This document shows positions 1-64,000 of a stretch of DNA of 64,000 bases, piece after piece. The stretch's first letter is position 1; the number at the start of each line of letters is the position of its first letter. The position numbers and the translations under genes are program-made. Below the pieces are notes generated by a model. The model made no database searches. It was not told where the DNA came from and worked only from the letters and a program-made list of their open reading frames with translations. This DNA comes from a virus (taxonomy: Duplodnaviria; Caudoviricetes), in the IMG/VR virus record IMGVR_UViG_3300020046_010243, positions 1 to 64,000 of that record. One strand, 5' to 3'.

Positions 1-75
1 ACGTCACGATACTGAGGGCGTGCGCGCGAAATTTTGCAGGTCCCCCCCGGGTGCGTGCCCCGGGGTGGCCATCGA
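1..75 (-). other. possible cos/packaging-proximal sequence
   Basis: minus strand reads CCCCGGGGCACGCACCCGGGGGGGACCTGCAAAATTTCGCGCGC at the 3' end of the HNH gene, where cos sites usually lie in HK97-like phages. Confidence 0.3.
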
Positions 76-912
76 GGACCGGTACTCGTCCCACCACGCG
101 AACGCGGCCCGCATCAGTCGCTCGTACTGGCCGACGCGACGTGGGTCGTTCTGGATCCGGCGGGCGCATTCCTCGTAGGGAGTTTCGAGCAGCACGATGT
201 GCCCGCCCAACATCGAAGCCCAGTACTCGCGCTCCTCGGCGGTAGGCGCACTGACGATGAACCATGCATGCCGGTGAATGGTATCCCGTGACAGGTCACG
301 CAGGCGTCGGTTGCGCTCATCGAGTGCGGGTGCGACCCAACGCGACTCGGCCTGGTAGATCGGCTGCCGCGACAACTCGGCCTTGATATCGTCGAGGTCG
401 ATGACTACATCGCCCTCTCGCGCGCGCTCGCGCACATACGACGACTTACCGCTACCAGCAGCACCGCATACGATCGTGATGGGAATCGCTGACCGAGGGA
501 GAGAGGGTCGACGTCGCGCTGCTGCCTGCTCAGCGAACTCAGCGTCATTGTGCCATGACTCACGAGAGCCCTGTCGCTTCTCGCCTGCCGACTTGATGTC
601 ATGACAATCCTTGCATAGCGCCTGAGTGTTGCTCTCCTCGTCGACTCCTCCTTGTGCGAGCGGGATGGTATGGTCGCGGATGGTAGCGAGGCTGACGCGA
701 CCGACTCGCTCACACAGCACACACAGGGGTTGCCGCTCGAACAGCGACCGACGTGCGGCCTCATACGCGGCGCCCTTGATGGTGCGCTTCTCGTGCGCGC
801 CCCACGGCGCCCACTTGGGTTTGTGCAGGTCACAGTGCACCTGGCGCGCCTTACCGACTACCTTTGTCTGGCAACCGGGGTGACGGCAGATTGTCGGTGG
901 GCGCTGCGGCAT
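4..912 (-). CDS. HNH endonuclease (HK97 gp74-like) fused to a C-terminal P-loop NTPase/kinase domain
   Basis: CVLC...DHTIPLAQGG..NTQALCKDCHDIKS HNH motif; then VCGAAGSGKS Walker A and DVVIDLD. Confidence 0.85.
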   Translation of the reverse strand: MPQRPPTICRHPGCQTKVVGKARQVHCDLHKPKWAPWGAHEKRTIKGAAYEAARRSLFERQPLCVLCERVGRVSLATIRDHTIPLAQGGVDEESNTQALCKDCHDIKSAGEKRQGSRESWHNDAEFAEQAAARRRPSLPRSAIPITIVCGAAGSGKSSYVRERAREGDVVIDLDDIKAELSRQPIYQAESRWVAPALDERNRRLRDLSRDTIHRHAWFIVSAPTAEEREYWASMLGGHIVLLETPYEECARRIQNDPRRVGQYERLMRAAFAWWDEYRSSMATPGHAPGGDLQNFARTPSVS

Positions 913-1148
913 GGTCGACTGTTACTGACTGTTCCTGTTGGGTCGGTTCGGTAGCACAATGTCGCGATTAGAGCGCACTACCGGTTGACTTTGCAATACC
1001 TGATTCCCCTCCCCACTCCCTGCGTGCACCGACTCCCGACTCCTTCCCATTCCCGTCGACGGAAGGTTGCGGGTGCAGGGCGCTTCGTGGCGCCGCCAAT
1101 CGCGCATCAGGTACGATGCGCTGCGCTAATCGAAAAAGGACACAGTAG

Positions 1149-1213
1149 AAAAAATGCGCAGTAGAAGCTAGCCCCTTTGGGGCTAAGCTAGCTACTCTAC
1201 TGCGCAATTTTTT
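1149..1213. repeat. 65-bp imperfect inverted repeat in non-coding DNA
   Basis: AAAAAATGCGCAGTAGA-AGCTAGC...GCTAGCT-AC-TCTACTGCGCAATTTTTT with inner AGCCCC-TTT-GGGGCT. Confidence 0.85.
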
Positions 1214-1831
1214 ACCGTGCCCATTTACGAACCGCGCAGTGCAGCGTACGCCCCTCGGGCACGCTGACGCGCTAATGTCGCGCCTCTTCGCTCTAAAGCC
1301 CTGCACCAATCACGACAACCTGCGGGCCTCTGCGCTCGGGGCTTTGCGCTCTTGATCGATGCAGCAGATGTTCCCTTATCGATCCCGCGCTACCCACGTC
1401 AGAGACTGCGACATTTATATGTGGGTGCTTATCTCGAAAGGCAGCACTGATGCGCAGTAATGCGCAGCGCGCAAGAGTGCGACATTGACAGAGATATGCG
1501 CACAGATCGAACCGCCGCGCAGCAGTCATGCAGGGGCATGGGGTGGTCGGTCGACGATAGTCGGGGTGCATGGAATCTCGGTTGCATGATAAGGAGTTAG
1601 ACCAAAACCTGTATCAGAAATCCCGATTCAGTAGACAAAAAAGGGGGCGATGAGCAGGCGTCCCGGCCCACCCACCGCCTCCCGGCATCGCTGCCTCCCA
1701 CTCCCGACTTCGCCGTTTTACGTCCCTGTGCCGGTCTCTGGTATACCCACAGGCTCATCTGCGAGGCTTAGGAATCTCTTCCCTCCTCGAGCGCGGCGAA
1801 CGCTCGCATGGGCCCGCCATGCATCGGTTTA

Positions 1832-2047
1832 CTACCCTTCCTTGCTCGCGCTACCGATGCGCATCGCCTGCCCGTTCGGGCAAATGCAGTAGTGCGCACC
1901 ACCCACTCGCAGACCGGTCGGCGACCGCACAGCCTCGGTATGGATGATCCCCGAGTTGCCGCACAGGACGCAGATCGTCAAGCCAGGGTGAACGTAGTAC
2001 GCCGACCAGTAGTCGACTACCGCCTCGTTCCAGGGACCCGTGCTCAT
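1832..2047 (-). CDS. small Zn-ribbon-like hypothetical protein
   Basis: CVLCGNSG...CICPNG; overlaps the stop of the upstream ORF. Confidence 0.65.
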   Translation of the reverse strand: MSTGPWNEAVVDYWSAYYVHPGLTICVLCGNSGIIHTEAVRSPTGLRVGGAHYCICPNGQAMRIGSASKEG

Positions 2048-2289
2048 CGCTCCTTACTCCCGATTGCGCTCCCGCTGAGCTTACTGTCGGGCAGCAACGA
2101 TTGCGGCATACTCTTCGACGCGACTCGCACAGCGACTCGCCCGACCCGCCAGAAGATGAGGTCCGGGAACTGCTGGCACAGGTTCGAGACCACCGCATCG
2201 ATGAAGCATTCCGCGGTAGTGGGTGATGGGAAGCAAAGCGCTGCCTTCTCGACCGCCTCCGCGACCTTCAATGCATTGGCGACTTTCAT
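2044..2289 (-). CDS. hypothetical protein
   Basis: 4-bp start/stop overlaps with both neighbours. Confidence 0.6.
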   Translation of the reverse strand: MKVANALKVAEAVEKAALCFPSPTTAECFIDAVVSNLCQQFPDLIFWRVGRVAVRVASKSMPQSLLPDSKLSGSAIGSKER

Positions 2290-3071
2290 ATTGCCTCCGC
2301 GCCATACAGCGGGTTGACTTCGATCCTCGGCATGCGGCTCAGCGCCCGCACCGTATCGATTTGATGCAGCGGAACCGTCCGGGCGCCGATCTGCATGGAC
2401 TCGGCCAGCGAGAGTTCCCCCGCGCCCGAATCGAAAATGCTCTTCGTCGCCGCGCGATACCGCTCCCCGAGTATCTTGTAGTTGAGCACCGTGATCGTCG
2501 GGTCGAACACCATCGAGGCCTCCATCAGCAGGTCATGTTCGAAGACCGCGACTCGCTTCACCGCCGCAAAGGGGATCCGCCCGCGATACCCGACCGTCCC
2601 GAGGCCCCGCAGACTGATCTCTGCTGCGAACCAGTGCGCATGTTCGCGGAACCACATCGTGCGTCGCTTCATGTCGTTGGTCTTGCTGAGCCAGCCCGGC
2701 GTATGCGGGACATGCATTCCTCGGCTCGCCTGCTCGAGGAAATCCTCGTCGGGGACGAAGCGCTCGGGATCCAGCATGCTGGTATCGATCTCCAGCACCG
2801 CACCTCCCTCGTGCTCCTGCTCTGCTGTGAAGGCGAAGTACATCGCATAGGAGTCGGTGAGGTAGACCGTCTGCTCATTGCTCCCGATGGTATGCTCCCA
2901 GTTGTTCTTCGTCCCGCCGCCCCTGGGGAGGAGGCCTTTTTCGGCTATGGTGGGCAGCGACGCTGCACTCGTCCCGTGATAGAGCACCGGGAACTCGTGC
3001 GAGAACATCGACTTCATCCGCATCGCCTTCTCGACTTCCTCACTTACTGCATGCTGCGCTACGTTGTTCAT
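2286..3071 (-). CDS. ADP-ribosyltransferase-fold protein (H-Y clade, KptA/Tpt1/PARP-like)
   Basis: LYHGTS..SLPTIAEKGLLP...VYLTDS.AMYFA...AVLEID pattern. Confidence 0.6.
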   Translation of the reverse strand: MNNVAQHAVSEEVEKAMRMKSMFSHEFPVLYHGTSAASLPTIAEKGLLPRGGGTKNNWEHTIGSNEQTVYLTDSYAMYFAFTAEQEHEGGAVLEIDTSMLDPERFVPDEDFLEQASRGMHVPHTPGWLSKTNDMKRRTMWFREHAHWFAAEISLRGLGTVGYRGRIPFAAVKRVAVFEHDLLMEASMVFDPTITVLNYKILGERYRAATKSIFDSGAGELSLAESMQIGARTVPLHQIDTVRALSRMPRIEVNPLYGAEAI

Positions 3072-3100
3072 GACTTTCCTTTCGGTGATGGTAGGTACTG

Positions 3101-3460
3101 CTAGCGACCGCCGATTTTCTCAGCGATTTTCTTGAGGATGTCCTTGCGGATCAACTTCTCTGCCGGAGACCGCTCCCCGAGACCGAAGGGCAACTCAGCA
3201 TCGCGGTCAACTTCATCCGGGTCGCCCGGCGGCGCGAGTGGAATCAACTCGCTATGCTCGGCGACCCAAGTGCTCTCCGGGTTCCAGGCGTTGAGCGGCG
3301 GAGTGCGGCCCTTGATTTCATAGACTGGGCTGCAGTGAATGCGCCCCGAACCATACCAATGCGTCTCGGTCAGCACCGTAGTTGTCGTGACGATCTCCCC
3401 CGTCAACGGGTGATTGTGCACCCCGCTGACCAGACAGACCGTACCGATTTTCAAGCTCAT
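3101..3460 (-). CDS. hypothetical protein (start MSLKIG)
   Basis: AAAGGAGG RBS before ATG at 3460. Confidence 0.7.
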   Translation of the reverse strand: MSLKIGTVCLVSGVHNHPLTGEIVTTTTVLTETHWYGSGRIHCSPVYEIKGRTPPLNAWNPESTWVAEHSELIPLAPPGDPDEVDRDAELPFGLGERSPAEKLIRKDILKKIAEKIGGR

Positions 3461-3464
3461 AGCA

Positions 3465-3767
3465 CTACCCTCCTTTCGCTGAGCTATCTCGCGGCAGCGC
3501 TTGCCCGCAACACGGGCAGCGACCGTCCTGACCTGTCTCGACCACCCCTTGCAAGGGGGCGCGACGGGGCGGGGGCAGGTCATGCCCGACTTCGACCGAC
3601 TGCCCCGTGTTCTTCGCCTTGATGCGCACGGTCGCCCGACGCACAAACTCATCGCGCGCTGTCGAGGTGTAGAAGCGGTACCGACCGCCATAGGTGCTTG
3701 GAGTCGGTGCTTCGCTGATGAGCGCCCAGTAGAGCGGAGGCGCTCCGGGCTTGCGTCGCTCGGTCAT
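3465..3767 (-). CDS. hypothetical protein with C-terminal CPCCG knuckle
   Basis: ORF track; coupled to neighbours. Confidence 0.6.
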   Translation of the reverse strand: MTERRKPGAPPLYWALISEAPTPSTYGGRYRFYTSTARDEFVRRATVRIKAKNTGQSVEVGHDLPPPRRAPLQGVVETGQDGRCPCCGQALPRDSSAKGG

Positions 3768-3955
3768 CCGAATCTCCTGTAGCAGCGGATTGCGGCCTCG
3801 TTCGCCTGTTCGATCAGGATGTGCAGGAGGTCGCTCTTCAAGGGCGCCGCGAGCTTCGCGACGACCCGGGGAGCGACCGGCATGCTGCCATCCGCATTGA
3901 TAACGACTACCGCATCATCGACCAATGCATAACGCAGTGGGATGCTTCTGTCCAT
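3764..3955 (-). CDS. hypothetical protein (start MDRSIP)
   Basis: AGAAAGGAA RBS before ATG at 3955. Confidence 0.65.
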   Translation of the reverse strand: MDRSIPLRYALVDDAVVVINADGSMPVAPRVVAKLAAPLKSDLLHILIEQANEAAIRCYRRFG

Positions 3956-3983
3956 GACTGAATTCCTTTCTAAGGCAACCGGC

Positions 3984-4148
3984 TCAACCGCGCCGGTACT
4001 CGTACGCGGGAGCCTGCCGCGCCAGGTAGAACGCACCGACCATCGCGACGAGCGAAGTCCCGCCCATGAACGATGAGTGCGCATAGCCAAACCAGAGGAC
4101 CGCATTGATCCCCCACGCTACTGCGTTGACCGCATGCAAGAAGCGCAT
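3984..4148 (-). CDS. 54-aa two-TM membrane protein, absent from the ORF track
   Basis: manual translation MRFLHAVNAVAWGINAVLWFGYAHSSFMGGTSLVAMVGAFYLARQAPAYEYRRG; GGGAG RBS. Confidence 0.65.
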   Translation of the reverse strand: MRFLHAVNAVAWGINAVLWFGYAHSSFMGGTSLVAMVGAFYLARQAPAYEYRRG

Positions 4149-4181
4149 ATCTGTACTCCCTCATGGTGATCCCTGCAAAGC

Positions 4182-4211
4182 GCAGGAGAGAAGGGCGAAA
4201 GCCCCTCTCCT
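4182..4211 (-). repeat. intergenic hairpin, family 2 copy 1
   Basis: + strand GCAGGAGAGAAGGGCGAAAGCCCCTCTCCT; near-identical to 6980-7009. Confidence 0.75.
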
Positions 4212-4227
4212 CTGACCTCTGCTGTCG

Positions 4228-4509
4228 CTAGCCTCTACCGTTCCTCTCATGCTCGGGCGCATCTTCGACTTCGATGCCGATGTCGCCCTTTTCGACCGGG
4301 ATCACCAAACGCACCGCGCGCTCGCTCCATGCGCTCCAGATCGCCTGCCAAGCAATCCAGAGTTCGCCATCAAGTTCGCAGGCCGCGCGACTGATGCGCC
4401 CAAGCTCGACCGCATCCGCCATCGTGTCGGTCGCCGCGAAATATGCGAGCAACCACTCCCCTTCCGCGCGCAGCGCAATGCGGAAGACCTTGACGGGTTT
4501 CTCGCTCAT
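4228..4509 (-). CDS. hypothetical protein (start MSEKPV)
   Basis: GAGGAG RBS; overlaps upstream stop. Confidence 0.65.
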   Translation of the reverse strand: MSEKPVKVFRIALRAEGEWLLAYFAATDTMADAVELGRISRAACELDGELWIAWQAIWSAWSERAVRLVIPVEKGDIGIEVEDAPEHERNGRG

Positions 4510-4868
4510 CGCTCCTCCTCGGGAAGCAGACTGACGAGGAACGCATGCTCGTCGATGGCCGCTTGTTGGGTCTGCGGACCGAAGACCGCCTTGGTATAGA
4601 AGAGCGTCACGCCCGTAAGCTTGCGGGATTCGGACTGAATCGCCTTGCTCCATTTGGTATAGGGCGTCCCCAAGCAGTTGGGGCGACCGCTTGCCTGCCT
4701 CACCGGACACCCATCGCAGAAGTAGTTCCGACCTTTCCACCAGTCGGGATTGAAAAACTTCCTGCACAGCGGGCAGTTATCGGTCCCGCGGTCGACTTCC
4801 TTCCCGACCACGATGCGCTCCCACTTCGTGATGCTGCCTCGGAGCGCCTTGAGCGTTGCTTTGTTCAT
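4506..4868 (-). CDS. hypothetical protein with Cys motifs (CPLC, CDGCP, C)
   Basis: GGAGG RBS; start MNKATL. Confidence 0.7.
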   Translation of the reverse strand: MNKATLKALRGSITKWERIVVGKEVDRGTDNCPLCRKFFNPDWWKGRNYFCDGCPVRQASGRPNCLGTPYTKWSKAIQSESRKLTGVTLFYTKAVFGPQTQQAAIDEHAFLVSLLPEEER

Positions 4869-5263
4869 GGGTTCACCTCCATCCAGTGCATGAAGAGCAG
4901 CGCCAGCACGCGCGCCTGCTCGCATTTGCGCCGATCTGGGTCGAACTCATACTCCTCGTCATAGTCGAACCAGTAGGCGGGTCGCCAGCGAGGATCGTAG
5001 CTCGGCTGGAACTCCTGATTGAACTGCATGTGCGAATCGAGGCTACGCTGCTCGAATCCACGTCGCACCGCGCCATCGATATCGAAATAGGAAGCTCCGA
5101 ACGCTTCGGCCTGACGCGCCCGCCATGCTTCGGTGAGCGCATCGCAGCAACCATAGACCGAAAGCTCGCGCGCACCATAGTAAAGGCTCGCGCCGTCGCT
5201 GATGAGTTCGCCTTCGGCCGCCGGGAGCAACTGCGCCGCCTCGAGCCAGATGGAAGTCTTCAT
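4865..5263 (-). CDS. hypothetical protein
   Basis: coupled overlaps with neighbours. Confidence 0.65.
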   Translation of the reverse strand: MKTSIWLEAAQLLPAAEGELISDGASLYYGARELSVYGCCDALTEAWRARQAEAFGASYFDIDGAVRRGFEQRSLDSHMQFNQEFQPSYDPRWRPAYWFDYDEEYEFDPDRRKCEQARVLALLFMHWMEVNP

Positions 5264-5595
5264 GCGCCCCTCCCATCCCGCAGCGACCGACCTTCGCCCT
5301 CTGCGCTGACCGGGCGCCGCGAGCGCTCCTCCGCGCGCAACTGCGCCTCCTTCTTGATTTCGATACCGCTGACCTTCTTCTTGTAGGTCGCGATGAGCTT
5401 CCCCCGGGTCGCATCGATGACTTCGACCGTGCGCCCGATTTTGGTATCGCGTCGGCAGATGACTACCGCAGCGTCATGGCAGTTCTCCAGCCACCGGTAG
5501 TAACTACCAGGCATCCCCACCTGCTTGTGCGGATCGAAGAGTCGATATGGCCGCAGGGTCTCCCGGTCCTTCTTGATTTCGGTTCTCGGCTTCAT
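5260..5595 (-). CDS. hypothetical basic protein
   Basis: coupled overlaps. Confidence 0.65.
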   Translation of the reverse strand: MKPRTEIKKDRETLRPYRLFDPHKQVGMPGSYYRWLENCHDAAVVICRRDTKIGRTVEVIDATRGKLIATYKKKVSGIEIKKEAQLRAEERSRRPVSAEGEGRSLRDGRGA

Positions 5596-5864
5596 TTTCC
5601 TAACATCCTTTCTCTGATTTTCTGGTGCAGCGACTGTGCCGCACCGATGTGCGAATGCGCCTGTTGCTTGACGTCATCCGCATGCTTGAAATCCTGTGCC
5701 CGCTTGCTCGCGCGCGCGACCAGCAATGCATCCTGAATGCTTTTCTGCTCACCTTGGATGTAGTAGCGAATCGCGCGCTGCATCAAGCCCAACTCCCCCG
5801 CGGTAAGATCGAGTGCGACCGTGGGGAATGTGACCGCCTCAGCGGCCGGTGGGTTCGATTCCAT
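5592..5864 (-). CDS. hypothetical helical protein
   Basis: AAGGAG RBS; coupled overlap. Confidence 0.65.
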   Translation of the reverse strand: MESNPPAAEAVTFPTVALDLTAGELGLMQRAIRYYIQGEQKSIQDALLVARASKRAQDFKHADDVKQQAHSHIGAAQSLHQKIRERMLGK

Positions 5865-6123
5865 ACAACTCCTTCTCGCTCAATGGCGCGATGACCCGCA
5901 CCGGTTCCGCATGCATCGGGACCGCCTCATGCAAGCGGCAGTCGGCGAGCGCTTCATCGTAGGCGCGGTATGCGTTGGCGAGGTCTTCCCTCGCCTTCTC
6001 GACCGCTCCCTTGCTGAAACTCAGCGACAGAGCGCAGCGTTGCAAGTGCATGTAGCGCAGCGTCTCCATCAACTCGGCCAGATGATGGCGCAGGAACAGG
6101 ACCGCCTTCACCCTGGCGCTCAT
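5839..6123 (-). CDS. hypothetical protein
   Basis: GGAGG RBS; ORF track. Confidence 0.6.
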   Translation of the reverse strand: MSARVKAVLFLRHHLAELMETLRYMHLQRCALSLSFSKGAVEKAREDLANAYRAYDEALADCRLHEAVPMHAEPVRVIAPLSEKELYGIEPTGR

Positions 6124-6341
6124 GCCTCGTCCTCCTTCGCCAGAGCCGTCCGCGCCATGCAGGGCGCGCAGGAGTAGATGCCGACCGAGGGATCGCAGTC
6201 GCAGGTCAGCGGCCCATGCTGCTCGACCACATACTCCTGATAGAGCCGCGACAGCGCAGCGACCAGTTCGATATTGCGAGCTTGCAGGGCGCTTATTTCC
6301 TTGCGCGTCTTCGGGCCCATACCCCGTATGACCGTTCTCAT
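6120..6341 (-). CDS. hypothetical protein (CDCDP..CAPC)
   Basis: coupled overlaps; Cys cluster. Confidence 0.6.
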   Translation of the reverse strand: MRTVIRGMGPKTRKEISALQARNIELVAALSRLYQEYVVEQHGPLTCDCDPSVGIYSCAPCMARTALAKEDEA

Positions 6342-6478
6342 TTCACCGCCTCCGCGAAGAGTCCCGGGACGACTCCGGTCACCACCAACAGCAAGATGAC
6401 CAGCACGGTGAAGACCACCGCCCGGTCGCCGATCAGATCAGCATTGATCCGCTGCCACCAACTCTCGTCATGCTTCAT
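6338..6478 (-). CDS. 46-aa single-TM protein, absent from the ORF track
   Basis: manual translation MKHDESWWQRINADLIGDRAVVFTVLVILLLVVTGVVPGLFAEAVK; AGAAAGGAA RBS. Confidence 0.65.
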   Translation of the reverse strand: MKHDESWWQRINADLIGDRAVVFTVLVILLLVVTGVVPGLFAEAVK

Positions 6479-6746
6479 GCTTGTTCCTTTCTGGGTTGAG
6501 TAGTGCGAACGATCCCCGCAGAAATATCGCGGAGAGCGTCAGGTCGCTGCGGCTCAACCGGTTCAGAAATCCTTTCCGGCTGAGCCCAGCGTCGAACAGC
6601 ATCGCATCGACCTCCTGCGAGACGACCCCGACTGCATGCGCGATATCTTCCTCGCTGAAGTAGGGCTCCCCTCTCATTAGGTCGAGGTCGACCAGCACAT
6701 ACGCGACCCGCGACGCTAAGTTCTTGAACTCGACATCGATCATCAT
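6468..6746 (-). CDS. hypothetical protein (start MMIDVE)
   Basis: 3' part of ORF 6468..6911. Confidence 0.55.
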   Translation of the reverse strand: MMIDVEFKNLASRVAYVLVDLDLMRGEPYFSEEDIAHAVGVVSQEVDAMLFDAGLSRKGFLNRLSRSDLTLSAIFLRGSFALLNPERNKHEA

Positions 6747-6747
6747 G

Positions 6748-6942
6748 TCACGCAGCAAGCTTGATCCGACCGCACTTGCAGCACCGTAGCACGGGGCTCT
6801 CCGGCCGAATCTTGAGGTATGCGGGATGCTGCTCGTACTGCTCGTGCCCGCATGCTTGCTGCACTGCGTCGATGTCGCGCCGTAAGATGTTCTGCGCTTT
6901 CGTAATCGCATCGACGACCTCCAGCATTTCGATTGCGTTCAT
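6748..6942 (-). CDS. hypothetical protein with CGH...CCKCG
   Basis: AAAGGAG RBS. Confidence 0.6.
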   Translation of the reverse strand: MNAIEMLEVVDAITKAQNILRRDIDAVQQACGHEQYEQHPAYLKIRPESPVLRCCKCGRIKLAA

Positions 6943-6979
6943 CGGAACCACTCCTTTTGCTGAGTCCTGCCTTCAACGC

Positions 6980-7009
6980 GCAGGAGAGAGGAGCCGAAGC
7001 CCCTCTCCT
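6980..7009 (-). repeat. intergenic hairpin, family 2 copy 2 (C-UUCG-G loop in mRNA sense)
   Basis: + strand GCAGGAGAGAGGAGCCGAAGCCCCTCTCCT. Confidence 0.75.
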
Positions 7010-7019
7010 ATGCGTGCTG

Positions 7020-7313
7020 CTACTCGAGCAACCCATGATTCTTGATGCACTGAATCACATCATCGGGCAACTTCCCCGCCGACTCCTTCTCGACGAGGAA
7101 GAAGCACGACTCCTCGTCGTTCGCGAAGGTCCCCATCGGCCTGTCGAGCATCGGCCTGTCGATCGTCAACTCCTCGACCGACGAGCCGCATGGCACGATC
7201 GCGCTGTGCGCATTCGGATGCGCGACGACCACGAGATAGTGGTCGGGCACGTTCTCCAGAGCAGCACGCAGTGCGCTGACCGTCATGCTCTTCCCTGCCT
7301 TCTTGAAATCCAT
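7020..7313 (-). CDS. hypothetical protein (start MDFKKA)
   Basis: AGGAGAGAG RBS. Confidence 0.65.
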   Translation of the reverse strand: MDFKKAGKSMTVSALRAALENVPDHYLVVVAHPNAHSAIVPCGSSVEELTIDRPMLDRPMGTFANDEESCFFLVEKESAGKLPDDVIQCIKNHGLLE

Positions 7314-7329
7314 TGCTCTCTCTCCTCTC

Positions 7330-7731
7330 TCAGAACTTCGCCCGCACGCTGATGCTGCGCTCGAACGTCTCGGTGCGGGTGCCGTCGGGGTAGACCGCAT
7401 AGAGCTTCGTGCCCATGCGGCCCTTCGCATCGTTGAAGACCGGCGAGCGACTGAGGAAGATGCAGACATTCCCGCTCTCGCGGTGCTGCCGCAACTTGTC
7501 CCAGACTCTCGCCCCTTGCGCGCGCAGATCGGCGAGCACTTTCGCCTGCTGCGGCGTGATGCGGTCGAGCGCCGCATAGTAGCGCGCGTTCTGCGACTCG
7601 CGCCTCGCTGCCCTGCGCTCCTGCTGCGCGCGCTGCTGCGCCTTCAGCGCGTCGGGCGTGGTGTTGAGACTCTGGGCGACGATCGCCCAAAGCTCATTGA
7701 CGAAATCCTCTTCGCTTCGCTCTGTAGTCAT
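7330..7731 (-). CDS. hypothetical protein (start MTTERS)
   Basis: GAGGAGG RBS. Confidence 0.7.
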   Translation of the reverse strand: MTTERSEEDFVNELWAIVAQSLNTTPDALKAQQRAQQERRAARRESQNARYYAALDRITPQQAKVLADLRAQGARVWDKLRQHRESGNVCIFLSRSPVFNDAKGRMGTKLYAVYPDGTRTETFERSISVRAKF

Positions 7732-7741
7732 CGCTTCCTCC

Positions 7742-8119
7742 TCAGATGTAGCGCGACAGCGGGCCCATCGGGTCCTCGACATCGAACCGATGCAGCCGAC
7801 CATAGGCCGCATCGAACTGTTCGATCGTCATCCCGATGCGCTCCTGCCATTCGAGCACCGCGTAGTTGCAGCAGTCGGGCTCGGCGCCCGACTCGGCGAC
7901 CTTGCGATCGTTGATGTAGAACCGGGAGTAACCCAACGCACCCTGGCGGAGCACGAACCGGCTGCCGTTGTAGACCACCGCGCGCTCCTGCCATGAGTAC
8001 GGGTCGTGCGAGCAGCCCTCGCTCCCCTCCCGCAGCACCAACGTGCGGTGAAAGACCGGGAGACCTTCCATGCAAAGCCGCGGCGTGCGCGGTTGCTTTC
8101 CTACTTGTTTCGCTTCCAT
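7742..8119 (-). CDS. hypothetical protein
   Basis: AGAAAGGAA RBS. Confidence 0.7.
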   Translation of the reverse strand: MEAKQVGKQPRTPRLCMEGLPVFHRTLVLREGSEGCSHDPYSWQERAVVYNGSRFVLRQGALGYSRFYINDRKVAESGAEPDCCNYAVLEWQERIGMTIEQFDAAYGRLHRFDVEDPMGPLSRYI

Positions 8120-8130
8120 GATTTTCCTTT

Positions 8131-8361
8131 CTATCGGATCAGTTTAAGAGCGCGCAACTTCGCGCGAAGCTCGACCCAGTCCGCTTGGCTCTTGCTGCCG
8201 ATGAGTGCGGTCGGGATCCCGCCGGCGAACCCGGCGCAGTAGAGCGAGTAGCGGCGGCTGCGCATCTTCTCCACCGCCTCGATGACCGTCTCGACCATCA
8301 CGCCTTTGCAGCGCAGGCATGAGACGTCCTTCACTACTGGGAATTGCTTGCGATCAATCAT
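8131..8361 (-). CDS. hypothetical protein with CLRC..C
   Basis: AGAAAGGAAGGAA RBS; preceded by a degenerate leader element. Confidence 0.7.
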   Translation of the reverse strand: MIDRKQFPVVKDVSCLRCKGVMVETVIEAVEKMRSRRYSLYCAGFAGGIPTALIGSKSQADWVELRAKLRALKLIR

Positions 8362-8382
8362 GCTGTTCCTTCCTTTCTAGAA

Positions 8383-8431
8383 CCGCCCACCCAATGCGGG
8401 CGGGTCAGGGCTCATCGCTGAACCCTGACCC
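8383..8431 (-). promoter_or_regulatory. double-hairpin leader element (degenerate copy)
   Basis: CCGCCC/GGGCGG and GGGTCAGGG/CCCTGACCC stems next to the CTAGAAAGGAA RBS. Confidence 0.6.
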
Positions 8432-8451
8432 ACTGCACTGCTACGACCTCT

Positions 8452-10134
8452 CTATTGATAGACCGAGATCACGCTACCGAGACCCGCGGGCTCATGCGCC
8501 TGCAGCCATTTCGGGCGATCGGCGATGATGTCGACCCAGAGAATCTGGAGGTGCGCGAAATCCTCGGGATCCCGCACATCGCCTTCAAGGTCGGTCAGAT
8601 AGATGACCCCTGCAACTTCCTCGCCCGCCTGCTCGAGTTCGAGCGCGTAGCGCAGCACCGGATGGAATGAAGTCCCGCCGCCGCCCTTCGCATCCTCGAG
8701 GCTCACCTGCTCCCCGGGGAGAAACTCGCGCGACCCGCGGATGCGAGAGTCGCAATACACCACATGCATCGACTTCATGCCGAAGTCATCGAGGATGCCC
8801 TGAGCGGCACGCTGCATCAGCGCAAGCGCTACATCGCTGATGCTGCCCGAGGTATCGACTCCCAGAACCATCACCTTCACCCCCGGGGCGCAGCGAGAAG
8901 GCAGATACGTCTCGCTGTAGCGGCGGTTCGGGCGCGACCAGGAATCTTCCATCGCGCATGTGGTATGCGCAAAGTCATCGACGCACTCCTTGAAGCTCCG
9001 CGGCGACTCTTGCGTCGCTCCGATCGCGCGCGCCATGCTCGCTTCGATATCGCCGCCCGCCGCCAACTGCGCGGTCATGACTGCCTGCGACCATTCGCGC
9101 TCGAGTTCAGCGAGTTGCGACTCATCCATACCGCCCTTACCGGGCGCTACTTCTGCTTCGCTGCTCCCGCCTGCATCGTCTTCGTCTTCGTCTTCGTCAC
9201 CGGGCTCGTCAGAATCGCCCGATGCATCGCCGTCGCCATCTTCTTCATCGCCGTCGCTGCTCTCTTCGTCGCCTTCGCCATCTTCGCCATCGCCTTCTTC
9301 GGCATCAGTCGACTCATTCGACGACTCCTTGCGGTCTTGCTCTTCGCCGTCCGCATCATCTTCTCCTTCGTCATCGCTGCTCTGCTCTTCGCTGGGCTCC
9401 TCTCCCGAGGCGCCTGCATCGAGGCAATCACCAGCAGCACCGGTAGCGCTTTCGCCGAGGTCGCCTTCATCGCCGTCCTCGTCTCCGTCGCTGCCTGGGG
9501 CACTCGCTCCTTCGCCCTCATCCTCGCCCGCCTCCGACTCTTGCGGCGGCTGCGACTGCTGCTCGTCCTGCGAGGGTTGCGGCTGCGACTGCTGCTCCTG
9601 CTTCTTTTTCTCTTCCTGCTGCCGCTGCTTCTCCTTCTGCTCCGCTTCCTTCTTCAAGCGCTCGGCATGCACGATCGTGTAGACCTGCTCCGCCGCCATC
9701 CCCACGAAACGCGGATCGGCGAGACCTTCGCGCTGTAGGTCGGGATCGCTCGCCCAAAGCTTGGCGAACTCGGGATCCTTCAGCAGCGCCAGATTGGTCA
9801 CATGATCGATAGCGACGTTCCAATCCTTCGGGTCGCGATCCTTGCGGCGGAAGGGATGACCGAGAGCGCAATGCGTCACTTCATGCGCGTGCACGAAGAG
9901 AATATATGCCCACGACTCGGTCACCACGAATGCGGGGTTATATCCCAGCACCACCGCATCGGTATACATCGTCGGGTGACGCCAATCCTGGCGCACCTTC
10001 AAGCGCTCAGCGAGAGCGCCGTAGAACGGATAGTAAATCTTGATATGCAGGAGCGCCTTCTGCACGATCGCAGCGGCCTCCCGCTCGACGCGCGCCTTAT
10101 CGGCCGCGCTGAGCTTCGTCGGTCTTGGTTGCAT
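8452..10134 (-). CDS. DUF2201-like metallopeptidase + acidic linker + vWA domain protein
   Basis: HAHEVTH (HExxH); long D/E/G/S linker; VDTSGSIS MIDAS, GGGGTSF, IYLTDLEG. Confidence 0.85.
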   Translation of the reverse strand: MQPRPTKLSAADKARVEREAAAIVQKALLHIKIYYPFYGALAERLKVRQDWRHPTMYTDAVVLGYNPAFVVTESWAYILFVHAHEVTHCALGHPFRRKDRDPKDWNVAIDHVTNLALLKDPEFAKLWASDPDLQREGLADPRFVGMAAEQVYTIVHAERLKKEAEQKEKQRQQEEKKKQEQQSQPQPSQDEQQSQPPQESEAGEDEGEGASAPGSDGDEDGDEGDLGESATGAAGDCLDAGASGEEPSEEQSSDDEGEDDADGEEQDRKESSNESTDAEEGDGEDGEGDEESSDGDEEDGDGDASGDSDEPGDEDEDEDDAGGSSEAEVAPGKGGMDESQLAELEREWSQAVMTAQLAAGGDIEASMARAIGATQESPRSFKECVDDFAHTTCAMEDSWSRPNRRYSETYLPSRCAPGVKVMVLGVDTSGSISDVALALMQRAAQGILDDFGMKSMHVVYCDSRIRGSREFLPGEQVSLEDAKGGGGTSFHPVLRYALELEQAGEEVAGVIYLTDLEGDVRDPEDFAHLQILWVDIIADRPKWLQAHEPAGLGSVISVYQ

Positions 10135-10151
10135 GATGGTCCTTTCTAGAT

Positions 10152-10205
10152 CGCTTGCGGAATGCAAGCGCACAAGCGCTCAGCGAAACCGCCGCTGAGC
10201 GCTTG
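10152..10205 (-). promoter_or_regulatory. double-hairpin leader element
   Basis: CGCTTGC-GGAAT-GCAAGCG plus a 13-bp second stem. Confidence 0.85.
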
Positions 10206-10220
10206 AACACTGCACTTCGA

Positions 10221-11201
10221 CTACTGCATCGTATCGGGCGGAGTGACATCCCAGGAAGCCCGCAGCGGCTTCAATGCTGCGAGGATGCTATCCGCCTTTT
10301 TCTTCGCATCGCTGCGCACCTTCTTGTCATCCTTCACCGCCCCCGGGTCGAGAGCGAGAAGGTCACGCGCGATGCTATTGCCGAGCGCCGCGATGTGCGG
10401 GTCCTGCACCACCGCATTGAGTTGCGGCAGCGATGCGACGAGCTTGCGCAGCGGCTCGAACGTCGTGCTGCGAACCTGCGCATCGGGATCGGCGAGCTTG
10501 CCTTGAAGCTCACCGACCGCCTCTTGCACCCGCTCGAACACCTCCTGCACCGCCCCCTTCAATCTGCTGCGCATTTCACCCTCGTACGCCTTCTTGATCT
10601 CGACCGCCTCATCCGCGCTGAGCTTCACGCGGAAGTCATCGGAAGAAGGAAGCGGCTCGACCAGCACGGTGAAGCGAAACCGGGAGCGCATGACATCCAT
10701 GCTCGGGTAATCGCTTTCGCGCCACATCTTGCCCAGCCTCTCCTTCTGCGCGAGGATCGCATCGGGATACTCAGCGAGAAACTCCTCGACCGCGATATAG
10801 AAGTCGCGCTCATACGCGCTCATCTTCTTCTTGTACTCGAAGAACTGAGTCACATTGAGCAGCCGCGCTCCCGAATCGCCCCAAGGCAGCGTCAGGCTCT
10901 TGTGAAACTTGCGCGCCTCGTTCGTCACCGCATTGACCTTCTTCAAGCGGTCGCGGGTCATGAACCGCTTGGTGAAGGTGCCGATCTCGCCCCGCGCCTC
11001 ATTCGCGCTGCGCAGCGCTGCGACCGACTCCTCATCCGCCCCGGTCCCATACCAACGCGAGATCGTGCTGCGAACCAGCATCGCGCGCTCATGCAGCGAA
11101 TGCGCGGTGTCTTGCTCTTGCTGCTCAGCCGGGGCGGGGATATCGATATCCCCAAGCGTCTTCCCGCTGAACGTCTTCGCTTTCGGCAGTGCTCTTGCCA
11201 T
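10221..11201 (-). CDS. DUF3150-like helical protein associated with AAA/vWA
   Basis: HKSLTLPWGDSGARLL, F..EYPD, YPS...MRSRFRF; lies between AAA and vWA genes. Confidence 0.6.
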   Translation of the reverse strand: MARALPKAKTFSGKTLGDIDIPAPAEQQEQDTAHSLHERAMLVRSTISRWYGTGADEESVAALRSANEARGEIGTFTKRFMTRDRLKKVNAVTNEARKFHKSLTLPWGDSGARLLNVTQFFEYKKKMSAYERDFYIAVEEFLAEYPDAILAQKERLGKMWRESDYPSMDVMRSRFRFTVLVEPLPSSDDFRVKLSADEAVEIKKAYEGEMRSRLKGAVQEVFERVQEAVGELQGKLADPDAQVRSTTFEPLRKLVASLPQLNAVVQDPHIAALGNSIARDLLALDPGAVKDDKKVRSDAKKKADSILAALKPLRASWDVTPPDTMQ

Positions 11202-11215
11202 GATCGCTTTCCTTT

Positions 11216-12220
11216 CTAGATGTAGTCAGCGTGAAGAGCGCAGAACGTCACGAACGCCTTGGTCTTACGCAGGGCGGGATGGGCATTCTCCACTTTCTTC
11301 GCGAACACGAACGCGAACTCCTTGCCGATGCGGCGCAGATAGGTAAACGCCGCCTCGATTTTGTTGCGGTCGACGCTCATTGCAAGCGCCGTCGCAAGCG
11401 CGTAGCTGACCGAGGGGTCGCCGCTCACCTGCGCATTCTCCGGGTCGAGGAAAATCTGGTCGAGAGTCACCAGGCTCGCCATGGTGCGCAAGAACCCAAC
11501 GAACTCATGACCATATGCCTTCCCGACTGCACCCGCGAACCACTCACCGACCAGCGTCGGGTCTTCCTTGAGCAACCCGGCCGCATCGAGGCTCTTCAAC
11601 ATATCGCTGCTGAGGTGCCACGAGCGCGGCGAAGCGAACGCCGCTTCCTTGCTGCGCGGATCGAAGCTCATCAGAGCACTCGGCCGGTAGCGAAGATACG
11701 CGATGGTGCGGTAATCGATATCTGCTGCATCGGCCCAGACCAGCCAATCGTCGAGGTTGATCTCCAGATCGACGTGCCAGAACCGATTATTCAAATGCGT
11801 CGGCATCGGCGACGTGCCTGCTGCATCGCCCAACCGATTCGAGGCAGAGCAGATCCACCAGCCCGGGGGCAGGCGATACTCTCCGATGCGCCGCTCTAGC
11901 GTCAGCATTGCCGCGACGTTCTTGACCTCGACCCGCGCCTGCGCCAACTCGTCGATGAAGAGGATGCCCTTCGAGTTCTGGTCATGCGGAAGCTCAGCCG
12001 GCGGGGCCCAATGGGTCATCCCATTGCGCTCCTTCGGCGTGCCGCGCATATCGACCGCATCCATCATCGTCAGCCTCCAGTCGAGCACCGGGAGCCCCGC
12101 GCGGGCGGCGTACTGGTGCACCGCACTACTCTTGCCTCCGCCTGGGGCGCCCCAAATCATCAGCGGGCGGTTGATGGCGTGCGCGGTCTGGAGCGTCGTG
12201 CTCAGGTGTTGCATTCTCAT
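11216..12220 (-). CDS. MoxR/dynein-related AAA+ ATPase (AAA_5)
   Basis: WGAPGGGKS Walker A, LFIDEL Walker B, ASN sensor, NNRF, SPRSW. Confidence 0.9.
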   Translation of the reverse strand: MRMQHLSTTLQTAHAINRPLMIWGAPGGGKSSAVHQYAARAGLPVLDWRLTMMDAVDMRGTPKERNGMTHWAPPAELPHDQNSKGILFIDELAQARVEVKNVAAMLTLERRIGEYRLPPGWWICSASNRLGDAAGTSPMPTHLNNRFWHVDLEINLDDWLVWADAADIDYRTIAYLRYRPSALMSFDPRSKEAAFASPRSWHLSSDMLKSLDAAGLLKEDPTLVGEWFAGAVGKAYGHEFVGFLRTMASLVTLDQIFLDPENAQVSGDPSVSYALATALAMSVDRNKIEAAFTYLRRIGKEFAFVFAKKVENAHPALRKTKAFVTFCALHADYI

Positions 12221-12256
12221 GATGTTCCTTTCTAGGTTGACCGCGATCCTCTGCGG

Positions 12257-12307
12257 CGCTTGCGAGGGCAAGCGTGCCTGCGCGCTGCGATACTCAGCAG
12301 CGCGCAG
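12257..12307 (-). promoter_or_regulatory. double-hairpin leader element
   Basis: CGCTTGC-GAGG-GCAAGCG plus an 11-bp second stem. Confidence 0.85.
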
Positions 12308-12324
12308 AACCAATGCCCTCTTAT

Positions 12325-12702
12325 CTATGCTGCGAGACGAGCGCCGCGCTTGAATGAATCAACCGGTGCGCGAAACATCTTGCCGTTCTTTTCGAACAGC
12401 ACGCTCTTGTAGCCGCTCTTCATGCCGACGACCTTGACGATCGATCCCGCATAGTGCACGTTCTGGCCGAGCATCTTTTCGTCGAGACCATAGACGCCGC
12501 ACATATCCTTGTAGCGCTGCGCCTCGGGCGACTCCCCGCTGAGCGATGCTTCCACCTTGCCGGTGAAGGCGGTCTCGGTGAACCGCACGCTGCCGAGCTT
12601 CATCGCGAACCCGTGCTTGGCTGCGACCTGCGCGAGTGCTGCATCGATTTCGATGCGAATCGATTGCAGCGTCGGGCGGTCGAACTTCTTGAGGCTAATC
12701 AT
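12325..12702 (-). CDS. hypothetical protein (start MISLKK)
   Basis: AGAAAGGAA RBS and leader element. Confidence 0.75.
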   Translation of the reverse strand: MISLKKFDRPTLQSIRIEIDAALAQVAAKHGFAMKLGSVRFTETAFTGKVEASLSGESPEAQRYKDMCGVYGLDEKMLGQNVHYAGSIVKVVGMKSGYKSVLFEKNGKMFRAPVDSFKRGARLAA

Positions 12703-12721
12703 GGTCATTCCTTTCTGGTTG

Positions 12722-12771
12722 CGCTTGCGGGAGTGCAAGCGAGGCAGCGCACCCTTGCCGGATGCGCTGCC
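12722..12771 (-). promoter_or_regulatory. double-hairpin leader element
   Basis: CGCTTGC-GGGAGT-GCAAGCG plus GGCAGCGCA/TGCGCTGCC. Confidence 0.85.
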
Positions 12772-12785
12772 GCAATGCTCACTCC

Positions 12786-13007
12786 CTACTGCATGCTGCC
12801 AAGCTCGCGGTTCGCGCTGATGATCGGGGAGCGCGCGAGTCGCTCTCGCTTCTCTTCGCTGCTGAGGTAGCGCGCGAGCGCGCCTGCCGCTGCGCGCCCG
12901 AATGCATCCGCATAGCAGCAGGTGCCCCGCTGCTCATGCTTTGCGGCTTCGCTGAGCAGCGCGCGCACCTCGGCGAGCAGCGCTTCGTTCTGCGCCCGGG
13001 TGCGCAT
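12786..13007 (-). CDS. hypothetical protein (start MRTRAQ)
   Basis: start overlaps upstream stop; GGTGGAAG RBS-like. Confidence 0.55.
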   Translation of the reverse strand: MRTRAQNEALLAEVRALLSEAAKHEQRGTCCYADAFGRAAAGALARYLSSEEKRERLARSPIISANRELGSMQ

Positions 13008-13213
13008 CAGACTTCCACCGCGCGGTAGCTGAAAGTTGCGGTGCTGTAGGGGCTCACGTTCGCTTGAAGCGTCGCGGCATGCTTTTGCGCTTCCTCGAGC
13101 GAGGCGAACTCCATCTCGACGCGATCCGTCAGATTCATCGCGACGCATTTCAGAAAAGCGCTACGCGAACCAGTCACGCCGCCCGAGACCGAACAGAGAA
13201 TCTTGAAGGCCAT
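13007..13213 (-). CDS. hypothetical protein (start MAFKIL)
   Basis: CTAGAAAGGAA RBS and leader element. Confidence 0.7.
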   Translation of the reverse strand: MAFKILCSVSGGVTGSRSAFLKCVAMNLTDRVEMEFASLEEAQKHAATLQANVSPYSTATFSYRAVEV

Positions 13214-13233
13214 AATGTATTCCTTTCTAGAAA

Positions 13234-13287
13234 CGCTTGCACCAATGCAAGCGATGCAGCGCACCGCGATCCTCTGCGATGCGCTGC
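13234..13287 (-). promoter_or_regulatory. double-hairpin leader element
   Basis: CGCTTGCA-CCAA-TGCAAGCG plus GCAGCGCA/TGCGCTGC. Confidence 0.85.
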
Positions 13288-13305
13288 CGCGCGGCACTGC
13301 TGAGC

Positions 13306-13623
13306 TTACGGCTGCACGAAGAGCGTGATGTAAGCGCCGCCGACGCCCGGCTGCAAATGATTCGGCAGCGCGTATGCGTAGCTGAAGTTCGCGTTCATCA
13401 TATATGCGCTGGTCTCTGCAACATCCTTCTTGGTCAGCGCGGCCTGCATGTAGCGCTTGATGTATGCGCAAGCTTCGCTATAGGTCATGCTCGGCGTCCA
13501 GAGAATGTGCCGAGAATTTTGCGGGCGCGCCTCAAGCGAGAACGCCCACGAGCCGCGACCGCGCGGCGTGCGCCCGTGGGAGCGCTCGAACTCGATCGTT
13601 TCAATGTCGATGGCATGCTTCAT
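13306..13623 (-). CDS. hypothetical protein (SHGRTPRGRGSWAF motif)
   Basis: CTAGAAAGGAA RBS and leader element. Confidence 0.7.
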   Translation of the reverse strand: MKHAIDIETIEFERSHGRTPRGRGSWAFSLEARPQNSRHILWTPSMTYSEACAYIKRYMQAALTKKDVAETSAYMMNANFSYAYALPNHLQPGVGGAYITLFVQP

Positions 13624-13640
13624 GATGTTCCTTTCTAGAT

Positions 13641-13694
13641 CGCTTGCGGGAATGCAAGCGTGCAAGCGCTGCGCGATGATCTGCGCAGCGCTTG
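13641..13694 (-). promoter_or_regulatory. double-hairpin leader element
   Basis: CGCTTGC-GGGAAT-GCAAGCG plus a 12-bp second stem. Confidence 0.85.
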
Positions 13695-13722
13695 ACCGAT
13701 GCACTACCTACTGCTCAGCGCT

Positions 13723-13908
13723 TTACCGCACGCGCTGCCATCCGCCCTGCGAGTAGATGCGGACGTCCTTGTGCTTGTCGAGCGACGGCTCCTTCTTCAC
13801 CGCAGCGACCAGCGCCGCATCGGGCGATTCGGCCTTGACGATCGCTTCCACATCGTGCTCGCCCTTGCTCGTCGCGACGCCGACCACCTTGAAGGATTTC
13901 TTTGCCAT
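13723..13908 (-). CDS. 61-aa hypothetical protein, paralog B
   Basis: clear paralog of 14015..14200. Confidence 0.85.
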   Translation of the reverse strand: MAKKSFKVVGVATSKGEHDVEAIVKAESPDAALVAAVKKEPSLDKHKDVRIYSQGGWQRVR

Positions 13909-13948
13909 GATTCAGTTTCCTTTCAGACTGTGAACCGGTAAGCCCGGT

Positions 13949-14003
13949 CGCTTGCGGGAATGCAAGCGTCGCAGCGCTCAGCATGCTACTCGCTGAGCGC
14001 TGC
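13949..14003 (-). promoter_or_regulatory. double-hairpin leader element
   Basis: CGCTTGC-GGGAAT-GCAAGCG plus a 12-bp second stem. Confidence 0.85.
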
Positions 14004-14014
14004 TCCAATGCACT

Positions 14015-14200
14015 CTACCGAACGCGCTGCCATCCCCCGCGCTCGTAGAAGCGCACGTCGGGATGCTTATCGAAGCTCGGCTCCTTCTTGATCGCTTCCG
14101 CGCGCGCGGCTTCAACGCTCGCCGCTTTGATGATGACCTCCACGTCACGCTCACCAACCTTCGACGCGAATGCCACGACCTTGAATGTGCGCTTTGCCAT
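14015..14200 (-). CDS. 61-aa hypothetical protein, paralog A; first gene of the leftward operon
   Basis: shares MAK..FKVV...KKEPS.DKH.DVR.Y..GGWQRVR with paralog B. Confidence 0.85.
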   Translation of the reverse strand: MAKRTFKVVAFASKVGERDVEVIIKAASVEAARAEAIKKEPSFDKHPDVRFYERGGWQRVR

Positions 14201-14221
14201 GATCTGATTCCTTTCTGGTTT

Positions 14222-14274
14222 CGATTGCGGGAGTGCAATCGGGCCAGCGCACCGCGATGTTCTGCGATGCGCTG
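14222..14274 (-). promoter_or_regulatory. double-hairpin leader element with compensatory base change
   Basis: CGATTGC-GGGAGT-GCAATCG, versus CGCTTGC/GCAAGCG in the other copies. Confidence 0.85.
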
Positions 14275-15086
14275 AACCAATGCATTCTTTGCTGCCTGGT
14301 ACAGAGGTATGAGGAATTGAAGATGCACAGAAGAGAAGTCAGTCCTGCTGCGTTTCGACCCGACCATTTCTGCAGTGCACGGCATGCGGATGCGACTAGG
14401 CGAGACTTCCGGGTTCGCGATTGCGTCTGGCGGTTAGCTGATACTACGCGCGCTATCGTTGAGGGAGCGCACTCCGCGTCATCAACCCTTCCCTGCTTCG
14501 TCGGGCGCAGCGCGTCGAGCTTGCGCGCGCTGCTCATCATCGTGCATTGGATGCTTCATGGATTGCGGGTGATTCGCTTTAACCCAAACCGCGCGCGAAA
14601 TTGCATCGTGCGCAGGCGCTGCTCTGGGGCTCCGGTCTTAGCGCTTTCATCTTCTTTTTATTTGGGGCTGCTCGGGTGCTCTGCGCGGTCGCGATGATCT
14701 GCGATGCGCAGCAATGAGCAATTAGCGCGCAGTTGCGATGATCTGCAAATGCGCGGCGCTTTTCGGCGGGAGTGTCTAGCTGGCGCTGGGAAGGGGCTCT
14801 CACCTCACGTGCACTCTGACCAGACGTTCAAAACGGGGGCGGGTAAATCGAATCATCAGACCCCGGGCGCTGGCTACACGGCCTCTCGCAGCGCTGCGCG
14901 ATGATCTGCGCTCTTCGCTGCGGCTTCGGGCTCTTCGGATCTGCTGAGATCCTCGCGGGGGCTTGACTTTCGCGTTTGAGCTTTGCTGCTTGGCTCTGGT
15001 CGCGCCCTTGCGCTCGCGACCCGCTACTCCTGACCCGCATTCGCCCTGCTACTGCTGCTGCTCTCTGCTACCTCTGCTACGCCCCC

Positions 15087-15115
15087 ATGCTATCAGAGGA
15101 AAGGGGGATAGTCAA
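15087..15115 (-). promoter_or_regulatory. sigma70-type leftward (early) promoter
   Basis: minus strand TTGACT-17 nt-TAGCAT with extended -10 TGn. Confidence 0.75.
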
Positions 15116-15126
15116 TACCGTATTTT

Positions 15127-15202
15127 CCCTTAAAAATCAAGGGCTTGCGGGGCTTTTTGGTTAACCCTAGATCCAAAAAACCCTTAAAAATCAATGGCTT
15201 AC
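15127..15202. repeat. 22-bp direct repeat pair CCCTTAAAAATCAA(G/T)GGCTT(G/A)C
   Basis: copies at 15127-15148 and 15181-15202 in an AT-rich patch. Confidence 0.8.
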
Positions 15203-15266
15203 CGGAAATGGGGACCGGTTTACGACGCACCGAACGCATGCATGTGCATGAGTCGCCCGCCGCATG

Positions 15267-16859
15267 CTACGTCCCGACCAACTCCGCCGCCGCGTCGGTC
15301 GACATCGCAAACTTCTCAGCATCGACTTTATAGCACCCGAGTTTCGCGTCGTAGCGCACGATGACTTCCGTCGGTTCCTCGAGCACGCGGACGAGCGCAA
15401 GCGCCTCCCGCGCATTCGTAGGCACCTGACTCCCGGTCAACCCACGACGCGCGAACCACCGCCGCGCCAGGTGAAGCGCACCGCCCTTGTACTCAACGCA
15501 GAGGAACTCCTTCGCTACGAAAGCGCGTCCCTGTGCATCCTCGAGTTCGTAGGTCAGGATCAGCAGGTTGGTGCCGGGGAAACGCCGCGACGGGATCACG
15601 AAGCCGTCGATGTGCTGCACTTCGGCCTCGAACGAGGATCCGTTTCGCATCGGATCTTCCGACGATGGGTCGAAAAGCTCCGGTCGGTCGCGCGGTTTCA
15701 CCTTCTTCCGGTTGCCTTCCGTCGCGGCCCGGGCCGCGGCGACCGCTTCGGGCGTCCGCATGTCGTAGGTTTCGGAGACCGCACCGACCCCACCCAGGCG
15801 CTCCAGGTTGCCTACGAAGTCGAGGAGGAGGCAGTTTTTCTTTTCGCCCGACTCCGCGACTCCCAACCGCATGCCGCGGCCGAGGATCTGTTGCCAGAGC
15901 ACATCGCTTTGCGTCGGCCGCATGGAAATAATGCAGTCGGTGCCAGGGGCGTCGAAACCAGTAGTCAGCACTCCGACGTTCACCAACGCGCGAACATCGC
16001 CCGCGCGGAAGGAAGCAATCGCATGAGCGCGTGCGTCATCGTCAGTCTTCCCGGTCACGACGACATTGCTGATGCCCTGCGCTGTCAACTCCGCAGCGAT
16101 CTCGTGCGCATGGTCGACTCCCGCGGCAAACACCAACCAAGACCGTCGCTTCCGTGCGTAGCGGCATGCTTTCGCGACCGCCGCGGGAAGAGGCAGCGTC
16201 GCCTGCACGGCCGCTGCTGCTTGTTCTGCGATGTAGTCGCCCCCGCGCGACCCGACGCCCGACAAATCCGCCTGCATTTCCGCGACAACCCCGGTCAGCG
16301 GGAGCAGGAACCCTCGCTTGATGAGCAGGCGCACATCGATCTCATGCGCGATGTGCGAGAACCATGCATCGTCGCCATCGATTAGCGATCCGGATCCATC
16401 GAGGCGCTTCGGAGTTGCGGTCAGCCCGGTGCGCTGCGCTCCCATGAAGTGCGCGAAGACCTGCGCATACATGGCTCCGCTCTTGCGGGGGCATAGATGC
16501 GCTTCGTCGATGAATAGATATCTGCGCGGCTTGCGGAAGAGAGGCAGCGAGCGCGAGACCGACTGCACCGAACCGAAGACCACCCGAGCGTTCGGGTTCT
16601 TCTCCTTGAGCTTCGCGACGAAGAAACTTTGCTCCATGTTCGGGGCGACCCGGCGCAGCGCTTTGCTGTTCTGCTCGAGTAGCTCAGCGACATGGGTCAA
16701 GACCAACGCGTCTGCATTGAGGCGTTGCAGCACGCCCGCAAGCACTAATGACTTGCCTGAGCCGGTCGGGAGTACGCATAGGGGATGCTGCTTCGCTGCG
16801 AGTGCATCGGTGATGCGCTCAACAGACTCCGACTGATAGTCACGGAGGTCTACTCGCAC
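15267..16859 (-). CDS. superfamily 2 helicase (ResIII/YejH-like)
   Basis: LRDYQ, PTGSGKS, DEAH, GLTATP, TGFDAP, QILGRGMR. Confidence 0.95.
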   Translation of the reverse strand: MRVDLRDYQSESVERITDALAAKQHPLCVLPTGSGKSLVLAGVLQRLNADALVLTHVAELLEQNSKALRRVAPNMEQSFFVAKLKEKNPNARVVFGSVQSVSRSLPLFRKPRRYLFIDEAHLCPRKSGAMYAQVFAHFMGAQRTGLTATPKRLDGSGSLIDGDDAWFSHIAHEIDVRLLIKRGFLLPLTGVVAEMQADLSGVGSRGGDYIAEQAAAAVQATLPLPAAVAKACRYARKRRSWLVFAAGVDHAHEIAAELTAQGISNVVVTGKTDDDARAHAIASFRAGDVRALVNVGVLTTGFDAPGTDCIISMRPTQSDVLWQQILGRGMRLGVAESGEKKNCLLLDFVGNLERLGGVGAVSETYDMRTPEAVAAARAATEGNRKKVKPRDRPELFDPSSEDPMRNGSSFEAEVQHIDGFVIPSRRFPGTNLLILTYELEDAQGRAFVAKEFLCVEYKGGALHLARRWFARRGLTGSQVPTNAREALALVRVLEEPTEVIVRYDAKLGCYKVDAEKFAMSTDAAAELVGT

Positions 16860-16973
16860 TGGTCAGTTCCTTTCTCGGTCGCGGTGCTGCGGGATGGTCA
16901 GGCTTGCGCTGTTCGCGCTCATTAGATTATGCTCCAACTGCCCGCTGCTTTGCGAGCACAGAAAGGATGAAAG

Positions 16974-17342
16974 ATGAACGGCAACCAATCTCCCGAGACC
17001 TCACTTGCTCCGCCTGAACAAGGCAGCGCTCAGCCTCGTGCTTTCCTCGTGCAGGATAACCCGACGCTCGACTTCTCGCCGCTGCGCGAGTACGCCGCCT
17101 GGCCGCCTGAGGTTGTGTTCGATCCGGGGCAGGTTACGCTGCACCCGCAGCATGCACTGAAACACGCACGAACCAAACTGCAAGGCATGCAGGAGGATGA
17201 CTTCCTGCTGCTGAACGGGGATCCCGTGATGATCGGGATCTGTCTCGCGGTAGCGGCTGAGCTTATCGGCCGCGTGAAGCTACTCCGGTGGGACCGCCGC
17301 GAGAAGATTTACCTTCCCATCACGCTCGACTTCGATCAATAA
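16974..17342 (+). CDS. hypothetical protein (DFLLLNGDP..LLRWDR motif)
   Basis: GAAAGGA RBS; first gene of the rightward operon. Confidence 0.75.
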   Translation: MNGNQSPETSLAPPEQGSAQPRAFLVQDNPTLDFSPLREYAAWPPEVVFDPGQVTLHPQHALKHARTKLQGMQEDDFLLLNGDPVMIGICLAVAAELIGRVKLLRWDRREKIYLPITLDFDQ

Positions 17343-17358
17343 CCCGAAAGGAAATGAC

Positions 17359-18183
17359 ATGGCCGAAAAGTCGGCAGCAGAATCCGCGGCTCCCGAGAAG
17401 GAAGCCGCACCCGCGCAGGAAGCGAAGCAAGAGAAGCCGAAGACGCTCCTCAGCACCATCGTCAGCGGCAAGGCGCACATGCCGCCGCGCATCTTGCTTT
17501 ATGGGGTCCACGGCATCGGCAAGTCGACCTTCGCGGCGGAAGCCCCGTCGCCCATCTTCATCCCGACCGAAGACGGCGCAAACGAGATCGACGTCCCGAA
17601 GTTCCCAGTGGTGAAGGATCGCGGCGAGGTCATGGCGATTCTGCGCGAGCTTTACTCGCAGCCGCATGACTACCAAACCCTGGTGCTCGACTCGGTCGAC
17701 TGGTTCGAGGACTTCATCCAGGCCGAACTGCGCGCGGAGAAGACCGAGAAGGAGTTGGGCTATGGTCGGGAGTCGCTCTTCGCGGAGGCGATGCTGAGCG
17801 ATGTGCTCGGCGCATTCTCTATGCTGCGGAAGAAGCGCAGCATGACTGTCGTAGTCATCGCGCATAGCGAGATCAAGCGTTTCGACTCGCCGATGACCGA
17901 ACCCTACGACCGGTACCAGCCGAAGCTCACGCCGCGCCTCTCTTCGCTGCTCCAGGAATGGGCGGATGTGGTCGCGTTCGCTACCTACGATGTTGCCGTG
18001 AAAAAGGAGGAGGTCGGCTTCAACCGCGAAGTGCGTCGCGGCATCAGCAGCGGGGATCGCGTCATCTACACCGAGGAACGCCCCGCCTTCTACGCGAAGA
18101 ATCGCTACAAGCTCCCGCCCGAAATGCCGCTGAACTGGGCGAAGTTCGCGTCGAAGATTCCCTACTACAGCGCGGAGAAGTAG
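17359..18183 (+). CDS. AAA_24 / Sak4-like recombination ATPase
   Basis: LYGVHGIGKSTFAA, PTEDG, TLVLDSVDW, IAH, EWADVV, AKNRY. Confidence 0.9.
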   Translation: MAEKSAAESAAPEKEAAPAQEAKQEKPKTLLSTIVSGKAHMPPRILLYGVHGIGKSTFAAEAPSPIFIPTEDGANEIDVPKFPVVKDRGEVMAILRELYSQPHDYQTLVLDSVDWFEDFIQAELRAEKTEKELGYGRESLFAEAMLSDVLGAFSMLRKKRSMTVVVIAHSEIKRFDSPMTEPYDRYQPKLTPRLSSLLQEWADVVAFATYDVAVKKEEVGFNREVRRGISSGDRVIYTEERPAFYAKNRYKLPPEMPLNWAKFASKIPYYSAEK

Positions 18184-18222
18184 CCGCGCTTTTTCTGACC
18201 CACCGAAAGGAGTCACCGCATC

Positions 18223-18753
18223 ATGGCAAAAGTTGACTGGGACGAAACCGAGTACGAGGAAGGTAGGTCCGGCTTCGAGGCGTTGCCCAAGGGCCGCTAC
18301 TCGGCGCGCATCACCGATATCGAAAAGCGCGACACGAAGAGCAAGACCGGCTATATGTTCTGCCCCGAGTTCACGCTCGACGGCGAGCAGTTCAAGAACC
18401 GCAAGGTCTGGGCGCAGTTGAATGTCTCGAACCCGTCGGAGATCGCGCAGCGCATCGGTCGCGAGCAATGGAACTCGCTCATCGTCGCCTGCGGGTTCGA
18501 GATCGGCACCGTGAAGGATACCGACAAGCTCGTCGGCAAGCGCCTGATCGTGCTGGTCGACATCGAAAAGGATCAGGATGGGTCGCCGCGCAACAAGGTG
18601 ACCGGCTTCTTCCCGCATGATGGTAGCGCACCGGCCCCAGGCACCTCGGGCGGTACGCGGACGGGGCGCACGAGCGGCAGCGCTCCCGCCGCGAGCAACA
18701 CACCGAAGCCCGCCGGCAAGGCCGAGATCGACGAAGACGACATCCCTTTCTAG
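18223..18753 (+). CDS. DUF669-like single-stranded DNA-binding protein
   Basis: FEALPKGRY..., flexible G/S/T linker, acidic DEDDIPF tail. Confidence 0.85.
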   Translation: MAKVDWDETEYEEGRSGFEALPKGRYSARITDIEKRDTKSKTGYMFCPEFTLDGEQFKNRKVWAQLNVSNPSEIAQRIGREQWNSLIVACGFEIGTVKDTDKLVGKRLIVLVDIEKDQDGSPRNKVTGFFPHDGSAPAPGTSGGTRTGRTSGSAPAASNTPKPAGKAEIDEDDIPF

Positions 18754-18761
18754 GCTCATTG

Positions 18762-18830
18762 CTCTACCACCCCGAGTCGGACTCCCTCTTTTCTGCTGAG
18801 GAGTACGACCCGGGGGATGGTTGCGTAGAG
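18762..18830 (+). other. long imperfect intergenic hairpin
   Basis: nested pairing CTCTAC/GTAGAG, CCCC/GGGG, GTCG/CGAC, ACTCC/GGAGT. Confidence 0.6.
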
Positions 18831-18862
18831 GATGCTACCAACGAGCAATGGGCGAGAGACCG

Positions 18863-19918
18863 ATGGAACCAGGAACATCCGAAGCACCCGATACCGCAGT
18901 TACCGCAGCAGAAAATCCCGGAGTAAGCGAGCGCGAGGGCTACATCGGCGGCAGCGACCTTGCCGCCATCCTCGGCTTCTCTCCCTACGCGAGTCCCTTC
19001 TCCGTCTTTCTGGCGAAGAAGGGACTCGCCCCGCCGAAACGCATCGACCCCGGGCTGCAGGAGAAGTTCGACTTCGGGCATGCGATGGAGCCGGTCATCG
19101 CGCAGATGTTTGCCAAGCGGACCGGGCTGACCACCATACTGCCTCGCGGCGATATCGCGTTCATGCGCAACGAGGAGTATCCTTTTCTCGCTGGGCATGT
19201 CGATTACTTCGTCGCGCGCGAGGGCGAGGCTGTGCATGCGATCCTCGAGTGCAAGAACATCGAGTATCGCGGAGACGAGTGGGGCGAGCCTGATCCCGAG
19301 CGCTGCAACGCGCATCTGGTCGCGCTCTACTACCTGACGCAATGCGACCATTACATGGCACTGGCAAAAGTCGACCTGTGCTACCTGGCGGTCCTCTTCG
19401 GCGGGTGCCGCTTGGTCATCTATCCGATTCATCGCAGCGCGGACCGCGAGGCGGTGCTCCTTGCCGCCGAGGCTCGCTTCTGGAAACGAGTGGTCGAAGA
19501 TGATGCACCCGACTTCTCTGGCAGCATCGATGACCTCACCCGCGCGCTGCAAACGAAGTACCGGGCGGGCCTGACCGCAGCCGAGGCGAAGAAGGCGAAA
19601 GCGGTCGTGCAGTTGAGCGAGCAGACCGCTACGCTGCTGCGGGAGATCAAAGCCGCCCGCAAGACCGTTGCGAAGGCGAAGAAGGAGGACCAAGCGAAGA
19701 CCGCTGCGCTGACTCTCCTCATGAACGGGGAGACCGGCTACCTCCGGATCGGCGACGAGCCATGGGGAAGCCTCCTCATGCAAGACCGCAAGACCTTTGA
19801 TGATTTCGCCTTGCAGATGGAGCACCCCGAACTCTACGAGAAGTACGTGCGCACGAATCGGGTCGGCCCTATCCTGCGCCTCCGCAAGGACCCGGACGAA
19901 GAAACCAACGAGGAGTAG
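18863..19918 (+). CDS. YqaJ-like viral recombinase/exonuclease
   Basis: IGGSDLAAILG.SPY, GHAME, GHVDY, LECKN, Y..Q..HYM. Confidence 0.9.
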   Translation: MEPGTSEAPDTAVTAAENPGVSEREGYIGGSDLAAILGFSPYASPFSVFLAKKGLAPPKRIDPGLQEKFDFGHAMEPVIAQMFAKRTGLTTILPRGDIAFMRNEEYPFLAGHVDYFVAREGEAVHAILECKNIEYRGDEWGEPDPERCNAHLVALYYLTQCDHYMALAKVDLCYLAVLFGGCRLVIYPIHRSADREAVLLAAEARFWKRVVEDDAPDFSGSIDDLTRALQTKYRAGLTAAEAKKAKAVVQLSEQTATLLREIKAARKTVAKAKKEDQAKTAALTLLMNGETGYLRIGDEPWGSLLMQDRKTFDDFALQMEHPELYEKYVRTNRVGPILRLRKDPDEETNEE

Positions 19919-19923
19919 CGGTC

Positions 19924-20427
19924 ATGAGTTTGCGATTGTTCATCGGGATCGACCCGGGGATTCGAGGCGCTGTAGGCGTGCTGACCGGCGACCATCAGGA
20001 CCCGTTCGTCGACGTCTTCGATATGCCGATCCAGACGAAACGCAGCGGACGCAATGAAGTCGACCCGCTCGCGCTTTGGGATCGGCTTTGCGCAGTCACG
20101 CAGCCTTACGTTAGCCTCGAGCGACTCTTCGTCGTCGAGCAGGTCTCCGCGATGCCGGGTCAGGGCGTCTCGGGCATGTTCTCGCTTGGTGACTCGTATG
20201 GTTGCGCGCGCACCATCGCAACGATTCACGGTCGAGCGACGGGCGTCAGTCCGGTCACCTGGAAAAAGGCGATGAAACTCACCAAGAACAAGAGCTACTC
20301 GCTGACCCTCGCCCGGCGCGCCTTCCCATCCGCCGCAAAGCACCTCACCCGGGTGAAGGATGAGGGGCGCGCTGAGGCACTGCTGCTCGCGCAGTACGCT
20401 ATGCGCAACGCCGACACTCTCTTCTGA
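19924..20427 (+). CDS. RuvC-like Holliday junction resolvase
   Basis: IGIDPG, VVEQV.AMPGQG..GMFS.G, WKK, DEGRAEALLLA. Confidence 0.85.
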   Translation: MSLRLFIGIDPGIRGAVGVLTGDHQDPFVDVFDMPIQTKRSGRNEVDPLALWDRLCAVTQPYVSLERLFVVEQVSAMPGQGVSGMFSLGDSYGCARTIATIHGRATGVSPVTWKKAMKLTKNKSYSLTLARRAFPSAAKHLTRVKDEGRAEALLLAQYAMRNADTLF

Positions 20428-20428
20428 C

Positions 20429-22630
20429 GTGTCGCAGCAAGCGGATATTGTAGTCGCTCGCGGCGAGCATGTCGGCGCGGTCGATCCCGGTCCCGACTTC
20501 CTACCCAGGGTCGAGTACTCCTGGGATGAGTTCGTCACCGCAGTCACGACCTTCGATCATCGCAGCGACAAAGACGGCCCCTACTTCTGCCGCCCGATGG
20601 GCGACTCAGGGCACCGCACCGATAAGAACGCCGAACCCTGGTCGCTACTGGTCGCAGACCTCGACCAACTCCTCCCCGAGGACAGCAAAGCACTGCATGA
20701 GTGGTGCGAGAAGGCGGGACTGCAGTTGGTTCTGGCGACGACCTTCTCCCATGCGCCCGATGCGCCTCGCATGCGGATGTGGATTCGCTGCTCGCGCGAG
20801 GTCAGCAAGGATGAGCACCCGTTCCTGCATATGTCGCTTGCGGCGGTCTTCCCATTCAAGCTCGACCAATCTCTAGCGAAGCCCTCGCAACCGATCTTCC
20901 TGCCCTCATGCCCGCCCTCGCGCGCGAGCTACTCCTTTGCCCGCGAGTATCCGGGGAAGCCTATCGATGTAGACCGCATGCTCGCGGGCTACCAAGCGCT
21001 GATTCAACAGCGCGCGAAGGATCGGAGCGAGGGCGCGAAGGGCATCAAGACCGGCGTCCGCGTCGCGGGCGGGACCATCGACCTCTTCAACCGCAACTTT
21101 GATCTGCGCGACCTGCTCGAAAGCAGTAACGCGTACGTGCGCAAGTCGCGCAACCGCTATATGTATCGCGGGTCGAAGAGCAAACGGGCGGCGGTCGTCG
21201 TGTATGACCAGGGGCCCGAGCACTCGGTGGTCTCGTTCCATGAAAACGATCCGCTCGCGGTGAAGGATGCCTCCGGGCAGCCGCGTATGTTGGACTCCTT
21301 TGCCGCGTATACTATCCTCGAGCATAGCGACGACTTCAAGTCCGCGTTCGAGGGCGCGCGGCGATGGGTGAACGAGCGCGGCCTCGCTGATAAGGAGAAG
21401 AGCAGCGAGTCAGCACCGCCCAAGCAACTGATAATTCTGACGCTCGACCAGATCAGTGCGAACCTGATACCGCGCATGTCGGTGGTGCAGGGGCTCCTTG
21501 AGCGTGGATGCGTGACTCTTGCAACGGGCGACTCGAACTCGGGTAAGACGACGGTCCTTCAGTACCAGTCGATGTGCATCGCGCAGGGGACTCCCTTCGC
21601 CTCGCATACCACCACGCGCAGCAAGGTGCTGTGGGTCGCGGGCGAAGATGCCTACAATGCGCAAATTCGCTACCTCGCACTCGCGCAGAAATATGGCGTC
21701 GATCACCGCGAGTTGAAGGATTGGCTCTTCGTGCTGCCGCAACGCATCGAAATCCTCAACCCCGAATCGCTCAGCATGGTGCACGAGGCCATCGCGCAGA
21801 CGCTACCGAACTCGACCGATATCGGAGCGATCTACCTCGACTCGAAGTCGATGGTATGGGGCGGCGAGGATGAGAATAGCAACGACGAAGCCGCGCGATT
21901 CATTCAAGTGCTGAACGAGGAGCTTGCGCAGCGCTACCAGTGCGCTGTCATCGTGACGCATCACCTCACCAAGTTCAAGGATAAGTCGCAGCAAACTGCA
22001 CGCGGCGCGGGTGCGCTCATCAATAACATCGACCACGAGTGGCGCTTCGATAAGAAGGGCAACGAGCACATCGTCACGATGGAGCCTGGGGCCAAGTTGC
22101 GCATCGCCCCATGGTCGCCGAAACACTTCTTCATTGAAGTCTACTCCCTCGACTGCACCGACCATGCGCACCTCATCGACAATTTCGGCGAGGCGCCGCG
22201 CATCAGCCTACCGAAGCTCGTCAATGCCGCAGGCGTCTCCGTCTCATCTCTCGAGGAAGACCTAGAGCAGGCGTTGGTGATCCTCGTGCTCGACCTGCCC
22301 TCCTCGATCACATCGAAGGGCAAGGTCATGGTGCGCCGCGTCGCGAAGGGAGTCCTTGAGCATCCCTCCGCCGAGCCGGTGCGTCGCGCGCGAGGAGTTC
22401 CGCAAGGGGCTGAGACCGCCGAGGATGCTGAGGATGCTTACGTCAAGGGCTACCAGGATAAGCTCCGTCGCACCATCCTACCGAGACTTGTCGAGAAGCA
22501 ACTGTTGACAGAAGAGTTCAAGCCGACCGACGCGGGTCGACGCTTCGCCGAGTCTGTGCTGGGCCCCGGTGCGACCGCGACCGAGAGCGAGGAAGAAAGT
22601 CAACCCGAGAGCGACCCCGCCGACAGTTAG
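20429..22630 (+). CDS. primase-like N-terminus fused to AAA_25/RepA-type helicase
   Basis: VADLD, TTFSH, PRMR, LD.S..KPSQ.IFLP; GDSNSGKTT Walker A, AGED, IYLDS, VTHH.TK, RGAGA. Confidence 0.8.
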   Translation: MSQQADIVVARGEHVGAVDPGPDFLPRVEYSWDEFVTAVTTFDHRSDKDGPYFCRPMGDSGHRTDKNAEPWSLLVADLDQLLPEDSKALHEWCEKAGLQLVLATTFSHAPDAPRMRMWIRCSREVSKDEHPFLHMSLAAVFPFKLDQSLAKPSQPIFLPSCPPSRASYSFAREYPGKPIDVDRMLAGYQALIQQRAKDRSEGAKGIKTGVRVAGGTIDLFNRNFDLRDLLESSNAYVRKSRNRYMYRGSKSKRAAVVVYDQGPEHSVVSFHENDPLAVKDASGQPRMLDSFAAYTILEHSDDFKSAFEGARRWVNERGLADKEKSSESAPPKQLIILTLDQISANLIPRMSVVQGLLERGCVTLATGDSNSGKTTVLQYQSMCIAQGTPFASHTTTRSKVLWVAGEDAYNAQIRYLALAQKYGVDHRELKDWLFVLPQRIEILNPESLSMVHEAIAQTLPNSTDIGAIYLDSKSMVWGGEDENSNDEAARFIQVLNEELAQRYQCAVIVTHHLTKFKDKSQQTARGAGALINNIDHEWRFDKKGNEHIVTMEPGAKLRIAPWSPKHFFIEVYSLDCTDHAHLIDNFGEAPRISLPKLVNAAGVSVSSLEEDLEQALVILVLDLPSSITSKGKVMVRRVAKGVLEHPSAEPVRRARGVPQGAETAEDAEDAYVKGYQDKLRRTILPRLVEKQLLTEEFKPTDAGRRFAESVLGPGATATESEEESQPESDPADS

Positions 22631-22700
22631 CGCTTGCACCCCGCAGCGCTCATCGCTATGATGACTGCGCAGTTGAGAGTTCATCCCAGAAAGGAAAACG

Positions 22701-23654
22701 ATGAGCAAAAAATCAGCCAAGTCAGCACCGAAACTATCCCCACGCAAGAGCAAGAAACAGCGCGAACTTGCCGCAGCACTAGGCGCTCCCGAAGCCGAGC
22801 AGGCCGCCGCCGAGGCTGCTCTCGAACAAGAGAGCGAAGAGCAAGCGTACTCCTCGCTGCCTCCGATACCGCCTCCGCCCGAGTGGGTCGCTCCGATCGG
22901 TCCGCCCGAGATTCCGAGCGCATGGGCAGATGGCGGGTACCTCGCATTGGTCACGAATTTCCACGGCGGAGTCGTGACATTCATTTCATCGTCGAGCGGA
23001 GGCGAATCTTCCCGCCTCGACTTGCCCAAATTCTGGCGCCGCATCAAGCCGCATTTCCCTGCGGTAGACCCCACCCGCTGCATTCTTTCCTTCCTCGCGC
23101 GCGAGCGCAGCGGACTATTCAATATGCGCGTGCGAGACATCAGGAGACTAATCGAAATGCTCACGAAGGAATCGCTGGAGAAAATGTCCGAGCGTGACCT
23201 GGGTAACGAGTATCGCAAACTCGTCGATCCCAAGGGTCCGCAACGCATCAAGACCGACAAGAAGGCTGAGTTCATCCAGAAGATCCTGGACGCCGCGAAG
23301 GAAATGGGCGCGAAGGTCGACGCGGACGGGACGCCGAAGCCCCCGAAGGAGAAGAAAGTCAAGCCGCCGACGGAGCCGAAGCCGCCGAAGGAGAAGAAGG
23401 TCAAGGAGCCCAAGCCCCCGAAGGAACCGAAGACTCCGAAGCAGCCCAAGACCCCGAAAGCGCCCAAGCAGTCAGCGAAGGAAATCAAGGCGGCCGGCGG
23501 GAATCCCTTCCGGGAAGGATCGATGAAGAACAAAGCCTTCTCGGTCTACCTCGCGACGAAGGGCGACCGGGAAAAGACGATCGAAGCCGCTACGAAGGCC
23601 GGCGCGACGCCCTCGACCGCAAGCTCCTGGTACGCCGCCTTCAACAAGCTTTAG
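22701..23654 (+). CDS. Lys/Pro-rich repeat protein, putative DNA-binding
   Basis: PKPPKEKKVK x2 and PKTPKQ-like repeats; compact C-terminal domain; AGAAAGGAA RBS. Confidence 0.75.
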   Translation: MSKKSAKSAPKLSPRKSKKQRELAAALGAPEAEQAAAEAALEQESEEQAYSSLPPIPPPPEWVAPIGPPEIPSAWADGGYLALVTNFHGGVVTFISSSSGGESSRLDLPKFWRRIKPHFPAVDPTRCILSFLARERSGLFNMRVRDIRRLIEMLTKESLEKMSERDLGNEYRKLVDPKGPQRIKTDKKAEFIQKILDAAKEMGAKVDADGTPKPPKEKKVKPPTEPKPPKEKKVKEPKPPKEPKTPKQPKTPKAPKQSAKEIKAAGGNPFREGSMKNKAFSVYLATKGDREKTIEAATKAGATPSTASSWYAAFNKL

Positions 23655-23731
23655 TCATCATCGGTTCGGGGGCGCTGCGTAGCGCTGCGCGGTAACCGCA
23701 GGGTAGCGCCCCTAATTTTCCTGGAGTCCCC

Positions 23732-24469
23732 ATGTTCGGTCTCAACAAGATCCGCAAGGTCGATGCTACGAGCGACTCGCTGTTCGTGCATTCGCTCTTC
23801 CCGACGATTCAAGGCGAAGGACCCTATGCCGGGCAGCGCGCGGTCTTCCTGCGCCTTGGCGGCTGCTCGCTCGCCTGCTCCTGGTGCGACACCGAGTTCG
23901 AGGAGGGCGCTCAGCGCATCCCGAACAAGAACATTTTCGAGCTACTCGAAGATGAGCGCGAAGGCATCGCGTCGCCTCTCTGCGTCATCACCGGCGGCGA
24001 ACCGATGCGGCAGAACCTGGAGCCCCTGGCACGCCTCCTCCTGAAGGCGGGCTGGCGCGTCCAGATCGAAACCGCGGGCATTCATTGGGTCGATGGACTA
24101 GAGGCTTTCGAGCACGAAATGCTCGCACTCGATTCGCAGGAGACTCTGACTATCGTCTGTTCGCCCAAGACGCCCAAAATCAACCCGATCCTCGAGCAGT
24201 ATTGCATCAATTACAAATTCATCGTCAGCGCGGACGAGCCGACCGCCGATGATGGTCTGCCCCTTTATGCGGTCTCGCAGTCACTCAAGAAGCAGTCGGG
24301 GCTGATGTTTCGACCGAGCAATCCGCGTGCGGTCATATTCGTGCAGCCGCTTGATCTGCCGAGCGACCCGGACGCGACGCAGCGCAACATCCATCGGTGC
24401 GCCGCGCTTGCAATCAAGCACGGCTACCGCCTCTCTCTGCAACTCCACAAGATACTGGGGCTTCCATGA
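23732..24469 (+). CDS. queE: 7-carboxy-7-deazaguanine synthase (radical SAM)
   Basis: TIQGEG, FLRLGGCSLACSWCDT, ITGGEP, IETAG, CSPK, LQLHK. Confidence 0.95.
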   Translation: MFGLNKIRKVDATSDSLFVHSLFPTIQGEGPYAGQRAVFLRLGGCSLACSWCDTEFEEGAQRIPNKNIFELLEDEREGIASPLCVITGGEPMRQNLEPLARLLLKAGWRVQIETAGIHWVDGLEAFEHEMLALDSQETLTIVCSPKTPKINPILEQYCINYKFIVSADEPTADDGLPLYAVSQSLKKQSGLMFRPSNPRAVIFVQPLDLPSDPDATQRNIHRCAALAIKHGYRLSLQLHKILGLP

Positions 24470-24681
24470 GCGATGAAATGTGGTTGTTGGTGAAGGTCGC
24501 CGTTGCCGGCATGTTAGCCTATCTCAGCCTCATCACCGCGAGTGCGGCGTCTTGGGATCGCGGATGGAGCAGGCGGTTCGGATTCGCTTTCGCTTTCGTG
24601 TTGATGCTGCCGGCGATCTACTGGTTCATGCGTCTTTTTCTCTGGGTGATGAATCTTCCGCTGCCGGAGGCCTTTCGATGA
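24466..24681 (+). CDS. small two-TM membrane protein
   Basis: hydrophobic segments; coupled overlaps. Confidence 0.65.
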   Translation: MSDEMWLLVKVAVAGMLAYLSLITASAASWDRGWSRRFGFAFAFVLMLPAIYWFMRLFLWVMNLPLPEAFR

Positions 24682-25004
24682 GAATGTGGATGGTTCAGCC
24701 AGAAACGATGTGCACGCAGCACCTTCTCGGGGAGCACCTCGAACTGCATATGTTCGTCGGCAGCATTGCGAAGGGCATAAGCATGCAAGGGTATGTCGAT
24801 GCGGGGCTGCTCGAGTCGAGTAGCATCGCCTTTCGGCACGAGCAACTGGTCGCAGAAATGGCGCGCCGCGGCTTCTCCCATAAGTCGCCGCTGCCCTACT
24901 TCGACACAATCAACCAGGGTCAGGTCCCCCGCGCGGGCGCGCGCGAGGAGTTGCTGCGCCGCTGCCCGACCTGCCGCAAGCTCGCCGCGGAGTTCGAGCA
25001 ATGA
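24678..25004 (+). CDS. pyrimidine-dimer DNA glycosylase-like protein (DenV/Pyr_excise family)
   Basis: MRMWMV..MCTQHLLGEHLELH...RHEQLVAEMARRGFSHKSP. Confidence 0.75.
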   Translation: MRMWMVQPETMCTQHLLGEHLELHMFVGSIAKGISMQGYVDAGLLESSSIAFRHEQLVAEMARRGFSHKSPLPYFDTINQGQVPRAGAREELLRRCPTCRKLAAEFEQ

Positions 25005-25150
25005 GCGCGTTGGTGGCGGTCGCTCTCGGATCCGTCATCATTCCTCTCGGGATCGCGCTCTGGATGCGAAACACCATGGGCGTCCTCGGTTTTGCGGGCA
25101 TGCTCTTCTATGCGGTAGTCTACTGGTTCCGCGTCGGTGCCTGCGCATGA
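25001..25150 (+). CDS. 49-aa membrane peptide, absent from the ORF track
   Basis: manual translation MSALVAVALGSVIIPLGIALWMRNTMGVLGFAGMLFYAVVYWFRVGACA; ATGA overlaps at both ends. Confidence 0.6.
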   Translation: MSALVAVALGSVIIPLGIALWMRNTMGVLGFAGMLFYAVVYWFRVGACA

Positions 25151-25389
25151 ACCACAAGTTCTTTACCACCAACAACGCCGCTTGGTTCCCCAAGGACCGA
25201 CCGAACGGCAAAGCGGGCAGCGAGCGCATGGTGCTCTACTCGATGATCGAAGCTCGCCCGGGCATCAGCAGCGATGAACTCGAATCCCAATGGACTTTTC
25301 ATACCAGCATGCGCTCGCGCCTCAAGGAGTTGTTCGATAAGCACCACATCGAACTACGCCGGCCGAGTGATCTTTTCGGGGAGCAGTGA
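25147..25389 (+). CDS. small putative winged-helix DNA-binding protein
   Basis: MIEARPGISSDELE...RSRLKELFDKHHIE. Confidence 0.5.
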   Translation: MNHKFFTTNNAAWFPKDRPNGKAGSERMVLYSMIEARPGISSDELESQWTFHTSMRSRLKELFDKHHIELRRPSDLFGEQ

Positions 25390-25390
25390 A

Positions 25391-25909
25391 GTGGCGGAGA
25401 TTCCGAAGATGGAAGTAGTCGTAGATGTAGAAGAGCTTGCAACTCACCTGGCAGCGCAGGGACCGGTCATCGTCGCGCGGCGTTACCACGACTTCTCGTG
25501 CGGGCATCGCGTGCATAACCACGAAGGGAAGTGCGCGCTGTTGCACGGCCACAACTACCGGGTGACCTTCTCCATTCGCGCAGCGGAGTTGGATGCGGTC
25601 GGTCGGGTGCTCGACTTCTCGGTCATCAAGGAGCGCCTCTGCATCTGGCTCGAGGAAAACTGGGACCATCGGTTCTTGGCATGGTCGCAGGATGACCTCA
25701 TGCACGACCTCTTCTCCCACGAGGGCGGTCCCGGACAGCAGATGATGGAGAAGTCGCTGGTCTGGGTGCCGTTCAATCCCACAGCCGAGAACATGGCGCT
25801 CTTCCTTCTGCAAACCGTCGGTCCTGCGCAACTCGCGGGCACCGGCGCCGAACTGATTCATGTCATCGTCGAAGAGACCCGCAAGTGCCGGGCTGAAGTC
25901 TACAAGTAA
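25391..25909 (+). CDS. queD: 6-carboxytetrahydropterin synthase
   Basis: FSCGHR...C..LHGHNY, LDFSVIK, WDHRFL, NPTAEN, VEET. Confidence 0.95.
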   Translation: MAEIPKMEVVVDVEELATHLAAQGPVIVARRYHDFSCGHRVHNHEGKCALLHGHNYRVTFSIRAAELDAVGRVLDFSVIKERLCIWLEENWDHRFLAWSQDDLMHDLFSHEGGPGQQMMEKSLVWVPFNPTAENMALFLLQTVGPAQLAGTGAELIHVIVEETRKCRAEVYK

Positions 25910-25919
25910 AGGAGCTACC

Positions 25920-26126
25920 ATGATGAAAGCAGGACAGACCCTCTCGCGCGCGCTGCCCGCATGCCCGACATGCAAGAAGTCGGATGCGGTGCGGGCGATG
26001 ACCGCGACTCCGGGGCAGTACTTCTGCGCGCGCTGCCAACTGAACCTCTCGCTGGAAACCGAAGCCAAGGATCTGCATCGCGCGCGCGACCGCAAGGGCG
26101 AGTACCTCACGAAGGGGGAGAAGTGA
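25920..26126 (+). CDS. Zn-finger protein
   Basis: CPTC...YFCARC; AAAGGAG RBS. Confidence 0.7.
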   Translation: MMKAGQTLSRALPACPTCKKSDAVRAMTATPGQYFCARCQLNLSLETEAKDLHRARDRKGEYLTKGEK

Positions 26127-26692
26127 ACGAACCTACGATCGAGGAAGCCGTCGCACTGATGCTCCGCGAGATCGAAGGCGGGTCATATATGCGCGCGGGG
26201 CTCACGGATACTCCCATGCGCGTGGCGAAAGCATACAAGGAATGGTTCGCGGGCTACACCATAAACATCCCCGCGCTCTTCAAGACGTTCGAGGATGGTG
26301 CGGAGAAGTGCGACGAAATGATCGTGCTCGACAACATCCCGGTGCAGTCGCACTGCGAGCACCATATGGCGCCCTTCGTGGGGACGGCGGTGGTCGGTTA
26401 CATCCCCTCGGGGCGCATCATCGGACTCAGCAAGATCCCGAAGCTCGTCAACGCCTTCAGCAAGCGACTTCAGGTGCAGGAGCGCCTGACCAACCAGATT
26501 GCCGAGGCGATGCAGGAGCACTTGAAGCCAAAGGGCGCCGGGGTCATCATCCGCGCCGAGCACTTCTGCATGGCGACCAGGGGCGTCCATACTCCGGGAG
26601 TCTTCACGACTACTTCCGCGCTGCGCGGCGTCTTCCGCGAGGCGGGAGCCCGGGAAGAATTTCTACAGTTCGCTTGGCGGGGGCATCGATGA
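26123..26692 (+). CDS. folE: GTP cyclohydrolase I
   Basis: DTPMRV, SHCEHH, GLSK, RLQVQERLT, HFCM..RGV. Confidence 0.97.
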   Translation: MNEPTIEEAVALMLREIEGGSYMRAGLTDTPMRVAKAYKEWFAGYTINIPALFKTFEDGAEKCDEMIVLDNIPVQSHCEHHMAPFVGTAVVGYIPSGRIIGLSKIPKLVNAFSKRLQVQERLTNQIAEAMQEHLKPKGAGVIIRAEHFCMATRGVHTPGVFTTTSALRGVFREAGAREEFLQFAWRGHR

Positions 26693-27762
26693 CTACGGAG
26701 TACAAAGACAAAGCAGTCGTCCTTCTCAGCGGGGGACTCGACAGCGCACTCTCGCTCGCCATCATGGTCAGCGATCCCGAGATCGACGAAGTGCATGCGC
26801 TGATTTTCGACTACGGCCAATCGTCGCAGGCAGAGGTCGGGAAAGCGGTCAGGCTTTGCGAGGCTTGGCTGGTCCCCTTCACGGTTCAGCGGATGAAACT
26901 CAGCACCGACGCGGATACGCATGTCGAGATTCCCGCGCGCAACCTGATATTCGTCGCACAGGCGGCGGCCTTCGCGCTCTCGCATGGGTTCACCTCAATT
27001 GTGATCGGCGCGGAGCCCGACAGCACCTACGCGGATTCATCCGTCGAGTTTCTGCAAAAGGCAGACGCGATGCTTCGCTGCTTCAACCTCAGACTCGTCG
27101 CACCAGTGAAGCTTTTGGCGAACAAAAAAGAACTGGTGATGGAGGCACTCGCGCGAGGCGTTCCGCTGCACCTCTGCCATTCTTCGCGCAGCGACAAAGT
27201 AGATGGCGAGTGCAAGACCTCGCGGCGCTTCCTCGACGCTCTCGGTTCGATCTTTCCGCGCATCGATCCTCTTGTTCTTCTTGATGTGCTGAACCGACTC
27301 TCTAGCCCTTCCGTGGTGAGCATCGCGCGCCCGAATGTCGGGGCGAGTATTTGCTACCGCTTGACGGAAGGAAGCTTCAGTTTCAAACTGCCCGCAGCGC
27401 TGATGGTCGTCGGGTCGATGAACTGGGTAACGTATCCGCAACAGGTCATCGTCTATACTACGGGTTCATGGGGCAAGGCGCTCAAGGCAGCCCAAGCGCT
27501 TATCGGCGACTCGAAAGACGTCGCAGTAATTCAAAGCTACTGGCTGGTCGACCTCCTGGGACAGCCCATTAACTGCGACCTGCTCGAGGCTCAGTGGGGG
27601 ATCAAACAAGCGATGTCGATGCTGCCGCGTCCCCGCTACATGCCCCGCGTCGCCTGCCGGGTAACGCAAGGGCACCTGGCGCATGCGTTAACTTCTCTCG
27701 GATATGAAGTGGTTCTTCCGAACGACCCGCGACCCAACCTGCTCCTCGAGACGGTAGTCTGA
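26689..27762 (+). CDS. queC: 7-cyano-7-deazaguanine synthase-like, degenerate Zn site, C-terminal extension
   Basis: LLSGGLDS, FDYGQ, PARNLIF, YADS; extra ~140-aa C-terminus. Confidence 0.85.
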   Translation: MTTEYKDKAVVLLSGGLDSALSLAIMVSDPEIDEVHALIFDYGQSSQAEVGKAVRLCEAWLVPFTVQRMKLSTDADTHVEIPARNLIFVAQAAAFALSHGFTSIVIGAEPDSTYADSSVEFLQKADAMLRCFNLRLVAPVKLLANKKELVMEALARGVPLHLCHSSRSDKVDGECKTSRRFLDALGSIFPRIDPLVLLDVLNRLSSPSVVSIARPNVGASICYRLTEGSFSFKLPAALMVVGSMNWVTYPQQVIVYTTGSWGKALKAAQALIGDSKDVAVIQSYWLVDLLGQPINCDLLEAQWGIKQAMSMLPRPRYMPRVACRVTQGHLAHALTSLGYEVVLPNDPRPNLLLETVV

Positions 27763-27765
27763 GCT

Positions 27766-29058
27766 ATGTGCGGAATTTTCATCAGCCCTTCCGACTTACT
27801 TACCTCAGCCGGTCTCGGGCAAATGCGCTACCGCGGGCCGGATGCTTCGCACATCGTTAGCGCCGGGGACCTCTGTGTGGGGTTCGCTCGGCTAGCGATT
27901 GTCGATACCGACGCAGCCGAGGCGCAGCAGCCCCACCGCACCGCGAAGGGCCGCATCGTGGTCATGAACGGGGAGATTTACAACTACCATAGCCTCGACC
28001 CCGCCGCGAAGAGCGAAGTCGAACTGCTAGGGCGCATGCTGGATGATGGCCTCGACCCGCGGCACTTCATCGACGGCGACTATGCCATCGCAAGCTTCGA
28101 TCCCTCGAACCGGCTGCTGACGCTCTACCGAGACCGCTTCGGTGCCTGCCCGCTCTACTATCAGGTAAAGCCTTTCGTCGCGGTGAGCAGCGAGCGTCGC
28201 TGGCTTAACTCCGCCATCGAATTGATGCCGCACCAGAAGGTCGTGATACGAGTTACCGGTCGCTTCGCCAGGGGCAAGGTAGTGCAGCGTAACCGATGGC
28301 CGCATTATGGTCTCACCGTTTTCGACTCTCCTCCGCCCTCGGTGCCCTACTTCAAGTCGCTACTCCGCCGCGCAGTGCTCTCGCGCGCGATGCATTCTGA
28401 TACCGGGTTCTCGGTGACCTGCTCTGGCGGTCTCGACTCGAGCGCGGTAATCTTCGCTATGCGCGACCTCGGGATTGCTCCGAAACTGATGCTCTGCGTT
28501 TCGTTCGGCGATACCGAGGATAGTCGACATGCTTTGCAAGTAGCTTCGTCGACCGGCTTTCCCTTGAAGGTGATCTACGTCGATGAGGCGCTCCTCGCGC
28601 GCGACCGCGATAAAATAATGGAGCACTCCGACTGCCGCTCGCTCCAGCCGCTGCAATGGCGAGTCGCAGTCCGAAACTGGTATGTAGCGCAGAACAGCCC
28701 AACGCGGGTAGTGCTTTCAGGAGAAGGCAGCGACGAACTCTTCTCGGGCTACCCGCCGCATCCGGAGCGACTGAAAATTCCATACCGCATCGCGGCTAAG
28801 CAACTAGGCGCATTGAACTCGCTTCCCAAGTGCAGTCTTGACCTCAGCAACAAGATTGGTCTCGCGCACAGCGTGGAGTTTCGCGCGCCTTTCCTGCATT
28901 CGCTGCTGAGCTACTCACTCCTCGCGACGCAGACGGGAGCCCATAAGCACCTTCTTCGTAGCATCCTCTCGAACTTCGGAGCACCCGCAGACTTGGTTCA
29001 TCGGGGTAAGTGGGGATCGAATGAACAGCTACTCGATGCCTCAATGGAGAACGCATGA
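27766..29058 (+). CDS. asparagine-synthase-like glutamine amidotransferase
   Basis: N-terminal MCG, RGPD, RLAIVD, NGEIYN, RDRFG..PLY, SGGLDS, SGEGSDELF.GY. Confidence 0.9.
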   Translation: MCGIFISPSDLLTSAGLGQMRYRGPDASHIVSAGDLCVGFARLAIVDTDAAEAQQPHRTAKGRIVVMNGEIYNYHSLDPAAKSEVELLGRMLDDGLDPRHFIDGDYAIASFDPSNRLLTLYRDRFGACPLYYQVKPFVAVSSERRWLNSAIELMPHQKVVIRVTGRFARGKVVQRNRWPHYGLTVFDSPPPSVPYFKSLLRRAVLSRAMHSDTGFSVTCSGGLDSSAVIFAMRDLGIAPKLMLCVSFGDTEDSRHALQVASSTGFPLKVIYVDEALLARDRDKIMEHSDCRSLQPLQWRVAVRNWYVAQNSPTRVVLSGEGSDELFSGYPPHPERLKIPYRIAAKQLGALNSLPKCSLDLSNKIGLAHSVEFRAPFLHSLLSYSLLATQTGAHKHLLRSILSNFGAPADLVHRGKWGSNEQLLDASMENA

Positions 29059-29228
29059 CGGCGCAACTCTCGCAACTACTCGCTACGCTCATCGGCATTT
29101 TCTTTTTCGGCATGATGAAGGAGTACTACAAGCAAAGGCTGCCGGCCTGGGGCAACCTCTACCGGGCGCTTTGCCTCATCTACTTGGGTATCCTCGTCGG
29201 TCGCGCAATCGGGAGCTACTTGCAATGA
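29055..29228 (+). CDS. 57-aa two-TM membrane peptide, absent from the ORF track
   Basis: manual translation MTAQLSQLLATLIGIFFFGMMK...; ATGA overlaps. Confidence 0.6.
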   Translation: MTAQLSQLLATLIGIFFFGMMKEYYKQRLPAWGNLYRALCLIYLGILVGRAIGSYLQ

Positions 29229-29404
29229 GCACCGAAATCGAATGCGTCCGAGTGCGCGAGACGGACAACGCGGTTCTCATCGAAGTCGACGGCGATAACC
29301 ATTGGATTCCGCTTTCGCAGGTCAAGTCGATGCACTTCAACATGCATGAGAAGGGCACCATCGTCATCAGCGACTGGATCGCCGAGCAGAAAGGACTTGC
29401 GTAG
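29225..29404 (+). CDS. small beta-rich hypothetical protein
   Basis: ETDNAVLI...WIPLSQ...WIAEQKG pattern. Confidence 0.7.
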   Translation: MSTEIECVRVRETDNAVLIEVDGDNHWIPLSQVKSMHFNMHEKGTIVISDWIAEQKGLA

Positions 29405-29934
29405 TGAAGCCGACCTACCTGCTGCTCTATAGCGGCGGTCTCGCCTGCACGGTGACGATGCTGAACTCGATCCGAGAAGGACTCAAGCCGCTTCTCCTCT
29501 TCTACAAGAATCTGGGTCCCGCGGGCGAGGGCGAGCGAGAGGCGGTCATCGCATTTTCTTCGCGCTACGACCTACCAGTTCAAACCATCCCATATGCTGC
29601 GCGCTCGCATCTTCATATCACCGACCGCGAGGCGCTGATGATGGTCGAGCTTGCGCGCGAGGTTGCGAATGAGCGCGGGCTTAAGTCAGTCGTGATCGGG
29701 CGACGGACCTTCATGGGCTCTGCGATACCCACCGCCATGAACTTGCCTGCGACTGCGCTCTATCTTCCGAGAGTCGAGCATCGCGACGAGGACTACCGCG
29801 CAGCGCTGAACTACGAACCGACGCTCTTCCGCGCGACGTTCTCCTGCACCGAAAGCTTCAACGAGGTGCCCTGCGGCAAGTGCGAGAAGTGCAAGTCGAC
29901 GGCTGCGCTCTACAAACGAATTCGCAAAGGGTAA
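29404..29934 (+). CDS. second QueC-like PP-loop protein with intact Zn motif
   Basis: YSGGLAC (degenerate PP-loop); TFSC...PCGKCEKC. Confidence 0.7.
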   Translation: MKPTYLLLYSGGLACTVTMLNSIREGLKPLLLFYKNLGPAGEGEREAVIAFSSRYDLPVQTIPYAARSHLHITDREALMMVELAREVANERGLKSVVIGRRTFMGSAIPTAMNLPATALYLPRVEHRDEDYRAALNYEPTLFRATFSCTESFNEVPCGKCEKCKSTAALYKRIRKG

Positions 29935-29936
29935 GC

Positions 29937-30875
29937 ATGCTCCGCTACTTCCTCTCTGGCGCGTCGGGCATCCGCAATGAGGTGCTGCCCCGCGTCGCTG
30001 CGCTCATCCCCTACCGCCTGCTCTCCATGCACTCGGCGTTCAAGGGGAATACCAAGACGTGGACTGCGGTCTCGCACCATCCCGACTCCGGGATGAAGGA
30101 GGTCATGCTCGACTCGGGTGCCTTCACCGCCTTCACCAAGGGCCACAAGGTCGAACTGAACGACCTCATCGCGACCTATGATGACACCATTCGCAAACTG
30201 AATCCGAAGCTCCAGGTCTGGCTCATCAACCTCGACGTGATACCAGGGTCCTTCGGGAAAGTCGCGACGCCATCTGAGGTAGTCGATGCGCTCGCGCGCA
30301 GCGATGACAACTACAAGATACTCAAGAAGCGCTATGGTAGCCGAGTGCTGCCGGTCTTCCACCAAACCGAGCCGAACTCGCGCCTGCGCGAGGTAGTCGG
30401 CATGAATGATTTCGTGGCGATGGGCTTTCGGCAGGACTTCGCCGAGGAGCACCGCATTCGCTGCGCTGAGGAGTCGCTCGAGTATGCGCACAGCAAAGGG
30501 ATTCTTGTGCATGGACTTGCTACTACAGGATATAAAATGCTCTCTCGCGCGCCATTCGATACCGTGGATAGCGCCACGTGGTTATACATCGCAGCGATGG
30601 GAGGAATTAGTTACGTCAGCGAGTCGGGCACCATCGACTCCATTGCCATTTCGCAAGAGTCGCCTCAGCAGCGCACTCTCCGCGCTCATTACCGAACCCT
30701 GCCCTACGATGAGCAGCAATTCATCCTCAACCGCATCGCGGAGGCGGGGACGTGCCTGAAGGAGATCGAAAGCGATCTCTCCTACCGCATCCTCTTCAAT
30801 GCGCACCAGATGCGCGAGTGGTTGAAGTCATACAAGCGCCCGGTCATCAAACGCGAACAAGGACTCTTCCTATGA
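29937..30875 (+). CDS. DpdA/TGT-like 7-deazaguanine DNA insertion enzyme
   Basis: LDSGAFT, NLDVIPG, PVFHQ, VHGLA, DTVDSATW; next to the que genes. Confidence 0.75.
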   Translation: MLRYFLSGASGIRNEVLPRVAALIPYRLLSMHSAFKGNTKTWTAVSHHPDSGMKEVMLDSGAFTAFTKGHKVELNDLIATYDDTIRKLNPKLQVWLINLDVIPGSFGKVATPSEVVDALARSDDNYKILKKRYGSRVLPVFHQTEPNSRLREVVGMNDFVAMGFRQDFAEEHRIRCAEESLEYAHSKGILVHGLATTGYKMLSRAPFDTVDSATWLYIAAMGGISYVSESGTIDSIAISQESPQQRTLRAHYRTLPYDEQQFILNRIAEAGTCLKEIESDLSYRILFNAHQMREWLKSYKRPVIKREQGLFL

Positions 30876-31147
30876 GCAATACGCTGGTCCCGCCGTATCC
30901 CTTCGGTCTCTCCTCGCTGCTCGGATTGTCGTTCGTCGAAATACCCGACCGCTATGAACCGGTGCTGAAACTGCGCGAAGGGCTCTGCGTCAGCGATGAG
31001 TTCCGCCGCGACTTCAACGCCTACCTGCTCGAAACCTTCGGGATGCGCGATGTTTCTCTTGTTCCGAAAGGGACGAGCTTCATCATCGGCGGTTCGCACC
31101 TGATGATGCGCGCGAGCGATGCGGTCAAGCTTTCAACCTTGATTTAA
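30872..31147 (+). CDS. hypothetical protein (start MSNTLV)
   Basis: ATGA overlap with the upstream stop. Confidence 0.6.
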   Translation: MSNTLVPPYPFGLSSLLGLSFVEIPDRYEPVLKLREGLCVSDEFRRDFNAYLLETFGMRDVSLVPKGTSFIIGGSHLMMRASDAVKLSTLI

Positions 31148-31154
31148 GGATCCC

Positions 31155-32144
31155 ATGAGCAAGCTCGACGTACCTCCCGAAGCCATCGAGTCGCTGCGCC
31201 TCGCCTGCATGCTCTGCGAGACGGGCGCGGCCATCGAACGCTACCGGCACATCACCTTCGCCGACAATCAGGTGCGCGCCTTCAATGGCATCGTCAGCCT
31301 GCAAGCACCCTTCCCCGCTGAGAACGAGACGTTTGCAGTCAACGAAGAGCGCCTCGAGCGGGCACTCGCGGCGTGCGAGGGCGAGGGGCTGTCGGTCAGT
31401 CAGACGAAAGACCACCTCATCTTCAAACAGAAAAAGCTCACCATCCGCGTGCGCAAACTGAGCGCAGACAGCGTATTTTCAGACCGCATGGTGCTCCCCG
31501 CGAAGGAAGACCGCTTCGATGCATCGCTGCTGCAAAACGCGCTAGGGAAGGTCGCGCCTTTTGTCAGCGCCGATGCGTCGCGCCCATGGTCGGTCGCTGC
31601 GCTCTTCCAGTATGGTCATGCATGGGCGACCAACAATCTCGCTCTTGTGCGCTCACCCATCGCGCTCGACGTCGAACTCAAGATTCCGTCGCCCGCGATT
31701 CCGGTGCTGCTCGCGCTGCCCAGCATCGAGTGGGTCGCGAAAGATGAGCACAAGGTCTTTGTCGCGCACAAGCGTGTAGTGCTGAGCTTCCCCGAGCATC
31801 AAGGCGACTGGCCCGATGTGCGCGCCTTCTTCAAGGATAAGCCGAAGAAACTCGAGCCGCTCGACTCGGAACTGCTCGACGCCGCGAAAATGGTCGAGAA
31901 GTTCGCGGATCGATTCGTGACGCTCTCGCCTGGCGCTATCGAAGGGAAGACCGCGACGATCGAGTCCGAGTATGAGGTCTCGGTAAAAAAGGGCTGCGGC
32001 ACCTACTCGGCGAAGTTGCTCTCGTTGGTGCTGAGCGTCGCGTCGCACGGCGACTTCTCGACCTACCCGAAACCGGTGTTCTTCGCGGGCGAGGGGATCG
32101 AAGGCGTCGCGGTCGGAGTGACGCCCGAACAGGCGGCAGCGTGA
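31155..32144 (+). CDS. DNA polymerase sliding clamp (beta)-like protein
   Basis: ~330 aa alpha/beta repeats; ATNN.AL, EGDWPD-like segment; replication context. Confidence 0.55.
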   Translation: MSKLDVPPEAIESLRLACMLCETGAAIERYRHITFADNQVRAFNGIVSLQAPFPAENETFAVNEERLERALAACEGEGLSVSQTKDHLIFKQKKLTIRVRKLSADSVFSDRMVLPAKEDRFDASLLQNALGKVAPFVSADASRPWSVAALFQYGHAWATNNLALVRSPIALDVELKIPSPAIPVLLALPSIEWVAKDEHKVFVAHKRVVLSFPEHQGDWPDVRAFFKDKPKKLEPLDSELLDAAKMVEKFADRFVTLSPGAIEGKTATIESEYEVSVKKGCGTYSAKLLSLVLSVASHGDFSTYPKPVFFAGEGIEGVAVGVTPEQAAA

Positions 32145-32392
32145 AGCCGATACCGATTCTGCTCAACCATGATCCAAGCGCAAAGCCAATCGGCTATGTG
32201 CTGTCGCATGCTGATGGATCGCTGCGCGTTCGCATATCGAAGGATGTGCGCATCACGCGGGAAATGCTATTCGATATTTTCGGGGGCGCGGGCATCCGCA
32301 TCAACTCGTCCGCGCTCGAAAAAGATGGGACCATGGTAATACATGAGGGCACCATCCTCGAATTTTCGTTGTCGAGGCAGGCGACCGCATGA
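32141..32392 (+). CDS. hypothetical protein
   Basis: coupled overlaps. Confidence 0.6.
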   Translation: MKPIPILLNHDPSAKPIGYVLSHADGSLRVRISKDVRITREMLFDIFGGAGIRINSSALEKDGTMVIHEGTILEFSLSRQATA

Positions 32393-32616
32393 TCGAACAG
32401 GTAGCCATCGCCATCTGCGGCGTCGCTTCGATCTGGCTGTCGCAGTCGCCCTCCTTCGCGCAGCGCCGCTGGGCTCCCGTGATCGGGATCATCGCGCAGC
32501 CCTTCTGGTGCTACGCCGCTTGGAAGGCTGAGCAGTGGGGTATCTTCGCGCTCTCGCTTGTCTATGCCGCGGGTTGGGTGCGCGGGCTGCGCACGTACTG
32601 GTGGGGTCGAGGATGA
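32389..32616 (+). CDS. small PnuC-like multi-TM membrane protein
   Basis: three hydrophobic segments; W..GIIAQPFW..AA...QWG motif. Confidence 0.55.
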   Translation: MIEQVAIAICGVASIWLSQSPSFAQRRWAPVIGIIAQPFWCYAAWKAEQWGIFALSLVYAAGWVRGLRTYWWGRG

Positions 32617-32765
32617 TGCTGCGAATCAGCGCCCCGCATTTCGTCGCGGGCATCGTGCGCGGCGGTCTCTGCGCGCCCATCATTCGTTATATGAAAGGCT
32701 GGACGCTTGCGCAAATTGAAAGCTACTGCGCGAAAAAGAGCTGGGAAGTCGAGAGGATGCCTTGA
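32613..32765 (+). CDS. small hypothetical protein
   Basis: HFVAG...APIIRYMKGW..YC..KSW; coupled overlaps. Confidence 0.6.
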   Translation: MMLRISAPHFVAGIVRGGLCAPIIRYMKGWTLAQIESYCAKKSWEVERMP

Positions 32766-32965
32766 AACCGAAACCACATATACAGCGGGCGCAACCCTAC
32801 GACGGTGACGGATGGGTCTGTTATTGCCGCGGACCGGATGACCATGGGATCGGGTTCGGCAAGACTCCCGAGGAAGCATACCGTGACTGGCTAAACCCCG
32901 ACTCGCTATTCAAGTTCTGGACGCAGGGCGCGGGCGCCTTTCGGCGGGTGAGCGGCCTTGGGTAA
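32762..32965 (+). CDS. small hypothetical protein
   Basis: GFGKTPEEAY motif; coupled overlaps. Confidence 0.55.
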   Translation: MKPKPHIQRAQPYDGDGWVCYCRGPDDHGIGFGKTPEEAYRDWLNPDSLFKFWTQGAGAFRRVSGLG

Positions 32966-34895
32966 CCTCTTCGACGACGAAGGGCTGTTTTGGGTGCCCG
33001 AGCAGTATAGCCGGGAGAAGGTCGACCGCAAAGCGAAGCAGCCCCGCATCCTGCCCGGGATTCCCGAGACAGGATGGAAGCCGCGCGCTATCTTCCCCGA
33101 CCTCTCCGCGGCGAAAGCGATCTCCTTCGATACCGAGACGTTCGACCCCGACTTGCTCACCCTGGGCCCCGGTGCGATGCGGGATGGTTTCATAGTCGGC
33201 GTCAGCGTCGCGGCTGATGACTTCTGCGCCTACTACCCGATCCGCCATACGATCGGCGAGAACCTTGATCCCGTCCCGGTCTTCGCATGGTTGAAGGATC
33301 AGCTAGGGCGTCCCCGGCAACCGAAGGTCGGCGCGAATCTCCTCTACGATCTCGAATTCCTCGAGGAGGCCGGGGTGCATGTCGAGGGGCCCTTCTATGA
33401 TGTGCAGTTCGCGGACCCACTGATCTACGAATACGAGTCGAGCTATTCGCTGGATTCCATCGCGCAGCGTCGCCTTGGTCTGCGCAAGGAGACTTCGCTC
33501 CTCTACCAATGGTGCGCGGATGCATATGGCGGGAAGCCCGATGGGGCGCAGCGCGCGAACATCTGGCGTGCGCCCTCAGAACTCGTCGGTCCCTATGCGG
33601 AGCAAGACGCGCGACTGCCCCTGCAAATCATCCGCAAGCAATGGGCGATGCTGCGCGATCTCGAACAACTCGACATCTTCCTGCTCGAGTCACGCCTGAT
33701 TCCGATGCTGCTGCATATGCGTCGGCAAGGCGTGCCTATCAACGAAGCGCGGTGCAAGGAAGTCGATGCCGAGTTGACCATGAAGCTCGACGCGATGCAG
33801 AAGGAGTTGGGGTTCAACGTGCATGCCCCCGGCGACCTGCGCGCGCTATGCGAGGCTGAGGGCATCGCCTACCCGCTGACAGCGCAAGGCAACCCGAGCT
33901 TCACCAAGGGCTGGCTGAAGGAGCAACTGCACCCGAAGTTGCGGCAGGTGAACGACCTGCGCACGCTCTACAAGATGCGCGATACTTTCATCCGCGGGGC
34001 GTTGCTCGGCACCGCGCAAAAAGGGCGCATCCATTGCCAGTTCCATCCGCTGCGCAGCGACAGCTACGGCACGGTCAGCGGTCGGTTCAGTTCCTCGAAC
34101 CCGAACTTGCAGCAGGTCCCCGCACGCGACGAGTACTGGGGCCCCACAGTGCGCTCCTGCTTCGTGCCCGACGAGGGGCTGGCATGGTTGAAGCTCGACC
34201 TATCGCAGATCGAGTTTCGTCTTGGCGTGCACTACGGCCAGGGTGAAGGGATTGAGGAGGTGCGTGACGCCTATCGCAACGACCCGAAAATTTCCTTCTA
34301 CCGACTCGCTGCGGGGCTCACCGGTCTCCCCTATCAGGAGGCTAAGTCGCTGTCGCTGGGCACGCTCTACGGCATGGGACTCCCGAAGTTCGCCTCGATG
34401 ATCGGTCGTTCGCTCTCGGAAGCGAAGCAGATATTCTCGACCTACAATGAGAAGTTGCCCTTCATGCGCGCGACCTACAACCACTACTGCACGATCACCG
34501 AGACTCGCGGTTCGCTGAGCGAGACCGGCGATGGTTGGGTGCGCACGATCGGCAACCGCCTCTGTCATTTGAATGCCGGGTTCGAGCACAAGTCGCTCAA
34601 CCGCATGCTACAGGGCTCCTGCGCTGACTGGATGAAACGCGCGATGCTCGACGCTTGGGAGGCGGGAGTCTTCGATGTGCTCCTGATTTACCTCACGGTG
34701 CATGATGAGCTTGATACCGGAGTGCCCCGTTCGCGCGCGGGGGCGCAGGCAGCGCGCGAACTGCATAATGCGCTGACGAGCGCGTACGCATTATGCATCC
34801 CGGTGCTCGCAAGTAGTTCGATGGGTCGGGCCTGGGGCGACTTGGATGATGTCGACCCGCAGGATTTTGAGAAGTACCTACTGGAGAAAGTATAA
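32958..34895 (+). CDS. family A DNA polymerase with 3'-5' exonuclease
   Basis: FDTET, NLLYD, YAEQDA; GRFSSSNPNLQQ, DLSQIEFR, AKSLSLGTLYG, VHDEL. Confidence 0.97.
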   Translation: MGNLFDDEGLFWVPEQYSREKVDRKAKQPRILPGIPETGWKPRAIFPDLSAAKAISFDTETFDPDLLTLGPGAMRDGFIVGVSVAADDFCAYYPIRHTIGENLDPVPVFAWLKDQLGRPRQPKVGANLLYDLEFLEEAGVHVEGPFYDVQFADPLIYEYESSYSLDSIAQRRLGLRKETSLLYQWCADAYGGKPDGAQRANIWRAPSELVGPYAEQDARLPLQIIRKQWAMLRDLEQLDIFLLESRLIPMLLHMRRQGVPINEARCKEVDAELTMKLDAMQKELGFNVHAPGDLRALCEAEGIAYPLTAQGNPSFTKGWLKEQLHPKLRQVNDLRTLYKMRDTFIRGALLGTAQKGRIHCQFHPLRSDSYGTVSGRFSSSNPNLQQVPARDEYWGPTVRSCFVPDEGLAWLKLDLSQIEFRLGVHYGQGEGIEEVRDAYRNDPKISFYRLAAGLTGLPYQEAKSLSLGTLYGMGLPKFASMIGRSLSEAKQIFSTYNEKLPFMRATYNHYCTITETRGSLSETGDGWVRTIGNRLCHLNAGFEHKSLNRMLQGSCADWMKRAMLDAWEAGVFDVLLIYLTVHDELDTGVPRSRAGAQAARELHNALTSAYALCIPVLASSSMGRAWGDLDDVDPQDFEKYLLEKV

Positions 34896-35390
34896 ATGCT
34901 GATGAGTCGGAGAGGTTTCCTAGGCATGATCCTAGCGGCTGCGGTGGCTCCGGCGATAGTCCGGGCCTCCTCGCTGATGAAGGTTGTGCCCCGGGCGCGA
35001 TATGCTGTCCCGGAAGTGTGTTACTGGGTCGACGCCGATGGGGCCTTGCTTGGTCCGCTTGACGAGCTTGTCCCCTGCCCGCTGATGTACTTCAGCAAAG
35101 TGCGAGAGGACTTCGATTACATCGACGTCTCGACTCTCATGAGCGAGGCGAAGGAGTACGCCCTTGGCGTTCACTATGGCTTCCGGGCAGACTTCACGGT
35201 GGAGGTGCCGCCCGGGGCGCGGGCGGAGTTCTACTTTGACGGGCGACCGGCTCCGGTTCCGGTGCGCCTCGACTTCTCGCCATCAGCAGTCAACCCGACC
35301 GGCGTACTGGTCGCGCACTTCGATGATGTCGCGTTGGCGGAGTACGGCAACCGGGTTCCTGTAGTTCAAATCAGAAAGGGACGCACATGA
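34896..35390 (+). CDS. hypothetical protein with Tat-like N-terminus
   Basis: SRRGFLG followed by a hydrophobic stretch. Confidence 0.65.
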   Translation: MLMSRRGFLGMILAAAVAPAIVRASSLMKVVPRARYAVPEVCYWVDADGALLGPLDELVPCPLMYFSKVREDFDYIDVSTLMSEAKEYALGVHYGFRADFTVEVPPGARAEFYFDGRPAPVPVRLDFSPSAVNPTGVLVAHFDDVALAEYGNRVPVVQIRKGRT

Positions 35391-35554
35391 TTATCGAAGA
35401 CCTCGCACTGATGGATCGGCGCACGCTGGAGAAACGGTGCAAGCGCGCGGAGTGCCTCATCAAGAGCGCCAAGCAGCAGGGCAACGCAGAGGCGGAAGCC
35501 TTCTGGACGCGCAAGCTCAAGGAGTACAAGAGCGAACTGGAGGAGAAGGAATGA
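35387..35554 (+). CDS. small helical protein, absent from the ORF track
   Basis: MIIEDLAL...ELEEKE; AGAAAGGG RBS; ATGA overlaps. Confidence 0.6.
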   Translation: MIIEDLALMDRRTLEKRCKRAECLIKSAKQQGNAEAEAFWTRKLKEYKSELEEKE

Positions 35555-36300
35555 GCGCGCCGGATGCAGCTATACCCGACATGACAGAGTGCCCTTGGTG
35601 TCATTCGATCTTCGCAGCACAGCATCACCCGCCCGCCCCGCCCGCCCTTTGCCCGCACGGCAAAGACCGCGAACAGGTGAACTGTTACGCCTGCATCAAC
35701 GTACCGCCCGCCCCCGCTGCGCCCGCCGATTGGACCGATACGCGGGCACTATCGGGGATACTCAGCGTAGAAGAGAGGCAGCGACCCGCCCCCGCTGCGC
35801 CCGCGCCGACTCTCGAACCGTCACCATGCAAGGAGAATTGGGTCGAGCAGCAAGTAATGGCGTGCAATCCGCCCGCCGCCGTGCGTGCGGATGCCGCCGC
35901 GCACAGGTGGGCCTACAGTTACTTGCAGTCGCGGATGGAGAGCATCGACCGACACGGGTGGGCGCACGATTGTGATGGAGAGATTGAAGCGCGGATCGCC
36001 GCCCGCAGCGCAGGGGACGAAATGAGCGATCAAACAGCGTCCATCTGGTATTCGTGCAACGATAGCGAGTCCCGCTACGAGGCGCAGGTCCCGGCATTTT
36101 GGATCGAGCGCGGCGAGCCGTGGTACGACGATTGCGCCGAGCGATGCGCGGACGACTATCACAGCAACCACGACGGCTGGGAGTCGGTGTGGCCGCGCAC
36201 CTTCAAGCTTTATGCGACCGAGGACGGCCCCGCGCTGGCCGCGTTTGAGGTTGACCGAGAGGCCCGGCCCGAATTCATCGCGTCCCCGGTGCCGCTATGA
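35551..36300 (+). CDS. mosaic hypothetical protein (Cys knuckles, Pro/Ala linkers)
   Basis: CPWC, CPHG..CYAC, PAPAAPA repeats. Confidence 0.55.
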   Translation: MSAPDAAIPDMTECPWCHSIFAAQHHPPAPPALCPHGKDREQVNCYACINVPPAPAAPADWTDTRALSGILSVEERQRPAPAAPAPTLEPSPCKENWVEQQVMACNPPAAVRADAAAHRWAYSYLQSRMESIDRHGWAHDCDGEIEARIAARSAGDEMSDQTASIWYSCNDSESRYEAQVPAFWIERGEPWYDDCAERCADDYHSNHDGWESVWPRTFKLYATEDGPALAAFEVDREARPEFIASPVPL

Positions 36301-36536
36301 AGGCTGACCTGCGCGAACGGCTGATGGCGCTGGCTGATGACCGCGATAACTGCGGCCACGGGTATAGCTACAGCGATTTATGCCACGTCGCCCTAGCCGC
36401 CGCCCGGCTCGCGCTGGACGATGCGGCGCAGGCGTGCGAGGACCGCGCCAACGACAAACTGCCCAACCCGCTCTTTTGTCTTGGTGCGCGCCAGTGCGCC
36501 GCCGCTATCCGAGCCATGCGCGAGGAACTCAAATGA
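36297..36536 (+). CDS. hypothetical protein
   Basis: AAQACE...GARQCAAAIRA helical motif. Confidence 0.65.
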   Translation: MKADLRERLMALADDRDNCGHGYSYSDLCHVALAAARLALDDAAQACEDRANDKLPNPLFCLGARQCAAAIRAMREELK

Positions 36537-36724
36537 CACGCGACGACGCGACTGCTGTTGCTGATGCCATCATCGAAGTGGTGGCGGCGAAAATCAACAT
36601 GGATAATGCGGGGGCGATGCTGCCGCGTTACGTCCATGAGATTGAGGTGAAGAACTTCGTGCTCAAACGGGAAGCACTCATCAACAAGCTCAGCCGCAAG
36701 ACGCTGGGAACGGGAGGCATATGA
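36533..36724 (+). CDS. hypothetical protein
   Basis: GAGG RBS; coupled overlaps. Confidence 0.6.
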   Translation: MTRDDATAVADAIIEVVAAKINMDNAGAMLPRYVHEIEVKNFVLKREALINKLSRKTLGTGGI

Positions 36725-36951
36725 CTACAATCGACAGAGCGCATTGCGGACCACACAAAGCGACCTGCGCGGCGTGCAGGCAGGAGATTGGTGCATACGA
36801 GTCGAGGTGCTATGGTCCGACCGGCGCAATCCATGCCTTCGATCCGGCCCACTCGATCTACGGGAATAAGGATGCACGCCCGTGCAATCCTGCGGTGTAT
36901 CCAGAGGTCTTCGGCAGCGGGCTGTATCCGAATTACTACACGGACGGGTGA
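36721..36951 (+). CDS. hypothetical protein with CAAC
   Basis: GGAGG RBS. Confidence 0.6.
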   Translation: MTTIDRAHCGPHKATCAACRQEIGAYESRCYGPTGAIHAFDPAHSIYGNKDARPCNPAVYPEVFGSGLYPNYYTDG

Positions 36952-36979
36952 TGCGGTGCCGCAGAATCCCCGCCAGCCA

Positions 36980-37246
36980 ATGCCCCGTCCGCGCAAGACG
37001 GGCTGCGCTTACTGCGCGCGGGAGGTCCAGCCTCCCGGGTCGCTGAACTGCTGCGGATGCGGAGCGCCGCTTCGGTCGCCGATCCGGCCCACGCCTCCTC
37101 CGCACCGGGTCGTTTGCCAAGGCTGCGATGGGAAGTTTGCTTCATGCGCTCGCTGCGGCGGCTCCGGGCTCATCGAAGTCACTTCTTTTTTAAGCACTGA
37201 ACCAGAGTACCTCGAAATCTCGCAACCGAAAGGCATCAAAAAATGA
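36980..37246 (+). CDS. Cys-rich Zn-finger protein
   Basis: CAYC, CCGCG, CQGC, CARCGGSG. Confidence 0.55.
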   Translation: MPRPRKTGCAYCAREVQPPGSLNCCGCGAPLRSPIRPTPPPHRVVCQGCDGKFASCARCGGSGLIEVTSFLSTEPEYLEISQPKGIKK

Positions 37247-37812
37247 AGCTCACCATCGCCTGCGTGAACTACGGGGACTATCTGGGGATGGGCGACCGGT
37301 ACGTCGATGCATTGCGCCGCTCCGTCTCACGCCACCTGAGCCGCCCGTATGAGTTCGTTTGCCTCAAGGATGAAGGCGACTGGCCTGGGTGGTGGTCGAA
37401 AATCGAGTTGTTCCGACCGGGTCGGTTCAAGGGGCGCGTGGTTTTCTTCGACCTCGACGGAGTCGTCACCGGTAACCTCGACCGCTTCGTCGAAAACAAG
37501 GGGATTATCGACCTCGCCGACTGGGGCTGGACCACACATACCCTATGCTCTACGGTGATGGTCTGGGATGGCGACGAGCATCGACGCATCTTTGACGACT
37601 TCGATTGGGCGGTTCCGCAACTATATCGGGGCGATCAGGACTGGATCACCGCGATTGGCGGCTGGCAAATCCTACCGAAAGGGTTCTGCTGCTCGTATCG
37701 CTACCATGCCGTCCGGGGAATTCCGCGGGACTGCGTGCATGTTTCGATGCATGGGCGACCCAAGCCGCACGAAATTACCGAGGGCTGGGTCCCCGCGACC
37801 TGGGACAAGTAG
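37243..37812 (+). CDS. GT-A fold glycosyltransferase (GT8-like)
   Basis: WWSKIELF, FFDLDGVVTGNLD, STVMVW, GDQDWI, MHGRPKPH. Confidence 0.85.
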   Translation: MKLTIACVNYGDYLGMGDRYVDALRRSVSRHLSRPYEFVCLKDEGDWPGWWSKIELFRPGRFKGRVVFFDLDGVVTGNLDRFVENKGIIDLADWGWTTHTLCSTVMVWDGDEHRRIFDDFDWAVPQLYRGDQDWITAIGGWQILPKGFCCSYRYHAVRGIPRDCVHVSMHGRPKPHEITEGWVPATWDK

Positions 37813-37817
37813 TCGCG

Positions 37818-38177
37818 CTACCCGATCACGCCCGCAAAATTCGGCGGGTTCCAAGTGATTCCGCGAGCGCTGAGCAGCGCGACCGCGCGGTCGACCATCA
37901 ACTGCGCTGCGGCAGCACCCTCGGGATCGGTCGCGGGGTCGTTCAAAGCAGCGGAAAAACGCTCGAAATTCTCGTTGGCGACCTGTTCTAGCGACGCATC
38001 GCTGAGCGATTCGAGCGAGTCGGGCTCATGCGAGAGCGCAGGGGGCTTTTCCGCGCGGAATTCCGTGCTCTGCTGCGGTCTATGAACGATTTTCTGCTCC
38101 GGCGCCTCCGCAACCATTCGGTCGACATAGCTCGGCTTGCGGGGGAAGGTGCGGTTTTTATGCGGGGGCTTGTTCAT
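37818..38177 (-). CDS. hypothetical protein, last gene of the late operon
   Basis: GAAAGGAA RBS. Confidence 0.65.
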   Translation of the reverse strand: MNKPPHKNRTFPRKPSYVDRMVAEAPEQKIVHRPQQSTEFRAEKPPALSHEPDSLESLSDASLEQVANENFERFSAALNDPATDPEGAAAAQLMVDRAVALLSARGITWNPPNFAGVIG

Positions 38178-38207
38178 GGGGTTCCTTTCAAGCGGTCAAT
38201 GCGGCGC

Positions 38208-38726
38208 TCAGGGCAGCGGTCGCGGCAGTGAGTTCGGTTTGACCTTCTCAGCGCACCAGAGATCCGATGCGCTGACCGATGATCCATCGGGCTGCGGCAC
38301 CTTGACGTCGGGATACCAGACGCCATCTGCTCCGCCCTCGAACTTGATAAACGAGTAGGTCCCATCGGGGTTGCGCCGCTCCTGCACATTGGCGCCTCCC
38401 GATCCGCCGCCGCCATAAGCCTGCACGCGCAACGACGCCTCGCCGCCCCACTTCGCGACCGCCCAATTCTGCTCAGTCGGGGTCAGCAGCGTCCCCCATG
38501 CGCAGTTCTGCCCCACCGCTGCACGGGCCATGAAGGTGACTTCCGGATCCGTCGGGATCGGAGTGGGGTCGGGAGCGGTCGCCCAGTTCAGTGCGCCGGC
38601 CAAGTTACCGAAGGCGACCCACTCGGTCGCATCGATCACGACGGCACCGCCTCCGGGCGGGATGCGAAAGTAGATATTCGAGAACAGCGACGCATCGGCG
38701 GGGTTCGGGTGAAAGCATTTGGTCAT
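38208..38726 (-). CDS. hypothetical Gly/Pro/Trp-rich protein
   Basis: GGAG RBS; coupled start. Confidence 0.7.
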   Translation of the reverse strand: MTKCFHPNPADASLFSNIYFRIPPGGGAVVIDATEWVAFGNLAGALNWATAPDPTPIPTDPEVTFMARAAVGQNCAWGTLLTPTEQNWAVAKWGGEASLRVQAYGGGGSGGANVQERRNPDGTYSFIKFEGGADGVWYPDVKVPQPDGSSVSASDLWCAEKVKPNSLPRPLP

Positions 38727-38968
38727 CAGAAGTCTCCTAATGCACTGAGGTGATTGGAGTAGTACCGCACCGCTTCCTCATCGGCTTGTTTCTTGATGCG
38801 CGCATAGAGAGCAAGCAGTAGCGGGTCCTCGGAGTTCTCGAACTCCGCTACCAGGGTGAACGGGATCGTAACGCGCGATCCCGTTCCCCCGGTACCGCCG
38901 AAGGGCCGGCGGTAATCAAGCTCGCCGGTTAAGCGAGCCCGATCATAGACGACCCCAAGGTCAGACAT
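38726..38968 (-). CDS. hypothetical protein
   Basis: position in operon. Confidence 0.55.
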   Translation of the reverse strand: MSDLGVVYDRARLTGELDYRRPFGGTGGTGSRVTIPFTLVAEFENSEDPLLLALYARIKKQADEEAVRYYSNHLSALGDF

Positions 38969-38973
38969 GGCGA

Positions 38974-39315
38974 TCAGGGCGTCGGCGGGGTCGTCGGGAG
39001 TTGGTCGTCCGCTTCGTCTTCGGCGGCGGTGAGCTTGTCGAGCACCGACTGCGCGCGAGCAGCGAGCGCATCGATGTTGGCCTGCACATCGCCTGACGCC
39101 TTCAGGTCGATGACAGCTTGCGCGAGGCCTTTCAGCGTATCGGACGATTCGGTCACCTTCGCCTCGAGCGCTGCGATCTTGCTTTCCAGTTCGGTCAGAT
39201 TGTTCATGATGCGGACTCCTGTGCTGTTGAGGGTGGTGAGCGCGGTCACTATTTCCGCCAGTGCGCTCAGTAGCTGCGGCGGAACCTTGTGTTCGATTAT
39301 GAGGGAGAAAAGCAT
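38974..39315 (-). CDS. coiled-coil protein downstream of the lysin
   Basis: heptads LTELESKIAALEAKV. Confidence 0.7.
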   Translation of the reverse strand: MLFSLIIEHKVPPQLLSALAEIVTALTTLNSTGVRIMNNLTELESKIAALEAKVTESSDTLKGLAQAVIDLKASGDVQANIDALAARAQSVLDKLTAAEDEADDQLPTTPPTP

Positions 39316-39319
39316 GGGG

Positions 39320-40570
39320 CTACTCTTCGCGGTCGATGTTGCGGGAAGTCATCCCGATGACCGCTTTGGTCTGGTCGCTCGACTGCTTGCTACCATCGAA
39401 GCGGTAAGCGATGATTGCCAGCCAGCCCGTAACCGCGGCCATCAGGATCGGACCCGCGATACCGAGAAGTCCCGAGTCGATTTCGCGGTCGCCGGTCGTC
39501 GCTTGGAAGACCAGCGCGCCGATGAGCGAGAAGATGAGAGCGCAGAGCATGACGCCCGCGAAGCTAACGAGATACTTCGTCATATCCCAGAGCCCGGCCC
39601 TGTGCTCTTCGATGGCGACCTGCGAGGTCAACTTCTTGCTCGCAAGCTCGGCGTCCCACTTCGCCTTGTCGTAGTCGATAGTGCGGTCGAGCAGCGGCGC
39701 CAATTGCTTGATCCGTTCGCTCAGCGATTCGGTCGCTGCGATCTGCGCCTTCTCGACCATCGCGGGGTTCTGGCGCGCGACCGCGACCGCCTCGAGTTCA
39801 TCCTTCTTCCCGGTTTCCTTCATCGCGGATCCGAGCAGCGCCTCCGACAGGCTGTTCGCAAGCGCCTGGCCCACCCCAGGCGTATCGCTATGCTTGTCGA
39901 CCACCGCCGCCAACTGCTCCTTGATGAGAGGCTGGAACGCTTGGAAGAGGATGCCCGCTGCGGGATGCAGTAGGCTCAGAAGTCCGGTGACGCCAGTGAC
40001 GGTGCTAGGTTCCATCGCGGTGGTCTCCTTTGCGGTGAGTGCTTCGTAGTCGGTCGCGTTCTGCGGAAGCAAGCCTGCAGCAAGCCGCTTGCGCACTTGA
40101 TCGGCAGCCTCGAGCTTGGTGATATTGCCGTCGCGGTTCAGGTCCAGACCGCGGTTCTGGATATAAGCCTTGCCGCCATCATCCCGTATCAGCACATAGT
40201 CCCCAGGCTCGCCGATCGCTTTGGGCCAGAGGATCGCCATGTAGAGGTCGGGAAGGTTTCCGATCCTTCCCGCATACCCGTTTTGCACGAAGTACTTCTT
40301 CACCCAATCGAGTTGATCGACTGCGCTCATGCGCGCGAGCGCATCGACCGTCGTGCCCAATGCAATCGCGGTCTTGGGCATGAACTGAATCAGCCCGGTC
40401 GCGCCGCTTTGCTTGTTGCGTATCGCGGGATCGAAGGTGCCGCCGGTCTCGAACGCTATCGAGGCCATGAGGTCGGAAGGCTCCGCACCGATCTCGCCGG
40501 CGATGCGATGCACCTTCCCTCGAAACTCTGGGCTGACTTTCGCGCCCCATGCTAGTGGTCGAAGCTTCAT
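39320..40570 (-). CDS. SLT lytic transglycosylase endolysin fused to a holin-like membrane domain
   Basis: IAFETGGTF, ATGLIQFM, DLYMAILWP, NRGLDLNRDG; two C-terminal TM helices. Confidence 0.85.
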   Translation of the reverse strand: MKLRPLAWGAKVSPEFRGKVHRIAGEIGAEPSDLMASIAFETGGTFDPAIRNKQSGATGLIQFMPKTAIALGTTVDALARMSAVDQLDWVKKYFVQNGYAGRIGNLPDLYMAILWPKAIGEPGDYVLIRDDGGKAYIQNRGLDLNRDGNITKLEAADQVRKRLAAGLLPQNATDYEALTAKETTAMEPSTVTGVTGLLSLLHPAAGILFQAFQPLIKEQLAAVVDKHSDTPGVGQALANSLSEALLGSAMKETGKKDELEAVAVARQNPAMVEKAQIAATESLSERIKQLAPLLDRTIDYDKAKWDAELASKKLTSQVAIEEHRAGLWDMTKYLVSFAGVMLCALIFSLIGALVFQATTGDREIDSGLLGIAGPILMAAVTGWLAIIAYRFDGSKQSSDQTKAVIGMTSRNIDREE

Positions 40571-40583
40571 GTGCTCACCTCGG

Positions 40584-40928
40584 TTAAGGGGTATGACCTA
40601 ACTGTCGCAGCCTGCGCTCTAGTTGGTCAACCCGCTCGCGCAGTTCGATGGCTACGCGCTCAGCAGCATAGCGCGCATTTCGCTCCTCATCCAGAGCCGC
40701 AGACATTTCTGAGACTGACTCAGCTAGTCGCTCGACTTCGGTCCGCAACTGCTTTATCAGTTGGTCGTAGCCGCCGAGTACTTTGCCTTCGGCCTCATGT
40801 CCGCGTGCTGCGGCTTTGTCGTCGCGGCTATCCGCCTTGAATCGAAGCCAGACCTTCCAGAGAACTGAGCCGAGGAAAACGAGGCCGGCTAACCATCCTG
40901 CATTTTCGTCAATCTGCGGGAGATCCAT
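40584..40928 (-). CDS. TM-anchored coiled-coil lysis protein (holin- or i-spanin-like)
   Basis: one N-terminal TM then long heptads; directly upstream of the lysin. Confidence 0.55.
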   Translation of the reverse strand: MDLPQIDENAGWLAGLVFLGSVLWKVWLRFKADSRDDKAAARGHEAEGKVLGGYDQLIKQLRTEVERLAESVSEMSAALDEERNARYAAERVAIELRERVDQLERRLRQLGHTP

Positions 40929-41367
40929 AGCGCCGTTTCTTCGGGTTGGAGATGAAGGCGAACATCGCGAGTGCGGTGATTACAGTAACTCCGGCAAACT
41001 GTCCCGGGCGCAAAACGGTCATGCCCGAGGAGATAGCGAACATCAAGCTTGTCCAAGTATAAAGCCAAACGAGAAGAAAAACTCCATAGACTCCCGCACC
41101 GAGTATCAGCGGAACCGCGCGAAAAAGAAGCCGCAGAAAAGCGCAGATGGCGAGCAGTAGCAGAGAGGCAGCGAGAATATCCTCGCCTCGAGCGGTGAAG
41201 AAAAACGAAGACCCAGGCCAGCGCTCGAGTGCGCTCTCCTTCCAGAGCACGACGCCCGCCCAAAGCCCGGTTGCGATCGTCACGCAGATTTTTGCCAGCA
41301 CCTGACCCGAGTACTGGTAAGGATTGTCGAGCAACGACGCTACCATTTCGCAGGTTCTACATTTCAT
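40909..41367 (-). CDS. four-TM membrane protein (possible holin)
   Basis: four hydrophobic segments; lysis context. Confidence 0.6.
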   Translation of the reverse strand: MKCRTCEMVASLLDNPYQYSGQVLAKICVTIATGLWAGVVLWKESALERWPGSSFFFTARGEDILAASLLLLAICAFLRLLFRAVPLILGAGVYGVFLLVWLYTWTSLMFAISSGMTVLRPGQFAGVTVITALAMFAFISNPKKRRYGSPAD

Positions 41368-41378
41368 ATGTGGGTATC

Positions 41379-42146
41379 TCAGAAATTCGGAAATGGTGCA
41401 GTGGGCACGGCATAGTTCGTCGGACCATACCGGCACACTCCCTTAGTGACCCGAAAATCATCAGCATAGCCAACCAACGCCTCACCGTATGCATCTTGCC
41501 CGCAATAGAGTTGGCCGGTGGCCCCCGTCAGTGCCCCGAAGTTCCATGAGCCGATATAGTTGCCGTCTACGTGCAGGTACCAGTTCCGGAGAGTAGAGGC
41601 TACGGCGGCACCTTCTTGACAAAAAGAAATAAAATGCCAAGTAGCTGCACTACAAACCCCGTTGGCGCTAGTTATCCTGTAGCTGGAATCAGCAAAAAGA
41701 CTGACCTGCCCCAGTGAACGACATCGGACAATCGGCGACCCATCGTTCCATGCGAAGCAAACATTGGTGTCGCGCAGCGTATCGAACCAAAACCAGCCCT
41801 CAAGTGTATGCGCCAAGGTCCCAAAGCCGTAGTCAGCGATATTGGCAAGGTTCTGCGCACCGGAAGAAGTGTTCGGGGATCTAAGCGATGCGCCGCCCCA
41901 CTTGCTTTGCGTGGTGGAGATGGTGGCGGAACCGAGAACCGTGAGCGTGTTGCCGCGGGGGCACGAGTTAGTTAAAGTCGTGGAGCCATTCGATCCGTCA
42001 AAGTGCGCCATCTGAACGACGGAGGAAAAGTTTGGGTCGCCCCCGCCGCCACCTCGGTACGGATCAATAGTGAAAAAGCCTCGCTGCTGACGGCGCAAAG
42101 GTCGCGTAATGATCCTGCGATCCATCGTCAGTATCCGATTAGACAT
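41379..42146 (-). CDS. LamG/concanavalin-like tail fiber or receptor-binding protein
   Basis: HFDG.NGST, SKWGGASL, TLEGWFW, WHFI, GYADDFRVTKGV.RY...P.APF. Confidence 0.85.
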   Translation of the reverse strand: MSNRILTMDRRIITRPLRRQQRGFFTIDPYRGGGGGDPNFSSVVQMAHFDGSNGSTTLTNSCPRGNTLTVLGSATISTTQSKWGGASLRSPNTSSGAQNLANIADYGFGTLAHTLEGWFWFDTLRDTNVCFAWNDGSPIVRCRSLGQVSLFADSSYRITSANGVCSAATWHFISFCQEGAAVASTLRNWYLHVDGNYIGSWNFGALTGATGQLYCGQDAYGEALVGYADDFRVTKGVCRYGPTNYAVPTAPFPNF

Positions 42147-45100
42147 ACCACTAGCCCCTTTGCATTGCCGCCGACCGCATCGATGTCAACGGTGATCTCA
42201 GCATCATCGGCCAGCGACGCATCCGAAATTACCGCAGCGGTTGCGGCGGTAGTGCTGGTCAACTCGCCCCCGTCGATAGTGAGCTTAGTAGAGAGAATCG
42301 AACTGCCGCCTTCATTGATATCGACCGTGATACCTGAGACGGGACTGCCGGTGTCTGCTGTGGCGAGGGAGCAGCGCACCGCGGTCAGAGTCATCGCATG
42401 CGGCATACGGAAGACCGCCTTGCGGGTTCCCGGGGTCAGCGCAGTTGAAAGATCCGAGCAAGCGAACTGGATTACTTTCTTGATGCTCGGATTCGGGTAG
42501 CTACCTACGAGGTCTCCTCCCGCGCTCCCCGCTACCGCGAGCGACCACTCCCCGCACTCATTGAGGAAGTAGGTAGGGTCGCACCCAGGCGCATGCGGCG
42601 AAGGCACCAGACCAGGCGTCAGGACATTCGGGGAGCCGGTCGTGTTCTGTCCGTAGACCGGGAGATTTCCTGCAACGGTCTCGTAATAAGTCGTCGTCGC
42701 AATTCCGGTATTCGTGAACTCAATCGCGGATGCTGAAGAGAGCGCGGCGCCAAAGGTCACCGCCTTGTAGAGGAAAGGCTGGTTCAGTTCCGATTCAGGC
42801 GCATCGACGTTGACGAAGGGCACGAGGCAGAAGAGATCGCCCGCACCATGCCCAGTCGTGCCCGTGCCGAAACGCCCGCGCAGGAAGCCTCTCAGCAGAT
42901 ATGTCTCCGGCCCGATCAGGATAGCATCTCGAAACTGCAGCAGTTCCCATTGAATGACCGCAGGTGAGCCGACATAGCCTCTACTGATCGCGCAAAGGTT
43001 CCCGCCGTTCAGCAGCGCTTCCTCGCTGATGCTTTGCAGCGAGCCAAGTCGGGACGAGACGATCAAACATATCTCGGATTCGTCGATGACATCGCTACCG
43101 CTATGCGATGGGAGCGCGCCCGAGACTACCGGTGAACCCCCGGATGTCGTAGTCTGCCCGATTACTGTTGCAGAGGAAGTCGAGGCTACCGAGGAGTAGG
43201 TTGAGCCACCATCGATTGATTTGTATAGAGTCGCACCCGTCCATGCGCCCGCTACTGACGCCGGGTACATCGCAGCATAGAACCCGAAGGGCGCATGCGA
43301 CTGCGAAAGGATCGGGATATCGAGGAGGATCAGTCCAGTGGGCGCGAGGAGTCCTACGGGCGGTTGCTCAGCGAAACCGCCTCCGGTAGCGCCCGGTGCG
43401 CTTTGCGTGTAGAGGTCTGCGGCAGCAAGCACGCCGGTAAACTTCAGCACGCCGCCAGGGGCGAGGGATTTTGTCAGGATGCGAATTTCGCGCGACTGGA
43501 TGAGCACGATGTCGCACGGCACGAGTCGGTCCCACTTGCGAGTGAGAGACCACTCGAAGGTTTCGCGCTCGACTACCGCCGATGCAAGGAGGGCCGAGAC
43601 TTTTCGCGCGGCGTCTTGATCGGTGAGACCCACTGCTACTTCGATGGAGACATCCTGCTGCGATAGCGCGGACCGGCGCTCTTCGCGCTGCACTCCGGGT
43701 TGGTAGTCGGCCTCGATGTTGATGTAGGTCAGCGAGAGCGAGCGCGGGATCGTCTCTTCGCGCGCGCGAACGCAGAGCAGCGGATCCGGCGACTCGTCAC
43801 CAAACTCTCTCGCGCAGAGGTCGGCATCGGGGATTGCAATCGCGGTACCTAGCCCGAGCTTTCGGAAGACTATCTGGTCATCGCATTCGACTGCACTGAA
43901 AAAGTAGATGGGGCGTAGCGATGCAATCGCATTGCGCACCGTCATGTTCGATGCGATAGCGAACCATGGGACCTCATCATTCTCGAGTTCGACTACATCA
44001 TACTGGCTGGGAGAGCCCGCCAGAGAAGTCATGTTCGAGAGATCGGCTACGATGGTCGCGAGAGACTCGCCGGTGGGCGGCGGACGGAGCGAAATGATTC
44101 CATCATTGACGAGTACCAGCGGGGAATTTTCCAGCAATGAGACGTCACCAATGTACCCGGCCCCACCGTGGCCAACCGCCCCGATATAGGTCGCGGTCAG
44201 ATCATCGTTCAGGTAGAATGTGCCAAGTTGCTTGAATCCGGTGTTGCCCATATCGCAGGCAAGAATCAGGTCACCCTCATCCGTCTCATAGACGGTGAAT
44301 AGGAAGCCGTTGATGATGGCGCGCGCTGCGTTCTCTGCGCTCAGGTCCCAGACACGGCTCACCGTCAACCCCGGGGCGTCGAACTCAGTCAACTCTTCCG
44401 CGTGGCCATCCCAGAGGTACACCCGGTCAGGCGTGTTCGATGTAGCGATGACGAAATCCGACATGGAAGCGTTGCCGCCGCTCCCGTCCGCAAGCCCAAG
44501 ATCATAGGTGGCGATATATGGGCAAATAAGGCACTGGCCTGACATCGCAATAACTCGATCCGGCGCATAGTGACTATGGATATTTGCATGACCATTGATC
44601 GTGCTGCCTGACAGGAAGTATGCATAATCGGCATAGTAAACAGCGGATTGACCTGCGACCGCATCACCGCTGCTGCCATTGCCGTTGTCGATGCCCTCTG
44701 CGCCGCCGTGCTCAAAGGTGCTGAGCACTGCGCCGTCGCTGACTCCAAGGAAGTTCTGCAACGGCATCGTGAATGTCGTGCTGATGTAGCGGACGCTGCG
44801 CTTGCTCTCATCCTCTACGCCATGGATGCTGAAGTGACGCACCGTCAGGTCGGTGTAAGGCTTGCTGACGTCGTCATAGTCGGCAACCTGAACATCGCCC
44901 GCGACATACTGCACCGAGCGCAGCCGACCGGCGCTGTCGCCTATCGGCTCAAAAATGGAGACCCGCCAGGGGAACTCGCCGACTTCCGTGTATACCTCGA
45001 ACTCATACTGCGGGATCCGGTTGCCGAAGTCAGTCAAGTATTGATCGGTGAAGACGGCATGCGCGAACCCATTGTATGCCGGGACATTCCCAACGCCATG

Positions 45101-45568
45101 AATCGCCTCAAAGGTCGGGTCCGGCTCCTGGTCATCCCCGCCCTTGTAGAGAACGAAGGGGCAATCCTTCCCGTCATCCTGCGACCAGATGAGTCGGCCG
45201 TCCGCCCAGAGTCGTCGCACCCCGCGGATCGGGCCATGACAGAGAAGGATATCGAACGAGGCGCTGTACGTGTAGTTGCTGACCTCGGGACCGCCTTTGC
45301 CGCCGCTCGTCTCCTTATGCTCTTCCAGGTCCGTCTGGTCAATGACGTTGCCGGCCAGTCGTCCCGTACCCCAGACATAGGGAGTGATCCAACCGTAGGT
45401 CGAGCGCTGAAGTTTCAGGTCGCTTAGTCGGGGTCCTTCGACCTTGGGCGGATCGATAAGGTTGCCGACCAGCGTGCCCGCGAGCAGCCCGATCTGCGCG
45501 CCGATCGGACCGCCAATCGCATACCCGATACCCGCGCCGACAATCCCTAGAATCTGACCGGTAGACAC
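42128..45568 (-). CDS. GTA-like tail tip / host-specificity protein
   Basis: N-terminal G-rich segment, GPRLSDL..Q.STYG..P.VWG..RLAGNVI, FGNRIP, LRGFLRGRFGT. Confidence 0.9.
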   Translation of the reverse strand: MSTGQILGIVGAGIGYAIGGPIGAQIGLLAGTLVGNLIDPPKVEGPRLSDLKLQRSTYGWITPYVWGTGRLAGNVIDQTDLEEHKETSGGKGGPEVSNYTYSASFDILLCHGPIRGVRRLWADGRLIWSQDDGKDCPFVLYKGGDDQEPDPTFEAIHGVGNVPAYNGFAHAVFTDQYLTDFGNRIPQYEFEVYTEVGEFPWRVSIFEPIGDSAGRLRSVQYVAGDVQVADYDDVSKPYTDLTVRHFSIHGVEDESKRSVRYISTTFTMPLQNFLGVSDGAVLSTFEHGGAEGIDNGNGSSGDAVAGQSAVYYADYAYFLSGSTINGHANIHSHYAPDRVIAMSGQCLICPYIATYDLGLADGSGGNASMSDFVIATSNTPDRVYLWDGHAEELTEFDAPGLTVSRVWDLSAENAARAIINGFLFTVYETDEGDLILACDMGNTGFKQLGTFYLNDDLTATYIGAVGHGGAGYIGDVSLLENSPLVLVNDGIISLRPPPTGESLATIVADLSNMTSLAGSPSQYDVVELENDEVPWFAIASNMTVRNAIASLRPIYFFSAVECDDQIVFRKLGLGTAIAIPDADLCAREFGDESPDPLLCVRAREETIPRSLSLTYINIEADYQPGVQREERRSALSQQDVSIEVAVGLTDQDAARKVSALLASAVVERETFEWSLTRKWDRLVPCDIVLIQSREIRILTKSLAPGGVLKFTGVLAAADLYTQSAPGATGGGFAEQPPVGLLAPTGLILLDIPILSQSHAPFGFYAAMYPASVAGAWTGATLYKSIDGGSTYSSVASTSSATVIGQTTTSGGSPVVSGALPSHSGSDVIDESEICLIVSSRLGSLQSISEEALLNGGNLCAISRGYVGSPAVIQWELLQFRDAILIGPETYLLRGFLRGRFGTGTTGHGAGDLFCLVPFVNVDAPESELNQPFLYKAVTFGAALSSASAIEFTNTGIATTTYYETVAGNLPVYGQNTTGSPNVLTPGLVPSPHAPGCDPTYFLNECGEWSLAVAGSAGGDLVGSYPNPSIKKVIQFACSDLSTALTPGTRKAVFRMPHAMTLTAVRCSLATADTGSPVSGITVDINEGGSSILSTKLTIDGGELTSTTAATAAVISDASLADDAEITVDIDAVGGNAKGLVVCLIGY

Positions 45569-45999
45569 TAAGCAACTCCCCTGAACCGATACGCTCGCAA
45601 AACCTTCGCTCCGGCGACAGCGATGCCATTCTCGGCCACGAACCCCACTGACTGGTAGGCATGAATGACGTAGCCGGGCTTGCTTATCATCGCAAAGTGC
45701 TGCGGGAAGCGACGAAACGCCATCACCAGCACATCGCTCTCGCGCGCGAGCGAGAGATCTATGCGGTCCATGAACCGCTCGCAGGAAGCATAGAGAAACT
45801 CCGGGCGCGGAAGGCGACCATACGAATGCATCGCAGGATCTGCGCGCCATTCGGCGGCTCCCGGTAGCCCTAGCGCCAATGCGCTCATCCCGAGCAATCC
45901 CAAGCAGTCGACGCCGAGCCCCTTTACTCGAGCCTGATGCACCCAAGGCGTCCACATCCAGGTGCGAGCTTCCTCGATCAGGAGAGACCGGCTAGTCAT
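45568..45999 (-). CDS. NlpC/P60 peptidase (tail-associated)
   Basis: ARTW..TPWVHQAR.KG.GVDC.G, PQHFA, IHA. Confidence 0.9.
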   Translation of the reverse strand: MTSRSLLIEEARTWMWTPWVHQARVKGLGVDCLGLLGMSALALGLPGAAEWRADPAMHSYGRLPRPEFLYASCERFMDRIDLSLARESDVLVMAFRRFPQHFAMISKPGYVIHAYQSVGFVAENGIAVAGAKVLRAYRFRGVA

Positions 46000-46855
46000 T
46001 GTGCCTGCCGATCTGCACCAGCGCATCGTTGCCGCGCAACCAAGGTTCCCCATTGAAGCGTCGACCGTTGCCGAATGTCTCGACGCAATCCTCGATGAAG
46101 CGGCCGCGGCAGCCGCGCATGATCGAGTAGGAGTCGCCGGTCACATCATACGGGACCGGGCTGAGAAGTTCAAGCTCCCCTACGGTATAGGTCTTGACCT
46201 CAAAGGAGAGGTTGACTGCATCGCCGCTGGTGAAAGTGATGGTGCCCCGGTCGAAGGTGCCTGCATCTTCGGTTCGATCATTCACCGTCAGGACGAAGCG
46301 ATTCGTGCTGACCCCATCGACTACTCCGGTGAAAGTATATACCGGCGACCCGGCACCCAAGACGACTCCGCACTTCTCATCACCGAGCACATTGCGGCAC
46401 CCCGCCTGGGTGGGTTCGCCGATACTGGTGCTGTAGGCGTCCATCATGCCGATGAGTTCGGCGATGAACATCTGCCTGCCCGTGCGCACTTCACCGAGCC
46501 TGCCCGCGCGTAGCTTGTTCTTCCCGGCAGCCGGGTTCGCCCAACTCACCATGAACATTCGGAACTGCGCATAGTCCCACCGCCCCGCGCGCAGATCATC
46601 GGCGGTCAGGCCTGCCTGCGAGAGCAGCGCGTCGACCTGCACGTCATCGGGACCCATATCGCCGCCGGTAGCAACGTCAGTCGGGGTGAAGCTCGACCCG
46701 GGTCGATACTCGAGCCCATCGACTGTCAGCATCTTGCGGTTGGTCGTGAAGCCATAGACGTTGCCGTCGCGGCGTTCGATGCGGATGCAGGTCGCGAGTC
46801 GCGCCGACGAACGCGACATTTCGGTTTGCAAAGCAAGCGGGATCACCTTGCTCAT
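45992..46855 (-). CDS. DUF2163/BR0599-like tail hub protein
   Basis: RRDG..YGFT, DLRAGRWD.A, C...LGD..C, GC......C...FGN..RF.GEP. Confidence 0.9.
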   Translation of the reverse strand: MSKVIPLALQTEMSRSSARLATCIRIERRDGNVYGFTTNRKMLTVDGLEYRPGSSFTPTDVATGGDMGPDDVQVDALLSQAGLTADDLRAGRWDYAQFRMFMVSWANPAAGKNKLRAGRLGEVRTGRQMFIAELIGMMDAYSTSIGEPTQAGCRNVLGDEKCGVVLGAGSPVYTFTGVVDGVSTNRFVLTVNDRTEDAGTFDRGTITFTSGDAVNLSFEVKTYTVGELELLSPVPYDVTGDSYSIMRGCRGRFIEDCVETFGNGRRFNGEPWLRGNDALVQIGRHND

Positions 46856-47427
46856 ACTTCTTCTCCAGTCACTTCGATGATTTCGATGTCGCGCCAGCCG
46901 ACGATCAAGCCCTCGCGCCCTCGGTTGATGACCTGCGCTTTCATGGGGTCGTTGTTCAAGCGGCACCAGCAATCGAACTCGCCATACCAAGTCGTGCCGC
47001 TAGTCGCGATCCCGGTAGCATAGTCGAGCCCTACGGCGTTCGTGGTGATGGTCCCCTGCACCGGCTTGGTAATCACCCGATCGTAGGTGTAGGGGCCGTA
47101 GGTGTAGCGCTTGACCATTTGCTTGCCGACCGGGCTACCTTCGCTATCAATGAAGAAGCCTTCCCCGGAGTAGCACTCGAAGTCGACCCAGTCCTTGAAG
47201 CGGAAGGTATTCGCCATGCCTGCGACGTTGCGGAAGAAGGAGAGCAGAGGCTGCCAGTCGCCGTATGCGCGCGCCTCATGACTCACCGTCCATTCGCCGC
47301 GCTCGAGTTCCCACTCTTGCGTGCGCGACTCGGCTCCGCTCGCTACGGTTGCAATGCTGGTCTTGAATCGGGGTCCGCCGACCGCACCGAAACTGACCTT
47401 CTCGGGGAACCGGATATCCAGATCCAT
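46852..47427 (-). CDS. DUF2460-like distal tail protein
   Basis: RFP...S.GA.GGP.F.T.I...SG.E.R, FRFKDW.D. Confidence 0.9.
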   Translation of the reverse strand: MDLDIRFPEKVSFGAVGGPRFKTSIATVASGAESRTQEWELERGEWTVSHEARAYGDWQPLLSFFRNVAGMANTFRFKDWVDFECYSGEGFFIDSEGSPVGKQMVKRYTYGPYTYDRVITKPVQGTITTNAVGLDYATGIATSGTTWYGEFDCWCRLNNDPMKAQVINRGREGLIVGWRDIEIIEVTGEEV

Positions 47428-47428
47428 A

Positions 47429-49645
47429 TCAATCCTTCAGCGTTCGCATGACTACTCCGCGCAATGCGTTGCCCGCTTGCCGAGCCGAGCGAGTATCGGC
47501 ACCCGGCAGCACGTTGGTGATGAATGTGTTGCCGCCGCTGCCCGCCATGCGCTGCGACATCTGCGCTGAGTAGACCTTCGCGCCGCGAGGCAGGTCGACA
47601 AGCTCCGGGCCATTCTCGCCCACCCAGGCTCGACCGCCGGGAGCGAAGGAAGTGCCTGAAGCGAAGCCGCCGAAGCCGCCCGGGACCGGGTCGACTACGC
47701 TGAGGTAACTCGTGCCCCCGCCGCCGAGGAATCCCATCGCAAGCTTCGCCAGAACTCCGAAGAAATCAGGTCCCGCGGTCTGGTTGCCGCCGAAGATCAT
47801 GTTCCCGATGTTCTGCGCAGCGACTCGGGTCGCCTGCTTCAGGATATCATCGACGAATGACTTGAAGGCATCCTTCGCGCTCTTGGTGCCTTCGATGAAC
47901 TCGAGGAAGGAGTCTGCGAAGGCATTGGAGAAGGCGTTCTTGACCTCCTGCAACGCCTCGGCTTCCTTCTTCAACTGCTCAGCAAAGGCGAGGTCTCCGA
48001 CCAACTGCTTGCGCTTTTCGAGCGCGGCGATCTGCTCGTTCAGGACTGCAACTTGCGCCTCGGTATTCTCAATGTTCGCGAGCGCGAACGCCTTGTCCTT
48101 TGCCTCGACGATGAGAGCGTCGATTTTCGCAAGGGTGAGCTTACGCACCGCCTCTTCGCCGCCCTTGACGAAAGCAATCTGCTCCTCGAGTTGCTTGTTG
48201 CTGTCGCGGATGCCTTGCGCAGTCTTCTGCTCAGCCTCAAGCTCCTTCGTGCGAGTCTTCGAGTTCTGCTCGCGGATGCGAGAGGCTTCCTCTTCGAGTT
48301 TCTTGCGATCGGCTTCGACCTTCTTGGCAATCTCGGCATCCTGAATGCGTACAGCGAGCAGTTCGATGGCGGCTTGTCGCTCAGCGGTGAGCCCGGTGAA
48401 CTTCGCTTTCGATAGGTCGAGTTCGACTTGCTCGAGGACCGTGAGGTCTTGCATCTTTTCAAGTTGCTTCTCTAGCGACGCAATCAGTTTCTCTGCGTCG
48501 GTGATCTCGGCCTTCTTGTCGGGGCCTTCCTTGCCCGAGAAACTCAGTTGCTTGCCGGGCGGCTTGAAGTTGCGATCCTCGAGCGCAGCCTGATTGCGCA
48601 GCGTGCGCGCCTTGTCAAACTCGCGTTCGAGAGTAGCTGAGAAAAGCGGCTTCTCGAGGAGCCGCTTGATGTCGCTCTGGAACTCGCCGATGATCGCTCG
48701 CGCGCCCGAGAGGTTGCCGCTCATCGCCTCGTTGCGTGCAGCAAGCCCCGCAGCGATAGAGAGACCCACCGCCTGGAAGACTCGAACTACGCCATCCCCC
48801 GCATCGACGAGCTTCGCTAGAGCGAGCGCGCCCGTCTCGGCGAACTTGCGAATCTGTTCGCCGTCGAGGTTCTTCGCTTGCGTGCTGACTCCGATCAACT
48901 GCGCTACGAACTCCTTTGTCGCGGTAATGATAGAGGTGATAGTCGGGAGTGCTTCGGTCGCGAGCGCCTGGAGGTAGAGTTCCAGTTGCGCGCGAGTGCG
49001 CTTCTGAGCATCCGAGTAGGCATCTGCGCGTTCGATTTGCTGCTGCGTCAGGATCACCTGGCGCCCACCTTCGGCGGCCAGTTCCTTCAGGAAGGGCAGC
49101 AGCGCTGCTCCGCTCTTCCCGAACAGCGCCATTGCGACCGCGGTCTTCGATGCCCCGTCCTCGAATCCCGCGAGTGCCTTCGCAACCGTCTCCAGTTGCG
49201 TCGCAGGGTCGAGAGCCTTGAACTCCTTGATCGGAAGACCAAGCGCAGCGAGTGCGGCGCCCGCATCCTTGGTCTCATCTTCGGTGGTAACGAGGCCTTT
49301 GGTGAGCTTGTTCAATGCGCCCGCAAGCGTCGCGGTGTCCGCACCCGCAGTCTTGCCTGCGACTGCAAACGATGCGAGCGCCTCAGCATTCGCGCCGGTG
49401 ATCTCCTCGAAGTCCTTGAAGTCGCCCGCTTGTCCGGCGAGGTTGTTGATCGCAGCGAAGGCGCCGATCGCCGCAGCACCCATCGCAGCAATCGCCCCCG
49501 CGGCTGCGGTAGCACCAGCCGCAATCGCTTGGTCGAGTTTCTTGGCGAACTTCTCAGCATCGCGCTCGGACTTCGTGAGCCCGGTAGTGAACTCGGCAGC
49601 ATTCAACCCGAGCGATACGACCAGAGAACCGAGAGAGGTAGCCAT
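47429..49645 (-). CDS. tail tape measure protein
   Basis: 738-aa helical; N-terminal SLVVSLGLN..F; C-terminal FASG...GENGPEL. Confidence 0.92.
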   Translation of the reverse strand: MATSLGSLVVSLGLNAAEFTTGLTKSERDAEKFAKKLDQAIAAGATAAAGAIAAMGAAAIGAFAAINNLAGQAGDFKDFEEITGANAEALASFAVAGKTAGADTATLAGALNKLTKGLVTTEDETKDAGAALAALGLPIKEFKALDPATQLETVAKALAGFEDGASKTAVAMALFGKSGAALLPFLKELAAEGGRQVILTQQQIERADAYSDAQKRTRAQLELYLQALATEALPTITSIITATKEFVAQLIGVSTQAKNLDGEQIRKFAETGALALAKLVDAGDGVVRVFQAVGLSIAAGLAARNEAMSGNLSGARAIIGEFQSDIKRLLEKPLFSATLEREFDKARTLRNQAALEDRNFKPPGKQLSFSGKEGPDKKAEITDAEKLIASLEKQLEKMQDLTVLEQVELDLSKAKFTGLTAERQAAIELLAVRIQDAEIAKKVEADRKKLEEEASRIREQNSKTRTKELEAEQKTAQGIRDSNKQLEEQIAFVKGGEEAVRKLTLAKIDALIVEAKDKAFALANIENTEAQVAVLNEQIAALEKRKQLVGDLAFAEQLKKEAEALQEVKNAFSNAFADSFLEFIEGTKSAKDAFKSFVDDILKQATRVAAQNIGNMIFGGNQTAGPDFFGVLAKLAMGFLGGGGTSYLSVVDPVPGGFGGFASGTSFAPGGRAWVGENGPELVDLPRGAKVYSAQMSQRMAGSGGNTFITNVLPGADTRSARQAGNALRGVVMRTLKD

Positions 49646-49648
49646 GCG

Positions 49649-50013
49649 CTACACCGCCTTCGCTTTGCGCTTGCGCTTCAACCCGAGAACCCGCACATTC
49701 TTGCCGCCGATTCCCGCAAAAGCCTCCGCGGCGATCTTGCCGGATGCAACTGAATTGGTCGGGGCTTCGGGCTTCGGCATCAGGTCAACGAGGAAATCCT
49801 CGAGCGTGTAATCGGATGCGCCGCCCATTGCCTGAGCGACCACTAGGCAGACCAGAGCCAACTGCAAATGCGTGCGGCGAGAGGGGAGCCCGACGGTGCG
49901 CTGATACTTCTCCCACCGCGAGAACTCTCGGGACGACATGCGCACCGAAAGCTCCCGCACCGTCATGCCCATCTCTAGCGCCAGATCGTGCAGGAGGATC
50001 TGGCGCTTCGTCA
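49649..50013 (-). CDS. tail assembly chaperone, -1 frameshift extension (gpT-like)
   Basis: -1 frame continues KLTKRQILLHDLALEMGMTVREL..MSSREF..W. Confidence 0.8.
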
Positions 50014-50322
50014 GTTTCCCGGCGTATCCTCCGCGATGGCTGCACTCAGCAACTTCCAGGGCTGCCGGGCGAGCAATGCGACATCTTCCGGGTCGTCGCA
50101 GTTGAAGAGCAAGACGCCTTCCGCATCGCAGAGAACCCGCGCCGCTGCGCGCGCGATGCGGTGCTTGTTCTTCTTGTCGGCGGTATCTTCGGTCTGGTCT
50201 TCGATCTCCGAGACAGTGACATCGCGGATGTAGACCTCGCCCCACTTCGGGATGGTGCGCTTGCGCGGAGGCTCCGCGGCAGTCGCTCGCATCGCGGCGA
50301 TCAGTTCATCGCGGGTCGTCAT
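50011..50322 (-). CDS. tail assembly chaperone (gpG-like)
   Basis: follows the major tail gene; ends in the slippery heptamer. Confidence 0.85.
   Translation of the reverse strand: MTTRDELIAAMRATAAEPPRKRTIPKWGEVYIRDVTVSEIEDQTEDTADKKNKHRIARAAARVLCDAEGVLLFNCDDPEDVALLARQPWKLLSAAIAEDTPGN
50014..50020 (-). other. programmed -1 frameshift heptamer G-GGA-AAC
   Basis: CCG GGA AAC TGA; X XXY YYZ pattern right before the stop. Confidence 0.85.
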
Positions 50323-50323
50323 C

Positions 50324-50983
50324 TTACGCCTCGAAGACGAAGACTTCGCCGGTGAGCTTGATCGAAGCCGAGGCCGTCCAGACCCCATTGACCGCGCCCT
50401 GGAAGGAGGTCGAGGTCACGGTGCCGATCATGATGACGATGCCGCCGGTGCCCGGGAAGATGATCTTGAAGGCGACCTGGTCACCGCTGAGCTTCGCCGC
50501 GCGCAGCGCAGCCTGCACCGCCTCGTTGCCGGCCCAGTTGAAGTCGAGTTGCAGAGTGCCCGAATCGCTCAGGCCTTGTTCGAACTCCTTCGCGGTCGAG
50601 CAGATCGTGGTGACTTCGATCGTATCGGCGCCGGCATCCTGTTGGTTCGCGCCGGTCAGTTCGCAGAAGGTCGTGAACGTGACGGGCGAGGCGGTCGCGA
50701 GCGGGCTACCGCCAGCGAAGGCAGTGCCCCCGGTCGTATCGCCGCCCGCGAGTTCGAATGTGCCCGACGCTTCGTTGTCGACCGGGTAGAGGTTGCCCTC
50801 CAAGCCGGTGGGGGTAACGAGGTCATTGATGCGGACCACGTCGCCGGTGACGAAGCCGTGCGCGGTCGACGAGACGACCGGCGGTTCCGCCAGGGTGACG
50901 CCCGTGATGGTCTTCGCGACTCCGAAGCCCGTCTGGACCTTGAACTGCGAACCATTGAATTTGTAGCGCTTGCCCGAAGACAT
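50324..50983 (-). CDS. major tail tube protein
   Basis: AKTITG.T.A.P, IEVTT, GLSDSG; position before the chaperone. Confidence 0.9.
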   Translation of the reverse strand: MSSGKRYKFNGSQFKVQTGFGVAKTITGVTLAEPPVVSSTAHGFVTGDVVRINDLVTPTGLEGNLYPVDNEASGTFELAGGDTTGGTAFAGGSPLATASPVTFTTFCELTGANQQDAGADTIEVTTICSTAKEFEQGLSDSGTLQLDFNWAGNEAVQAALRAAKLSGDQVAFKIIFPGTGGIVIMIGTVTSTSFQGAVNGVWTASASIKLTGEVFVFEA

Positions 50984-51028
50984 GATCTACTCCTTGCGTT
51001 GTTTGCGGGGTTTACAGGGGTTGCGGTA

Positions 51029-51412
51029 TTACGGTGAACCGGAGACGCTTGAAGGGCTGATGAAATACTCGAGCGTCACTCGGTAAGTCTTGGTCTGCTC
51101 ATCGAACTCTTGTCCGCCACTTGGTTGACGAGTCGCCGGCAGCGAAAATCCTAGCATAGCGGCGATGACTTGGTCGCGCAAGGTGATGACCGCCCCATGC
51201 GTCAACGCAACCAGATCGAGTTGCACTGAACTATCATCGGTGTCGACAGTCGTGCTGCCGCAGATATCGTTGGTATCGGAAGAGGTCAGCACCGTATAGC
51301 GAATCGCGGGCCAGCGCGGCAGTTCTCCGTCGGGCTGGATGAAGGTCAGCGGGTAGCACCGGTTGTTGACCAGAGGCCCCAAGGTAGTGAACAGAAGTCC
51401 TTCCAGCATCAC
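51029..51412 (-). CDS. tail terminator (DUF3168-like)
   Basis: RCYP, P.IRY, VQLD; gene order. Confidence 0.8.
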   Translation of the reverse strand: MMLEGLLFTTLGPLVNNRCYPLTFIQPDGELPRWPAIRYTVLTSSDTNDICGSTTVDTDDSSVQLDLVALTHGAVITLRDQVIAAMLGFSLPATRQPSGGQEFDEQTKTYRVTLEYFISPSSVSGSP

Positions 51413-51855
51413 ACACCCGCCTTCTTGAGGAAGCGCTCGAGTTTCTTGGCCATCGCTTTGATCGCGTCGCCGATGTTTTTCGCAAGAGCCGGGCGCATGT
51501 AGGGCTGAGCGCTCATGTTGATCGTCCCGAACTCCACGAGCCGCCCATACCGCGCGGCATAGCCATCCTTCTTCTTGCCGCGCACAGTCACGATATACTC
51601 AGCGGTCAGCGAAGTGCGGGAAATCTTCTTCGTGATGATGTTCTTTTTCAGGTTCCCCGGCTGCACCAGGGTATCCTTCACAATGTGCGGCTTGTCGTAG
51701 TCGGGCGCCGCGGCGATGGCGGCTTTCTTTACGACGCCCGCAGCCGCAGAAGTCGCCTGCCATGCAGCCTTCGTCGACAGTTCCTTCTTCAAGCGCTCCA
51801 TGCGCGCGCCTAAAGCCGCTAGGCCTTGGACTTCGATGCGAGTGACTTGCGGCAT
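51409..51855 (-). CDS. HK97 gp10-like neck protein
   Basis: I.VQGL..L, GNLKKNI, EFGT..MSAQPYMRPA. Confidence 0.9.
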   Translation of the reverse strand: MPQVTRIEVQGLAALGARMERLKKELSTKAAWQATSAAAGVVKKAAIAAAPDYDKPHIVKDTLVQPGNLKKNIITKKISRTSLTAEYIVTVRGKKKDGYAARYGRLVEFGTINMSAQPYMRPALAKNIGDAIKAMAKKLERFLKKAGV

Positions 51856-51857
51856 AG

Positions 51858-52208
51858 CTACCCCTCGTTCGTCCCTGACTTGCAGCGAAGCTCCAGCATG
51901 CCGCGCGAGAGTCCCGGTTCGATCGGACCCACGATATTGTAGATGACCGGCGGCCGCCCATCCGCTTGGTGCACGATGCGCGACTTCGCACTCAGCGCGG
52001 CGAGCGCAGGTGCCCAGCGGACAGTGATCTTCGTATCGACCTCAGAGAGCAACCCGCCGCCGATCTGCGACTCGCGGGCGCTCTGCGGCAGGATCTCAGC
52101 ATAGACGGTTGCGAAAGTCTGCCAGGAAGTCTCGGGTGCGCCGGTGCTCGACTGCGCATCGGTCGCGGTCTGGATCAAGACGCGATGAGAGAGGCGCGCG
52201 ATTCTCAT
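51858..52208 (-). CDS. head closure / head-tail adaptor
   Basis: RLSHRV.IQ, G.P...W..FATVYAEI.P. Confidence 0.9.
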   Translation of the reverse strand: MRIARLSHRVLIQTATDAQSSTGAPETSWQTFATVYAEILPQSARESQIGGGLLSEVDTKITVRWAPALAALSAKSRIVHQADGRPPVIYNIVGPIEPGLSRGMLELRCKSGTNEG

Positions 52209-52930
52209 GCGATCGGCATCCGGATGCGGTAACGCTCGACCAGCGCCTGGATCCCCAGGGGCAGACGACTCACCATGTTGCCCACATTGATCTCCTCCCG
52301 GTTCTCATAGAGAGCACCGAGCGTCAACTTCATCGCGGCGATCAGTGAGTATGGGATGATGTTGTCGAGCGGAGAAGCGCCCGGTGCATCGTAGCCGACG
52401 CTCATGCGGATGCGGATCGACCCTGGCTGGTCGCGCGAAGAGGGCCAGTCACTCGAACCATATGCAGGATAGAGCACGGGCACCTCGCAGGCATTGTCGA
52501 GGTAGAAGGCGCTCGGATCCATCACCGCATCATTCCCGTCGCTGTCTTTATAGGTCACGGAAATGATGCCATTGACCGGCGCGGTCATCAGCGAGATCCC
52601 GAAGTCGGGCATCCATCGCGACATGCCCGAGAAGCAGCGCCCCGAAAGCTCGACCGTCTGCGGAGCGAGCGCGAGTCCGCTCACGAACTCGATATATTCG
52701 CGCGAGGCAGGGATGAGCGCCTCGATCAGTTCCTGGTCGAGGTAGGTCGCAGGGCTGCCGTATGCATCGATGCGCAAGTGCTGCGCGGCTTGGTCGAGAG
52801 TGATCGGCTCGATGCTCGGCGGAGTGATGACTCGAAGCGACTTGCGGTCGCGCAGGTCGCGCTGCCATCCCGCGATGCAGGTGATGTAGCTGTTGGCGAG
52901 ACTGCGCCCATAGTTCAGGTAGCTGGTCAT
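52205..52930 (-). CDS. head-tail connector (gp6-like) with N-terminal extension
   Basis: EPITL.QA..HLRID, D..LI..LI.A.R, LY.NRE. Confidence 0.9.
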   Translation of the reverse strand: MTSYLNYGRSLANSYITCIAGWQRDLRDRKSLRVITPPSIEPITLDQAAQHLRIDAYGSPATYLDQELIEALIPASREYIEFVSGLALAPQTVELSGRCFSGMSRWMPDFGISLMTAPVNGIISVTYKDSDGNDAVMDPSAFYLDNACEVPVLYPAYGSSDWPSSRDQPGSIRIRMSVGYDAPGASPLDNIIPYSLIAAMKLTLGALYENREEINVGNMVSRLPLGIQALVERYRIRMPIA

Positions 52931-53613
52931 CCGAGGCACTCCTTCTTCGCTTGCTCCCAGATGTAAGCATGTTCGCATCCGGGTTTGAGTTCGGGGGTGC
53001 CCAGCGTGTAGTGGGCGATGATCGGTCGTTCGGGCTTGGGCTGCATTCCGACGAGCCAGTTATACTCGCCGGGAAGCGCACCGATCTCATTGTCGGCCAG
53101 CCAGCGAAACGCATGCAGATCGCGACCGGGCCATTGGTTGAGCATCTGGAGATTCAAGCGACGATTGGCGGGATGGTCGCAGTTGAAGAGCATCACCGAC
53201 GACCAAAGCTTGCGATGGTAGTTAGTCTGGATCTGGTTGTCCATCTTGAAGCCGCCGACTTGCCCGACCTCATGCTTCACCACGCAGACCGCATAGTCAT
53301 CGCGCGCATACCGAAGCATGCTGCGCGGATCCTCAAGAAAGATCACGTCCCCGTCGACGAAGAGCGCCCACCCGCTATGCGCGAGCAGGAGCGTTGCAAA
53401 GCGGGCGATGGCGAAGCGAGTCGACTGCGGAGCTTCGCTGTTGAGATCGAAAGCCTGCCCGCCTCGCGTATCCATCGGGCGGTAAATGATGCCCGATGCG
53501 CGCAGTCGGTCTTCGTAAAGACCGTGCACCTCGCAACCGAAGCGCAGCGCAGACGCGACCGCGAGGTTGAATGAGACCGCCTCGCGCTCCTCGTAACCGA
53601 CAAAGACTCTCAT
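52927..53613 (-). CDS. GT-A glycosyltransferase (GT8-like)
   Basis: VFVGY..RE, ST.F..ARF, FVDGD, VVKH, RKLWSSVMLFN, WL, YNWLVG, HYTLGTP. Confidence 0.85.
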   Translation of the reverse strand: MRVFVGYEEREAVSFNLAVASALRFGCEVHGLYEDRLRASGIIYRPMDTRGGQAFDLNSEAPQSTRFAIARFATLLLAHSGWALFVDGDVIFLEDPRSMLRYARDDYAVCVVKHEVGQVGGFKMDNQIQTNYHRKLWSSVMLFNCDHPANRRLNLQMLNQWPGRDLHAFRWLADNEIGALPGEYNWLVGMQPKPERPIIAHYTLGTPELKPGCEHAYIWEQAKKECLG

Positions 53614-53624
53614 GCCTGCTTACC

Positions 53625-54290
53625 TCACCCCGGGACCATGACAAAGTCGCCTGACATCTTCTCGACGCATTCGTAGCCGAGCGACTGCAACCACTCGACT
53701 GCGCCCAACTCAGGTAAACCGAACTGCTGTGCGCGCCCTGGCTTTTGTTCGACGATGATAGTGGGCAAGTCTCGCGCTATTGTAGCCTCTCCTCCGCGCA
53801 ATGCAAAGTATTCGTAGCCTTCGCAGTCGAGTTTGATGAAGTCGACAGACTGCAGATTGAAGGTGTCGAGACGGCAGAGCGGGATATCGCCCTCGCCCCC
53901 TACTTTCGAGTCCCCTGACGAGGATGGGGCTGTCTCAATACGCACGCTGCCCTCGTGGTCGCCGAGCGCGCAGGCATGCAAGACCGCGCGCGAATAGCCG
54001 AGGTTGACCAGATCCGGTTCGATGACATTCTGCTGAAAGCAGTCGCGGTGCGCTGCGACAGGCTCGAATGCATGCACAGTCTTGAACTGCTTGACCAACT
54101 GCATCGACCAGAGACCGATATGACCCCCGACATCGACAGCAGTGCGAAAGTCGCGACAGTGCCGCAAGGCGGCACGGAGTTTCTTGATCTGGTAGGTCCC
54201 CTTGCCGTCGACCCATTCTCCCGACTTATTCATCCAGTCGAGCAGGTGCACTTCGCTGTCCGGAAACCAGATCCCCTGGTGCTGCTTCAT
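53625..54290 (-). CDS. FkbM-family SAM methyltransferase
   Basis: DVGGHIGLWS, AFEP, ALGD, DFIKLDCEGYE. Confidence 0.9.
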   Translation of the reverse strand: MKQHQGIWFPDSEVHLLDWMNKSGEWVDGKGTYQIKKLRAALRHCRDFRTAVDVGGHIGLWSMQLVKQFKTVHAFEPVAAHRDCFQQNVIEPDLVNLGYSRAVLHACALGDHEGSVRIETAPSSSGDSKVGGEGDIPLCRLDTFNLQSVDFIKLDCEGYEYFALRGGEATIARDLPTIIVEQKPGRAQQFGLPELGAVEWLQSLGYECVEKMSGDFVMVPG

Positions 54291-55021
54291 GAAAAGACCT
54301 CCTGGTGAAGTGCTGCGTGAACTTCGTCAACGGTGATGGCGAGCATGGCGGCCTTACACCCTGCGCACGCCTGCCGGTTGCCGCACCATCCGGTAGCATG
54401 CCGAATGTTGCGCTGGTTCTGGTAGCCGGTGAACTCGGGCGAGATAAACTCGGACCAAAGCACGACCGAAGGAATCGAAAGCGCAGCCGCAGCATGGTGC
54501 AATGCGCCTTCGCCGCCGACGAACCCGATGCTAGAGGTCAGGATTGCAAGAGCTTCCCGGAAGGCGGTCTCCTTGAACTCGACACCGCGCAGTCGCTTCG
54601 ACTCAAGCGAACCGACCTGAATATAGCGACCTGGGTCTCGGTCGACCAACTGCTGCCATCGCTCGAACGGCCATGCTTTGTTGCCCCCGACGACCTTGGT
54701 ATTCGGTTCGATCAAGACCTTGCCCGCGAAGGGCGCAGCCTTCGCAAGCTCGTCCCGGTGCAGGTAGAGACTACCCGGTTCGATGTTCCAGTGCCTCCAG
54801 ACCCACCGCTCGGCGGTCTTGCCCGAGATATATGGGCGCACCCCCGAGGCGTTGAGCAAGGTAGCAGCGCCTCGCGTCTCGCGGGTGATGATCGGGTTGT
54901 ACTCGAAGACCGGTGACCATTGCGCGCGCCCGCGCAGATCCATCACCACGACTTGCTTCCCGGTAGCCTGGTGAAGTTGACGCACCTGCGCGGTCGCCAT
55001 AATCCAGTCACCGAGACCCAT
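54287..55021 (-). CDS. GT9-like (heptosyltransferase-type) GT-B glycosyltransferase
   Basis: MGLGDWIMAT, KAWPFERW, FVGGEGALHHAAAAL..PSVVLW. Confidence 0.75.
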   Translation of the reverse strand: MGLGDWIMATAQVRQLHQATGKQVVVMDLRGRAQWSPVFEYNPIITRETRGAATLLNASGVRPYISGKTAERWVWRHWNIEPGSLYLHRDELAKAAPFAGKVLIEPNTKVVGGNKAWPFERWQQLVDRDPGRYIQVGSLESKRLRGVEFKETAFREALAILTSSIGFVGGEGALHHAAAALSIPSVVLWSEFISPEFTGYQNQRNIRHATGWCGNRQACAGCKAAMLAITVDEVHAALHQEVFS

Positions 55022-55616
55022 TCGCACCTCCTTTGCGCCGGTAGTACCAGACCACCTCGTCGAAGGGTCCGAGTTCCTTGCGCTCGACCACGAAACCCGC
55101 CTCCTCCATGACCGCCCCGATATCGAAGGGACGGTTGTTGGTTCGAGCATCGACGATGACATCGCGCCCGCTAGGCGAAAGCCGCATGACGCAGAGATCA
55201 TCGCAGATCGAAGCGAAGTGACTCGCGGCGAAGATAGGATCCTGGAGCTTGTGCAAGAGAGCGAGGAGCAGCACGATATCGTAATGCTCTTGCGGGCGAT
55301 ACTGATCCGCATCCGCCTGGATGAAAGTGCAGTCAGAAAAGCCTCGCTCAGCGGCGAGGCGATTCCCGATCTTGATGTGCCCCGGCACGATCTCAGCGCC
55401 GAGGACCTTGCGCGCGCCCAACCGCGCAGCCTCGAGCGAGATCAGTCCTTCTGCGCAACCGATGTCGAGGATGCTCTTGCCTTTCACCTCAGCGAAGAGA
55501 GGCTCCAGCCCGCGCAGTTGTTGTTCGAGCGTTCGATCCCCGGGTCGCTCAGGAAGATCGAACCAGCCTCGGGTTCGCATCCGCTCAGCCTTGCGCTCGC
55601 GCGCGCGATTAGCCAC
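55008..55616 (-). CDS. class I SAM-dependent methyltransferase
   Basis: KSILDIGCAEG, YDIVLLLALLHK; GTG start with GGAG RBS. Confidence 0.85.
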   Translation of the reverse strand: MANRARERKAERMRTRGWFDLPERPGDRTLEQQLRGLEPLFAEVKGKSILDIGCAEGLISLEAARLGARKVLGAEIVPGHIKIGNRLAAERGFSDCTFIQADADQYRPQEHYDIVLLLALLHKLQDPIFAASHFASICDDLCVMRLSPSGRDVIVDARTNNRPFDIGAVMEEAGFVVERKELGPFDEVVWYYRRKGGANGSR

Positions 55617-56394
55617 GTTGCTCTCCTTGCCGCGACAATGCATCCCATGCGATGCCGCGCCGCATTTCATCAAGAGTCCATTGGTTATCTGCGAGCACGC
55701 CTGCCCAGTTGCGGATGTATGCGGGCCCGCAGAAAATTGGAGTCTCCATTCGCTCCAGCGCAAGGTTTGCTACGGGAGCAGCAGCGCATTGCTTGCTCAC
55801 GAATGCGGGAACTCCGGAGAGCACTGCGGTAATCGCAGCCGCCGAGGACCAGGTGACCAGCGCATGTGCGCCTTCCAGATCCTCTCCGAGGGTGCTCGCA
55901 AGTTTCGCTTTGTCTCCGGACCAAAGCCGCAACCGCACCGACCGCTTGCTGATACCGCCGAGCGCCTTCATAGTATCCGACGCCCAGTTCCCCTGGTAGC
56001 CGACAATCGTCTCCATGAATGAATCCGACTGCGGGCAGACGACGATGTGACTGCCTCGATTGCGAAGCGGTCGATTGTCGATCCCGAGATCATCGAAACG
56101 CTGCTTGTTCGAGACGCCGAAGCCGGTATGCTGGAGTCGGTTCTTCGTGATGCGGAAGTACTGCTGCCGCGCATCGTCGAAGTAGCTATTGTCGCAGTAG
56201 TAGAAGTCTTGCTGCGCATTCGCTCGAACTGCCTTCCAGAGGTGCGCATTGCTCGCATCGACGCCGTAGAAGAAGGCGGGGCCGGGCTGCAGTTGCTCGG
56301 CGTCGACCAGGATCTGAGCACCGCAGCCTGCGGCGAAAGCCTTGCAGATGTCGAGCGACTTTTGCTTTCCGCTTACGGGGTAGCAGTAGATCAC
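55609..56394 (-). CDS. KpsC/KpsS-like (capsule synthesis) GT-B protein, paralog 2
   Basis: VRLR, AHALVTWSSAAAITAVLSGVP, NQWTLDEM..G. Confidence 0.55.
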   Translation of the reverse strand: MIYCYPVSGKQKSLDICKAFAAGCGAQILVDAEQLQPGPAFFYGVDASNAHLWKAVRANAQQDFYYCDNSYFDDARQQYFRITKNRLQHTGFGVSNKQRFDDLGIDNRPLRNRGSHIVVCPQSDSFMETIVGYQGNWASDTMKALGGISKRSVRLRLWSGDKAKLASTLGEDLEGAHALVTWSSAAAITAVLSGVPAFVSKQCAAAPVANLALERMETPIFCGPAYIRNWAGVLADNQWTLDEMRRGIAWDALSRQGEQRG

Positions 56395-57179
56395 TTTGCA
56401 CCTCCCGCGCGCGCGATCTCGAGGAAGCGCATGAACGGCTCACCCTTGTCGAGTTCAGCGATGCTCCATTGCGCCCACGCCATTTGCCGCATCGCATGGA
56501 GACGCTTCTCGTCGTCGTAAAGCAGCGGCGCGTCGAGCCGGGAGGCTGCGTTCGCGCAGATCCAGAAGGGCGCATCGAACCGAACCGGGATGCCGAGAGT
56601 CAGTGCCTTGACCCCCGAGGATGACGACCAGATCACGCAGTCGCGCGCGCCCGCGAGATCAGTCTCCAATGGGATCGCGGGCATATGGTTCCCGGGATGC
56701 AGTCGCAGTTGCGTGGGGTTGCCTTGCTTCTGAAGTCGAGTCTGAGCAAGCTTGTGCCAATCGGGCGGGGATGCCATGTGCGGCGTCCCGATGCCGCGCT
56801 GCCCGCAAATCAGCGAGTAGCCTTCGCGCTTCACCCAGGGTTGGAGTTCGATGTTCAGCGCGGCGAAGCGCTCGGGGCCGCCTCCAGGCCAGATCCCGCT
56901 ACCGTTATGGCCGTGAATCGATAGCGCATAGAGTTGGTGCCCGGCGGCATCCTTGCCGAGGTAGCCGTTCTCGGCGACGATGACTGTACCCCCATTCTTC
57001 TCCCAGGCGTCTGCCATCGACCCGCTCGACCCGTACCGGTTCCAGATGATGAGGAAGTCTTCGGGATCGGCCGCCATGCCCTTTTCGATGAGCCGGAACC
57101 CCGCTGCGCGCAGACCGCCGATGAAAGCTTCGCGGCGGTAGTGCGGTTCTGCTCGGATCATGCACAATGCGTTTTTCAT
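56391..57179 (-). CDS. KpsC/KpsS-like GT-B protein, paralog 1
   Basis: AENGYL, RLHPG, VIWSSSSGVKALTLGIP, AQWSIAEL..G. Confidence 0.55.
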   Translation of the reverse strand: MKNALCMIRAEPHYRREAFIGGLRAAGFRLIEKGMAADPEDFLIIWNRYGSSGSMADAWEKNGGTVIVAENGYLGKDAAGHQLYALSIHGHNGSGIWPGGGPERFAALNIELQPWVKREGYSLICGQRGIGTPHMASPPDWHKLAQTRLQKQGNPTQLRLHPGNHMPAIPLETDLAGARDCVIWSSSSGVKALTLGIPVRFDAPFWICANAASRLDAPLLYDDEKRLHAMRQMAWAQWSIAELDKGEPFMRFLEIARAGGAK

Positions 57180-58000
57180 TTGGCCAACTCCTCAGCCAGA
57201 TCGCCGCGAGGGAAGGAGTTGAGCGCCGAGTCGGGAGAGCAGTTGACCACCTCGACCCCTTCGGCTTTGAGGTCGGCAGCGAAGACTGCGAAGTTCTCCT
57301 TCCAGGCGCGATGGGGCAGCGAGTTGCTGAGCGGCGAGGGATGGTCCGGATGCCAATGCTTCCCTTTGAGATCGACTCCGATCAGGAGCATCCGGCGCGT
57401 GCCCGCAAGATACGCGAGGTTCATCGCTTGCACCGAGCTATTCGCTCCCTGTGCGATGTAGGACGGATCCTTGCTCAGGTTCGAGGTGCGCCGACTGGCG
57501 ATGTAGTTGAGCGAGAACTGCTTTGCTGCGAGTTCGTCTTGCGTCCAGAGCGCAGCGGGCGGGAAGATTTCGCACGCCTCGGCATAGTAGGTCTTCTTTG
57601 TCTCGGGATCCTCGGCGCGCCACCATGCACCATCGCAGGCGTAGAGAATATCCGCGAAGGGCGCGAGCCGAAAGCTCGTGTTGATAACTATGACCCGCGC
57701 ATCGCCTCGGGTCTCGCGCCAGTAGCGTACGGTCTCGCATTGAGTCTCGGAAAGACTCGGACCGCTCGCAACAACCACTACGGTGCAGCCATGCCAAGGC
57801 GGGAAGCGCTGCTCGGGAACCTGCGCGACCGCAGGCGCAGGCACTGGAGGAGGCGCGGTCTTGCTTGCGGGGATGAACTGCTCCGCATAGCCCGACGCGA
57901 TCCAATCCAGCGCCTTCTCGCGGTTTTCTTCGATGAACTGATCTCCCCGACGAATCGGATTGACCGATGTCGGAAGATCCTTTAGTGCACGCAACAGCAT
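57176..58000 (-). CDS. Maf/DUF115/GT42-like Rossmann protein (nonulosonate-transferase-like)
   Basis: VVASGPSL, VINTSF, YACD..WW, GANS.VQAMNLAY.AG..R.LLIGVD. Confidence 0.6.
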   Translation of the reverse strand: MLLRALKDLPTSVNPIRRGDQFIEENREKALDWIASGYAEQFIPASKTAPPPVPAPAVAQVPEQRFPPWHGCTVVVVASGPSLSETQCETVRYWRETRGDARVIVINTSFRLAPFADILYACDGAWWRAEDPETKKTYYAEACEIFPPAALWTQDELAAKQFSLNYIASRRTSNLSKDPSYIAQGANSSVQAMNLAYLAGTRRMLLIGVDLKGKHWHPDHPSPLSNSLPHRAWKENFAVFAADLKAEGVEVVNCSPDSALNSFPRGDLAEELAK

Positions 58001-58031
58001 AGCATCTCCTTTGGGCCGGTGATGCCCAGGG

Positions 58032-59678
58032 TCACTTCAGTCGGACCTGCGTCGCTTCCTTTCCTTTGACCGCTACTTCGCGGTCCTTGCCTGGACGCCC
58101 GCGCTGCGCTGCGAGTTTCCATGAGTCGCTTGTCCCCGGTACTTCGTTCGTCGAGCGCTTCGCAATCCACCACGAACCATCCCACGCTACCGAATCGCCT
58201 CGAGCATAAAGCTTTCCTTGCTCGTATGCATCCCGACTGATGACCATCGGGAGCACGACTTCCTGTACGTTGGTTTCCTCGACCTCTCCGTTGCTGTTCA
58301 GGCTCATGCGCAGCGTGCGGTCATCGGGAAGGAGTTCGAGCTTGAAGTCCTTGACCGAGAGACCATCCTTGCCCGCGGGCGGCGGAGGCATCGACTTCAG
58401 ATAGTGGGTGACGGCGAGATCGACCATGAGCTTTATGGCGTCGAGGTCGGGAGCCTTCTCCTTCGGCAATGCGAGGATCGCTTGCGCAACCTCGCCCCTC
58501 ACCATCGAACGCACTTGCTCGGCATCGACCGAGACGCCATCCTTGCCGGGGATAGGATCGGGCACGACGATTTCGATTTGCTTCACGGCGTCCTCGACCA
58601 TCGAAGCGATGACCGCGGGGTCAGCATCCTTGCCGTTTGCGGGCACCGGGATCAATGCAACCGCCGCATCGACTTGCTCCATGACTTTCTTGAAGACCAG
58701 CGCATAGTCGATCTCGGGCGGGGGCGCTTGCGGGGGCGCGCTCGCGCTCGCTCGCGCGAGAGCAGCCTCGACGATATGATCGAGTTGCTCCATCGATGGG
58801 GCTCGTTTCTCTGCGGCTGCGTCGATGAGCGGCGCGATCTCCTCGAGAGTCACCGACTTCCCATCGGCGGGCTTCGGAATCTGCGCAACCGCGAGCGATA
58901 GCGCGCCATGCAGTTCGGGCAGCGCAGTTTCTGCGAGTTGCTTGCGCACCTCTGCGCCGATCGCCGGAGCGACATCCTCGAGCGTCACCGAGGTCCCCGG
59001 CTTGCCCTCGGGGACTACGATGTTTTTGATTTGCGCATCGACTACTTCGACTACGAAGCGGTGCACCGCGGCGAGGTCGACCGGGTCGGCATCCTTTCCG
59101 TTCGCGGGCTTCGGGATCGCAGCGACTTCGGCTTGCACCGCCGCGAGGATCATCGGCTGCACATCTCCGATCAGCACTGATGCACCATCCTTCGGAATCG
59201 GGATCTGCGCGACGAGTGCCTCGAGCGAAGCCGAGAGCGACTGCGAAAGCTCCTCCTTCATCTTCGCAGCGAGCGAAGGCAGCGCAGCGAGCGCAGCCTC
59301 GATAGCGAGCGCGGGATCCGCATCCTTGCCTGGTGCTCCCGGCGGTGCAGGAGGCAATGCGCGCACCTGCTCAGCGATGGTCTCCTTCACCGAGAGCAGA
59401 AGCGCATCCTTGTCGATGCTCTCGCCCGGATCGCCCTTGGGCCCCGGATCGCCAGGGTCACCCTTGGGCGGGGCAGGGATCGCAGCGAGAGCGGCGCTGA
59501 CCGCCTTCTCGACGATGAGCGCCAACCCTTCCAGCGATTGCGCATGTCGCTGCGCCATCGCCGCTTCGGCTTTCTGGAAGAGGTCAAGCAAATCTGCCTC
59601 TCGTTTCGCGCAGTAAGTCTTGACCGAATCGAAGACTCGCGCCGCGAGCAGATCCAAATTATTGTCAGACATTTTCAT
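58032..59678 (-). CDS. head-associated repeat protein (P..GKD repeats, short collagen-like stretch)
   Basis: ~9 IPxPxxGK(D/S) units separated by helices; C-terminal Y..GD.V.WDGS.W. Confidence 0.8.
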   Translation of the reverse strand: MKMSDNNLDLLAARVFDSVKTYCAKREADLLDLFQKAEAAMAQRHAQSLEGLALIVEKAVSAALAAIPAPPKGDPGDPGPKGDPGESIDKDALLLSVKETIAEQVRALPPAPPGAPGKDADPALAIEAALAALPSLAAKMKEELSQSLSASLEALVAQIPIPKDGASVLIGDVQPMILAAVQAEVAAIPKPANGKDADPVDLAAVHRFVVEVVDAQIKNIVVPEGKPGTSVTLEDVAPAIGAEVRKQLAETALPELHGALSLAVAQIPKPADGKSVTLEEIAPLIDAAAEKRAPSMEQLDHIVEAALARASASAPPQAPPPEIDYALVFKKVMEQVDAAVALIPVPANGKDADPAVIASMVEDAVKQIEIVVPDPIPGKDGVSVDAEQVRSMVRGEVAQAILALPKEKAPDLDAIKLMVDLAVTHYLKSMPPPPAGKDGLSVKDFKLELLPDDRTLRMSLNSNGEVEETNVQEVVLPMVISRDAYEQGKLYARGDSVAWDGSWWIAKRSTNEVPGTSDSWKLAAQRGRPGKDREVAVKGKEATQVRLK

Positions 59679-59687
59679 GACCTCGTG

Positions 59688-60170
59688 TCAGTCAAGCAAC
59701 CCAGAGTGCAGTGCTGAAATGAGCAGGGCGATTATATCCTGATCGTCTCGGAGAATGCGCGCGCGGTTAGAAGGCGGGTAGTAAAAATGATATCCCCCAC
59801 CAGGCATCGGAGTGATGATCGGAGGTTCCGGCGGTTCGATAGGCGCACCGATACCCATGCCGAATCGAACGAAAAGCGAAGCCGACTGCACCGTCCCAAG
59901 CGTGATGTAGCTGCCGCTTTGCGTGGCCGCAGAAGGCGCAAGGCCGAGCATTGCGGCCTTGCTTGCGCTCTGTCCATAACCAAAGGTGATATAGCTGCCG
60001 CCTTGAGCTGTCGCGGAAGGCACAAGGCCGAGCATTGCGGCCTTGCTTGCGCTCTGCCCATAGCCAAAGGTGATATAGCTTCCGCCCTCCCCCGGGTCAT
60101 CGACAAAAGCATGCCACCACGGGTTTGCGAACTCCGCGCTGTCGAACCAAGGTTGTTGAAACCAAACCAC
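59688..60170 (-). CDS. virion-associated protein with internal 28-aa repeat
   Basis: GGSYITFGYGQSASKAAMLGL x2 plus a degenerate third copy. Confidence 0.7.
   Translation of the reverse strand: MVWFQQPWFDSAEFANPWWHAFVDDPGEGGSYITFGYGQSASKAAMLGLVPSATAQGGSYITFGYGQSASKAAMLGLAPSAATQSGSYITLGTVQSASLFVRFGMGIGAPIEPPEPPIITPMPGGGYHFYYPPSNRARILRDDQDIIALLISALHSGLLD
59941..60086. repeat. 84-bp-period direct repeat inside 59688..60170
   Basis: AGGCCGAGCATTGCGGCCTTGCTTGCGCTCTG... at 59941 and 60025. Confidence 0.9.
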
Positions 60171-60174
60171 ACCA

Positions 60175-61032
60175 TTAGCTCCCGTCCAGAACCGTGCCGC
60201 TTCGCTCGCCTTCGGCAGTCGCAGTTCCGGCTATGCGATCGGTGCTGCCGTCGACACTCTTGAACGTGATTGCATATGTCCCGTTACCATTATCTACTAC
60301 TTCGCAGTTCCCCGCGATGCCCGCGAGAATGACTCGAAGTACTTCGCTCGCAGTCATGCCTGACTCGATGAGAGCATCCCAAGGGTTCGCCCCCGCCCCT
60401 AGATCGTTCAACTTCTCGCCCATAGACCCGGCTGCATTGTTCGCAGAAGCAACCGCAGACCAGACTGACTGACCAACGTTTGCGGTGCTGAGTCCGGTCC
60501 CGGTCACGACGATATCAATCGCCATGTCGCCGAAAGCAGCAATGGTGGCGTCGAGATCCCCCGCACCAAGCAGGTTGACCACCATGTTGCCGAGTCCCGA
60601 CAAGCTCGCTTCCAGGTCGCCCGCCCCGGTGAAGTCGACGCTTGCATTCAAGCGACCTTGAATCGTTGCGGTCAGCGCGCCCGAACCGCCCAGCGCGCAG
60701 AGCATCGACACTACTAGCGCGGCGGTCGCATCGAAGTCACTTGCTCCGGTGAGGTCTATGCTCATCGGATACGTCGCGATCAAGCTCCCGGCTATGCTGC
60801 CGATACCATCGGTCCGCATCGACATTTCACTCGCGAGGATCGGCGGCTGGTAGGAGTTCTGGAGATAATGACCCGGAGGATTCGCGACGGTCTGTAGAAC
60901 TTCGGATGCGCCGTCCGGGTAGATGTATTTCTCGAACTGGTAGTAGCTATCCCACTGCCCGGGCAGCAGTGCCTGCGCGCTCCCCTCGAACATCCCCGAG
61001 AAGCCGATCCGCAAGAAGTTCGAGAGAAGCAT
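60175..61032 (-). CDS. Gly/Ala/Ser/Thr-rich putative virion fiber or decoration protein
   Basis: beta-helix-like repeats (L.GAG.L.A); late-operon position. Confidence 0.7.
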   Translation of the reverse strand: MLLSNFLRIGFSGMFEGSAQALLPGQWDSYYQFEKYIYPDGASEVLQTVANPPGHYLQNSYQPPILASEMSMRTDGIGSIAGSLIATYPMSIDLTGASDFDATAALVVSMLCALGGSGALTATIQGRLNASVDFTGAGDLEASLSGLGNMVVNLLGAGDLDATIAAFGDMAIDIVVTGTGLSTANVGQSVWSAVASANNAAGSMGEKLNDLGAGANPWDALIESGMTASEVLRVILAGIAGNCEVVDNGNGTYAITFKSVDGSTDRIAGTATAEGERSGTVLDGS

Positions 61033-62219
61033 TACGACGTCCAGCCGAAATTCAGGTGCGCTTCGATGAGCGAGTTCGCCGGAGTCGCAACGCCTGACTT
61101 GCCGATCATGTAGAGGGCGGCACCATCGTAGACCCGCACGCCGCCATCGAAGCGCCAGGGGACGCTCTGTCCGAGGACTTGCAGCGGCACCGGCTCGCCG
61201 AGTCGTTTGAAGAGCGCGACGGAGTACATGCCCGAGGTGTAGGTCGCGCTGTTGCGGATGGTCTGGATAGAGCGGATGCCGCTATCGGCTCCTTGCAGGG
61301 GAATCGCGGGGCCGAACTTCCCCGCGCCGGTCGCGCCGGTATAGAGAATGTGCGAGGCAGTCGCAGCGGTCTTCCCGATCGGCGCGCTAGGCGACGTCGG
61401 GGTGGCGCGGCTTGCGGTCCCGGCGCCGTTCTGGTAGCCGAGAGTCAGTTGCGGCGTACCCGCACCAAGGGCGGTTGCCGAAGGATTGAAGAACATCGCG
61501 TCGACGCCGACCCCATCCGAGTAGCGCGGCAGCCGAACATCGATGACATTGGTTCCGGTCCCGGCATCGGTATAGGCAATCGCCGTCCCCGCGATGGCAT
61601 TCGTGCGGCTGGTAGCGAAGCGACTCGTGGTCGCCGATACCCGGATCGTATAGTAGTCGACGCCCGCGGTAAGCCCGGTAGGCAGCGCGCCTCCTGAATT
61701 GCGGAACCTCACCTTCGAGAGGCTTTGGACGTCGTTGGTGTAAGTTCCGAGCAGACCCGACGATGACGAGAAGGTAGTAGTCTCTCCGCCGCCTATCCCC
61801 GATCCCGTATCGTAGGGCCAGATGACGGTCTGCGCGGTCGTGGTGGTGACTGAAGTCACCCGGATGAAACCGAGCAGGTCGATCAGTTGCACCCAGAAGG
61901 GAACCACGGTTGCCGCCGCGGTGTTCACCATCGCGGTCTCGAGGATCTTGTAGTCGTCGCCATCGGCTCCGACATCGCCTCCGTGATAGAGGCTACCTGC
62001 GCTCGCAGTCTGGTCACTCACCGACTGGAAGAGGAGGTTGGTGCCCGCATCGAAGATCGCATCGGCCGAGGGGTAGCCGCCGCCCCGGAAGAGAGTATGC
62101 CATTCATTCGCAACGGCGGCGGCGGTCGGGTTGAACTGCTTGGACATGACGGTTTGGAAGCGCTTGCCGAGCGCCGACATCGAGTTCAGGCGATTGTCGA
62201 GTCCGGTGAATCCACCCAT
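61032..62219 (-). CDS. putative virion structural protein, paralog A (with inserted beta domain)
   Basis: LPRYSDGVGV, Y.NGAG.A.R, GPAIPL..DSGIRS. Confidence 0.8.
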   Translation of the reverse strand: MGGFTGLDNRLNSMSALGKRFQTVMSKQFNPTAAAVANEWHTLFRGGGYPSADAIFDAGTNLLFQSVSDQTASAGSLYHGGDVGADGDDYKILETAMVNTAAATVVPFWVQLIDLLGFIRVTSVTTTTAQTVIWPYDTGSGIGGGETTTFSSSSGLLGTYTNDVQSLSKVRFRNSGGALPTGLTAGVDYYTIRVSATTSRFATSRTNAIAGTAIAYTDAGTGTNVIDVRLPRYSDGVGVDAMFFNPSATALGAGTPQLTLGYQNGAGTASRATPTSPSAPIGKTAATASHILYTGATGAGKFGPAIPLQGADSGIRSIQTIRNSATYTSGMYSVALFKRLGEPVPLQVLGQSVPWRFDGGVRVYDGAALYMIGKSGVATPANSLIEAHLNFGWTS

Positions 62220-62220
62220 G

Positions 62221-63078
62221 TTATTTCCTCACCCATAAGGTTCGAAGTTGACCTTCAATGATGGCGCCCGACAGGGAGCCGTTCGGCTTACAAATCATCG
62301 ACAGATATGCATCGTCTTCGATCTGCTCAAACATTCCAAGATGCTGCCAGAAGGACCAGCCCGATGGGTTAGTGTTTTCGTAGCCCGCAAAAGGCGCGAG
62401 AGGCTTGACGAGCACTACTGCGAGGTTCCCGGCGTCGGCAGAGAAAAACTCGATGCTCTCGACGCTGCGCACCCCACCATCGCCTTGCGCTAGCGGCACG
62501 AAGGGACCGGGACAGCCTGCTTTAGTAGGCGCGGAAGTCGCAACCGTACCGAGGAGCGCCTGGGTATTGATGGTCATGATCGGGGACTGCCTGCCTGCTA
62601 CGCCCGCAGAGTTCGTATACGTAACGCGGCAGGTACCGCCGCCCACATATGGGAACTGCTCGACCAGCATGATCTGCACACCTTCGCCGCTCGAGTAGCG
62701 GGGCAGCGTGACTGCATTCGTCATCGACTGCACATCCTCCATCGGGATCAGAGGATAGTACATCAGGTAGTCGGCGATGATGAGCGAAAGAGGCATCGCA
62801 GTGGCGGTGACCGATAGCACGCATGCGTAGTCGAGAAACTTGCGGTAGTCGGAGCCCTTGTCTTCGCCATGATCCAGCCCGCCGTCGACGCTCCGGCGCA
62901 GCGCTCGCGCGGTATTCGGAGACCCATCAGTGAAGTAATTCGCGGCAGGGTAGCGACCCGACATCGTGAGGTCGACGAAGATGCCTGCTCCGGTTGCGAT
63001 GGATGGAACCTTGACCCAGGGGCGGGCGAGGACTCGTCCTTCATCCGGAGCCGAAAACAATTTCGCATGCGTCAGCAC
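62221..63078 (-). CDS. putative virion structural protein, paralog B
   Basis: LPRYSSGEGV, Y.NSAG.AGR, GPFVPL..DGGVRS. Confidence 0.8.
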   Translation of the reverse strand: MLTHAKLFSAPDEGRVLARPWVKVPSIATGAGIFVDLTMSGRYPAANYFTDGSPNTARALRRSVDGGLDHGEDKGSDYRKFLDYACVLSVTATAMPLSLIIADYLMYYPLIPMEDVQSMTNAVTLPRYSSGEGVQIMLVEQFPYVGGGTCRVTYTNSAGVAGRQSPIMTINTQALLGTVATSAPTKAGCPGPFVPLAQGDGGVRSVESIEFFSADAGNLAVVLVKPLAPFAGYENTNPSGWSFWQHLGMFEQIEDDAYLSMICKPNGSLSGAIIEGQLRTLWVRK

Positions 63079-63332
63079 TAGATGCTCCGGCCAGTCAGCG
63101 CAGAGAGAAACTGCCGCAGCGTCAGCCGCAACCTACGCTCCGCGCGAACCGCTACATTAACATCGCCCTGTCCGCGCAGAGTCACTTTCCGATTCGCCCA
63201 GATGATCGCATCCGTATGGTCGCAAGAGAACTTCTTACGTGGTTCGCCGCCATCCGGCGCAAGAGTGACATCGACAGCAGCGCCGCAAACGGAGCATTCG
63301 TAGAGCGGAGGGAAGCGGTCGCGCAACGACAT
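63078..63332 (-). CDS. small Cys/His protein
   Basis: CSVC...CDH; coupled overlaps. Confidence 0.7.
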   Translation of the reverse strand: MSLRDRFPPLYECSVCGAAVDVTLAPDGGEPRKKFSCDHTDAIIWANRKVTLRGQGDVNVAVRAERRLRLTLRQFLSALTGRSI

Positions 63333-63334
63333 GC

Positions 63335-63769
63335 TCAGGTCTCCGTGATCGTGACCGATCCGATCGGGAAGCGCGGCTGGATCTGATTCGAGACTGCGAT
63401 GGAGGCATTCAAGTCACCGTAATGGAAAATCTGCGCCGATCCTCCCCCGGGCTTACCCGTCGCGGCAGCGACGATGGTGTTGCCCGTGACCCCGCACTGC
63501 GGGAACTCGATGGCCGCCGCGTTCGCGGTTGCGCCCCCAGAGGGAGCCGACCAGCCCCCGGTCGTCCGCGCAGTGCTCTGGCGCGCGTAGTTCGTGTAGG
63601 TCGATTCGTTGCTGGCGAGAGTCGATGAGGCGCTATAGCTCGCGGTCGCCAGCGCAACTTCGACTGCGGTGATCGGGCTGGTCGCATCATTGTCGGCGAT
63701 GTCCGCGATAGCCGAGGCATTGTAGTACAGCCCGAGAACTGCATTGCACATTGCGGTAGACTTCGGCAT
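63335..63769 (-). CDS. phage minor structural (head or tail fiber) protein
   Basis: E..Y..YARQ...W..P....AN..AIEFP motif. Confidence 0.75.
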   Translation of the reverse strand: MPKSTAMCNAVLGLYYNASAIADIADNDATSPITAVEVALATASYSASSTLASNESTYTNYARQSTARTTGGWSAPSGGATANAAAIEFPQCGVTGNTIVAAATGKPGGGSAQIFHYGDLNASIAVSNQIQPRFPIGSVTITET

Positions 63770-63792
63770 TTCAGAACTCCCCTAAGTTTTGA

Positions 63793-63987
63793 TTATGTAG
63801 CTCTGGTTTGAGTGGTCGGCGTTGTCGCGCTATCAAGCGTGAACGTCATGGCGGTCGTGCTTCCATCCAACTTCTTTGCGGTGAGAGTAGTGCTGGCGAT
63901 GCTGCGTTCTGCGAGCAACGACCAGATCATATGCAGTGCTTGCGCAGGAGTCATCGCGCTGCCATCCGCCGCATAGCTTTCGGTCAT
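63793..63987 (-). CDS. 3' end of a structural-region protein (true start may lie outside the window)
   Basis: Thr-rich C-terminus; near the window edge. Confidence 0.55.
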   Translation of the reverse strand: MTESYAADGSAMTPAQALHMIWSLLAERSIASTTLTAKKLDGSTTAMTFTLDSATTPTTQTRAT

Positions 63988-64000
63988 CGCAGTCGTCCAG

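Follow-up and report, generated by a model that had tools for sequence, protein, structure and literature searches.

Repeated two-hairpin RNA modules between the early genes of an uncultured phage: a candidate intercistronic connector

Results

We analysed a window of 64,000 nucleotides from the genome of an uncultured 77-kb phage, in which an RNA module of ~90 bases is repeated in eight early-gene gaps on the minus (mRNA) strand (Table 1). The predicted promoter would drive a leftward early operon and is the only sigma-70-type promoter of the region. A scan of 7500-15400 returned two sites, and the second (13934-13907) is at chance level and coincides with the RBS-bearing 3′ end of module 2. 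Small accessory genes come first in the operon, and the ATPase/DUF3150/VWA trio follows them. At 18821-19918 the phage encodes a RecE-like exonuclease.

Table 1. Predicted features of the early operon, in the order of transcription. HP1 and HP2 are the two hairpins of each module; scores are those of the covariance model R1.
Feature	Coordinates	Strand	Score or basis	Details
Predicted sigma-70-type promoter (TTGACT, 17 nt, TAGCAT preceded by TG)	15087..15115	-	Promoter scan	Position conserved in L007, L167 and L087
Untranslated leader, ~800 nt	14287..15086	-	First ~470 nt conserved with relatives	Three solo HP2-like stems with AGAUCAUC loop: 14690-14703, 14735-14746, 14897-14910
Module 1, 5′ of gene J (61 aa)	14198..14286	-	79.3 bits	Linker AAUGCAUUGG; HP2 14244-14275 (12 bp); HP1 14222-14241 (CGAUUGC/GCAAUCG); SD 14209-14214; AUG 14198-14200
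Module 2, 5′ of gene I (61 aa, paralog of J)	13906..14013	-	73.4 bits	HP2 13971-14003 (13 bp); HP1 13949-13968; third hairpin ~13931-13947; SD 13918-13923
Module 3 (w13641), 5′ of gene H (105 aa)	13621..13704	-	84.1 bits	HP2 13663-13694 (12 bp, loop AGAUCAUC); HP1 13641-13660; CUAGAAAGGAAC RBS
Module 4, 5′ of genes G and F	13211..13301	-	74.6 bits	HP2 13256-13287 (12 bp, one U.G pair); HP1 13234-13253
Module 5, 5′ of gene E (125 aa)	12700..12779	-	65.7 bits	HP2 12743-12771 (12 bp, one U.G pair); HP1 12722-12741
Module 6, 5′ of MoxR-like AAA ATPase gene D	12218..12317	-	71.5 bits	HP2 12277-12308; HP1 12257-12274; third hairpin 12241-12256 (loop AGAGGAUC); positional counterpart of the three-hairpin modules 5′ of the ATPase in L007, L167 and L087
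Module-less junction D/C	11202..11219	-		Bare RBS box without hairpins; UAG within CUAGAAAGGAA is the gene D stop, 12 nt 5′ of the gene C AUG
Module 7, 5′ of DUF2201 (metallopeptidase plus VWA-like) gene B	10132..10216	-	73.5 bits	HP2 10173-10205 (14 bp); HP1 10152-10170; module absent from this junction in L007 and L167
Module 8, between gene B and gene A (76 aa)	8359..8443	-	51.3 bits	HP2 8400-8433 (13-15 bp); divergent HP1 8383-8403 with G.U pair; CUAGAAAGGAAGG RBS; in the predicted fold the linker competes by pairing with the HP1 top

Each module begins with a stop-rich stretch, often CAGUAG, which the module supplies even where no ORF ends there (the L007 leader; module 3 here). The stop is followed by a conserved single-stranded linker, G(U/A)GCAUUG, and then by HP2, a long, perfect, GC-rich hairpin of 12-15 bp and variable sequence. 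After a gap of 0-3 nt comes HP1, a short hairpin of conserved sequence (CGCUUGC/GCAAGCG) with a pyrimidine-rich loop and a spacer of 4, 5 or 6 bp. The RBS behind it is a private extended box, (C)UAGAAAGGAA (15 matches against 2.1 expected), and every copy ends at the AUG. UGCAUU occurs twice in each module, and in the copies with HP1 at 12257 and 13949 a third small hairpin precedes the RBS. By folding energy the modules score z = -2.2 to -5.5. Two genes that adjoin the preceding one, C (start 11201) and F (start 13007), are module-less.

All eight copies listed by a first-pass annotation of this DNA are present on the minus strand, six of them with the exact CGCUUGC/GCAAGCG stem. The pattern CGCTTGC-N3-8-GCAAGCG matches at these six places (10152, 12257, 12722, 13234, 13641 and 13949; 0.02 expected from shuffles) and nowhere else in the whole 76.9-kb genome. 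The other two copies behave as that annotation had described. HP1 of the 14222 copy reads CGAUUGC ACUCCC GCAAUCG, with both arms changed and the pair kept, and the 8383 copy, CCGCCCGC AUUGG GUGGGCGG, retains the fold with a different sequence. Two of its dimensions needed correction, as it had given 7-13 bp for the HP2 stem and 1 to 4 nt for the gap between the hairpins.

The fold was examined in an alignment of 14 module copies from three phages. Of the pairing cells, 95.8% keep a pair, whereas shuffles reach 79.0 ± 1.5% and sliding the partners leaves 21-46%. In 12 of the 19 pairs both sides have changed, which none of 500 shuffles reaches; copies from the same genome share ancestry, so that these shuffle statistics overstate independence. 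G.U or U.G cells number 18 and A.C cells only two, both of the latter in misaligned rows, and the sense strand is therefore the folding strand. Covariation among homologs, together with wobble pairs that work on the sense strand only, shows a sense-strand fold under selection, as had been proposed from the single genome.

The covariance model R1 gives the eight copies 51-84 bits on the minus strand, but only 13-27 bits antisense. It finds these eight alone in the genome and three copies each in two relatives. No match was returned from 1.19 Mb of distant ATPase loci, nor, apart from L007's own contig, from 0.76 Mb of IMG/VR loci with an HP1-like pattern. Searched against Rfam, the window as a whole yielded nothing at gathering score, and 8000-15400 yielded only chance-level matches (E up to 5). 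The search of phage genomes and Rfam suggested by the first-pass annotation has thus recovered the relatives' copies and come back empty from ~1.9 Mb of other phage loci and from Rfam. On this sampling the module is shown as confined to the early cassette region of one small phage clade. HP1 is recognisable in L007, in L167 and even in L168, whose ATPase is only 55% identical.

Comparison with four related genomes bears on how the modules are used in gene exchange. Between the leader and the ATPase the window has six genes, L167 one and L007 none, and the extra genes carry their own modules (the exception, gene F, adjoins its preceding gene). The extra gene of L167, of 100 aa, sits between modules L167a and L167b. 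In L007, the module 5′ of the ATPase consists of the 5′ part of L167a and the 3′ part of L167b, with the switch in the 5′ arm of HP1. Because the two modules joined in this chimera flank the extra gene in L167, the modules are crossover points for gene gain and loss, which upholds the earlier suggestion of a recombination handle. Module 3 is 85% identical over 80 nt to the L007 post-VWA module, at a different junction and with unrelated flanking genes; coding DNA is ~70% identical. Taken as genome comparison, these data show relatives gaining, losing and reordering genes at the modules via homologous exchange.

The post-VWA junction is also occupied in more distant phages. In L008 it holds two unrelated hairpins (z -2.7), and in L168 a single GC hairpin (z -2.6). 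L010 carries a Hammerhead_II ribozyme (46.6 bits against a gathering score of 37), with the stop codon directly before it and the next RBS directly after, at the junction that module 8 occupies here. Hammerheads flanking prophage genes have been read as processing long phage transcripts (Perreault et al. 2011, PMC3088659). The hammerhead at the same junction points by analogy to mRNA processing or stabilisation, the analogy being with this one lineage, in which ATPase identity is 35%; ~30 other loci gave no ribozyme. A processing or stabilisation site was among the roles first suggested for the module, and it is this analogy that speaks for it.

Comparison with known systems

The closest parallel is with the PeSL cassettes of T4-type phages, in which a strong sigma-70 promoter is combined with a terminator stem-loop and each cassette is its own transcription unit (Arbiol et al. 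2010, PMC2839356; Comeau et al. 2014, PMC4122927); a further mark of PeSL is the excision of mini-circles by recombination between the repeats. Both are short repeated regulatory units with a stem-loop, set among small non-essential early genes in a plastic region. Where related phages differ by an insertion, a deletion or a replacement, the breakpoints fall in the repeats, as the L007/L167 chimera and the gene maps show here. In contrast to PeSL, the modules lack a sigma-70 promoter (seven have no site and module 2 has the chance-level one), and the genes share one upstream promoter. They also lack a U-tract terminator, with no T/U run after any hairpin, and carry instead a stop codon, two hairpins and an RBS. 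By analogy, the module is a promoter-less cousin of these mobile regulatory cassettes, a PeSL-like but different variant.

The SAS of cluster K mycobacteriophages is a private extended RBS box before many non-structural gene starts, and about half of these genes have an upstream inverted repeat with variable spacer, the ESAS (PMC3203893). The (C)UAGAAAGGAA box just 5′ of start codons and the inverted repeat upstream of it are similar in arrangement. However, the 13-bp SAS consensus GGGATAGGAGCCC, found 3-8 bp before starts, occurs at no start codon here, with one two-mismatch match inside gene B at 9406, and the box of this phage, AGAAAGGAA, is analogous but unrelated in sequence. Pope et al. 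2011 found that departures in the arms of the 17-bp imperfect ESAS repeats do not support RNA pairing, and favoured DNA binding (PMC3203893); the departures seen here do support pairing, in a sense-strand fold. The PeSL and SAS/ESAS comparison made in the first-pass annotation is therefore apt as analogy, but membership of either family fails.

In the early region of T7, the RNase III sites R0.3 to R1.3 are intergenic stem-loops at which the early transcript of the host polymerase is cut into gene-length, hairpin-protected mRNAs. The modules share this intercistronic placement in an early polycistronic unit. Each T7 site is one irregular stem, ~20 bp long and interrupted by an internal loop, whereas a module has two perfect hairpins set apart from each other (12-15 and 7 bp). 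The hammerheads, too, are RNA elements between cistrons of long phage transcripts, but the modules match no ribozyme family, so that a protein enzyme would be needed if they are cut.

Three further kinds of element do not match. Self-cleaving ribozymes (hammerhead, twister and others) have no Rfam counterpart in the window at gathering score. Integron attC sites have an R′/R″ core, GTTRRRY, at the cassette boundary and an IntI integrase; no module contains GTTRRRY, and the ~50 ORFs scanned (Pfam or PHROGs) include no integrase. Lambda nut has boxA with a boxB hairpin and HK022 put has two stem-loops, once just downstream of each early promoter, whereas the modules have no boxA, no Rfam match and eight copies over 6 kb, the first of them ~800 nt from the promoter.

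Discussion

We propose that the module is a connector that punctuates one long early mRNA, a reading to which we give an even chance. A single strong host-type promoter and the ~800-nt leader would feed the small accessory genes and then the ATPase/DUF3150/VWA trio, with the hairpin pair punctuating the polycistronic message. Each connector would be a processing and/or decay-barrier site, leaving the ends of every cassette gene protected and its translation start standard. HP2 would work through its shape; the partner of HP1, a host RNase or another protein, would recognise its sequence. The connectors would double as good crossover sites because their function keeps the shared sequence constant.

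Two features of the module stand against the connector. The hairpins are unlike classical RNase III sites, which have one ~20-bp stem with an internal loop. In addition, the sole conserved single-stranded stretch is 5′ of HP2, and a cut there would strip the upstream cistron of its 3′ hairpin. An effect on translation, the enhancer of the first-pass annotation (or an insulator), is unsupported by our in-silico test of RBS accessibility, in which the native hairpins gave no clear gain over shuffled ones.

HP1 could instead be a translational operator, through which a phage or host trans-acting protein or RNase switches all early cassette genes off or on together, or it could form a pseudoknot between its loop and the GGA of the RBS. 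T4 RegA, gp43 and the MS2 coat protein switch genes via RNA operators of this kind. The HP1 stem is conserved beyond what the fold needs, being identical in six of eight copies while HP2 varies freely, although gene conversion between copies could also explain this. It always stands immediately 5′ of the RBS, at a distance of 9-10 nt from the Shine-Dalgarno, and UGCAUU recurs in each module. The loops, mostly AUUCC(C), ACUCCC or CCUC, can pair with the GGA(A) of the RBS, but the UUGG and AUUGG loops of two copies lack anti-SD potential, and the invariant RBS leaves no loop-RBS covariation to read. The ~50 ORFs scanned (Pfam/PHROGs) yielded no candidate for a trans-acting RNA-binding protein or RNase, which counts against the connector as well. 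Genes J and I are ruled out as the factor, since L007 and L167 keep modules without them. We regard an operator as unlikely.

The repeat might also be a recombination or selfish element at the DNA level, a homology patch or single-stranded DNA hairpin site that spreads with the cassettes and has no role as RNA. The chimeric module would fit this, as would cassette indels bounded by modules, near-identical modules next to unrelated genes, and the modules' own stop codon (CAGUAG) and RBS; single-stranded DNA hairpins also tolerate G.T wobbles. Yet homologous recombination needs identity and not pairing, and pairing is kept here while the sequence of HP2 drifts. The unrelated hairpins and ribozyme at the same junctions in distant relatives argue for a need at the RNA level. 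An attC core, terminal inverted repeats and a consistent target duplication are all absent, and no integrase or transposase was found, in a scan that covered ~50 ORFs. A purely DNA-level element seems decidedly improbable to us.

Control of transcription elongation, in which the host RNA polymerase would meet pause or termination signals or nut/put-like antiterminator RNAs along the early operon, would be in keeping with the two adjacent stem-loops of each unit, superficially like HK022 put, and with a long conserved structured leader that could condition the polymerase behind the promoter. We consider it highly improbable. No module has a U tract after a hairpin, a terminator-like site or a boxA, and nut and put sites stand immediately behind promoters, in one or two copies, and are not repeated eight times ahead of single genes. 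The put-like antiterminator of the first-pass annotation is accordingly a poor fit, as the copies are dispersed and the operon contains no predicted terminators to override. As an intergenic 7-bp inverted repeat within one operon, HP1 could also be a palindromic operator in double-stranded DNA that a dimeric repressor binds, as with stoperators in cluster A mycobacteriophages. This reading has close to no chance of being right, given the varying spacer, asymmetries that nearly all keep sense-strand G.U pairing (18 against 2), the symmetric double change tolerated at 14222 and the free covariation of the adjacent long HP2.

Returning to the connector, we can extend it to a promoter-less gene-capture system, although we think this broader form distinctly unlikely. 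HP1 would then be the recognition hairpin of a dedicated endoribonuclease or RNA-binding protein, and exchange between phages would proceed at the connectors via RecE-type recombination of the phage. The system would be integron-like in function, without an integrase, and its use of HP1 would follow a logic like that of the Cas6/Csy4 hairpins that insulate synthetic operons. If this is true, any number of accessory genes could be placed behind one strong promoter and a structured leader; a standard RNA connector would supply the stop codon, the punctuation of the message and the ribosome site, and the protein dedicated to HP1 would cut or time the message of each cassette.

Early operon and module anatomy

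The repeated modules carry a hairpin fold that is selected on the sense strand, are confined to the early cassette region of the phage, and are used as crossover points. The 76.9-kb IMG/VR record, whose first 64 kb make up the window, has an estimated completeness of 94% and represents a tailed phage encoding a terminase, portal, capsid-protease fusion, tape measure, DNA polymerase I, primase-helicase, RecE-like exonuclease and a 7-deazaguanine cluster. Minus-strand genes occupy the region from ~18.7 kb down to position 1. Within 7.5-15.4 kb there is a single sigma-70-type promoter, followed by an untranslated leader of ~800 nt and the leftward operon of genes J to A. Genes J and I, the first two past the leader, have no Pfam or PHROG match and are missing from the related phage loci L007 and L167.

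Features of the early operon and its flanks (modules named by HP1 coordinate and numbered 1-8 from 14222 down)
Feature	Position	Strand	Description	Module before gene
Double box	~15125-15205	-	immediately 5' of the promoter -35
Operon promoter	15115-15087	-	TTGACT-17-TAGCAT
Conserved leader part	14610-15086	-	leader nt 1 to ~470
Solo leader hairpins	14690-14703, 14735-14746, 14897-14910	-
Gene J	start 14200 (14015-14200)	-	61 aa	1 (14222)
Gene I	start 13908 (13723-13908)	-	61 aa, paralog of J	2 (13949)
Gene H	start 13623	-	105 aa	3 (13641)
Gene G	start 13213	-	68 aa	4 (13234)
Gene F	start 13007	-	73 aa
Gene E	start 12702	-	125 aa	5 (12722)
Gene D	start 12220	-	MoxR-like AAA ATPase	6 (12257)
Gene C	start 11201	-	DUF3150
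Gene B	start 10134	-	DUF2201 metallopeptidase plus VWA-like	7 (10152)
Gene A	start 8361	-	76 aa	8 (8383)
Downstream hairpin gaps	6478-6600, 6911-7010	-	long hairpins, unrelated sequence

The eight copies with a common layout reported by the first-pass annotation were borne out at all eight gaps when read on the minus strand. From its 5' end each module comprises the upstream stop codon, frequently inside CAGUAG; a single-stranded linker with consensus G(U/A)GCAUUG; HP2, a perfect GC-rich hairpin of 12-15 pairs; 0-3 nt; HP1, a hairpin of 7-8 pairs; in two of the eight copies a third small hairpin; and the RBS box (C)UAGAAAGGAA, with AUG 3-8 nt downstream. The stem-loop pair thus stands as first described, with HP2 longer than the 7-13 pairs and the spacing different from the 1-4 nt given at the time. 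HP1 is exactly CGCUUGC/GCAAGCG in six of the eight copies (0.02 expected), a sequence absent from the rest of the genome. The compensatory version at 14222 (CGAUUGC/GCAAUCG) is present as claimed, and copy 8383, with CCGCCCGC/GUGGGCGG, does retain the fold in divergent sequence. Module folding energies lie 2.2 to 5.5 SD below those of dinucleotide shuffles.

The 5' edge retains CAGUAG even in modules where it terminates no ORF, as in the leader module of L007 and the window module at 13641 (w13641), before which gene I ends 12 nt earlier, at UAA; the module therefore supplies both a stop codon and an RBS itself. Genes C and F directly abut the preceding gene, without a module, and at the D/C junction the UAG inside CUAGAAAGGAA doubles as the stop codon of D.

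Several further features of the region deserve mention. Each module has UGCAUU in two places, the single-stranded linker and the HP1 apex, both highly conserved. The UGCA cores are mutually pairable, and minimum-energy prediction replaces HP1 by that helix in copies 8383, 10152 and 13234; this predicted alternative may represent a two-state switch, or the repeat may be a protein site. The genome strongly avoids CTAG (61 occurrences where base composition predicts ~272), and six lie in the RBS box CUAGAAAGGAA over 5.3 kb, at 8377, 10146, 11216, 12232, 13227 and 13635. An extended RBS box, NAGAAAGGAA, stands upstream of 13 minus-strand genes at 3.9-18.8 kb (starts 3964-18753); TCCTTTCTAG with at most one mismatch gives 15 matches against 2.1 expected, and only eight of the box-bearing genes have the hairpin module. 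The hairpins of the two gaps downstream of the eight modules precede AGAAAGGAA-type or AAAAGGAG starts (one example being GGAGAGGGGCUUCGGCUCCUCUCUCC), and were not recognised by the covariance model described below.

The first part of the leader is conserved among relatives (L007 9100-9580; L167 8707-9190), with 91.6% identity between L007 and L167 as against 81-84% in adjoining coding DNA. Several of its stems retain pairing via double changes, for example GGGUCGCG..CGCGACC vs GGGGAGCG..CGCUCCC, and a 70-aa ORF within the window leader has lost its ATG in L007. From these patterns this part looks like a structured non-coding RNA; Rfam holds no match for it. The three solo leader hairpins have a CGC-AGAUCAUC-GCG top in common with HP2 of modules 3, 4 and 1 and with the third hairpin of module 6, and their loop consensus AGRNNAUC is also found in L007 and L167. 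Judged by this resemblance, they may be what is left of cassettes since lost, or may form a binding site of their own. Upstream of the -35, the box (A/C)(C/T)TTGATT(T/C)(T/G)TAAGG occurs twice, ~60 nt apart. The same double box is kept in L007 (8985-9065), L167 and L087, and a similar box, CCTTGATTC, stands in L008. The double box is a candidate site for an activator or repressor, or a candidate UP-type site.

Selection on the sense-strand fold

A graded set of relatives was obtained from protein searches with the ATPase. Its closest protein relatives are P0002 (86% identity), P0003 and P0005-P0014, mostly from Logan assemblies. DNA was compared for L007 (IMG/VR, ATPase 72% identity), L167 and L087 (72%), L008 and L088 (57%), L168 (55%) and shorter pieces; the comparison spans four related genomes, and the closest ATPase relatives (86% and 73% identity) lie outside it. 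L167 and L007 share 81-84% DNA identity. Three modules of this family occur in each of them, compared with a single HP1-like hairpin in L168.

The 14 copies from three phages were aligned with MAFFT, and we supplied the two-helix structure. Paired cells amount to 95.8%; shuffles reach 79.0 +/- 1.5%, and sliding the 3' partners gives 21-46%. Double-sided changes occur at 12 of the 19 pairs. All five pairing measures exceed every one of 500 shuffles, figures that are not probabilities because the copies share ancestry; the slide control is clean. Among the non-Watson-Crick cells there are 18 G.U or U.G, over eight pair positions, against two A.C, both in rows misaligned by MAFFT. Since neutral decay of a DNA palindrome predicts equal numbers, this excess identifies the sense strand as the one that folds, and on these sequence grounds the fold would act as mRNA or, less simply, as single-stranded DNA. 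The first-pass proposal that structure is under selection is upheld by the pairing, the double-sided changes and the wobble excess, and selection on RNA-level structure is well supported. A double-stranded DNA operator is countered by the G.U/A.C asymmetry together with the variable 4-6-nt loop.

Range of the family

A covariance model built from the 14-copy alignment, as the first-pass annotation had suggested, gives the eight window copies minus-strand scores of 51-84 bits, with at most 27 bits on the opposite strand, and finds no further module in the window or the remaining genome. The L168 copy, outside the training set, scored 21 bits, and 1.19 Mb around more distant ATPase homologues gave no match. 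Searching IMG/VR with an RBS+HP1 pattern returned nothing; a looser HP2-end+HP1 pattern returned 94 stretches, and among the 80 listed loci of these the model accepted none except L007's own contig. A single-protein scan for the ATPase found no match and one for the helicase a single truncated contig. The module family is real and strand-specific and, as far as seen, restricted to one small clade.

L167 (CAZEMX010000021.1) and L168 (CAYHEV010000011.1) are phage contigs inside public MAGs labelled Nitrososphaerota and Bathyarchaeia. Both have bacterial-type promoters, Shine-Dalgarno sites and the operon in common with the window phage, and their archaeal placement probably reflects binning errors.

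Gene exchange at modules

The operon has a conserved frame of helicase, promoter, leader, ATPase, DUF3150, VWA and 125-aa gene, and the content between these fixed points varies. The interval from leader to ATPase holds six genes in the window, one in L167 and none in L007; L007 has one additional gene past VWA, and in L090, a further related locus, the 125-aa gene is located before the ATPase. In the maps of the window, L007 and L167, every extra gene has its own module.

The single pre-ATPase module of L007 matches the first module of L167 over the linker, HP2 and the HP1 5' arm, and matches the second from the HP1 3' arm on, including the third hairpin, the RBS and the ATPase. These two L167 modules are separated by a 100-aa gene, so the chimeric L007 module indicates a homologous crossover within HP1. 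RecE-type enzymes (Red/RecET) act on homologies of a few tens of bases. In addition, w13641 and the post-VWA module of L007 are 85% identical over 80 nt with unrelated neighbours, compared with ~70% in coding DNA; on this sequence comparison, modules move between gene contexts. Of the functions first put forward, a recombination handle for gene cassettes is the one that the chimeric module and the module-linked extra genes bear out, and a role in cassette exchange is well supported.

Proposed role and alternatives

We infer that the modules also have a role at the RNA level, for which T7 RNase III sites provide the functional model. The hairpin pair would punctuate a single long early mRNA through cleavage, a block to exonucleases or both, with HP2 acting as a barrier by shape alone and HP1 as a sequence-specific signal beside the RBS. 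HP2 starts 11-20 nt past the stop codon, just beyond a terminating ribosome. In shape the pair is unlike a classical RNase III site. The one conserved single-stranded motif, GCAUU, fits the preference of RNase E, but a cut on the GCAUU side of HP2 would leave the upstream cistron unprotected.

The same junction in other lineages, taken between the VWA stop codon and the following RBS, offers useful comparisons. In L008 a private RBS box CAACACAGGAGA is preceded by two stable hairpins unrelated in sequence, an arrangement repeated before the ATPase (z -2.7 and -4.5), and in L168 a lone GC hairpin (z -2.6) is present. A distant relative with the same ATPase/DUF3150/VWA operon carries a type II hammerhead ribozyme in mRNA sense (L010 14488-14555, same contig as L109 5026-5093; 46.6 bits, gathering score 37), which begins directly after the stop of the VWA-like gene, with 25 nt between its end and the next AUG. 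Hammerheads flanking single genes in prophages have been interpreted as processing long phage transcripts (Perreault et al. 2011, PMC3088659). Given this shared position, the hairpin pair would most simply be a protein-dependent route to the same end.

The main rival to punctuation is that HP1 is a translational operator. Its sequence is strongly conserved, its pyrimidine-rich loops could pair with the GGA of the RBS, and its apex holds the second UGCAUU. The translational enhancer raised at first, or an insulator, is unsupported, as RBS accessibility in silico shows no consistent gain with native over shuffled hairpins. A CRISPR-repeat mimic (RNA anti-CRISPR) formed by HP1 plus CUAGAAAG was also considered.

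Known classes of element were rejected one by one. The PeSLs of T4-type phages, regulatory units that recur across plastic early regions and mediate modular shuffling (PMC2839356, PMC4122927), are the closest known system in logic; the modules lack both the PeSL promoter and its hairpin-plus-U-run terminator. A scan found no sigma-70 promoter in the modules bar a chance-level site (13934-13907) overlapping the RBS end of module 2, inspection by eye found no sigma-54 promoter, and no U tract marking an intrinsic terminator occurs at the modules on either strand. The SAS/ESAS of cluster K mycobacteriophages (PMC3203893) combine a private RBS box and an upstream inverted repeat, as the modules do, and genes here with the RBS box alone or with box and hairpins resemble the SAS and ESAS split. 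Their sequence is unlike the module, and RNA pairing of ESAS is unsupported according to those authors. The comparison first drawn with PeSLs and SAS therefore holds as a likeness and fails as membership.

An N4-type hairpin promoter, an idea arising from ATPase homologues in N4-like phages, does not fit: module loops are 4-6 nt, not 3, the genome, with its tape measure, is that of a siphovirus, and phage RNA polymerase is absent among the ~50 ORFs scanned. The same ORFs (Pfam, PHROGs) contain no integrase, RNase or RNA-binding domain, and none of the three emerged from an Atlas look-up of the conserved neighbour gene 7742-8119. Rfam, at gathering score and at permissive thresholds, returned no family and no ribozyme for the modules; no tRNA or tmRNA was found, and the modules contain no lambda or rrn boxA, attC core or SAS consensus. 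As for a MITE, a non-rigorous look revealed neither terminal inverted repeats nor consistent target duplication.

Significance

The module principle is not surprising, with PeSLs, T7 RNase III sites and SAS/ESAS as precedents. The motif itself is well defined, supported by covariation and not in Rfam, making it a candidate new family and a cassette-boundary marker for metagenomic phage contigs. The junction variants (hairpin pair, unrelated hairpins or hammerhead) make it possible to test whether protein-dependent hairpins and self-cleaving ribozymes are interchangeable for cutting phage polycistronic messages. Accessory early genes are the usual home of host-takeover and anti-defence functions. 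If our reading is true, the modules would constitute a compact rule by which an uncultured phage clade gains and expresses such genes without a promoter for each.

Follow-up and report, generated by a model that had tools for sequence, protein, structure and literature searches.

The neck and tail proteins of the siphophage whose DNA was analysed here (the window, 64,000 nucleotides in all) carry the tripeptide Gly-Ser-Pro (GSP) at many places, which raises the question of what this short sequence does there. A sequence-only reading had listed 12 GSP sites and proposed them as acceptors for an adjacent glycosyltransferase cassette. All 12 sites are present at the coordinates it gave (Table 1), and a 13th, absent from its list, lies in a 175-aa ORF. 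Three further copies were found beyond the window end, at genome positions 64534, 64606 and 67893. The Ser codons TCG, TCT, TCA, TCC, AGT and AGC are all used, as had been claimed. Because six different codons encode its Ser, GSP is not a DNA repeat. The protein previously called a LamG fibre had no Pfam match and only one usable homolog.

Table 1. GSP-bearing proteins and cassette genes in the window
Feature	Coordinates	Strand	Pfam	GSP (residues; nt)
175-aa ORF	40909..41436	-		five residues before C-terminus; 40918-40926
255-aa distal fibre-like protein	41379..42146	-		136-138; 41733-41741
Tail tip / host-specificity protein, 1275 aa	42128..45955	-	Phage-tail_3, Rcc01698_C	five; 42341-49, 42629-37, 42962-70, 43130-38, 44009-17
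Baseplate hub protein	45992..46990	-	Phage_phiJL001_Gp84_N, Phage_BR0599	214-216; 46343-46351
Distal tail protein (DUF2460, GTA-like)	46852..47427	-	DUF2460, E 3e-34	97-99; 47131-47139
Tail tube protein	50324..50983	-	TTP families	92-94; 50702-50710
Tail terminator / completion protein	51029..51412	-	Tail_completion_gp17	last three residues; 51032-51040
Head-tail connector (gp6-like)	52205..52978	-	Phage_connect_1 (weak)	74-76, within insertion; 52751-52759
Gene F, GT8-like GT-A glycosyltransferase, 228 aa	52927..53613	-
Gene E, FkbM-family methyltransferase, 221 aa	53625..54290	-
Gene D, GT9 heptosyltransferase-like, conserved C-terminal Cys cluster	54287..55312	-
Gene C, DUF6716-like putative glycosyltransferase, 261 aa	55609..56394	-
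Gene B, putative glycosyltransferase, distant paralog of C, 262 aa	56391..57179	-
Gene A, sialyltransferase-like (GT42 / MptE-DUF115-like) glycosyltransferase, 274 aa	57176..58000	-
285-aa structural protein ("paralog B")	62221..63078	-		52-54; 62917-62925

In the tail module (40.5-53 kb, 4,498 aa), GSP was observed 12 times vs 1.42 expected from per-protein composition (Poisson p 3.9e-8; ~3e-4 when Bonferroni-corrected), ranking first of the 8,000 tripeptides. Against the first-order (dipeptide) expectation of 2.68, the excess remained at p 2.5e-5. All 12,097 structural residues together held 16 copies vs 4.3 expected (rank 3 among tripeptides), and the non-structural half of the gene set held 2 vs 3.0 expected, one of these in a doubtful ORF (26242-27762). 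GSP was missing from the 738-aa tape measure and the two chaperone ORFs, as the sequence-only reading had stated, and from the terminase. The capsid and portal genes, which that reading had wanted searched, gave no GSP in either the portal or the protease-capsid fusion (genome 72560-74563). The strong enrichment is found in neck and tail proteins only, and the earlier attribution to exterior virion proteins in general was too broad, holding for the neck and tail but not for the capsid, which is exterior and has zero GSP.

This enrichment was independently replicated in two relatives, G006 and G001. The 67-kb G006 carries 12 GSP in neck/tail proteins vs 1.1 expected, and none in its remaining 14,085 aa, where 3.3 were expected. 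The sites of the present phage are still GSP in 8 of 11 cases in G001 and in 8 of 12 in G006, plus one GTP in the latter. Over all tripeptide windows, 24% and 20% are conserved in G001 and G006, respectively, and the six residues on either side of GSP are 37-42% identical. Judged from these alignments, the GSP sites are under purifying selection, and GSP in neck/tail proteins is a real, selected motif.

Consistent with the sequence-only reading, the presence of GSP insertions in homologs follows that of the glycosyltransferase cassette. Neck/tail homologs in cassette-bearing relatives contained 107 GSP vs 9.6 expected, making it their top tripeptide, whereas homologs in cassette-less relatives contained 3 vs 3.0 expected. 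GTP, ASP, SSP, GSA and GAP were near 1x. Thr seldom takes the place of Ser (GTP, 6 vs 11.5 expected); this rarity is unusual for O-glycosylation but compatible with a strict enzyme. Observed and expected GSP counts were 26/1.9 for the connector, 11/0.6 for the terminator, 10/0.9 for the tube, 7/0.3 for the distal tail, 7/0.7 for the hub and 29/3.0 for the tip, with a count of 0 across the tape measure, chaperone, terminase and portal families and the families of enzymes A, E and F. GSP occupies 29 distinct alignment positions with the cassette vs 2 without it. The sites lie in insertions or C-terminal extensions missing from cassette-less homologs, and among cassette-bearing phages they show mosaic gain and loss. 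No flanking consensus was found around them.

Individual proteins show the same pattern. The connector has a [GD]SP insertion in 17 cassette-bearing homologs and in no cassette-less homolog, set within a longer conserved context, GSPx-xHPDD. The C-terminal GSP extension of the terminator recurs in 10 or more relatives that carry the cassette and in none whose context shows the cassette to be absent. The tail tube insertion is confined to homologs with the cassette or of unknown context. The distal tail GSP is kept in eight relatives (G001, L197, G006, L120 and L198, which are cassette-bearing, and L195, L201 and L209, the last two of unknown context), and cassette-less relatives have no GSP at that site. 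Hub GSP is kept in cassette-bearing relatives, including the distant L007 (33% identity). Of the five tip sites, G001 keeps three and G006 keeps two to three, and relatives add extra GSP of their own. The site of the 285-aa protein reads GTP in three relatives at 71-75% identity, a Ser-to-Thr swap, and the GSP of the 175-aa ORF is not kept in G001 or G006. Other cassette-bearing lineages have a GSP-bearing insertion near the C-terminus of the capsid protein; phages with gene A only do not have it.

The one modelled site, that of the tail tube, is in a surface-type loop, in keeping with the surface exposure that the glycosylation proposal called for. The tail tube fold matches T1/FCWL1-type tail tube proteins, and the model places GSP, inside a 4-6-residue loop insertion, in coil 79-96 of the peripheral N-terminal beta-barrel domain.

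The cassette consists of four or five glycosyltransferase-like genes and an FkbM methyltransferase, six genes in all, which lie at 52927-58000 on the same strand between head genes and connector, in the late operon. No membrane-like segment was found in A-F (no 19-residue window with a Kyte-Doolittle score >1.5). Sequence profiles place A, B, C and D in families only weakly, at or below curated cut-offs. Gene A matched PHROG phrog_4603 "alpha-2,3-sialyltransferase" (E 1.8e-36) and Pfam MptE-like at 24.9 bits, under the cut-off of 34.6, and its profile reached CstII in the PDB at E 0.2. A Foldseek search with its AlphaFold model (pLDDT 85) returned CstII/Cst-I at the top, with probability 0.98-1.0 and E 5e-4, but a TM of only 0.3-0.45. 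Homologs of A have a ~200-aa core in common; the N-terminal 70 aa occur in close relatives only. Gene B had no match in Pfam or PHROG, aligns to the C family at 21% identity and is kept in cassette-bearing phages at 39-73% identity. Gene C matched Pfam DUF6716 at E 1e-3, under its cut-off, and its family profile gave only insignificant KpsC matches in the PDB (E 0.3). Gene E was assigned by Pfam PF05050 (E 8e-15, 55.8 bits vs a cut-off of 22.7), TIGR01444 (E 4.6e-19, 69.3 bits vs 37.7) and a PHROG methyltransferase (E 2.7e-26). Gene F had no Pfam match; its family profile weakly matched WbbM and a GT8 enzyme in the PDB (E 0.009-0.03), D87 and D89 of its D87-x-D89 motif are invariant, and its homologs from cultured phages carry the annotation nucleotide-diphospho-sugar transferase. 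A and F are the genes seen most consistently alongside GSP sites.

The cassette is not sufficient for GSP enrichment. Within +/-10 kb of gene B in 80 metagenomic loci, GSP occurred 50 times vs 31 expected, about the background ratio. Other cassette-bearing phages, including cultured Caulobacter giant phages, are not enriched in GSP; CcrSC, one of these giants, has the cassette and no GSP in its neck and tail-tip proteins. No alternative motif emerged in the cassette-bearing phages without GSP enrichment. L007, with gene A alone visible on its 18-kb contig, retains GSP or GTP sites, and two other A-only phages have no GSP sites. The tail-tube tree is star-like and too unresolved for a phylogenetically corrected test of the cassette-motif association. 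Shared ancestry of cassette and GSP could still account for their pairing, because only one well-supported independent contrast (L199 vs its cassette-less sisters) links the two. A metagenomic contig is all that is known of the phage itself, and a search for cultured members of the GSP clade gave none.

These observations give some room to a short linear motif selected for a role unrelated to glycans and inherited in one lineage that happens to carry the cassette. Such a motif might dock a shared assembly factor or decoration protein, or provide a turn that stabilises the inserted loops. The GSP and cassette phages could indeed be one lineage on the poorly resolved trees, the many cassette-bearing phages without GSP enrichment agree with this account, and so does the long conserved context of the connector site. 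We nevertheless consider it unlikely, as the motif spans at least eight unrelated folds and the 29 positions, one of them at the very end of the terminator, without a flanking consensus. It is also absent from internal and non-virion proteins and recurs in the capsid insertion of other cassette-bearing lineages, and there is no known candidate binding partner.

We give still less weight to a different modification of the Ser by a host or unlinked phage enzyme, such as proline-directed-type phosphorylation, acylation or phosphoglycosylation, with the cassette serving, for example, host surface glycans. The strong preference for Ser over Thr and the presence of the cassette without GSP in other phages would suit it, but no kinase or acyltransferase was seen beside the structural genes, cassette and motif occur together among homologs, and the enzymes show neither membrane-like nor export features of a kind suited to work on surface glycans. 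An artefact of composition in G+C-rich, Gly/Ser-rich tail proteins, spotted post hoc, is highly improbable. Unrelated phage loci do show GSP at about 1.5-2x the composition-based expectation, and the turn-forming DGS and DPG are likewise enriched in the structural set. Against this stand the top rank with its Bonferroni-corrected p, the replication in G006 and G001, and an 11-fold excess vs 1.0-fold in cassette-less homologs of the same composition. Site conservation and the comparison of cassette-bearing with cassette-less relatives effectively refute a chance origin.

GSP is probably a sugar attachment site, because it is planted and conserved in surface loops of neck and tail proteins in this phage and its cassette-bearing relatives, and we lean, with some reserve, toward an O-glycosylation sequon on neck/tail proteins. 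The earlier acceptor proposal therefore stands in part: enrichment, cassette tracking, loop placement, conservation independent of the flanks and the many positions speak for it, and the lack of GSP enrichment in many cassette-bearing phages including CcrSC, the lack of capsid GSP and the few independent contrasts limit it. We infer the modification of the Ser, its glycan nature and the choice of the tag-reading enzyme. In this siphophage and the metagenomic phages close to it, GSP would be a short acceptor tag on neck/tail proteins. The soluble, late-expressed enzymes A, B, C, D, E and F, with B as well as C regarded as DUF6716-like, would act in the host cytoplasm. There they would attach to the Ser of GSP, in exposed loops and C-terminal tails, an O-linked oligosaccharide that is probably methylated, and extend it. 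Connector, terminator, tube, distal tail, hub, tip and fibres would all end up decorated with glycans. Chances seem about even that the bare G-S-P, wherever exposed in a loop or C-terminal tail, is recognised by a soluble phage enzyme that starts an O-linked, methylated oligosaccharide there. Gene D is unlikely to encode that enzyme, because L199 and L188 have GSP sites without D. That the coat is built from host LPS-core precursors, as the families of A (CMP-ulosonic-acid-type) and D (heptosyltransferase-type) would allow, is pure speculation and rather improbable.

If true, cytoplasmic bacterial O-glycosylation would gain its first sequon that is both minimal and portable, and the phage tail would be glycan-coated. 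A strict three-residue tag with a soluble enzyme would explain how the coat is aimed at the tail exterior, where it could aid stability, shielding from proteases and antibodies, or adsorption. GSP would offer glycoengineering a very small, transplantable acceptor, and could serve in metagenome searches as a bioinformatic marker of glycosylated phages.

We know of no report of G-S-P as a glycosylation sequon. To our knowledge, phage virion glycosylation has so far been established for a few mycobacteriophages only, without a known sequon; the glycans of Che8 and Rita virions are said to reach the tail tube as well. Phage-encoded glycosylation is established for both phages (Freeman et al. 2023, Cell Host Microbe 31:1216, as described in PMC11256854). 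They resemble the system proposed here in having phage glycosyltransferases beside structural genes and in acquiring their glycan coat through cytoplasmic modification of virion subunits (PMC11256854). As far as that description extends, the glycans there are reported on the major capsid protein, whereas the tag here is in neck/tail proteins and not in the capsid. The present system further differs in its strict tripeptide tag and its GT42-like, GT9-like, GT8-like and DUF6716-like enzymes, and is known from sequence alone.

Maf and FlmG, which O-glycosylate flagellin with nonulosonic acid, are likewise soluble cytoplasmic enzymes; they add the sugar directly to Ser/Thr of a structural protein that is exposed at the surface, and do so ahead of its assembly. 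The product of gene A is far shorter than Maf proteins and differs from them in having no flagellin-binding-type accessory domain. Resemblance to the CstII sialyltransferase is described for the catalytic domain of Maf (PMC11339370), and the predicted model of A may share it. No conserved sequon is known for Maf substrates, and G-S-P is not among the sequons given in the same source (PMC11339370). The acceptors of PglB (D/E-X-N-X-S/T), PglL (WPAAASAP-type) and Bacteroidota (D-S/T-[AILVMT]) are comparable to GSP in that a short sequence marks many unrelated proteins. Those systems use lipid-linked glycans and membrane oligosaccharyltransferases in the periplasm, whereas here virion proteins in the cytoplasm would be the substrates, and A-F lack any membrane-like segment. 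The assembly of virion proteins in the cytoplasm is established phage biology.

Heptosyltransferase-type enzymes of the TibC/Aah family, which act on autotransporters, can O-glycosylate Ser on proteins; the PDB search with gene D detected no resemblance to TibC. The family profile of D matched the LPS heptosyltransferases WaaC/WaaF (1psw, 2gt1) at E 2-4e-6, over their C-terminal, nucleotide-sugar half only, alongside Pfam Glyco_transf_9 (PF01075) at 22.2 bits vs a cut-off of 22 and weak NCBIfam RfaF/heptosyltransferase I matches. The true start of gene D is probably Met98 (about nt 55021); its homologs all align from residue about 98 onward, and M98 is near-invariant.

The Gly-Ser-Pro (GSP) tripeptide was strongly over-represented in the tail module of this phage (40.5–53 kb; 4,498 residues), with 12 copies against 1.42 expected from the composition of each protein taken separately (p 3.9e-8). 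GSP ranked first among all 8,000 tripeptides in this module and kept that rank against a dipeptide-based expectation of 2.68. Every site listed in the sequence-only reading was recovered at its position, with all six serine codons in use, and one additional copy was found in the window (see table) and three past its end. As that reading had claimed, the tape measure and chaperones contained no GSP. The non-structural half held 2 copies versus 3.0 expected, and all structural proteins pooled held 16 versus 4.3. The motif had been placed throughout the exterior virion proteins; this held for the neck, tail and fibre proteins but not for the capsid, portal and terminase, which lack GSP in this phage, so the description should be narrowed to neck, tail and fibre proteins.

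Searching with the genes of the glycosyltransferase cassette and with the tail tube protein yielded about 200 related loci, and three relatives, G001 (30 kb), G006 (65 of 67 kb) and G007, were extended along their contigs. Each carries the full cassette and shares the neck/tail module at 35–75% identity. The neck/tail proteins of G006 contained 12 GSP versus 1.1 expected, some of them in fibre proteins with no homolog in the window, and its remaining 14,085 residues contained none versus 3.3 expected. Sites of the window were still GSP at 8 of 11 positions in G001 and 8 of 12 in G006, which also showed one change from GSP to GTP. By comparison, only 24% (G001) and 20% (G006) of aligned tripeptides overall were conserved, and the six residues on either side of the sites were 37–42% identical.

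Whether GSP tracks the cassette was assessed on pooled homologs of identical neck/tail families, with loci showing the cassette absent taken as cassette-less. Cassette-bearing homologs contained 107 GSP versus 9.6 expected, and cassette-less homologs 3 versus 3.0, at 29 and 2 distinct positions, respectively. GSP was by far the most enriched tripeptide in the cassette-bearing set; among neck/tail homologs, GTP, ASP, SSP, TSP, GSA, GSG and GAP stayed near expectation, DSP and NSP reached about 2-fold, and Thr rarely replaced the Ser. The excess fell in the connector, terminator, tube, distal tail, hub and tip families; the tape measure, chaperones, terminase, portal and cassette enzymes A, E and F had none. 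Sites were gained and lost in a mosaic manner across cassette-bearing phages: L126 has the terminator site and lacks the tube site, L132 shows the opposite, and L198 lacks the tube site and retains the other three.

The suggestion that several copies are short loop insertions was borne out in the tube, connector, distal tail and hub, where the inserted pieces are missing from cassette-less homologs, and in the terminator, encoded at 51029-51412, GSP lies in a C-terminal extension that these homologs also lack. No flanking consensus was found around the motif, only mild preferences for D at −3, small residues at −1 and T/A/S at +1. Exposure was judged on the model of one GSP-bearing protein, the tail tube, which has an N-terminal beta-barrel followed by a lambda gpV-like core, an architecture like that of the tube proteins of phages T1 and FCWL1, which also have two domains. 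In this model, residues 92–94 lie in a coil (79–96) of the barrel, and we infer that this domain faces outward. In Foldseek, the FCCH domain found in ubiquitin E1 enzymes also matched the barrel.

The six cassette genes, A to F, occupy window positions 52927-58000 and appear to encode soluble enzymes, with no membrane-like segment in any of them. The product of A is predicted to be a sialyltransferase-like enzyme; it matched PHROG phrog_4603 at E 2e-36 and a Pfam MptE-like family below threshold, and the best match of its model was a weak one to CstII/Cst-I. An N-terminal extension of A was considered as a marker of GSP-bearing phages and rejected as inconsistent. B and C are distant paralogs whose sole Pfam-type signal is a weak DUF6716 match, and their family profile searched against the PDB returned only insignificant matches to KpsC. 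D carries a conserved Cys cluster and matched WaaC/WaaF, which are GT9 heptosyltransferases, over their C-terminal half (E 2e-6). Codons 1–97 of its called reading frame had no match in any homolog, and the near-invariant Met98, the start in all relatives, is probably the true start. The slot between C and D (~600 nt) is variable and holds ~3 kb of extra genes in G001 and G006. E is clearly predicted to be an FkbM methyltransferase, and F resembles GT8 enzymes and has an invariant DxD.

Neither chance nor composition can account for the GSP pattern. The comparisons indicate selection on GSP at many exposed sites across unrelated folds, confined to the outer proteins of the neck and tail, and place the motif only in phages also carrying late glycosyltransferases predicted to be soluble. 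Ser-directed modification by the cassette, as the sequence-only reading had proposed, would be the simplest account, and we judge it reasonably probable. The trees of the tube, connector and terminator were star-like and gave one well-supported cassette–motif contrast, L199 within a cassette-less clade, so a single shared origin is possible; with only this pair supported, phylogenetically independent contrasts on the tube tree had no statistical power. That GSP is a motif of this lineage serving some purpose other than glycan attachment is, in our view, unlikely.

The presence of the cassette is not sufficient for enrichment, since 80 metagenomic loci around gene B contained 50 GSP versus 31 overall, a ratio close to the background of 1.6–2 in unrelated loci. 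GSP sites were present in L199 and L188 despite the absence of C, D and E, and in L007 with only A visible; two other phages with A only had no GSP sites. A different modification of the GSP serine seems to us distinctly improbable. We also asked, locus by locus, which cassette gene predicts enrichment of GSP, but the result was too noisy, as the loci span differing parts of the genomes.

Cassette-directed modification of GSP would work like the virion glycosylation of mycobacteriophages (Freeman et al. 2023, as described in PMC11256854) and like Maf/FlmG flagellin glycosylation, but with different targets and enzyme families and with a strict tripeptide tag. According to PMC11339370, no conserved sequon marks the substrates of Maf. 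A full-text literature search found no phage O-glycosylation sequon, GSP sequon or tail glycosylation in such phages. This proposed modification system is cheap to test.

More distant cassette-bearing lineages (L188, L180, L078, L183, L132, L080 and L181) have a short GSP-bearing insertion near the capsid protein C-terminus, which is absent where A is the sole cassette gene. A second recurrent capsid site, WVGQGSP, was observed in G007, L116 and L132; the capsid of the window phage has neither. Among cultured phages, only the giant Caulobacter phages carry the cassette: CcrSC, BL9, PW, Colossus, C1, C2, J4, RB23 and BL47 have a homologous cassette between the tail fibre genes and endolysin, a slot where just two small unrelated genes lie in phiCbK. 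With CcrSC and phiCbK as a natural pair, GSP was enriched in neither CcrSC (5 versus 6.9 expected) nor phiCbK (6 versus 5.0), and no alternative sequon stood out in CcrSC or in ten metagenomic loci with the cassette and no GSP enrichment. Despite the lack of GSP enrichment in their virion proteins, the cassette-bearing Caulobacter phages offer cultured systems for probing the role of the cassette.

Coordinates of features in the window, the whole record ("genome") and other phages
Feature	Position	Remark
Additional GSP site	window 40918-40926	
Tail tube protein	window 50324-50983	two domains
Called reading frame of D and slot between C and D	window 54287-55608	slot (~600 nt) variable
Met98 of D	window ~55021	probable start
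Collagen-like / "collagen-flanked surface repeat" segments	window 60175-61032; G006 ~10.2-11.5 kb	in proteins upstream of cassette
119-aa protein	genome 70711-71070	
Terminase, protease-capsid fusion (667 aa), portal	genome 71054-76381	in that order; past window end
CcrSC cassette	L214:19409-23895 = NC_048048.2 118481-122967	A, B, two further genes, methyltransferase, one more gene

The window covers the initial 64 kb of a 76.9 kb IMG/VR contig (~94% complete) of a siphophage with a G+C content of ~61%. The late genes are encoded on the minus strand and, read from the right end of the contig, follow this order: large terminase, protease–major-capsid fusion, portal and several large proteins of unknown role, then the six-gene sugar cassette, connector, neck proteins, tail terminator, tail tube, chaperones and tape measure, and finally GTA-like distal tail, hub, host-specificity and small distal proteins. 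The capsid gene thus stands ahead of the portal gene, and ~11 kb encoding large proteins with no annotation (912, 775, 292 and 194 aa) lies between the portal and the remaining late genes. Collagen-like segments occur in the proteins upstream of the cassette, which also match the 119-aa protein repeatedly; these features suggest fibrous head or neck appendages.

No DNA-level similarity to cultured phages was found. The nearest cultured tail tube proteins, those of Ralstonia phages, are only ~30% identical, so the GSP clade has no cultured member. The close relatives L195, L197, L198 and L199 sit in metagenome-assembled genomes labelled Coxiellaceae, Nitrososphaerota, Hydrogenedentota and Ilumatobacteraceae; labels this varied suggest mis-binned phage contigs and give no host information. 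Five viral contigs of ~37% G+C (L064, L067, L076, L049 and L073) carry only a D-type GT9-like gene. Several structural-looking proteins downstream of it contain GSP, for example in a recurrent C-terminal TTGSPTVTT, with up to 5 copies versus 1.0 expected per locus, which hints that the motif may also occur in unrelated low-G+C phages.

Follow-up and report, generated by a model that had tools for sequence, protein, structure and literature searches.

The 64,000-nucleotide window comes from a 77-kb uncultured phage. Between the head-fibre and neck genes it has a compact run of seven genes (gA to gG) for sugar transferases and methyltransferases, whose products, expressed late, probably assemble a glycan in the cytoplasm and attach it to the virion proteins of the phage itself. 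The cassette comprises five glycosyltransferase-fold proteins and two methyltransferases, encoding seven soluble enzymes as one translationally coupled block in the late operon, among the head and neck genes. The genomic setting favours virion glycosylation, and gene position, gene fusions and a motif bias together suggest a virion-protein acceptor.

Organization of the cassette

The preliminary description had placed a seven-gene cassette within the structural operon, and this was confirmed with an exact span of 52927-58000, which is filled by seven co-directional genes on the minus strand (Table 1). The near-universal overlap of start and stop codons described earlier was likewise borne out, at 5/6 internal junctions and also at the gG-adaptor junction, where the adaptor ATG shares bases with the stop codon of gG. 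For gD and gE the longest-ORF starts were rejected, as they would give an overlap of ~300 nt; this overlap disappears with starts at 55616 (GTG) for gD and 55021 (ATG) for gE, each of which has a ribosome-binding site, and homolog alignments begin at residue 4 (gD) and residue 1 (gE) of the shorter versions. Within the cassette, no promoter-like sites were found beyond the level of shuffles, and no terminator-like site was judged convincing. A transmembrane-like segment is present in 0/7 of the cassette proteins.

Table 1. Genes of the cassette and its immediate neighbours, listed in the direction of transcription
Feature	Position	Strand	Length	Remarks	Junction with next gene
Repeat/fibre protein (upstream neighbour)	58032-59678	-	548 aa	phrog_1289 and phrog_2271 match repeats and C-terminus	
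gA	57176-58000	-	274 aa		ATGA
gB	56391-57179	-	262 aa		GTGA
gC	55609-56394	-	261 aa	GTG start	8-nt overlap
gD	55008-55616	-	202 aa		14-nt overlap
gE	54287-55021	-	244 aa		ATGA
gF	53625-54290	-	221 aa		11-nt spacer
gG	52927-53613	-	228 aa		ATGA
Head-tail adaptor (downstream neighbour)	52205-52930	-		phrog_442 at 4e-18, phrog_40 at 8e-14	

The repeat/fibre protein forms the upstream boundary of the cassette, and its C-terminal domain also lies directly before gA in loci L003, L015, L016 and L018 (tblastn) and in phage PAJU2 (gp07). Downstream, the cassette is followed by genes for the head-tail adaptor, head closure protein, Neck1, tail terminator and major tail protein. The host appears to be Gram-negative, and the GTA-like tail module points to an alphaproteobacterium.

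Predicted enzymes

The gA protein consists of a lineage-specific N-terminal region of ~70 aa, a Pro-rich linker and an MptE/Maf/GT42-like core at residues ~70-274. It matches phrog_4603 at 2e-36 and PF01973 at 2e-5, the latter below threshold, and PF01973 is matched by 17/17 aligned gA homologs. The best PDB matches of the family profile are CstII GT42 sialyltransferases, at an E-value (0.02) that is not significant, with an alignment spanning the G-x-G-P-S loop and the G.D motif, and the structural neighbours in the Atlas are MptE-like and WaaZ_KDO_III clusters. Common to gA, Maf, CstII and WaaZ is a small Rossmann-like core that carries a G.D motif and, at its N-terminal end, a G-x-G-P-S loop. 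The last three are enzymes that use CMP-activated 8- or 9-carbon acidic sugars as donors; Maf acts in the cytoplasm, where its targets are Ser/Thr residues of a structural protein that self-assembles. Unlike Maf, gA has a core of ~200 aa, a sub-threshold Pfam match and PDB matches short of significance, and it lacks the substrate-binding domains that flank the Maf core. The earlier assignment of gA as Maf/GT42-like stands at the level of the family, but a nonulosonic acid as first sugar is not a given, since Maf is no closer to the core than the sialyltransferase-like and WaaZ-like proteins are.

The gB and gC proteins, previously described as KpsC/KpsS-like paralogs, are indeed distant paralogs (BLASTP, 24% identity, E 6e-8), and the proposed likeness was upheld in fold only. 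Foldseek matches of the gB AlphaFold2 model (pLDDT 96.5) at E <= 0.001 were KpsC, WbbB or KrkA in 28/28 cases, and the model superposes on KpsC/WbbB with VIA Z 11.4-11.9 over 216-230 residues, against <= 8.3 for other or generic GT-B structures; judged by this model, gB is a beta-Kdo-transferase-fold (KpsC/WbbB-like, modified GT-B) protein. The PF05159/Capsule_synth HMM is matched by neither protein. Following the motif definitions in PMC12887879 and PMC10148158, gB keeps the CMP motifs (the Glu base, the Gln of QXXXD, RxHP and SS) and carries Gly at the position of the nucleophile Asp, a pattern that recurs across ~30 orthologs, and the full QXXXD is retained in the gB-like proteins of loci L008 and L010. 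The active-site motifs of gC are degenerate, with neither QXXXD nor HP. In the characterised retaining beta-Kdo glycosyltransferases with which the two proteins were compared, KpsC/KpsS (GT107), WbbB (GT99) and KrkA (GT140), the Asp nucleophile is absolutely conserved and His-Pro is essential, whereas gB lacks the former and gC lacks both; gB and gC are furthermore short (~260 aa), without a membrane anchor, phage-encoded and located within a structural operon. Because of these missing residues, Kdo transfer by the known mechanism cannot be assumed. As far as the sequences indicate, gB and/or gC may be inactive or have another activity, and gC is possibly non-catalytic or an acceptor-binding partner of gA.

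For the remaining four genes, the families named in the preliminary description were all recovered. The gD protein is a class I SAM-dependent methyltransferase (Methyltransf_25, PF13649, at 1.7e-11; PF13847 at 3e-11), and gF is an FkbM methyltransferase (PF05050 at 8e-15, 55.8 bits for a cut-off of 22.7; TIGR01444 at 4.6e-19; phrog_8156 at 3e-26). The short (244 aa) gE protein is GT9-like, matching PF01075 at 1e-4 with 22.2 bits vs a 22-bit cut-off; its matches to heptosyltransferase NCBIfam models (~1e-3) fall well under their cut-offs, and its feature and structure neighbours in the Atlas are viral clusters in which 74-98% of members carry PF01075 (GT9). The AlphaFold2 model of gG (pLDDT 90.4) has a GT-A/GT8-like fold, with WbbM, LgtC, LARGE1, GlyE, 3tzt, XXYLT1 and glycogenin as top Foldseek matches and PBCV-1 A64R also listed, and D87-x-D89 (DxD) and H201 are invariant columns; gG has >2154 homologs. 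No non-glycosyltransferase fold emerged from the structure check of the proposed transferases, and 7/7 enzyme assignments were upheld by HMM, profile and fold comparisons.

Related loci in other phages

A survey of related phages, cultured ones included, showed that the structural-operon location of the cassette is conserved in many of them. In diverse phages, gA lies after the capsid gene and before the head-tail adaptor, with 0 to ~9 variable sugar-chemistry genes behind it; the PHROG-checked order in loci L013, L021 and L008 is capsid, small protein, gA, optional extras and adaptor, and in phage D3 it is orf6 (capsid), orf6.5, orf7 (gA) and orf9 (adaptor). In PAJU2, gA, gp11 and a methyltransferase gene are flanked by the genes for head closure protein and tail terminator, and Caulobacter phage CcrSC (phiCbK-like) has gA, gB, gC, gG, a methyltransferase and gE, set between the tail and lysis genes. 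Only gA, whose family contains 3905 cluster representatives, was found in every related locus; some phages have it as the sole such gene, immediately before the adaptor gene, and D3, PAJU2 and P1 have gA homologs alone. The earlier idea of a Maf-like initiator gained support from this distribution, and gA is proposed as the priming enzyme.

Gene fusions and exchanges also involve the cassette. In-frame gA-gC fusions are present in L009 (ORF 9977-11395) and P0295, and in P0257 gA is fused with GT2, methyltransferase and PIG-L deacetylase domains. In the closest relative no gD homolog was detected at the gD position, where a DegT aminotransferase (1e-80), a sugar C-methyltransferase and extra methyltransferase genes are found.

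Proposed glycan assembly and candidate acceptors

In the proposed pathway, gA would place the first CMP-activated acidic sugar (Kdo or nonulosonic acid) on Ser/Thr of a virion protein, with the degenerate paralog gC, fused to gA in some phages, perhaps acting as its partner; gB, gE and gG would extend the chain, and gD and gF would methylate or cap the glycan. No CMP-sugar synthetase was found in this phage, so the sugar donors would derive from host pools, and the cassette families would correspond to users of the LPS-core precursors CMP-Kdo, ADP-heptose and UDP-hexose.

The tripeptide Gly-Ser-Pro occurs 13 times in the late structural proteins, vs 0-5 times for the five remaining permutations of these residues (binomial 4e-6), and this bias is absent from the early and middle proteins. 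Enrichment is also seen in L002 and L012, two loci with an extended cassette, and gA-only loci show no such bias. Neither the protease-capsid fusion nor the fibre protein of 548 aa was found to contain the over-represented tripeptide; those neck and tail proteins that do contain it are candidate acceptors.

Among the closest known systems are those of mycobacteriophages (Che8, Corndog and Myrna), whose virion glycosylation was shown by Freeman et al. 2023, as cited in PMC12582341, and in Corndog a cassette of glycosyltransferase and O-methyltransferase genes lies within the structural operon (PMC4351075). Both there and here, glycosyltransferase and O-methyltransferase genes are inserted among virion structural genes; the mycobacteriophage enzymes are cytoplasmic, late-expressed and not identified in purified virions, and their product, proposed or shown, is a methylated glycan carried by capsid or tail proteins; the corresponding product here is a predicted one. 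The systems differ in their enzymes (two glycosyltransferases, a GlcNAc transferase and an O-methyltransferase, by annotation only, in Corndog; MptE/Maf-like, beta-Kdo-transferase-fold, GT9-like and GT8-like proteins here), in their slot (between portal and protease in Corndog, before the adaptor here) and in the host, which is Gram-negative only for the present phage. Chlorovirus PBCV-1 also glycosylates its own capsid protein with virus-encoded cytoplasmic glycosyltransferases (A64R, the gG fold match, and others), but it is a eukaryotic giant virus with atypical N-linked glycans that has only the GT-A fold in common with gG, without synteny or sequence relationship.

Alternative targets

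An LPS acceptor would fit the chemistry equally well, since WaaZ-like, Kdo-transferase-fold, GT9 and GT8 families also build the LPS core. During infection the cassette might alter a glycoconjugate of the host envelope, such as the inner or outer core of LPS, a capsule linker, flagellin or pilin, and this could block adsorption of progeny or competing phages to infected cells and debris. We consider this unlikely, although the fold and family neighbours are LPS and capsule enzymes (KpsC/WbbB, GT9 heptosyltransferases, LgtC/WbbM-type GT8 and WaaZ-like clusters), every predicted donor is an LPS-core precursor, and 'lipopolysaccharide biosynthesis glycosyltransferase' is the JGI name of some gG homologs. 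Expression from a structural late operon would leave little time for surface LPS to be replaced before lysis, and the capsid-adaptor slot is conserved across lineages, whereas known seroconversion genes, such as those of D3, lie close to lysogeny modules; the known LPS-converting genes of D3 sit elsewhere in its genome. The mostly viral nature of the nearest Atlas clusters of gA and gE, the lack of membrane-anchoring segments and the unmatched Capsule_synth HMM for gB and gC likewise argue against an envelope target.

It is quite improbable that the cassette targets neither virion nor envelope glycans, serving as non-catalytic assembly factors or in the synthesis of free or lipid-linked oligosaccharides or small molecules. 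The missing nucleophile of gB and the two missing catalytic motifs of gC are compatible with a non-catalytic variant in which gC, and perhaps gB, would be pseudo-enzymes and gA possibly an MptE-like kinase or pyrophosphokinase, PF01973 being named for pterin diphosphokinase (with the gA match below threshold). Nonetheless, gG keeps its invariant DxD and His, ~30 gB orthologs keep RxHP, SS, Glu and Gln with full QXXXD in two gB-like proteins, gD and gF both score above curated thresholds, genuine sugar-nucleotide enzymes are added in the closest relative, and gA is fused with sugar-chemistry domains in P0257. The P1 homologs, of which pmgO corresponds to gA and does not adjoin head or neck genes, are annotated as 'putative morphogenetic function', but pmgO, pmgP and pmgQ are dispensable for plaque formation (PMC10695390), contrary to a core assembly role and as expected for decoration.

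Glycosylation of phage DNA as an anti-restriction hypermodification is very improbable: glycosylation of modified bases is known in phages, but the cassette is unlinked to DNA-metabolism or modification genes, lying among the morphogenesis genes in the other strand block, and enzymes of the CMP-ulosonic-acid and GT9/GT8 types are not known to glycosylate DNA.

Concluding remarks

Across many phage lineages gA is the constant element at this operon position, and the genes that follow it vary in the manner of a glycan-diversity island.

Gene organization of the cassette and its place in the late operon

The viral record comprises 76,936 bp, is estimated to be 94% complete, and contains the window as its first 64 kb. 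Positions 52927-58000 are filled exactly by seven minus-strand genes, here called gA to gG in order of transcription. Taken as the longest ORFs, gD and gE overlapped their neighbors by hundreds of bases; the shorter versions adopted start at 55616 (gD) and 55021 (gE), each behind a good ribosome-binding site, and alignments with homologs from related loci begin at residue 4 of the short gD and residue 1 of the short gE. Overlaps occur at five of the six internal junctions (ATGA, GTGA, 8 nt, 14 nt and ATGA), in keeping with the preliminary description of a seven-gene cassette with nearly universal overlap of start and stop codons, and the gG stop codon overlaps the ATG of the head-tail adaptor gene. 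Promoter-like sites in the cassette showed no excess over shuffled sequence, no terminator-like site inside it was judged convincing, and no transmembrane-like segment was found in any of the seven proteins.

Genes of the late operon in operon order (coordinates along the viral genome)
Order	Feature	Coordinates	Strand	Length and remarks
1	Small and large terminase subunits
2	Protease-capsid fusion	72560-74563, beyond the window (L033:9561-11564)	-	667 aa
3	Portal
4	Fibre-like and unknown genes, ending with the 548-aa repeat protein	59688-64000 in the window and 64001-71070 (L033:794-8071)		about 13 kb, portal to adaptor
4	Repeat protein	58032-59678	-	548 aa
5	gA	57176-58000	-	274 aa
5	gB	56391-57179	-	262 aa
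5	gC	55609-56394	-	261 aa, GTG start
5	gD	55008-55616	-	202 aa
5	gE	54287-55021	-	244 aa
5	gF	53625-54290	-	221 aa
5	gG	52927-53613	-	228 aa
6	Head-tail adaptor	52205-52930	-
6	Head closure protein, Neck1, tail terminator, major tail protein
7	Probable tape measure protein			weak Pfam match
8	GTA-like hub and Rcc01698-like host-specificity protein
	Tail tip of gene-transfer-agent (GTA) type	42128-46990	-	Phage_phiJL001_Gp84_N, BR0599, Phage-tail_3, Rcc01698_C

This order bears out the location first proposed for the cassette, between head-accessory genes and the head-tail connector. Capsid and prohead protease form a single fusion protein, as annotated for gp03 of phage PAJU2; another capsid candidate (61032-62219) had no PHROG, Pfam or PDB match and was rejected in favor of this fusion. 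The head/neck accessory block between portal and adaptor is unusually large for a siphovirus-type genome; the majority of its genes lack a family match, several have fibre/collagen-like matches (Gp80 fibre I, tail-fibre PHROGs), and the product of one matches surface-repeat (Ig-like) models weakly, below threshold. The 548-aa protein at the end of this block consists of repeats of about 45 aa and, at residues ~434-536, a conserved C-terminal domain with a high content of Trp, Gly and Asp. This domain also immediately precedes gA in several unrelated phages, as it does in PAJU2 (gp07). Two PHROGs labelled as portal protein (phrog_1289 and phrog_2271) match this protein, probably because the C-terminal domain is fused to some portals, and the protein itself may be a head or neck fibre, with a possible role as acceptor or lectin. 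The GTA-like tail module points to a host among the Alphaproteobacteria.

Predicted functions of the cassette proteins

The MptE-like family (PF01973, DUF115) includes the Maf proteins, and gA is related to it remotely, not being a member by the curated threshold (24.9 bits; cut-off 34.6). All 17 aligned gA homologs match the same model, all of them sub-threshold, with a best E-value of 3.4e-7, and gA strongly matches phrog_4603. An MptE-like fold is predicted from the Atlas model (pLDDT 0.81), which superposes with TM-scores of 0.80-0.86 on clusters with PF01973 in 47-100% of their members; some of these MptE-like clusters also carry a model for the Kdo-transferase WaaZ. Searched against PDB, the gA family profile returned the CstII sialyltransferases of family GT42 as best matches (E 0.019-0.044), the alignment covering the nucleotide loop (G-x-G-P-S) and the G.D region, with the catalytic His not convincingly aligned, while the single gA sequence against PDB sequences gave noise only. 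The conserved core spans residues ~70-274, the N-terminal 70 residues and a Pro-rich linker being confined to close relatives, and the family comprises 3905 cluster representatives at 50% identity.

The next two proteins, gB and gC, are distant paralogs (24% identity, E 6e-8). Searches of family profiles against PDB sequences were non-decisive for both, yielding only non-significant KpsC matches (E about 0.3), and gave nothing for gG, so the folds were needed to decide. All 28 Foldseek matches of the gB model (pLDDT 96.5) at E <= 0.001 were to KpsC, WbbB or KrkA (E 2e-6 to 1e-4), and VIA-align Z-scores were 11.4-11.9 for KpsC/WbbB, 9.1 for KrkA and at most 8.3 for generic GT-B structures. The model thus assigns gB to the modified GT-B fold of the retaining beta-Kdo transferases (GT99/GT107/GT140), to which gC would be tied solely through its paralogy with gB. 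PF05159 (Capsule_synth) had no match anywhere in the phage genome at E <= 10, and about 1000 gB homologs contained no Pfam domain.

In the KpsC/KrkA enzymes, the Asp of the QXXXD motif is an absolutely conserved covalent nucleophile, (K/R)XHP binds CMP, Ser-Ser binds the phosphate and a Glu serves as general base (PMC10148158, PMC12887879). These motifs were mapped by strand order in the model and by the distance to HP (34 residues in gB, 38 in KpsC) rather than by residue-level superposition.

Active-site motifs of beta-Kdo transferases in the cassette proteins and their relatives
Protein	Glu base	Gln of QXXXD	Asp nucleophile	(K/R)XHP	Ser-Ser
gB (about 30 orthologs)	kept (E-N-G-Y)	kept	Gly (G-Q-R-G-I-G)	R-x-H-P kept	kept
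gC	Asp or other	kept in this phage and closest relatives	no QXXXD (P-Q-S-D-S-F)	HP lost (W-S)	kept
gB-like proteins of two other phages (L008, L010)	kept	kept	kept (Q-V-(L/P)-G-D)	kept	N-S-N, second Ser lost

Thus gB shares the fold, RxHP and Ser-Ser of the retaining beta-Kdo transferases but lacks their Asp nucleophile, a Gly occupying this position (Q+4), and the full QXXXD occurs only in the gB-like proteins of L008 and L010. Since R159-x-H161-P162 and W-S-S-S-S-G are conserved across all gB orthologs and Glu and Gln are kept, gB is probably an active CMP-sugar enzyme that has no access to the known double-displacement route. In gC, the Arg and Ser-Ser are retained, but W-S replaces H-P, so the (K/R)XHP feature is lost, and the protein may be non-catalytic.

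The remaining four genes would encode two methyltransferases and two further glycosyltransferases. Matches above the curated thresholds assign gD to the class I SAM-dependent methyltransferases (PF13649, 45 bits, cut-off 27; PF13847, 43.6 bits) and gF to the FkbM methyltransferases (PF05050, 55.8 bits, cut-off 22.7; TIGR01444, 69.3 bits, cut-off 37.7). The match of gE to PF01075 (GT9) reaches 22.2 bits (cut-off 22) and covers only model positions 171-230 of 247; its scores against the WaaC/WaaF NCBIfam models are far under their cut-offs, its Atlas neighbors are viral clusters with PF01075 in 74-98%, and gE, at 244 aa, falls about 100 aa short of canonical GT9 enzymes. The gG model (pLDDT 90.4) shows a GT-A fold, most like that of GT8 enzymes, with WbbM, LgtC, LARGE1, GlyE, 3tzt, XXYLT1 and glycogenin as top Foldseek matches (E 3e-7 to 1e-4); with D87-x-D89 and H201 invariant across 35 homologs, it is predicted to be a GT8-like enzyme with a DxD metal motif. 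No match of gG to Pfam, PF01501 (GT8) included, was found at E <= 0.01, none of its more than 2100 homologs carries a Pfam domain, and no NCBIfam model matched gA, gB, gC or gG. Across HMM, profile and fold evidence, every family likeness originally named for gA to gG holds, that of gA being remote and that of gE lying at the cut-off itself.

A constant gA and variable genes behind it

A gA homolog is encoded in 26 IMG/VR loci. Three of these (L013, L021 and L008) have the PHROG-checked order capsid, small protein, gA, optional extras and adaptor, an order shared by phage D3. The number of genes between gA and the adaptor varies from 0 to about nine: the adaptor directly abuts gA in L013, only a gB-like gene intervenes in L008, a further 200-aa ORF separates gA from the gB-like gene in L010, L012 holds gA, gB, gC, gE, gF and gG, and L003 holds gA to gF. 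The closest relative (L002, 57-77% identity) carries at the gD position (L002:6956-11428) a sugar C-methyltransferase (PF08421/PF08484), an aminotransferase (DegT/DnrJ/EryC1, 1e-80), a 231-aa gene without assignment and a further methyltransferase, so the phage may itself tailor an amino or branched sugar. A single-protein search with the adaptor for cassette-free relatives returned the same close relative only.

This is what a glycan-diversity island with a single constant enzyme as its anchor would look like. The constancy of gA, with variable genes following it, supports a role for gA as the step that acts on the non-sugar acceptor, and lends weight to the earlier proposal of the Maf-like enzyme as initiator. 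In locus L009 (9977-11395) and in the single protein P0295, gA and gC form one polypeptide of 472-503 aa, a Rosetta-stone link which suggests that the degenerate gC works physically with gA as a possible partner. Tandem gA-gA proteins were also found, and in protein P0257 gA is fused to GT2, methyltransferase and PIG-L deacetylase domains. A protein of ~275 aa with no assigned function (phrog_6804) follows gA in L007 (10564-11400) and L016 (9996-10952); proteins alike in size and position occur after gA in PAJU2 (gp11) and in the D3 neck module (orf12), each next to a methyltransferase.

Homologs in cultured phages

By tblastn, gA homologs occur in 74 deposited phage records. In D3, orf7 (gA) lies between the capsid gene and the adaptor, and a methyltransferase (orf13) is found further along the neck module; D3 orf12 was considered as a gB/gC relative and proved unrelated (hhalign probability 0.2% against the gB/gC profile). 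In PAJU2, the genes for the head closure protein and for the tail terminator flank gp10 (gA), gp11 and the methyltransferase gp12. The giant Caulobacter phage CcrSC holds gp516 (gA), gp515 (gB), gp514 (gC), gp513 (gG; hhalign E 6e-39), the methyltransferase gp512 and gp511 (gE) in a block between tail and lysis genes. Homologs of gB occur in 15 giant Caulobacter phage records, and the only DNA match of the cassette to cultured phages is an 80-bp stretch inside gB shared with them. Phage P1 (L030, NC_005856.1 79592-82150) has a gA homolog in pmgO and a second, weaker MptE-like copy in pmgP, both in one late operon with a Ser/Thr phosphatase gene (ppp) and pmgQ (a glycosyltransferase in RefSeq, unrelated to the gG profile); pmgO, pmgP and pmgQ are nonessential for plaque formation (PMC10695390).

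RefSeq labels among the carriers include 'alpha-2;3-sialyltransferase', 'methyltransferase' and 'glycosyltransferase', the rest being hypothetical or putative morphogenetic. Homologs of gA with 34% identity also occur in the 39-kb genomes HQ632857 / NC_020840 ('Tetraselmis viridis virus S20') and HQ632858 (SI1), algal virus records that may represent bacteriophages from algal culture. The literature searched on phage glycosylation and the carrier genes yielded no paper describing the gA-gG cassette.

Candidate acceptors and sugar donors

Acceptor motifs were sought by counting the tripeptide Gly-Ser-Pro, with the other five orderings of the same residues as a composition-matched control. The late structural proteins, cassette excluded, contain 13 Gly-Ser-Pro sites, against 0, 0, 1, 2 and 5 for the other orderings (binomial 4e-6), and early/middle proteins show no such bias (3 vs 0-6). 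Gly-Ser-Pro occurs in the adaptor, tail terminator, major tail protein and hub, in a few products of genes upstream of the cassette and, five times, in the 1275-aa host-specificity protein; none was found in the protease-capsid fusion or the 548-aa fibre protein. Enrichment recurs in L002 and L012, which have an extended cassette (5 and 6 sites), and is absent from gA-only loci. As an acceptor motif the bias is suggestive, the numbers being small. The phage encodes no CMP-sugar synthetase, so the donors would come from the host; judged by enzyme family, the donor set (CMP-activated acidic sugar, ADP-heptose and UDP-hexose) would match the LPS-core precursor pool.

Proposed pathway and its significance

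On balance, the cassette probably encodes a late cytoplasmic pathway by which neck and tail proteins of the phage itself receive a short glycan, methylated and probably acidic, with gA as the priming enzyme; head-fibre proteins are perhaps acceptors as well. The same chemistry would fit equally well with remodelling of host LPS or another envelope glycoconjugate, but expression late in infection, a conserved slot among structural genes and a distribution that is mostly viral all fit this alternative poorly, and we regard it as improbable. Non-catalytic or other roles of the cassette proteins are quite unlikely, and DNA glycosylation by the cassette is very unlikely indeed.

Virion glycosylation in itself is a concept already known from mycobacteriophages, where it affects immune recognition; to our knowledge, these are the only tailed phages for which it has been demonstrated experimentally. 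There, glycosyltransferase and methyltransferase genes lie within the structural operon, as they do here and in the relatives. The Corndog cassette offers a close organizational parallel (PMC4351075). Particular to the present cassette are the two beta-Kdo-transferase-fold proteins, whose active sites are altered, its GT9/GT8 extension, and a direct homology to genes of cultured phages through which the virion-glycosylation hypothesis can be tested by routine virion mass spectrometry.

A more far-reaching version, speculative and unlikely to hold in full, is a protein O-glycosylation system of Gram-negative phages in which an MptE-like enzyme attaches a Kdo-type acidic sugar to neck and tail proteins, at the Ser of their Gly-Ser-Pro loops, and nucleophile-less beta-Kdo-transferase-fold enzymes together with GT9- and GT8-like enzymes extend it into a methylated, LPS-core-like glycan derived wholly from host LPS precursors; its core enzyme would be common to P1 (pmgO/pmgP), D3 (orf7), PAJU2 and the phiCbK-like phages. 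If true, such a system would be undescribed, and the nucleophile-less enzymes would constitute a new mechanistic class.

Virion glycosylation by the cassette, the reading regarded above as probable, would assign a function to P1 genes long listed as 'putative morphogenetic', as well as to genes of D3, PAJU2 and phiCbK-like phages that lack an assignment. Through gB and gC it would extend the recently defined retaining Kdo-transferase fold to members without the catalytic Asp, and it would offer a tunable surface property for phage therapy and phage engineering. With about 3900 cluster representatives in the gA family alone, sugar-coated virions would then be widespread among phages of Gram-negative bacteria.
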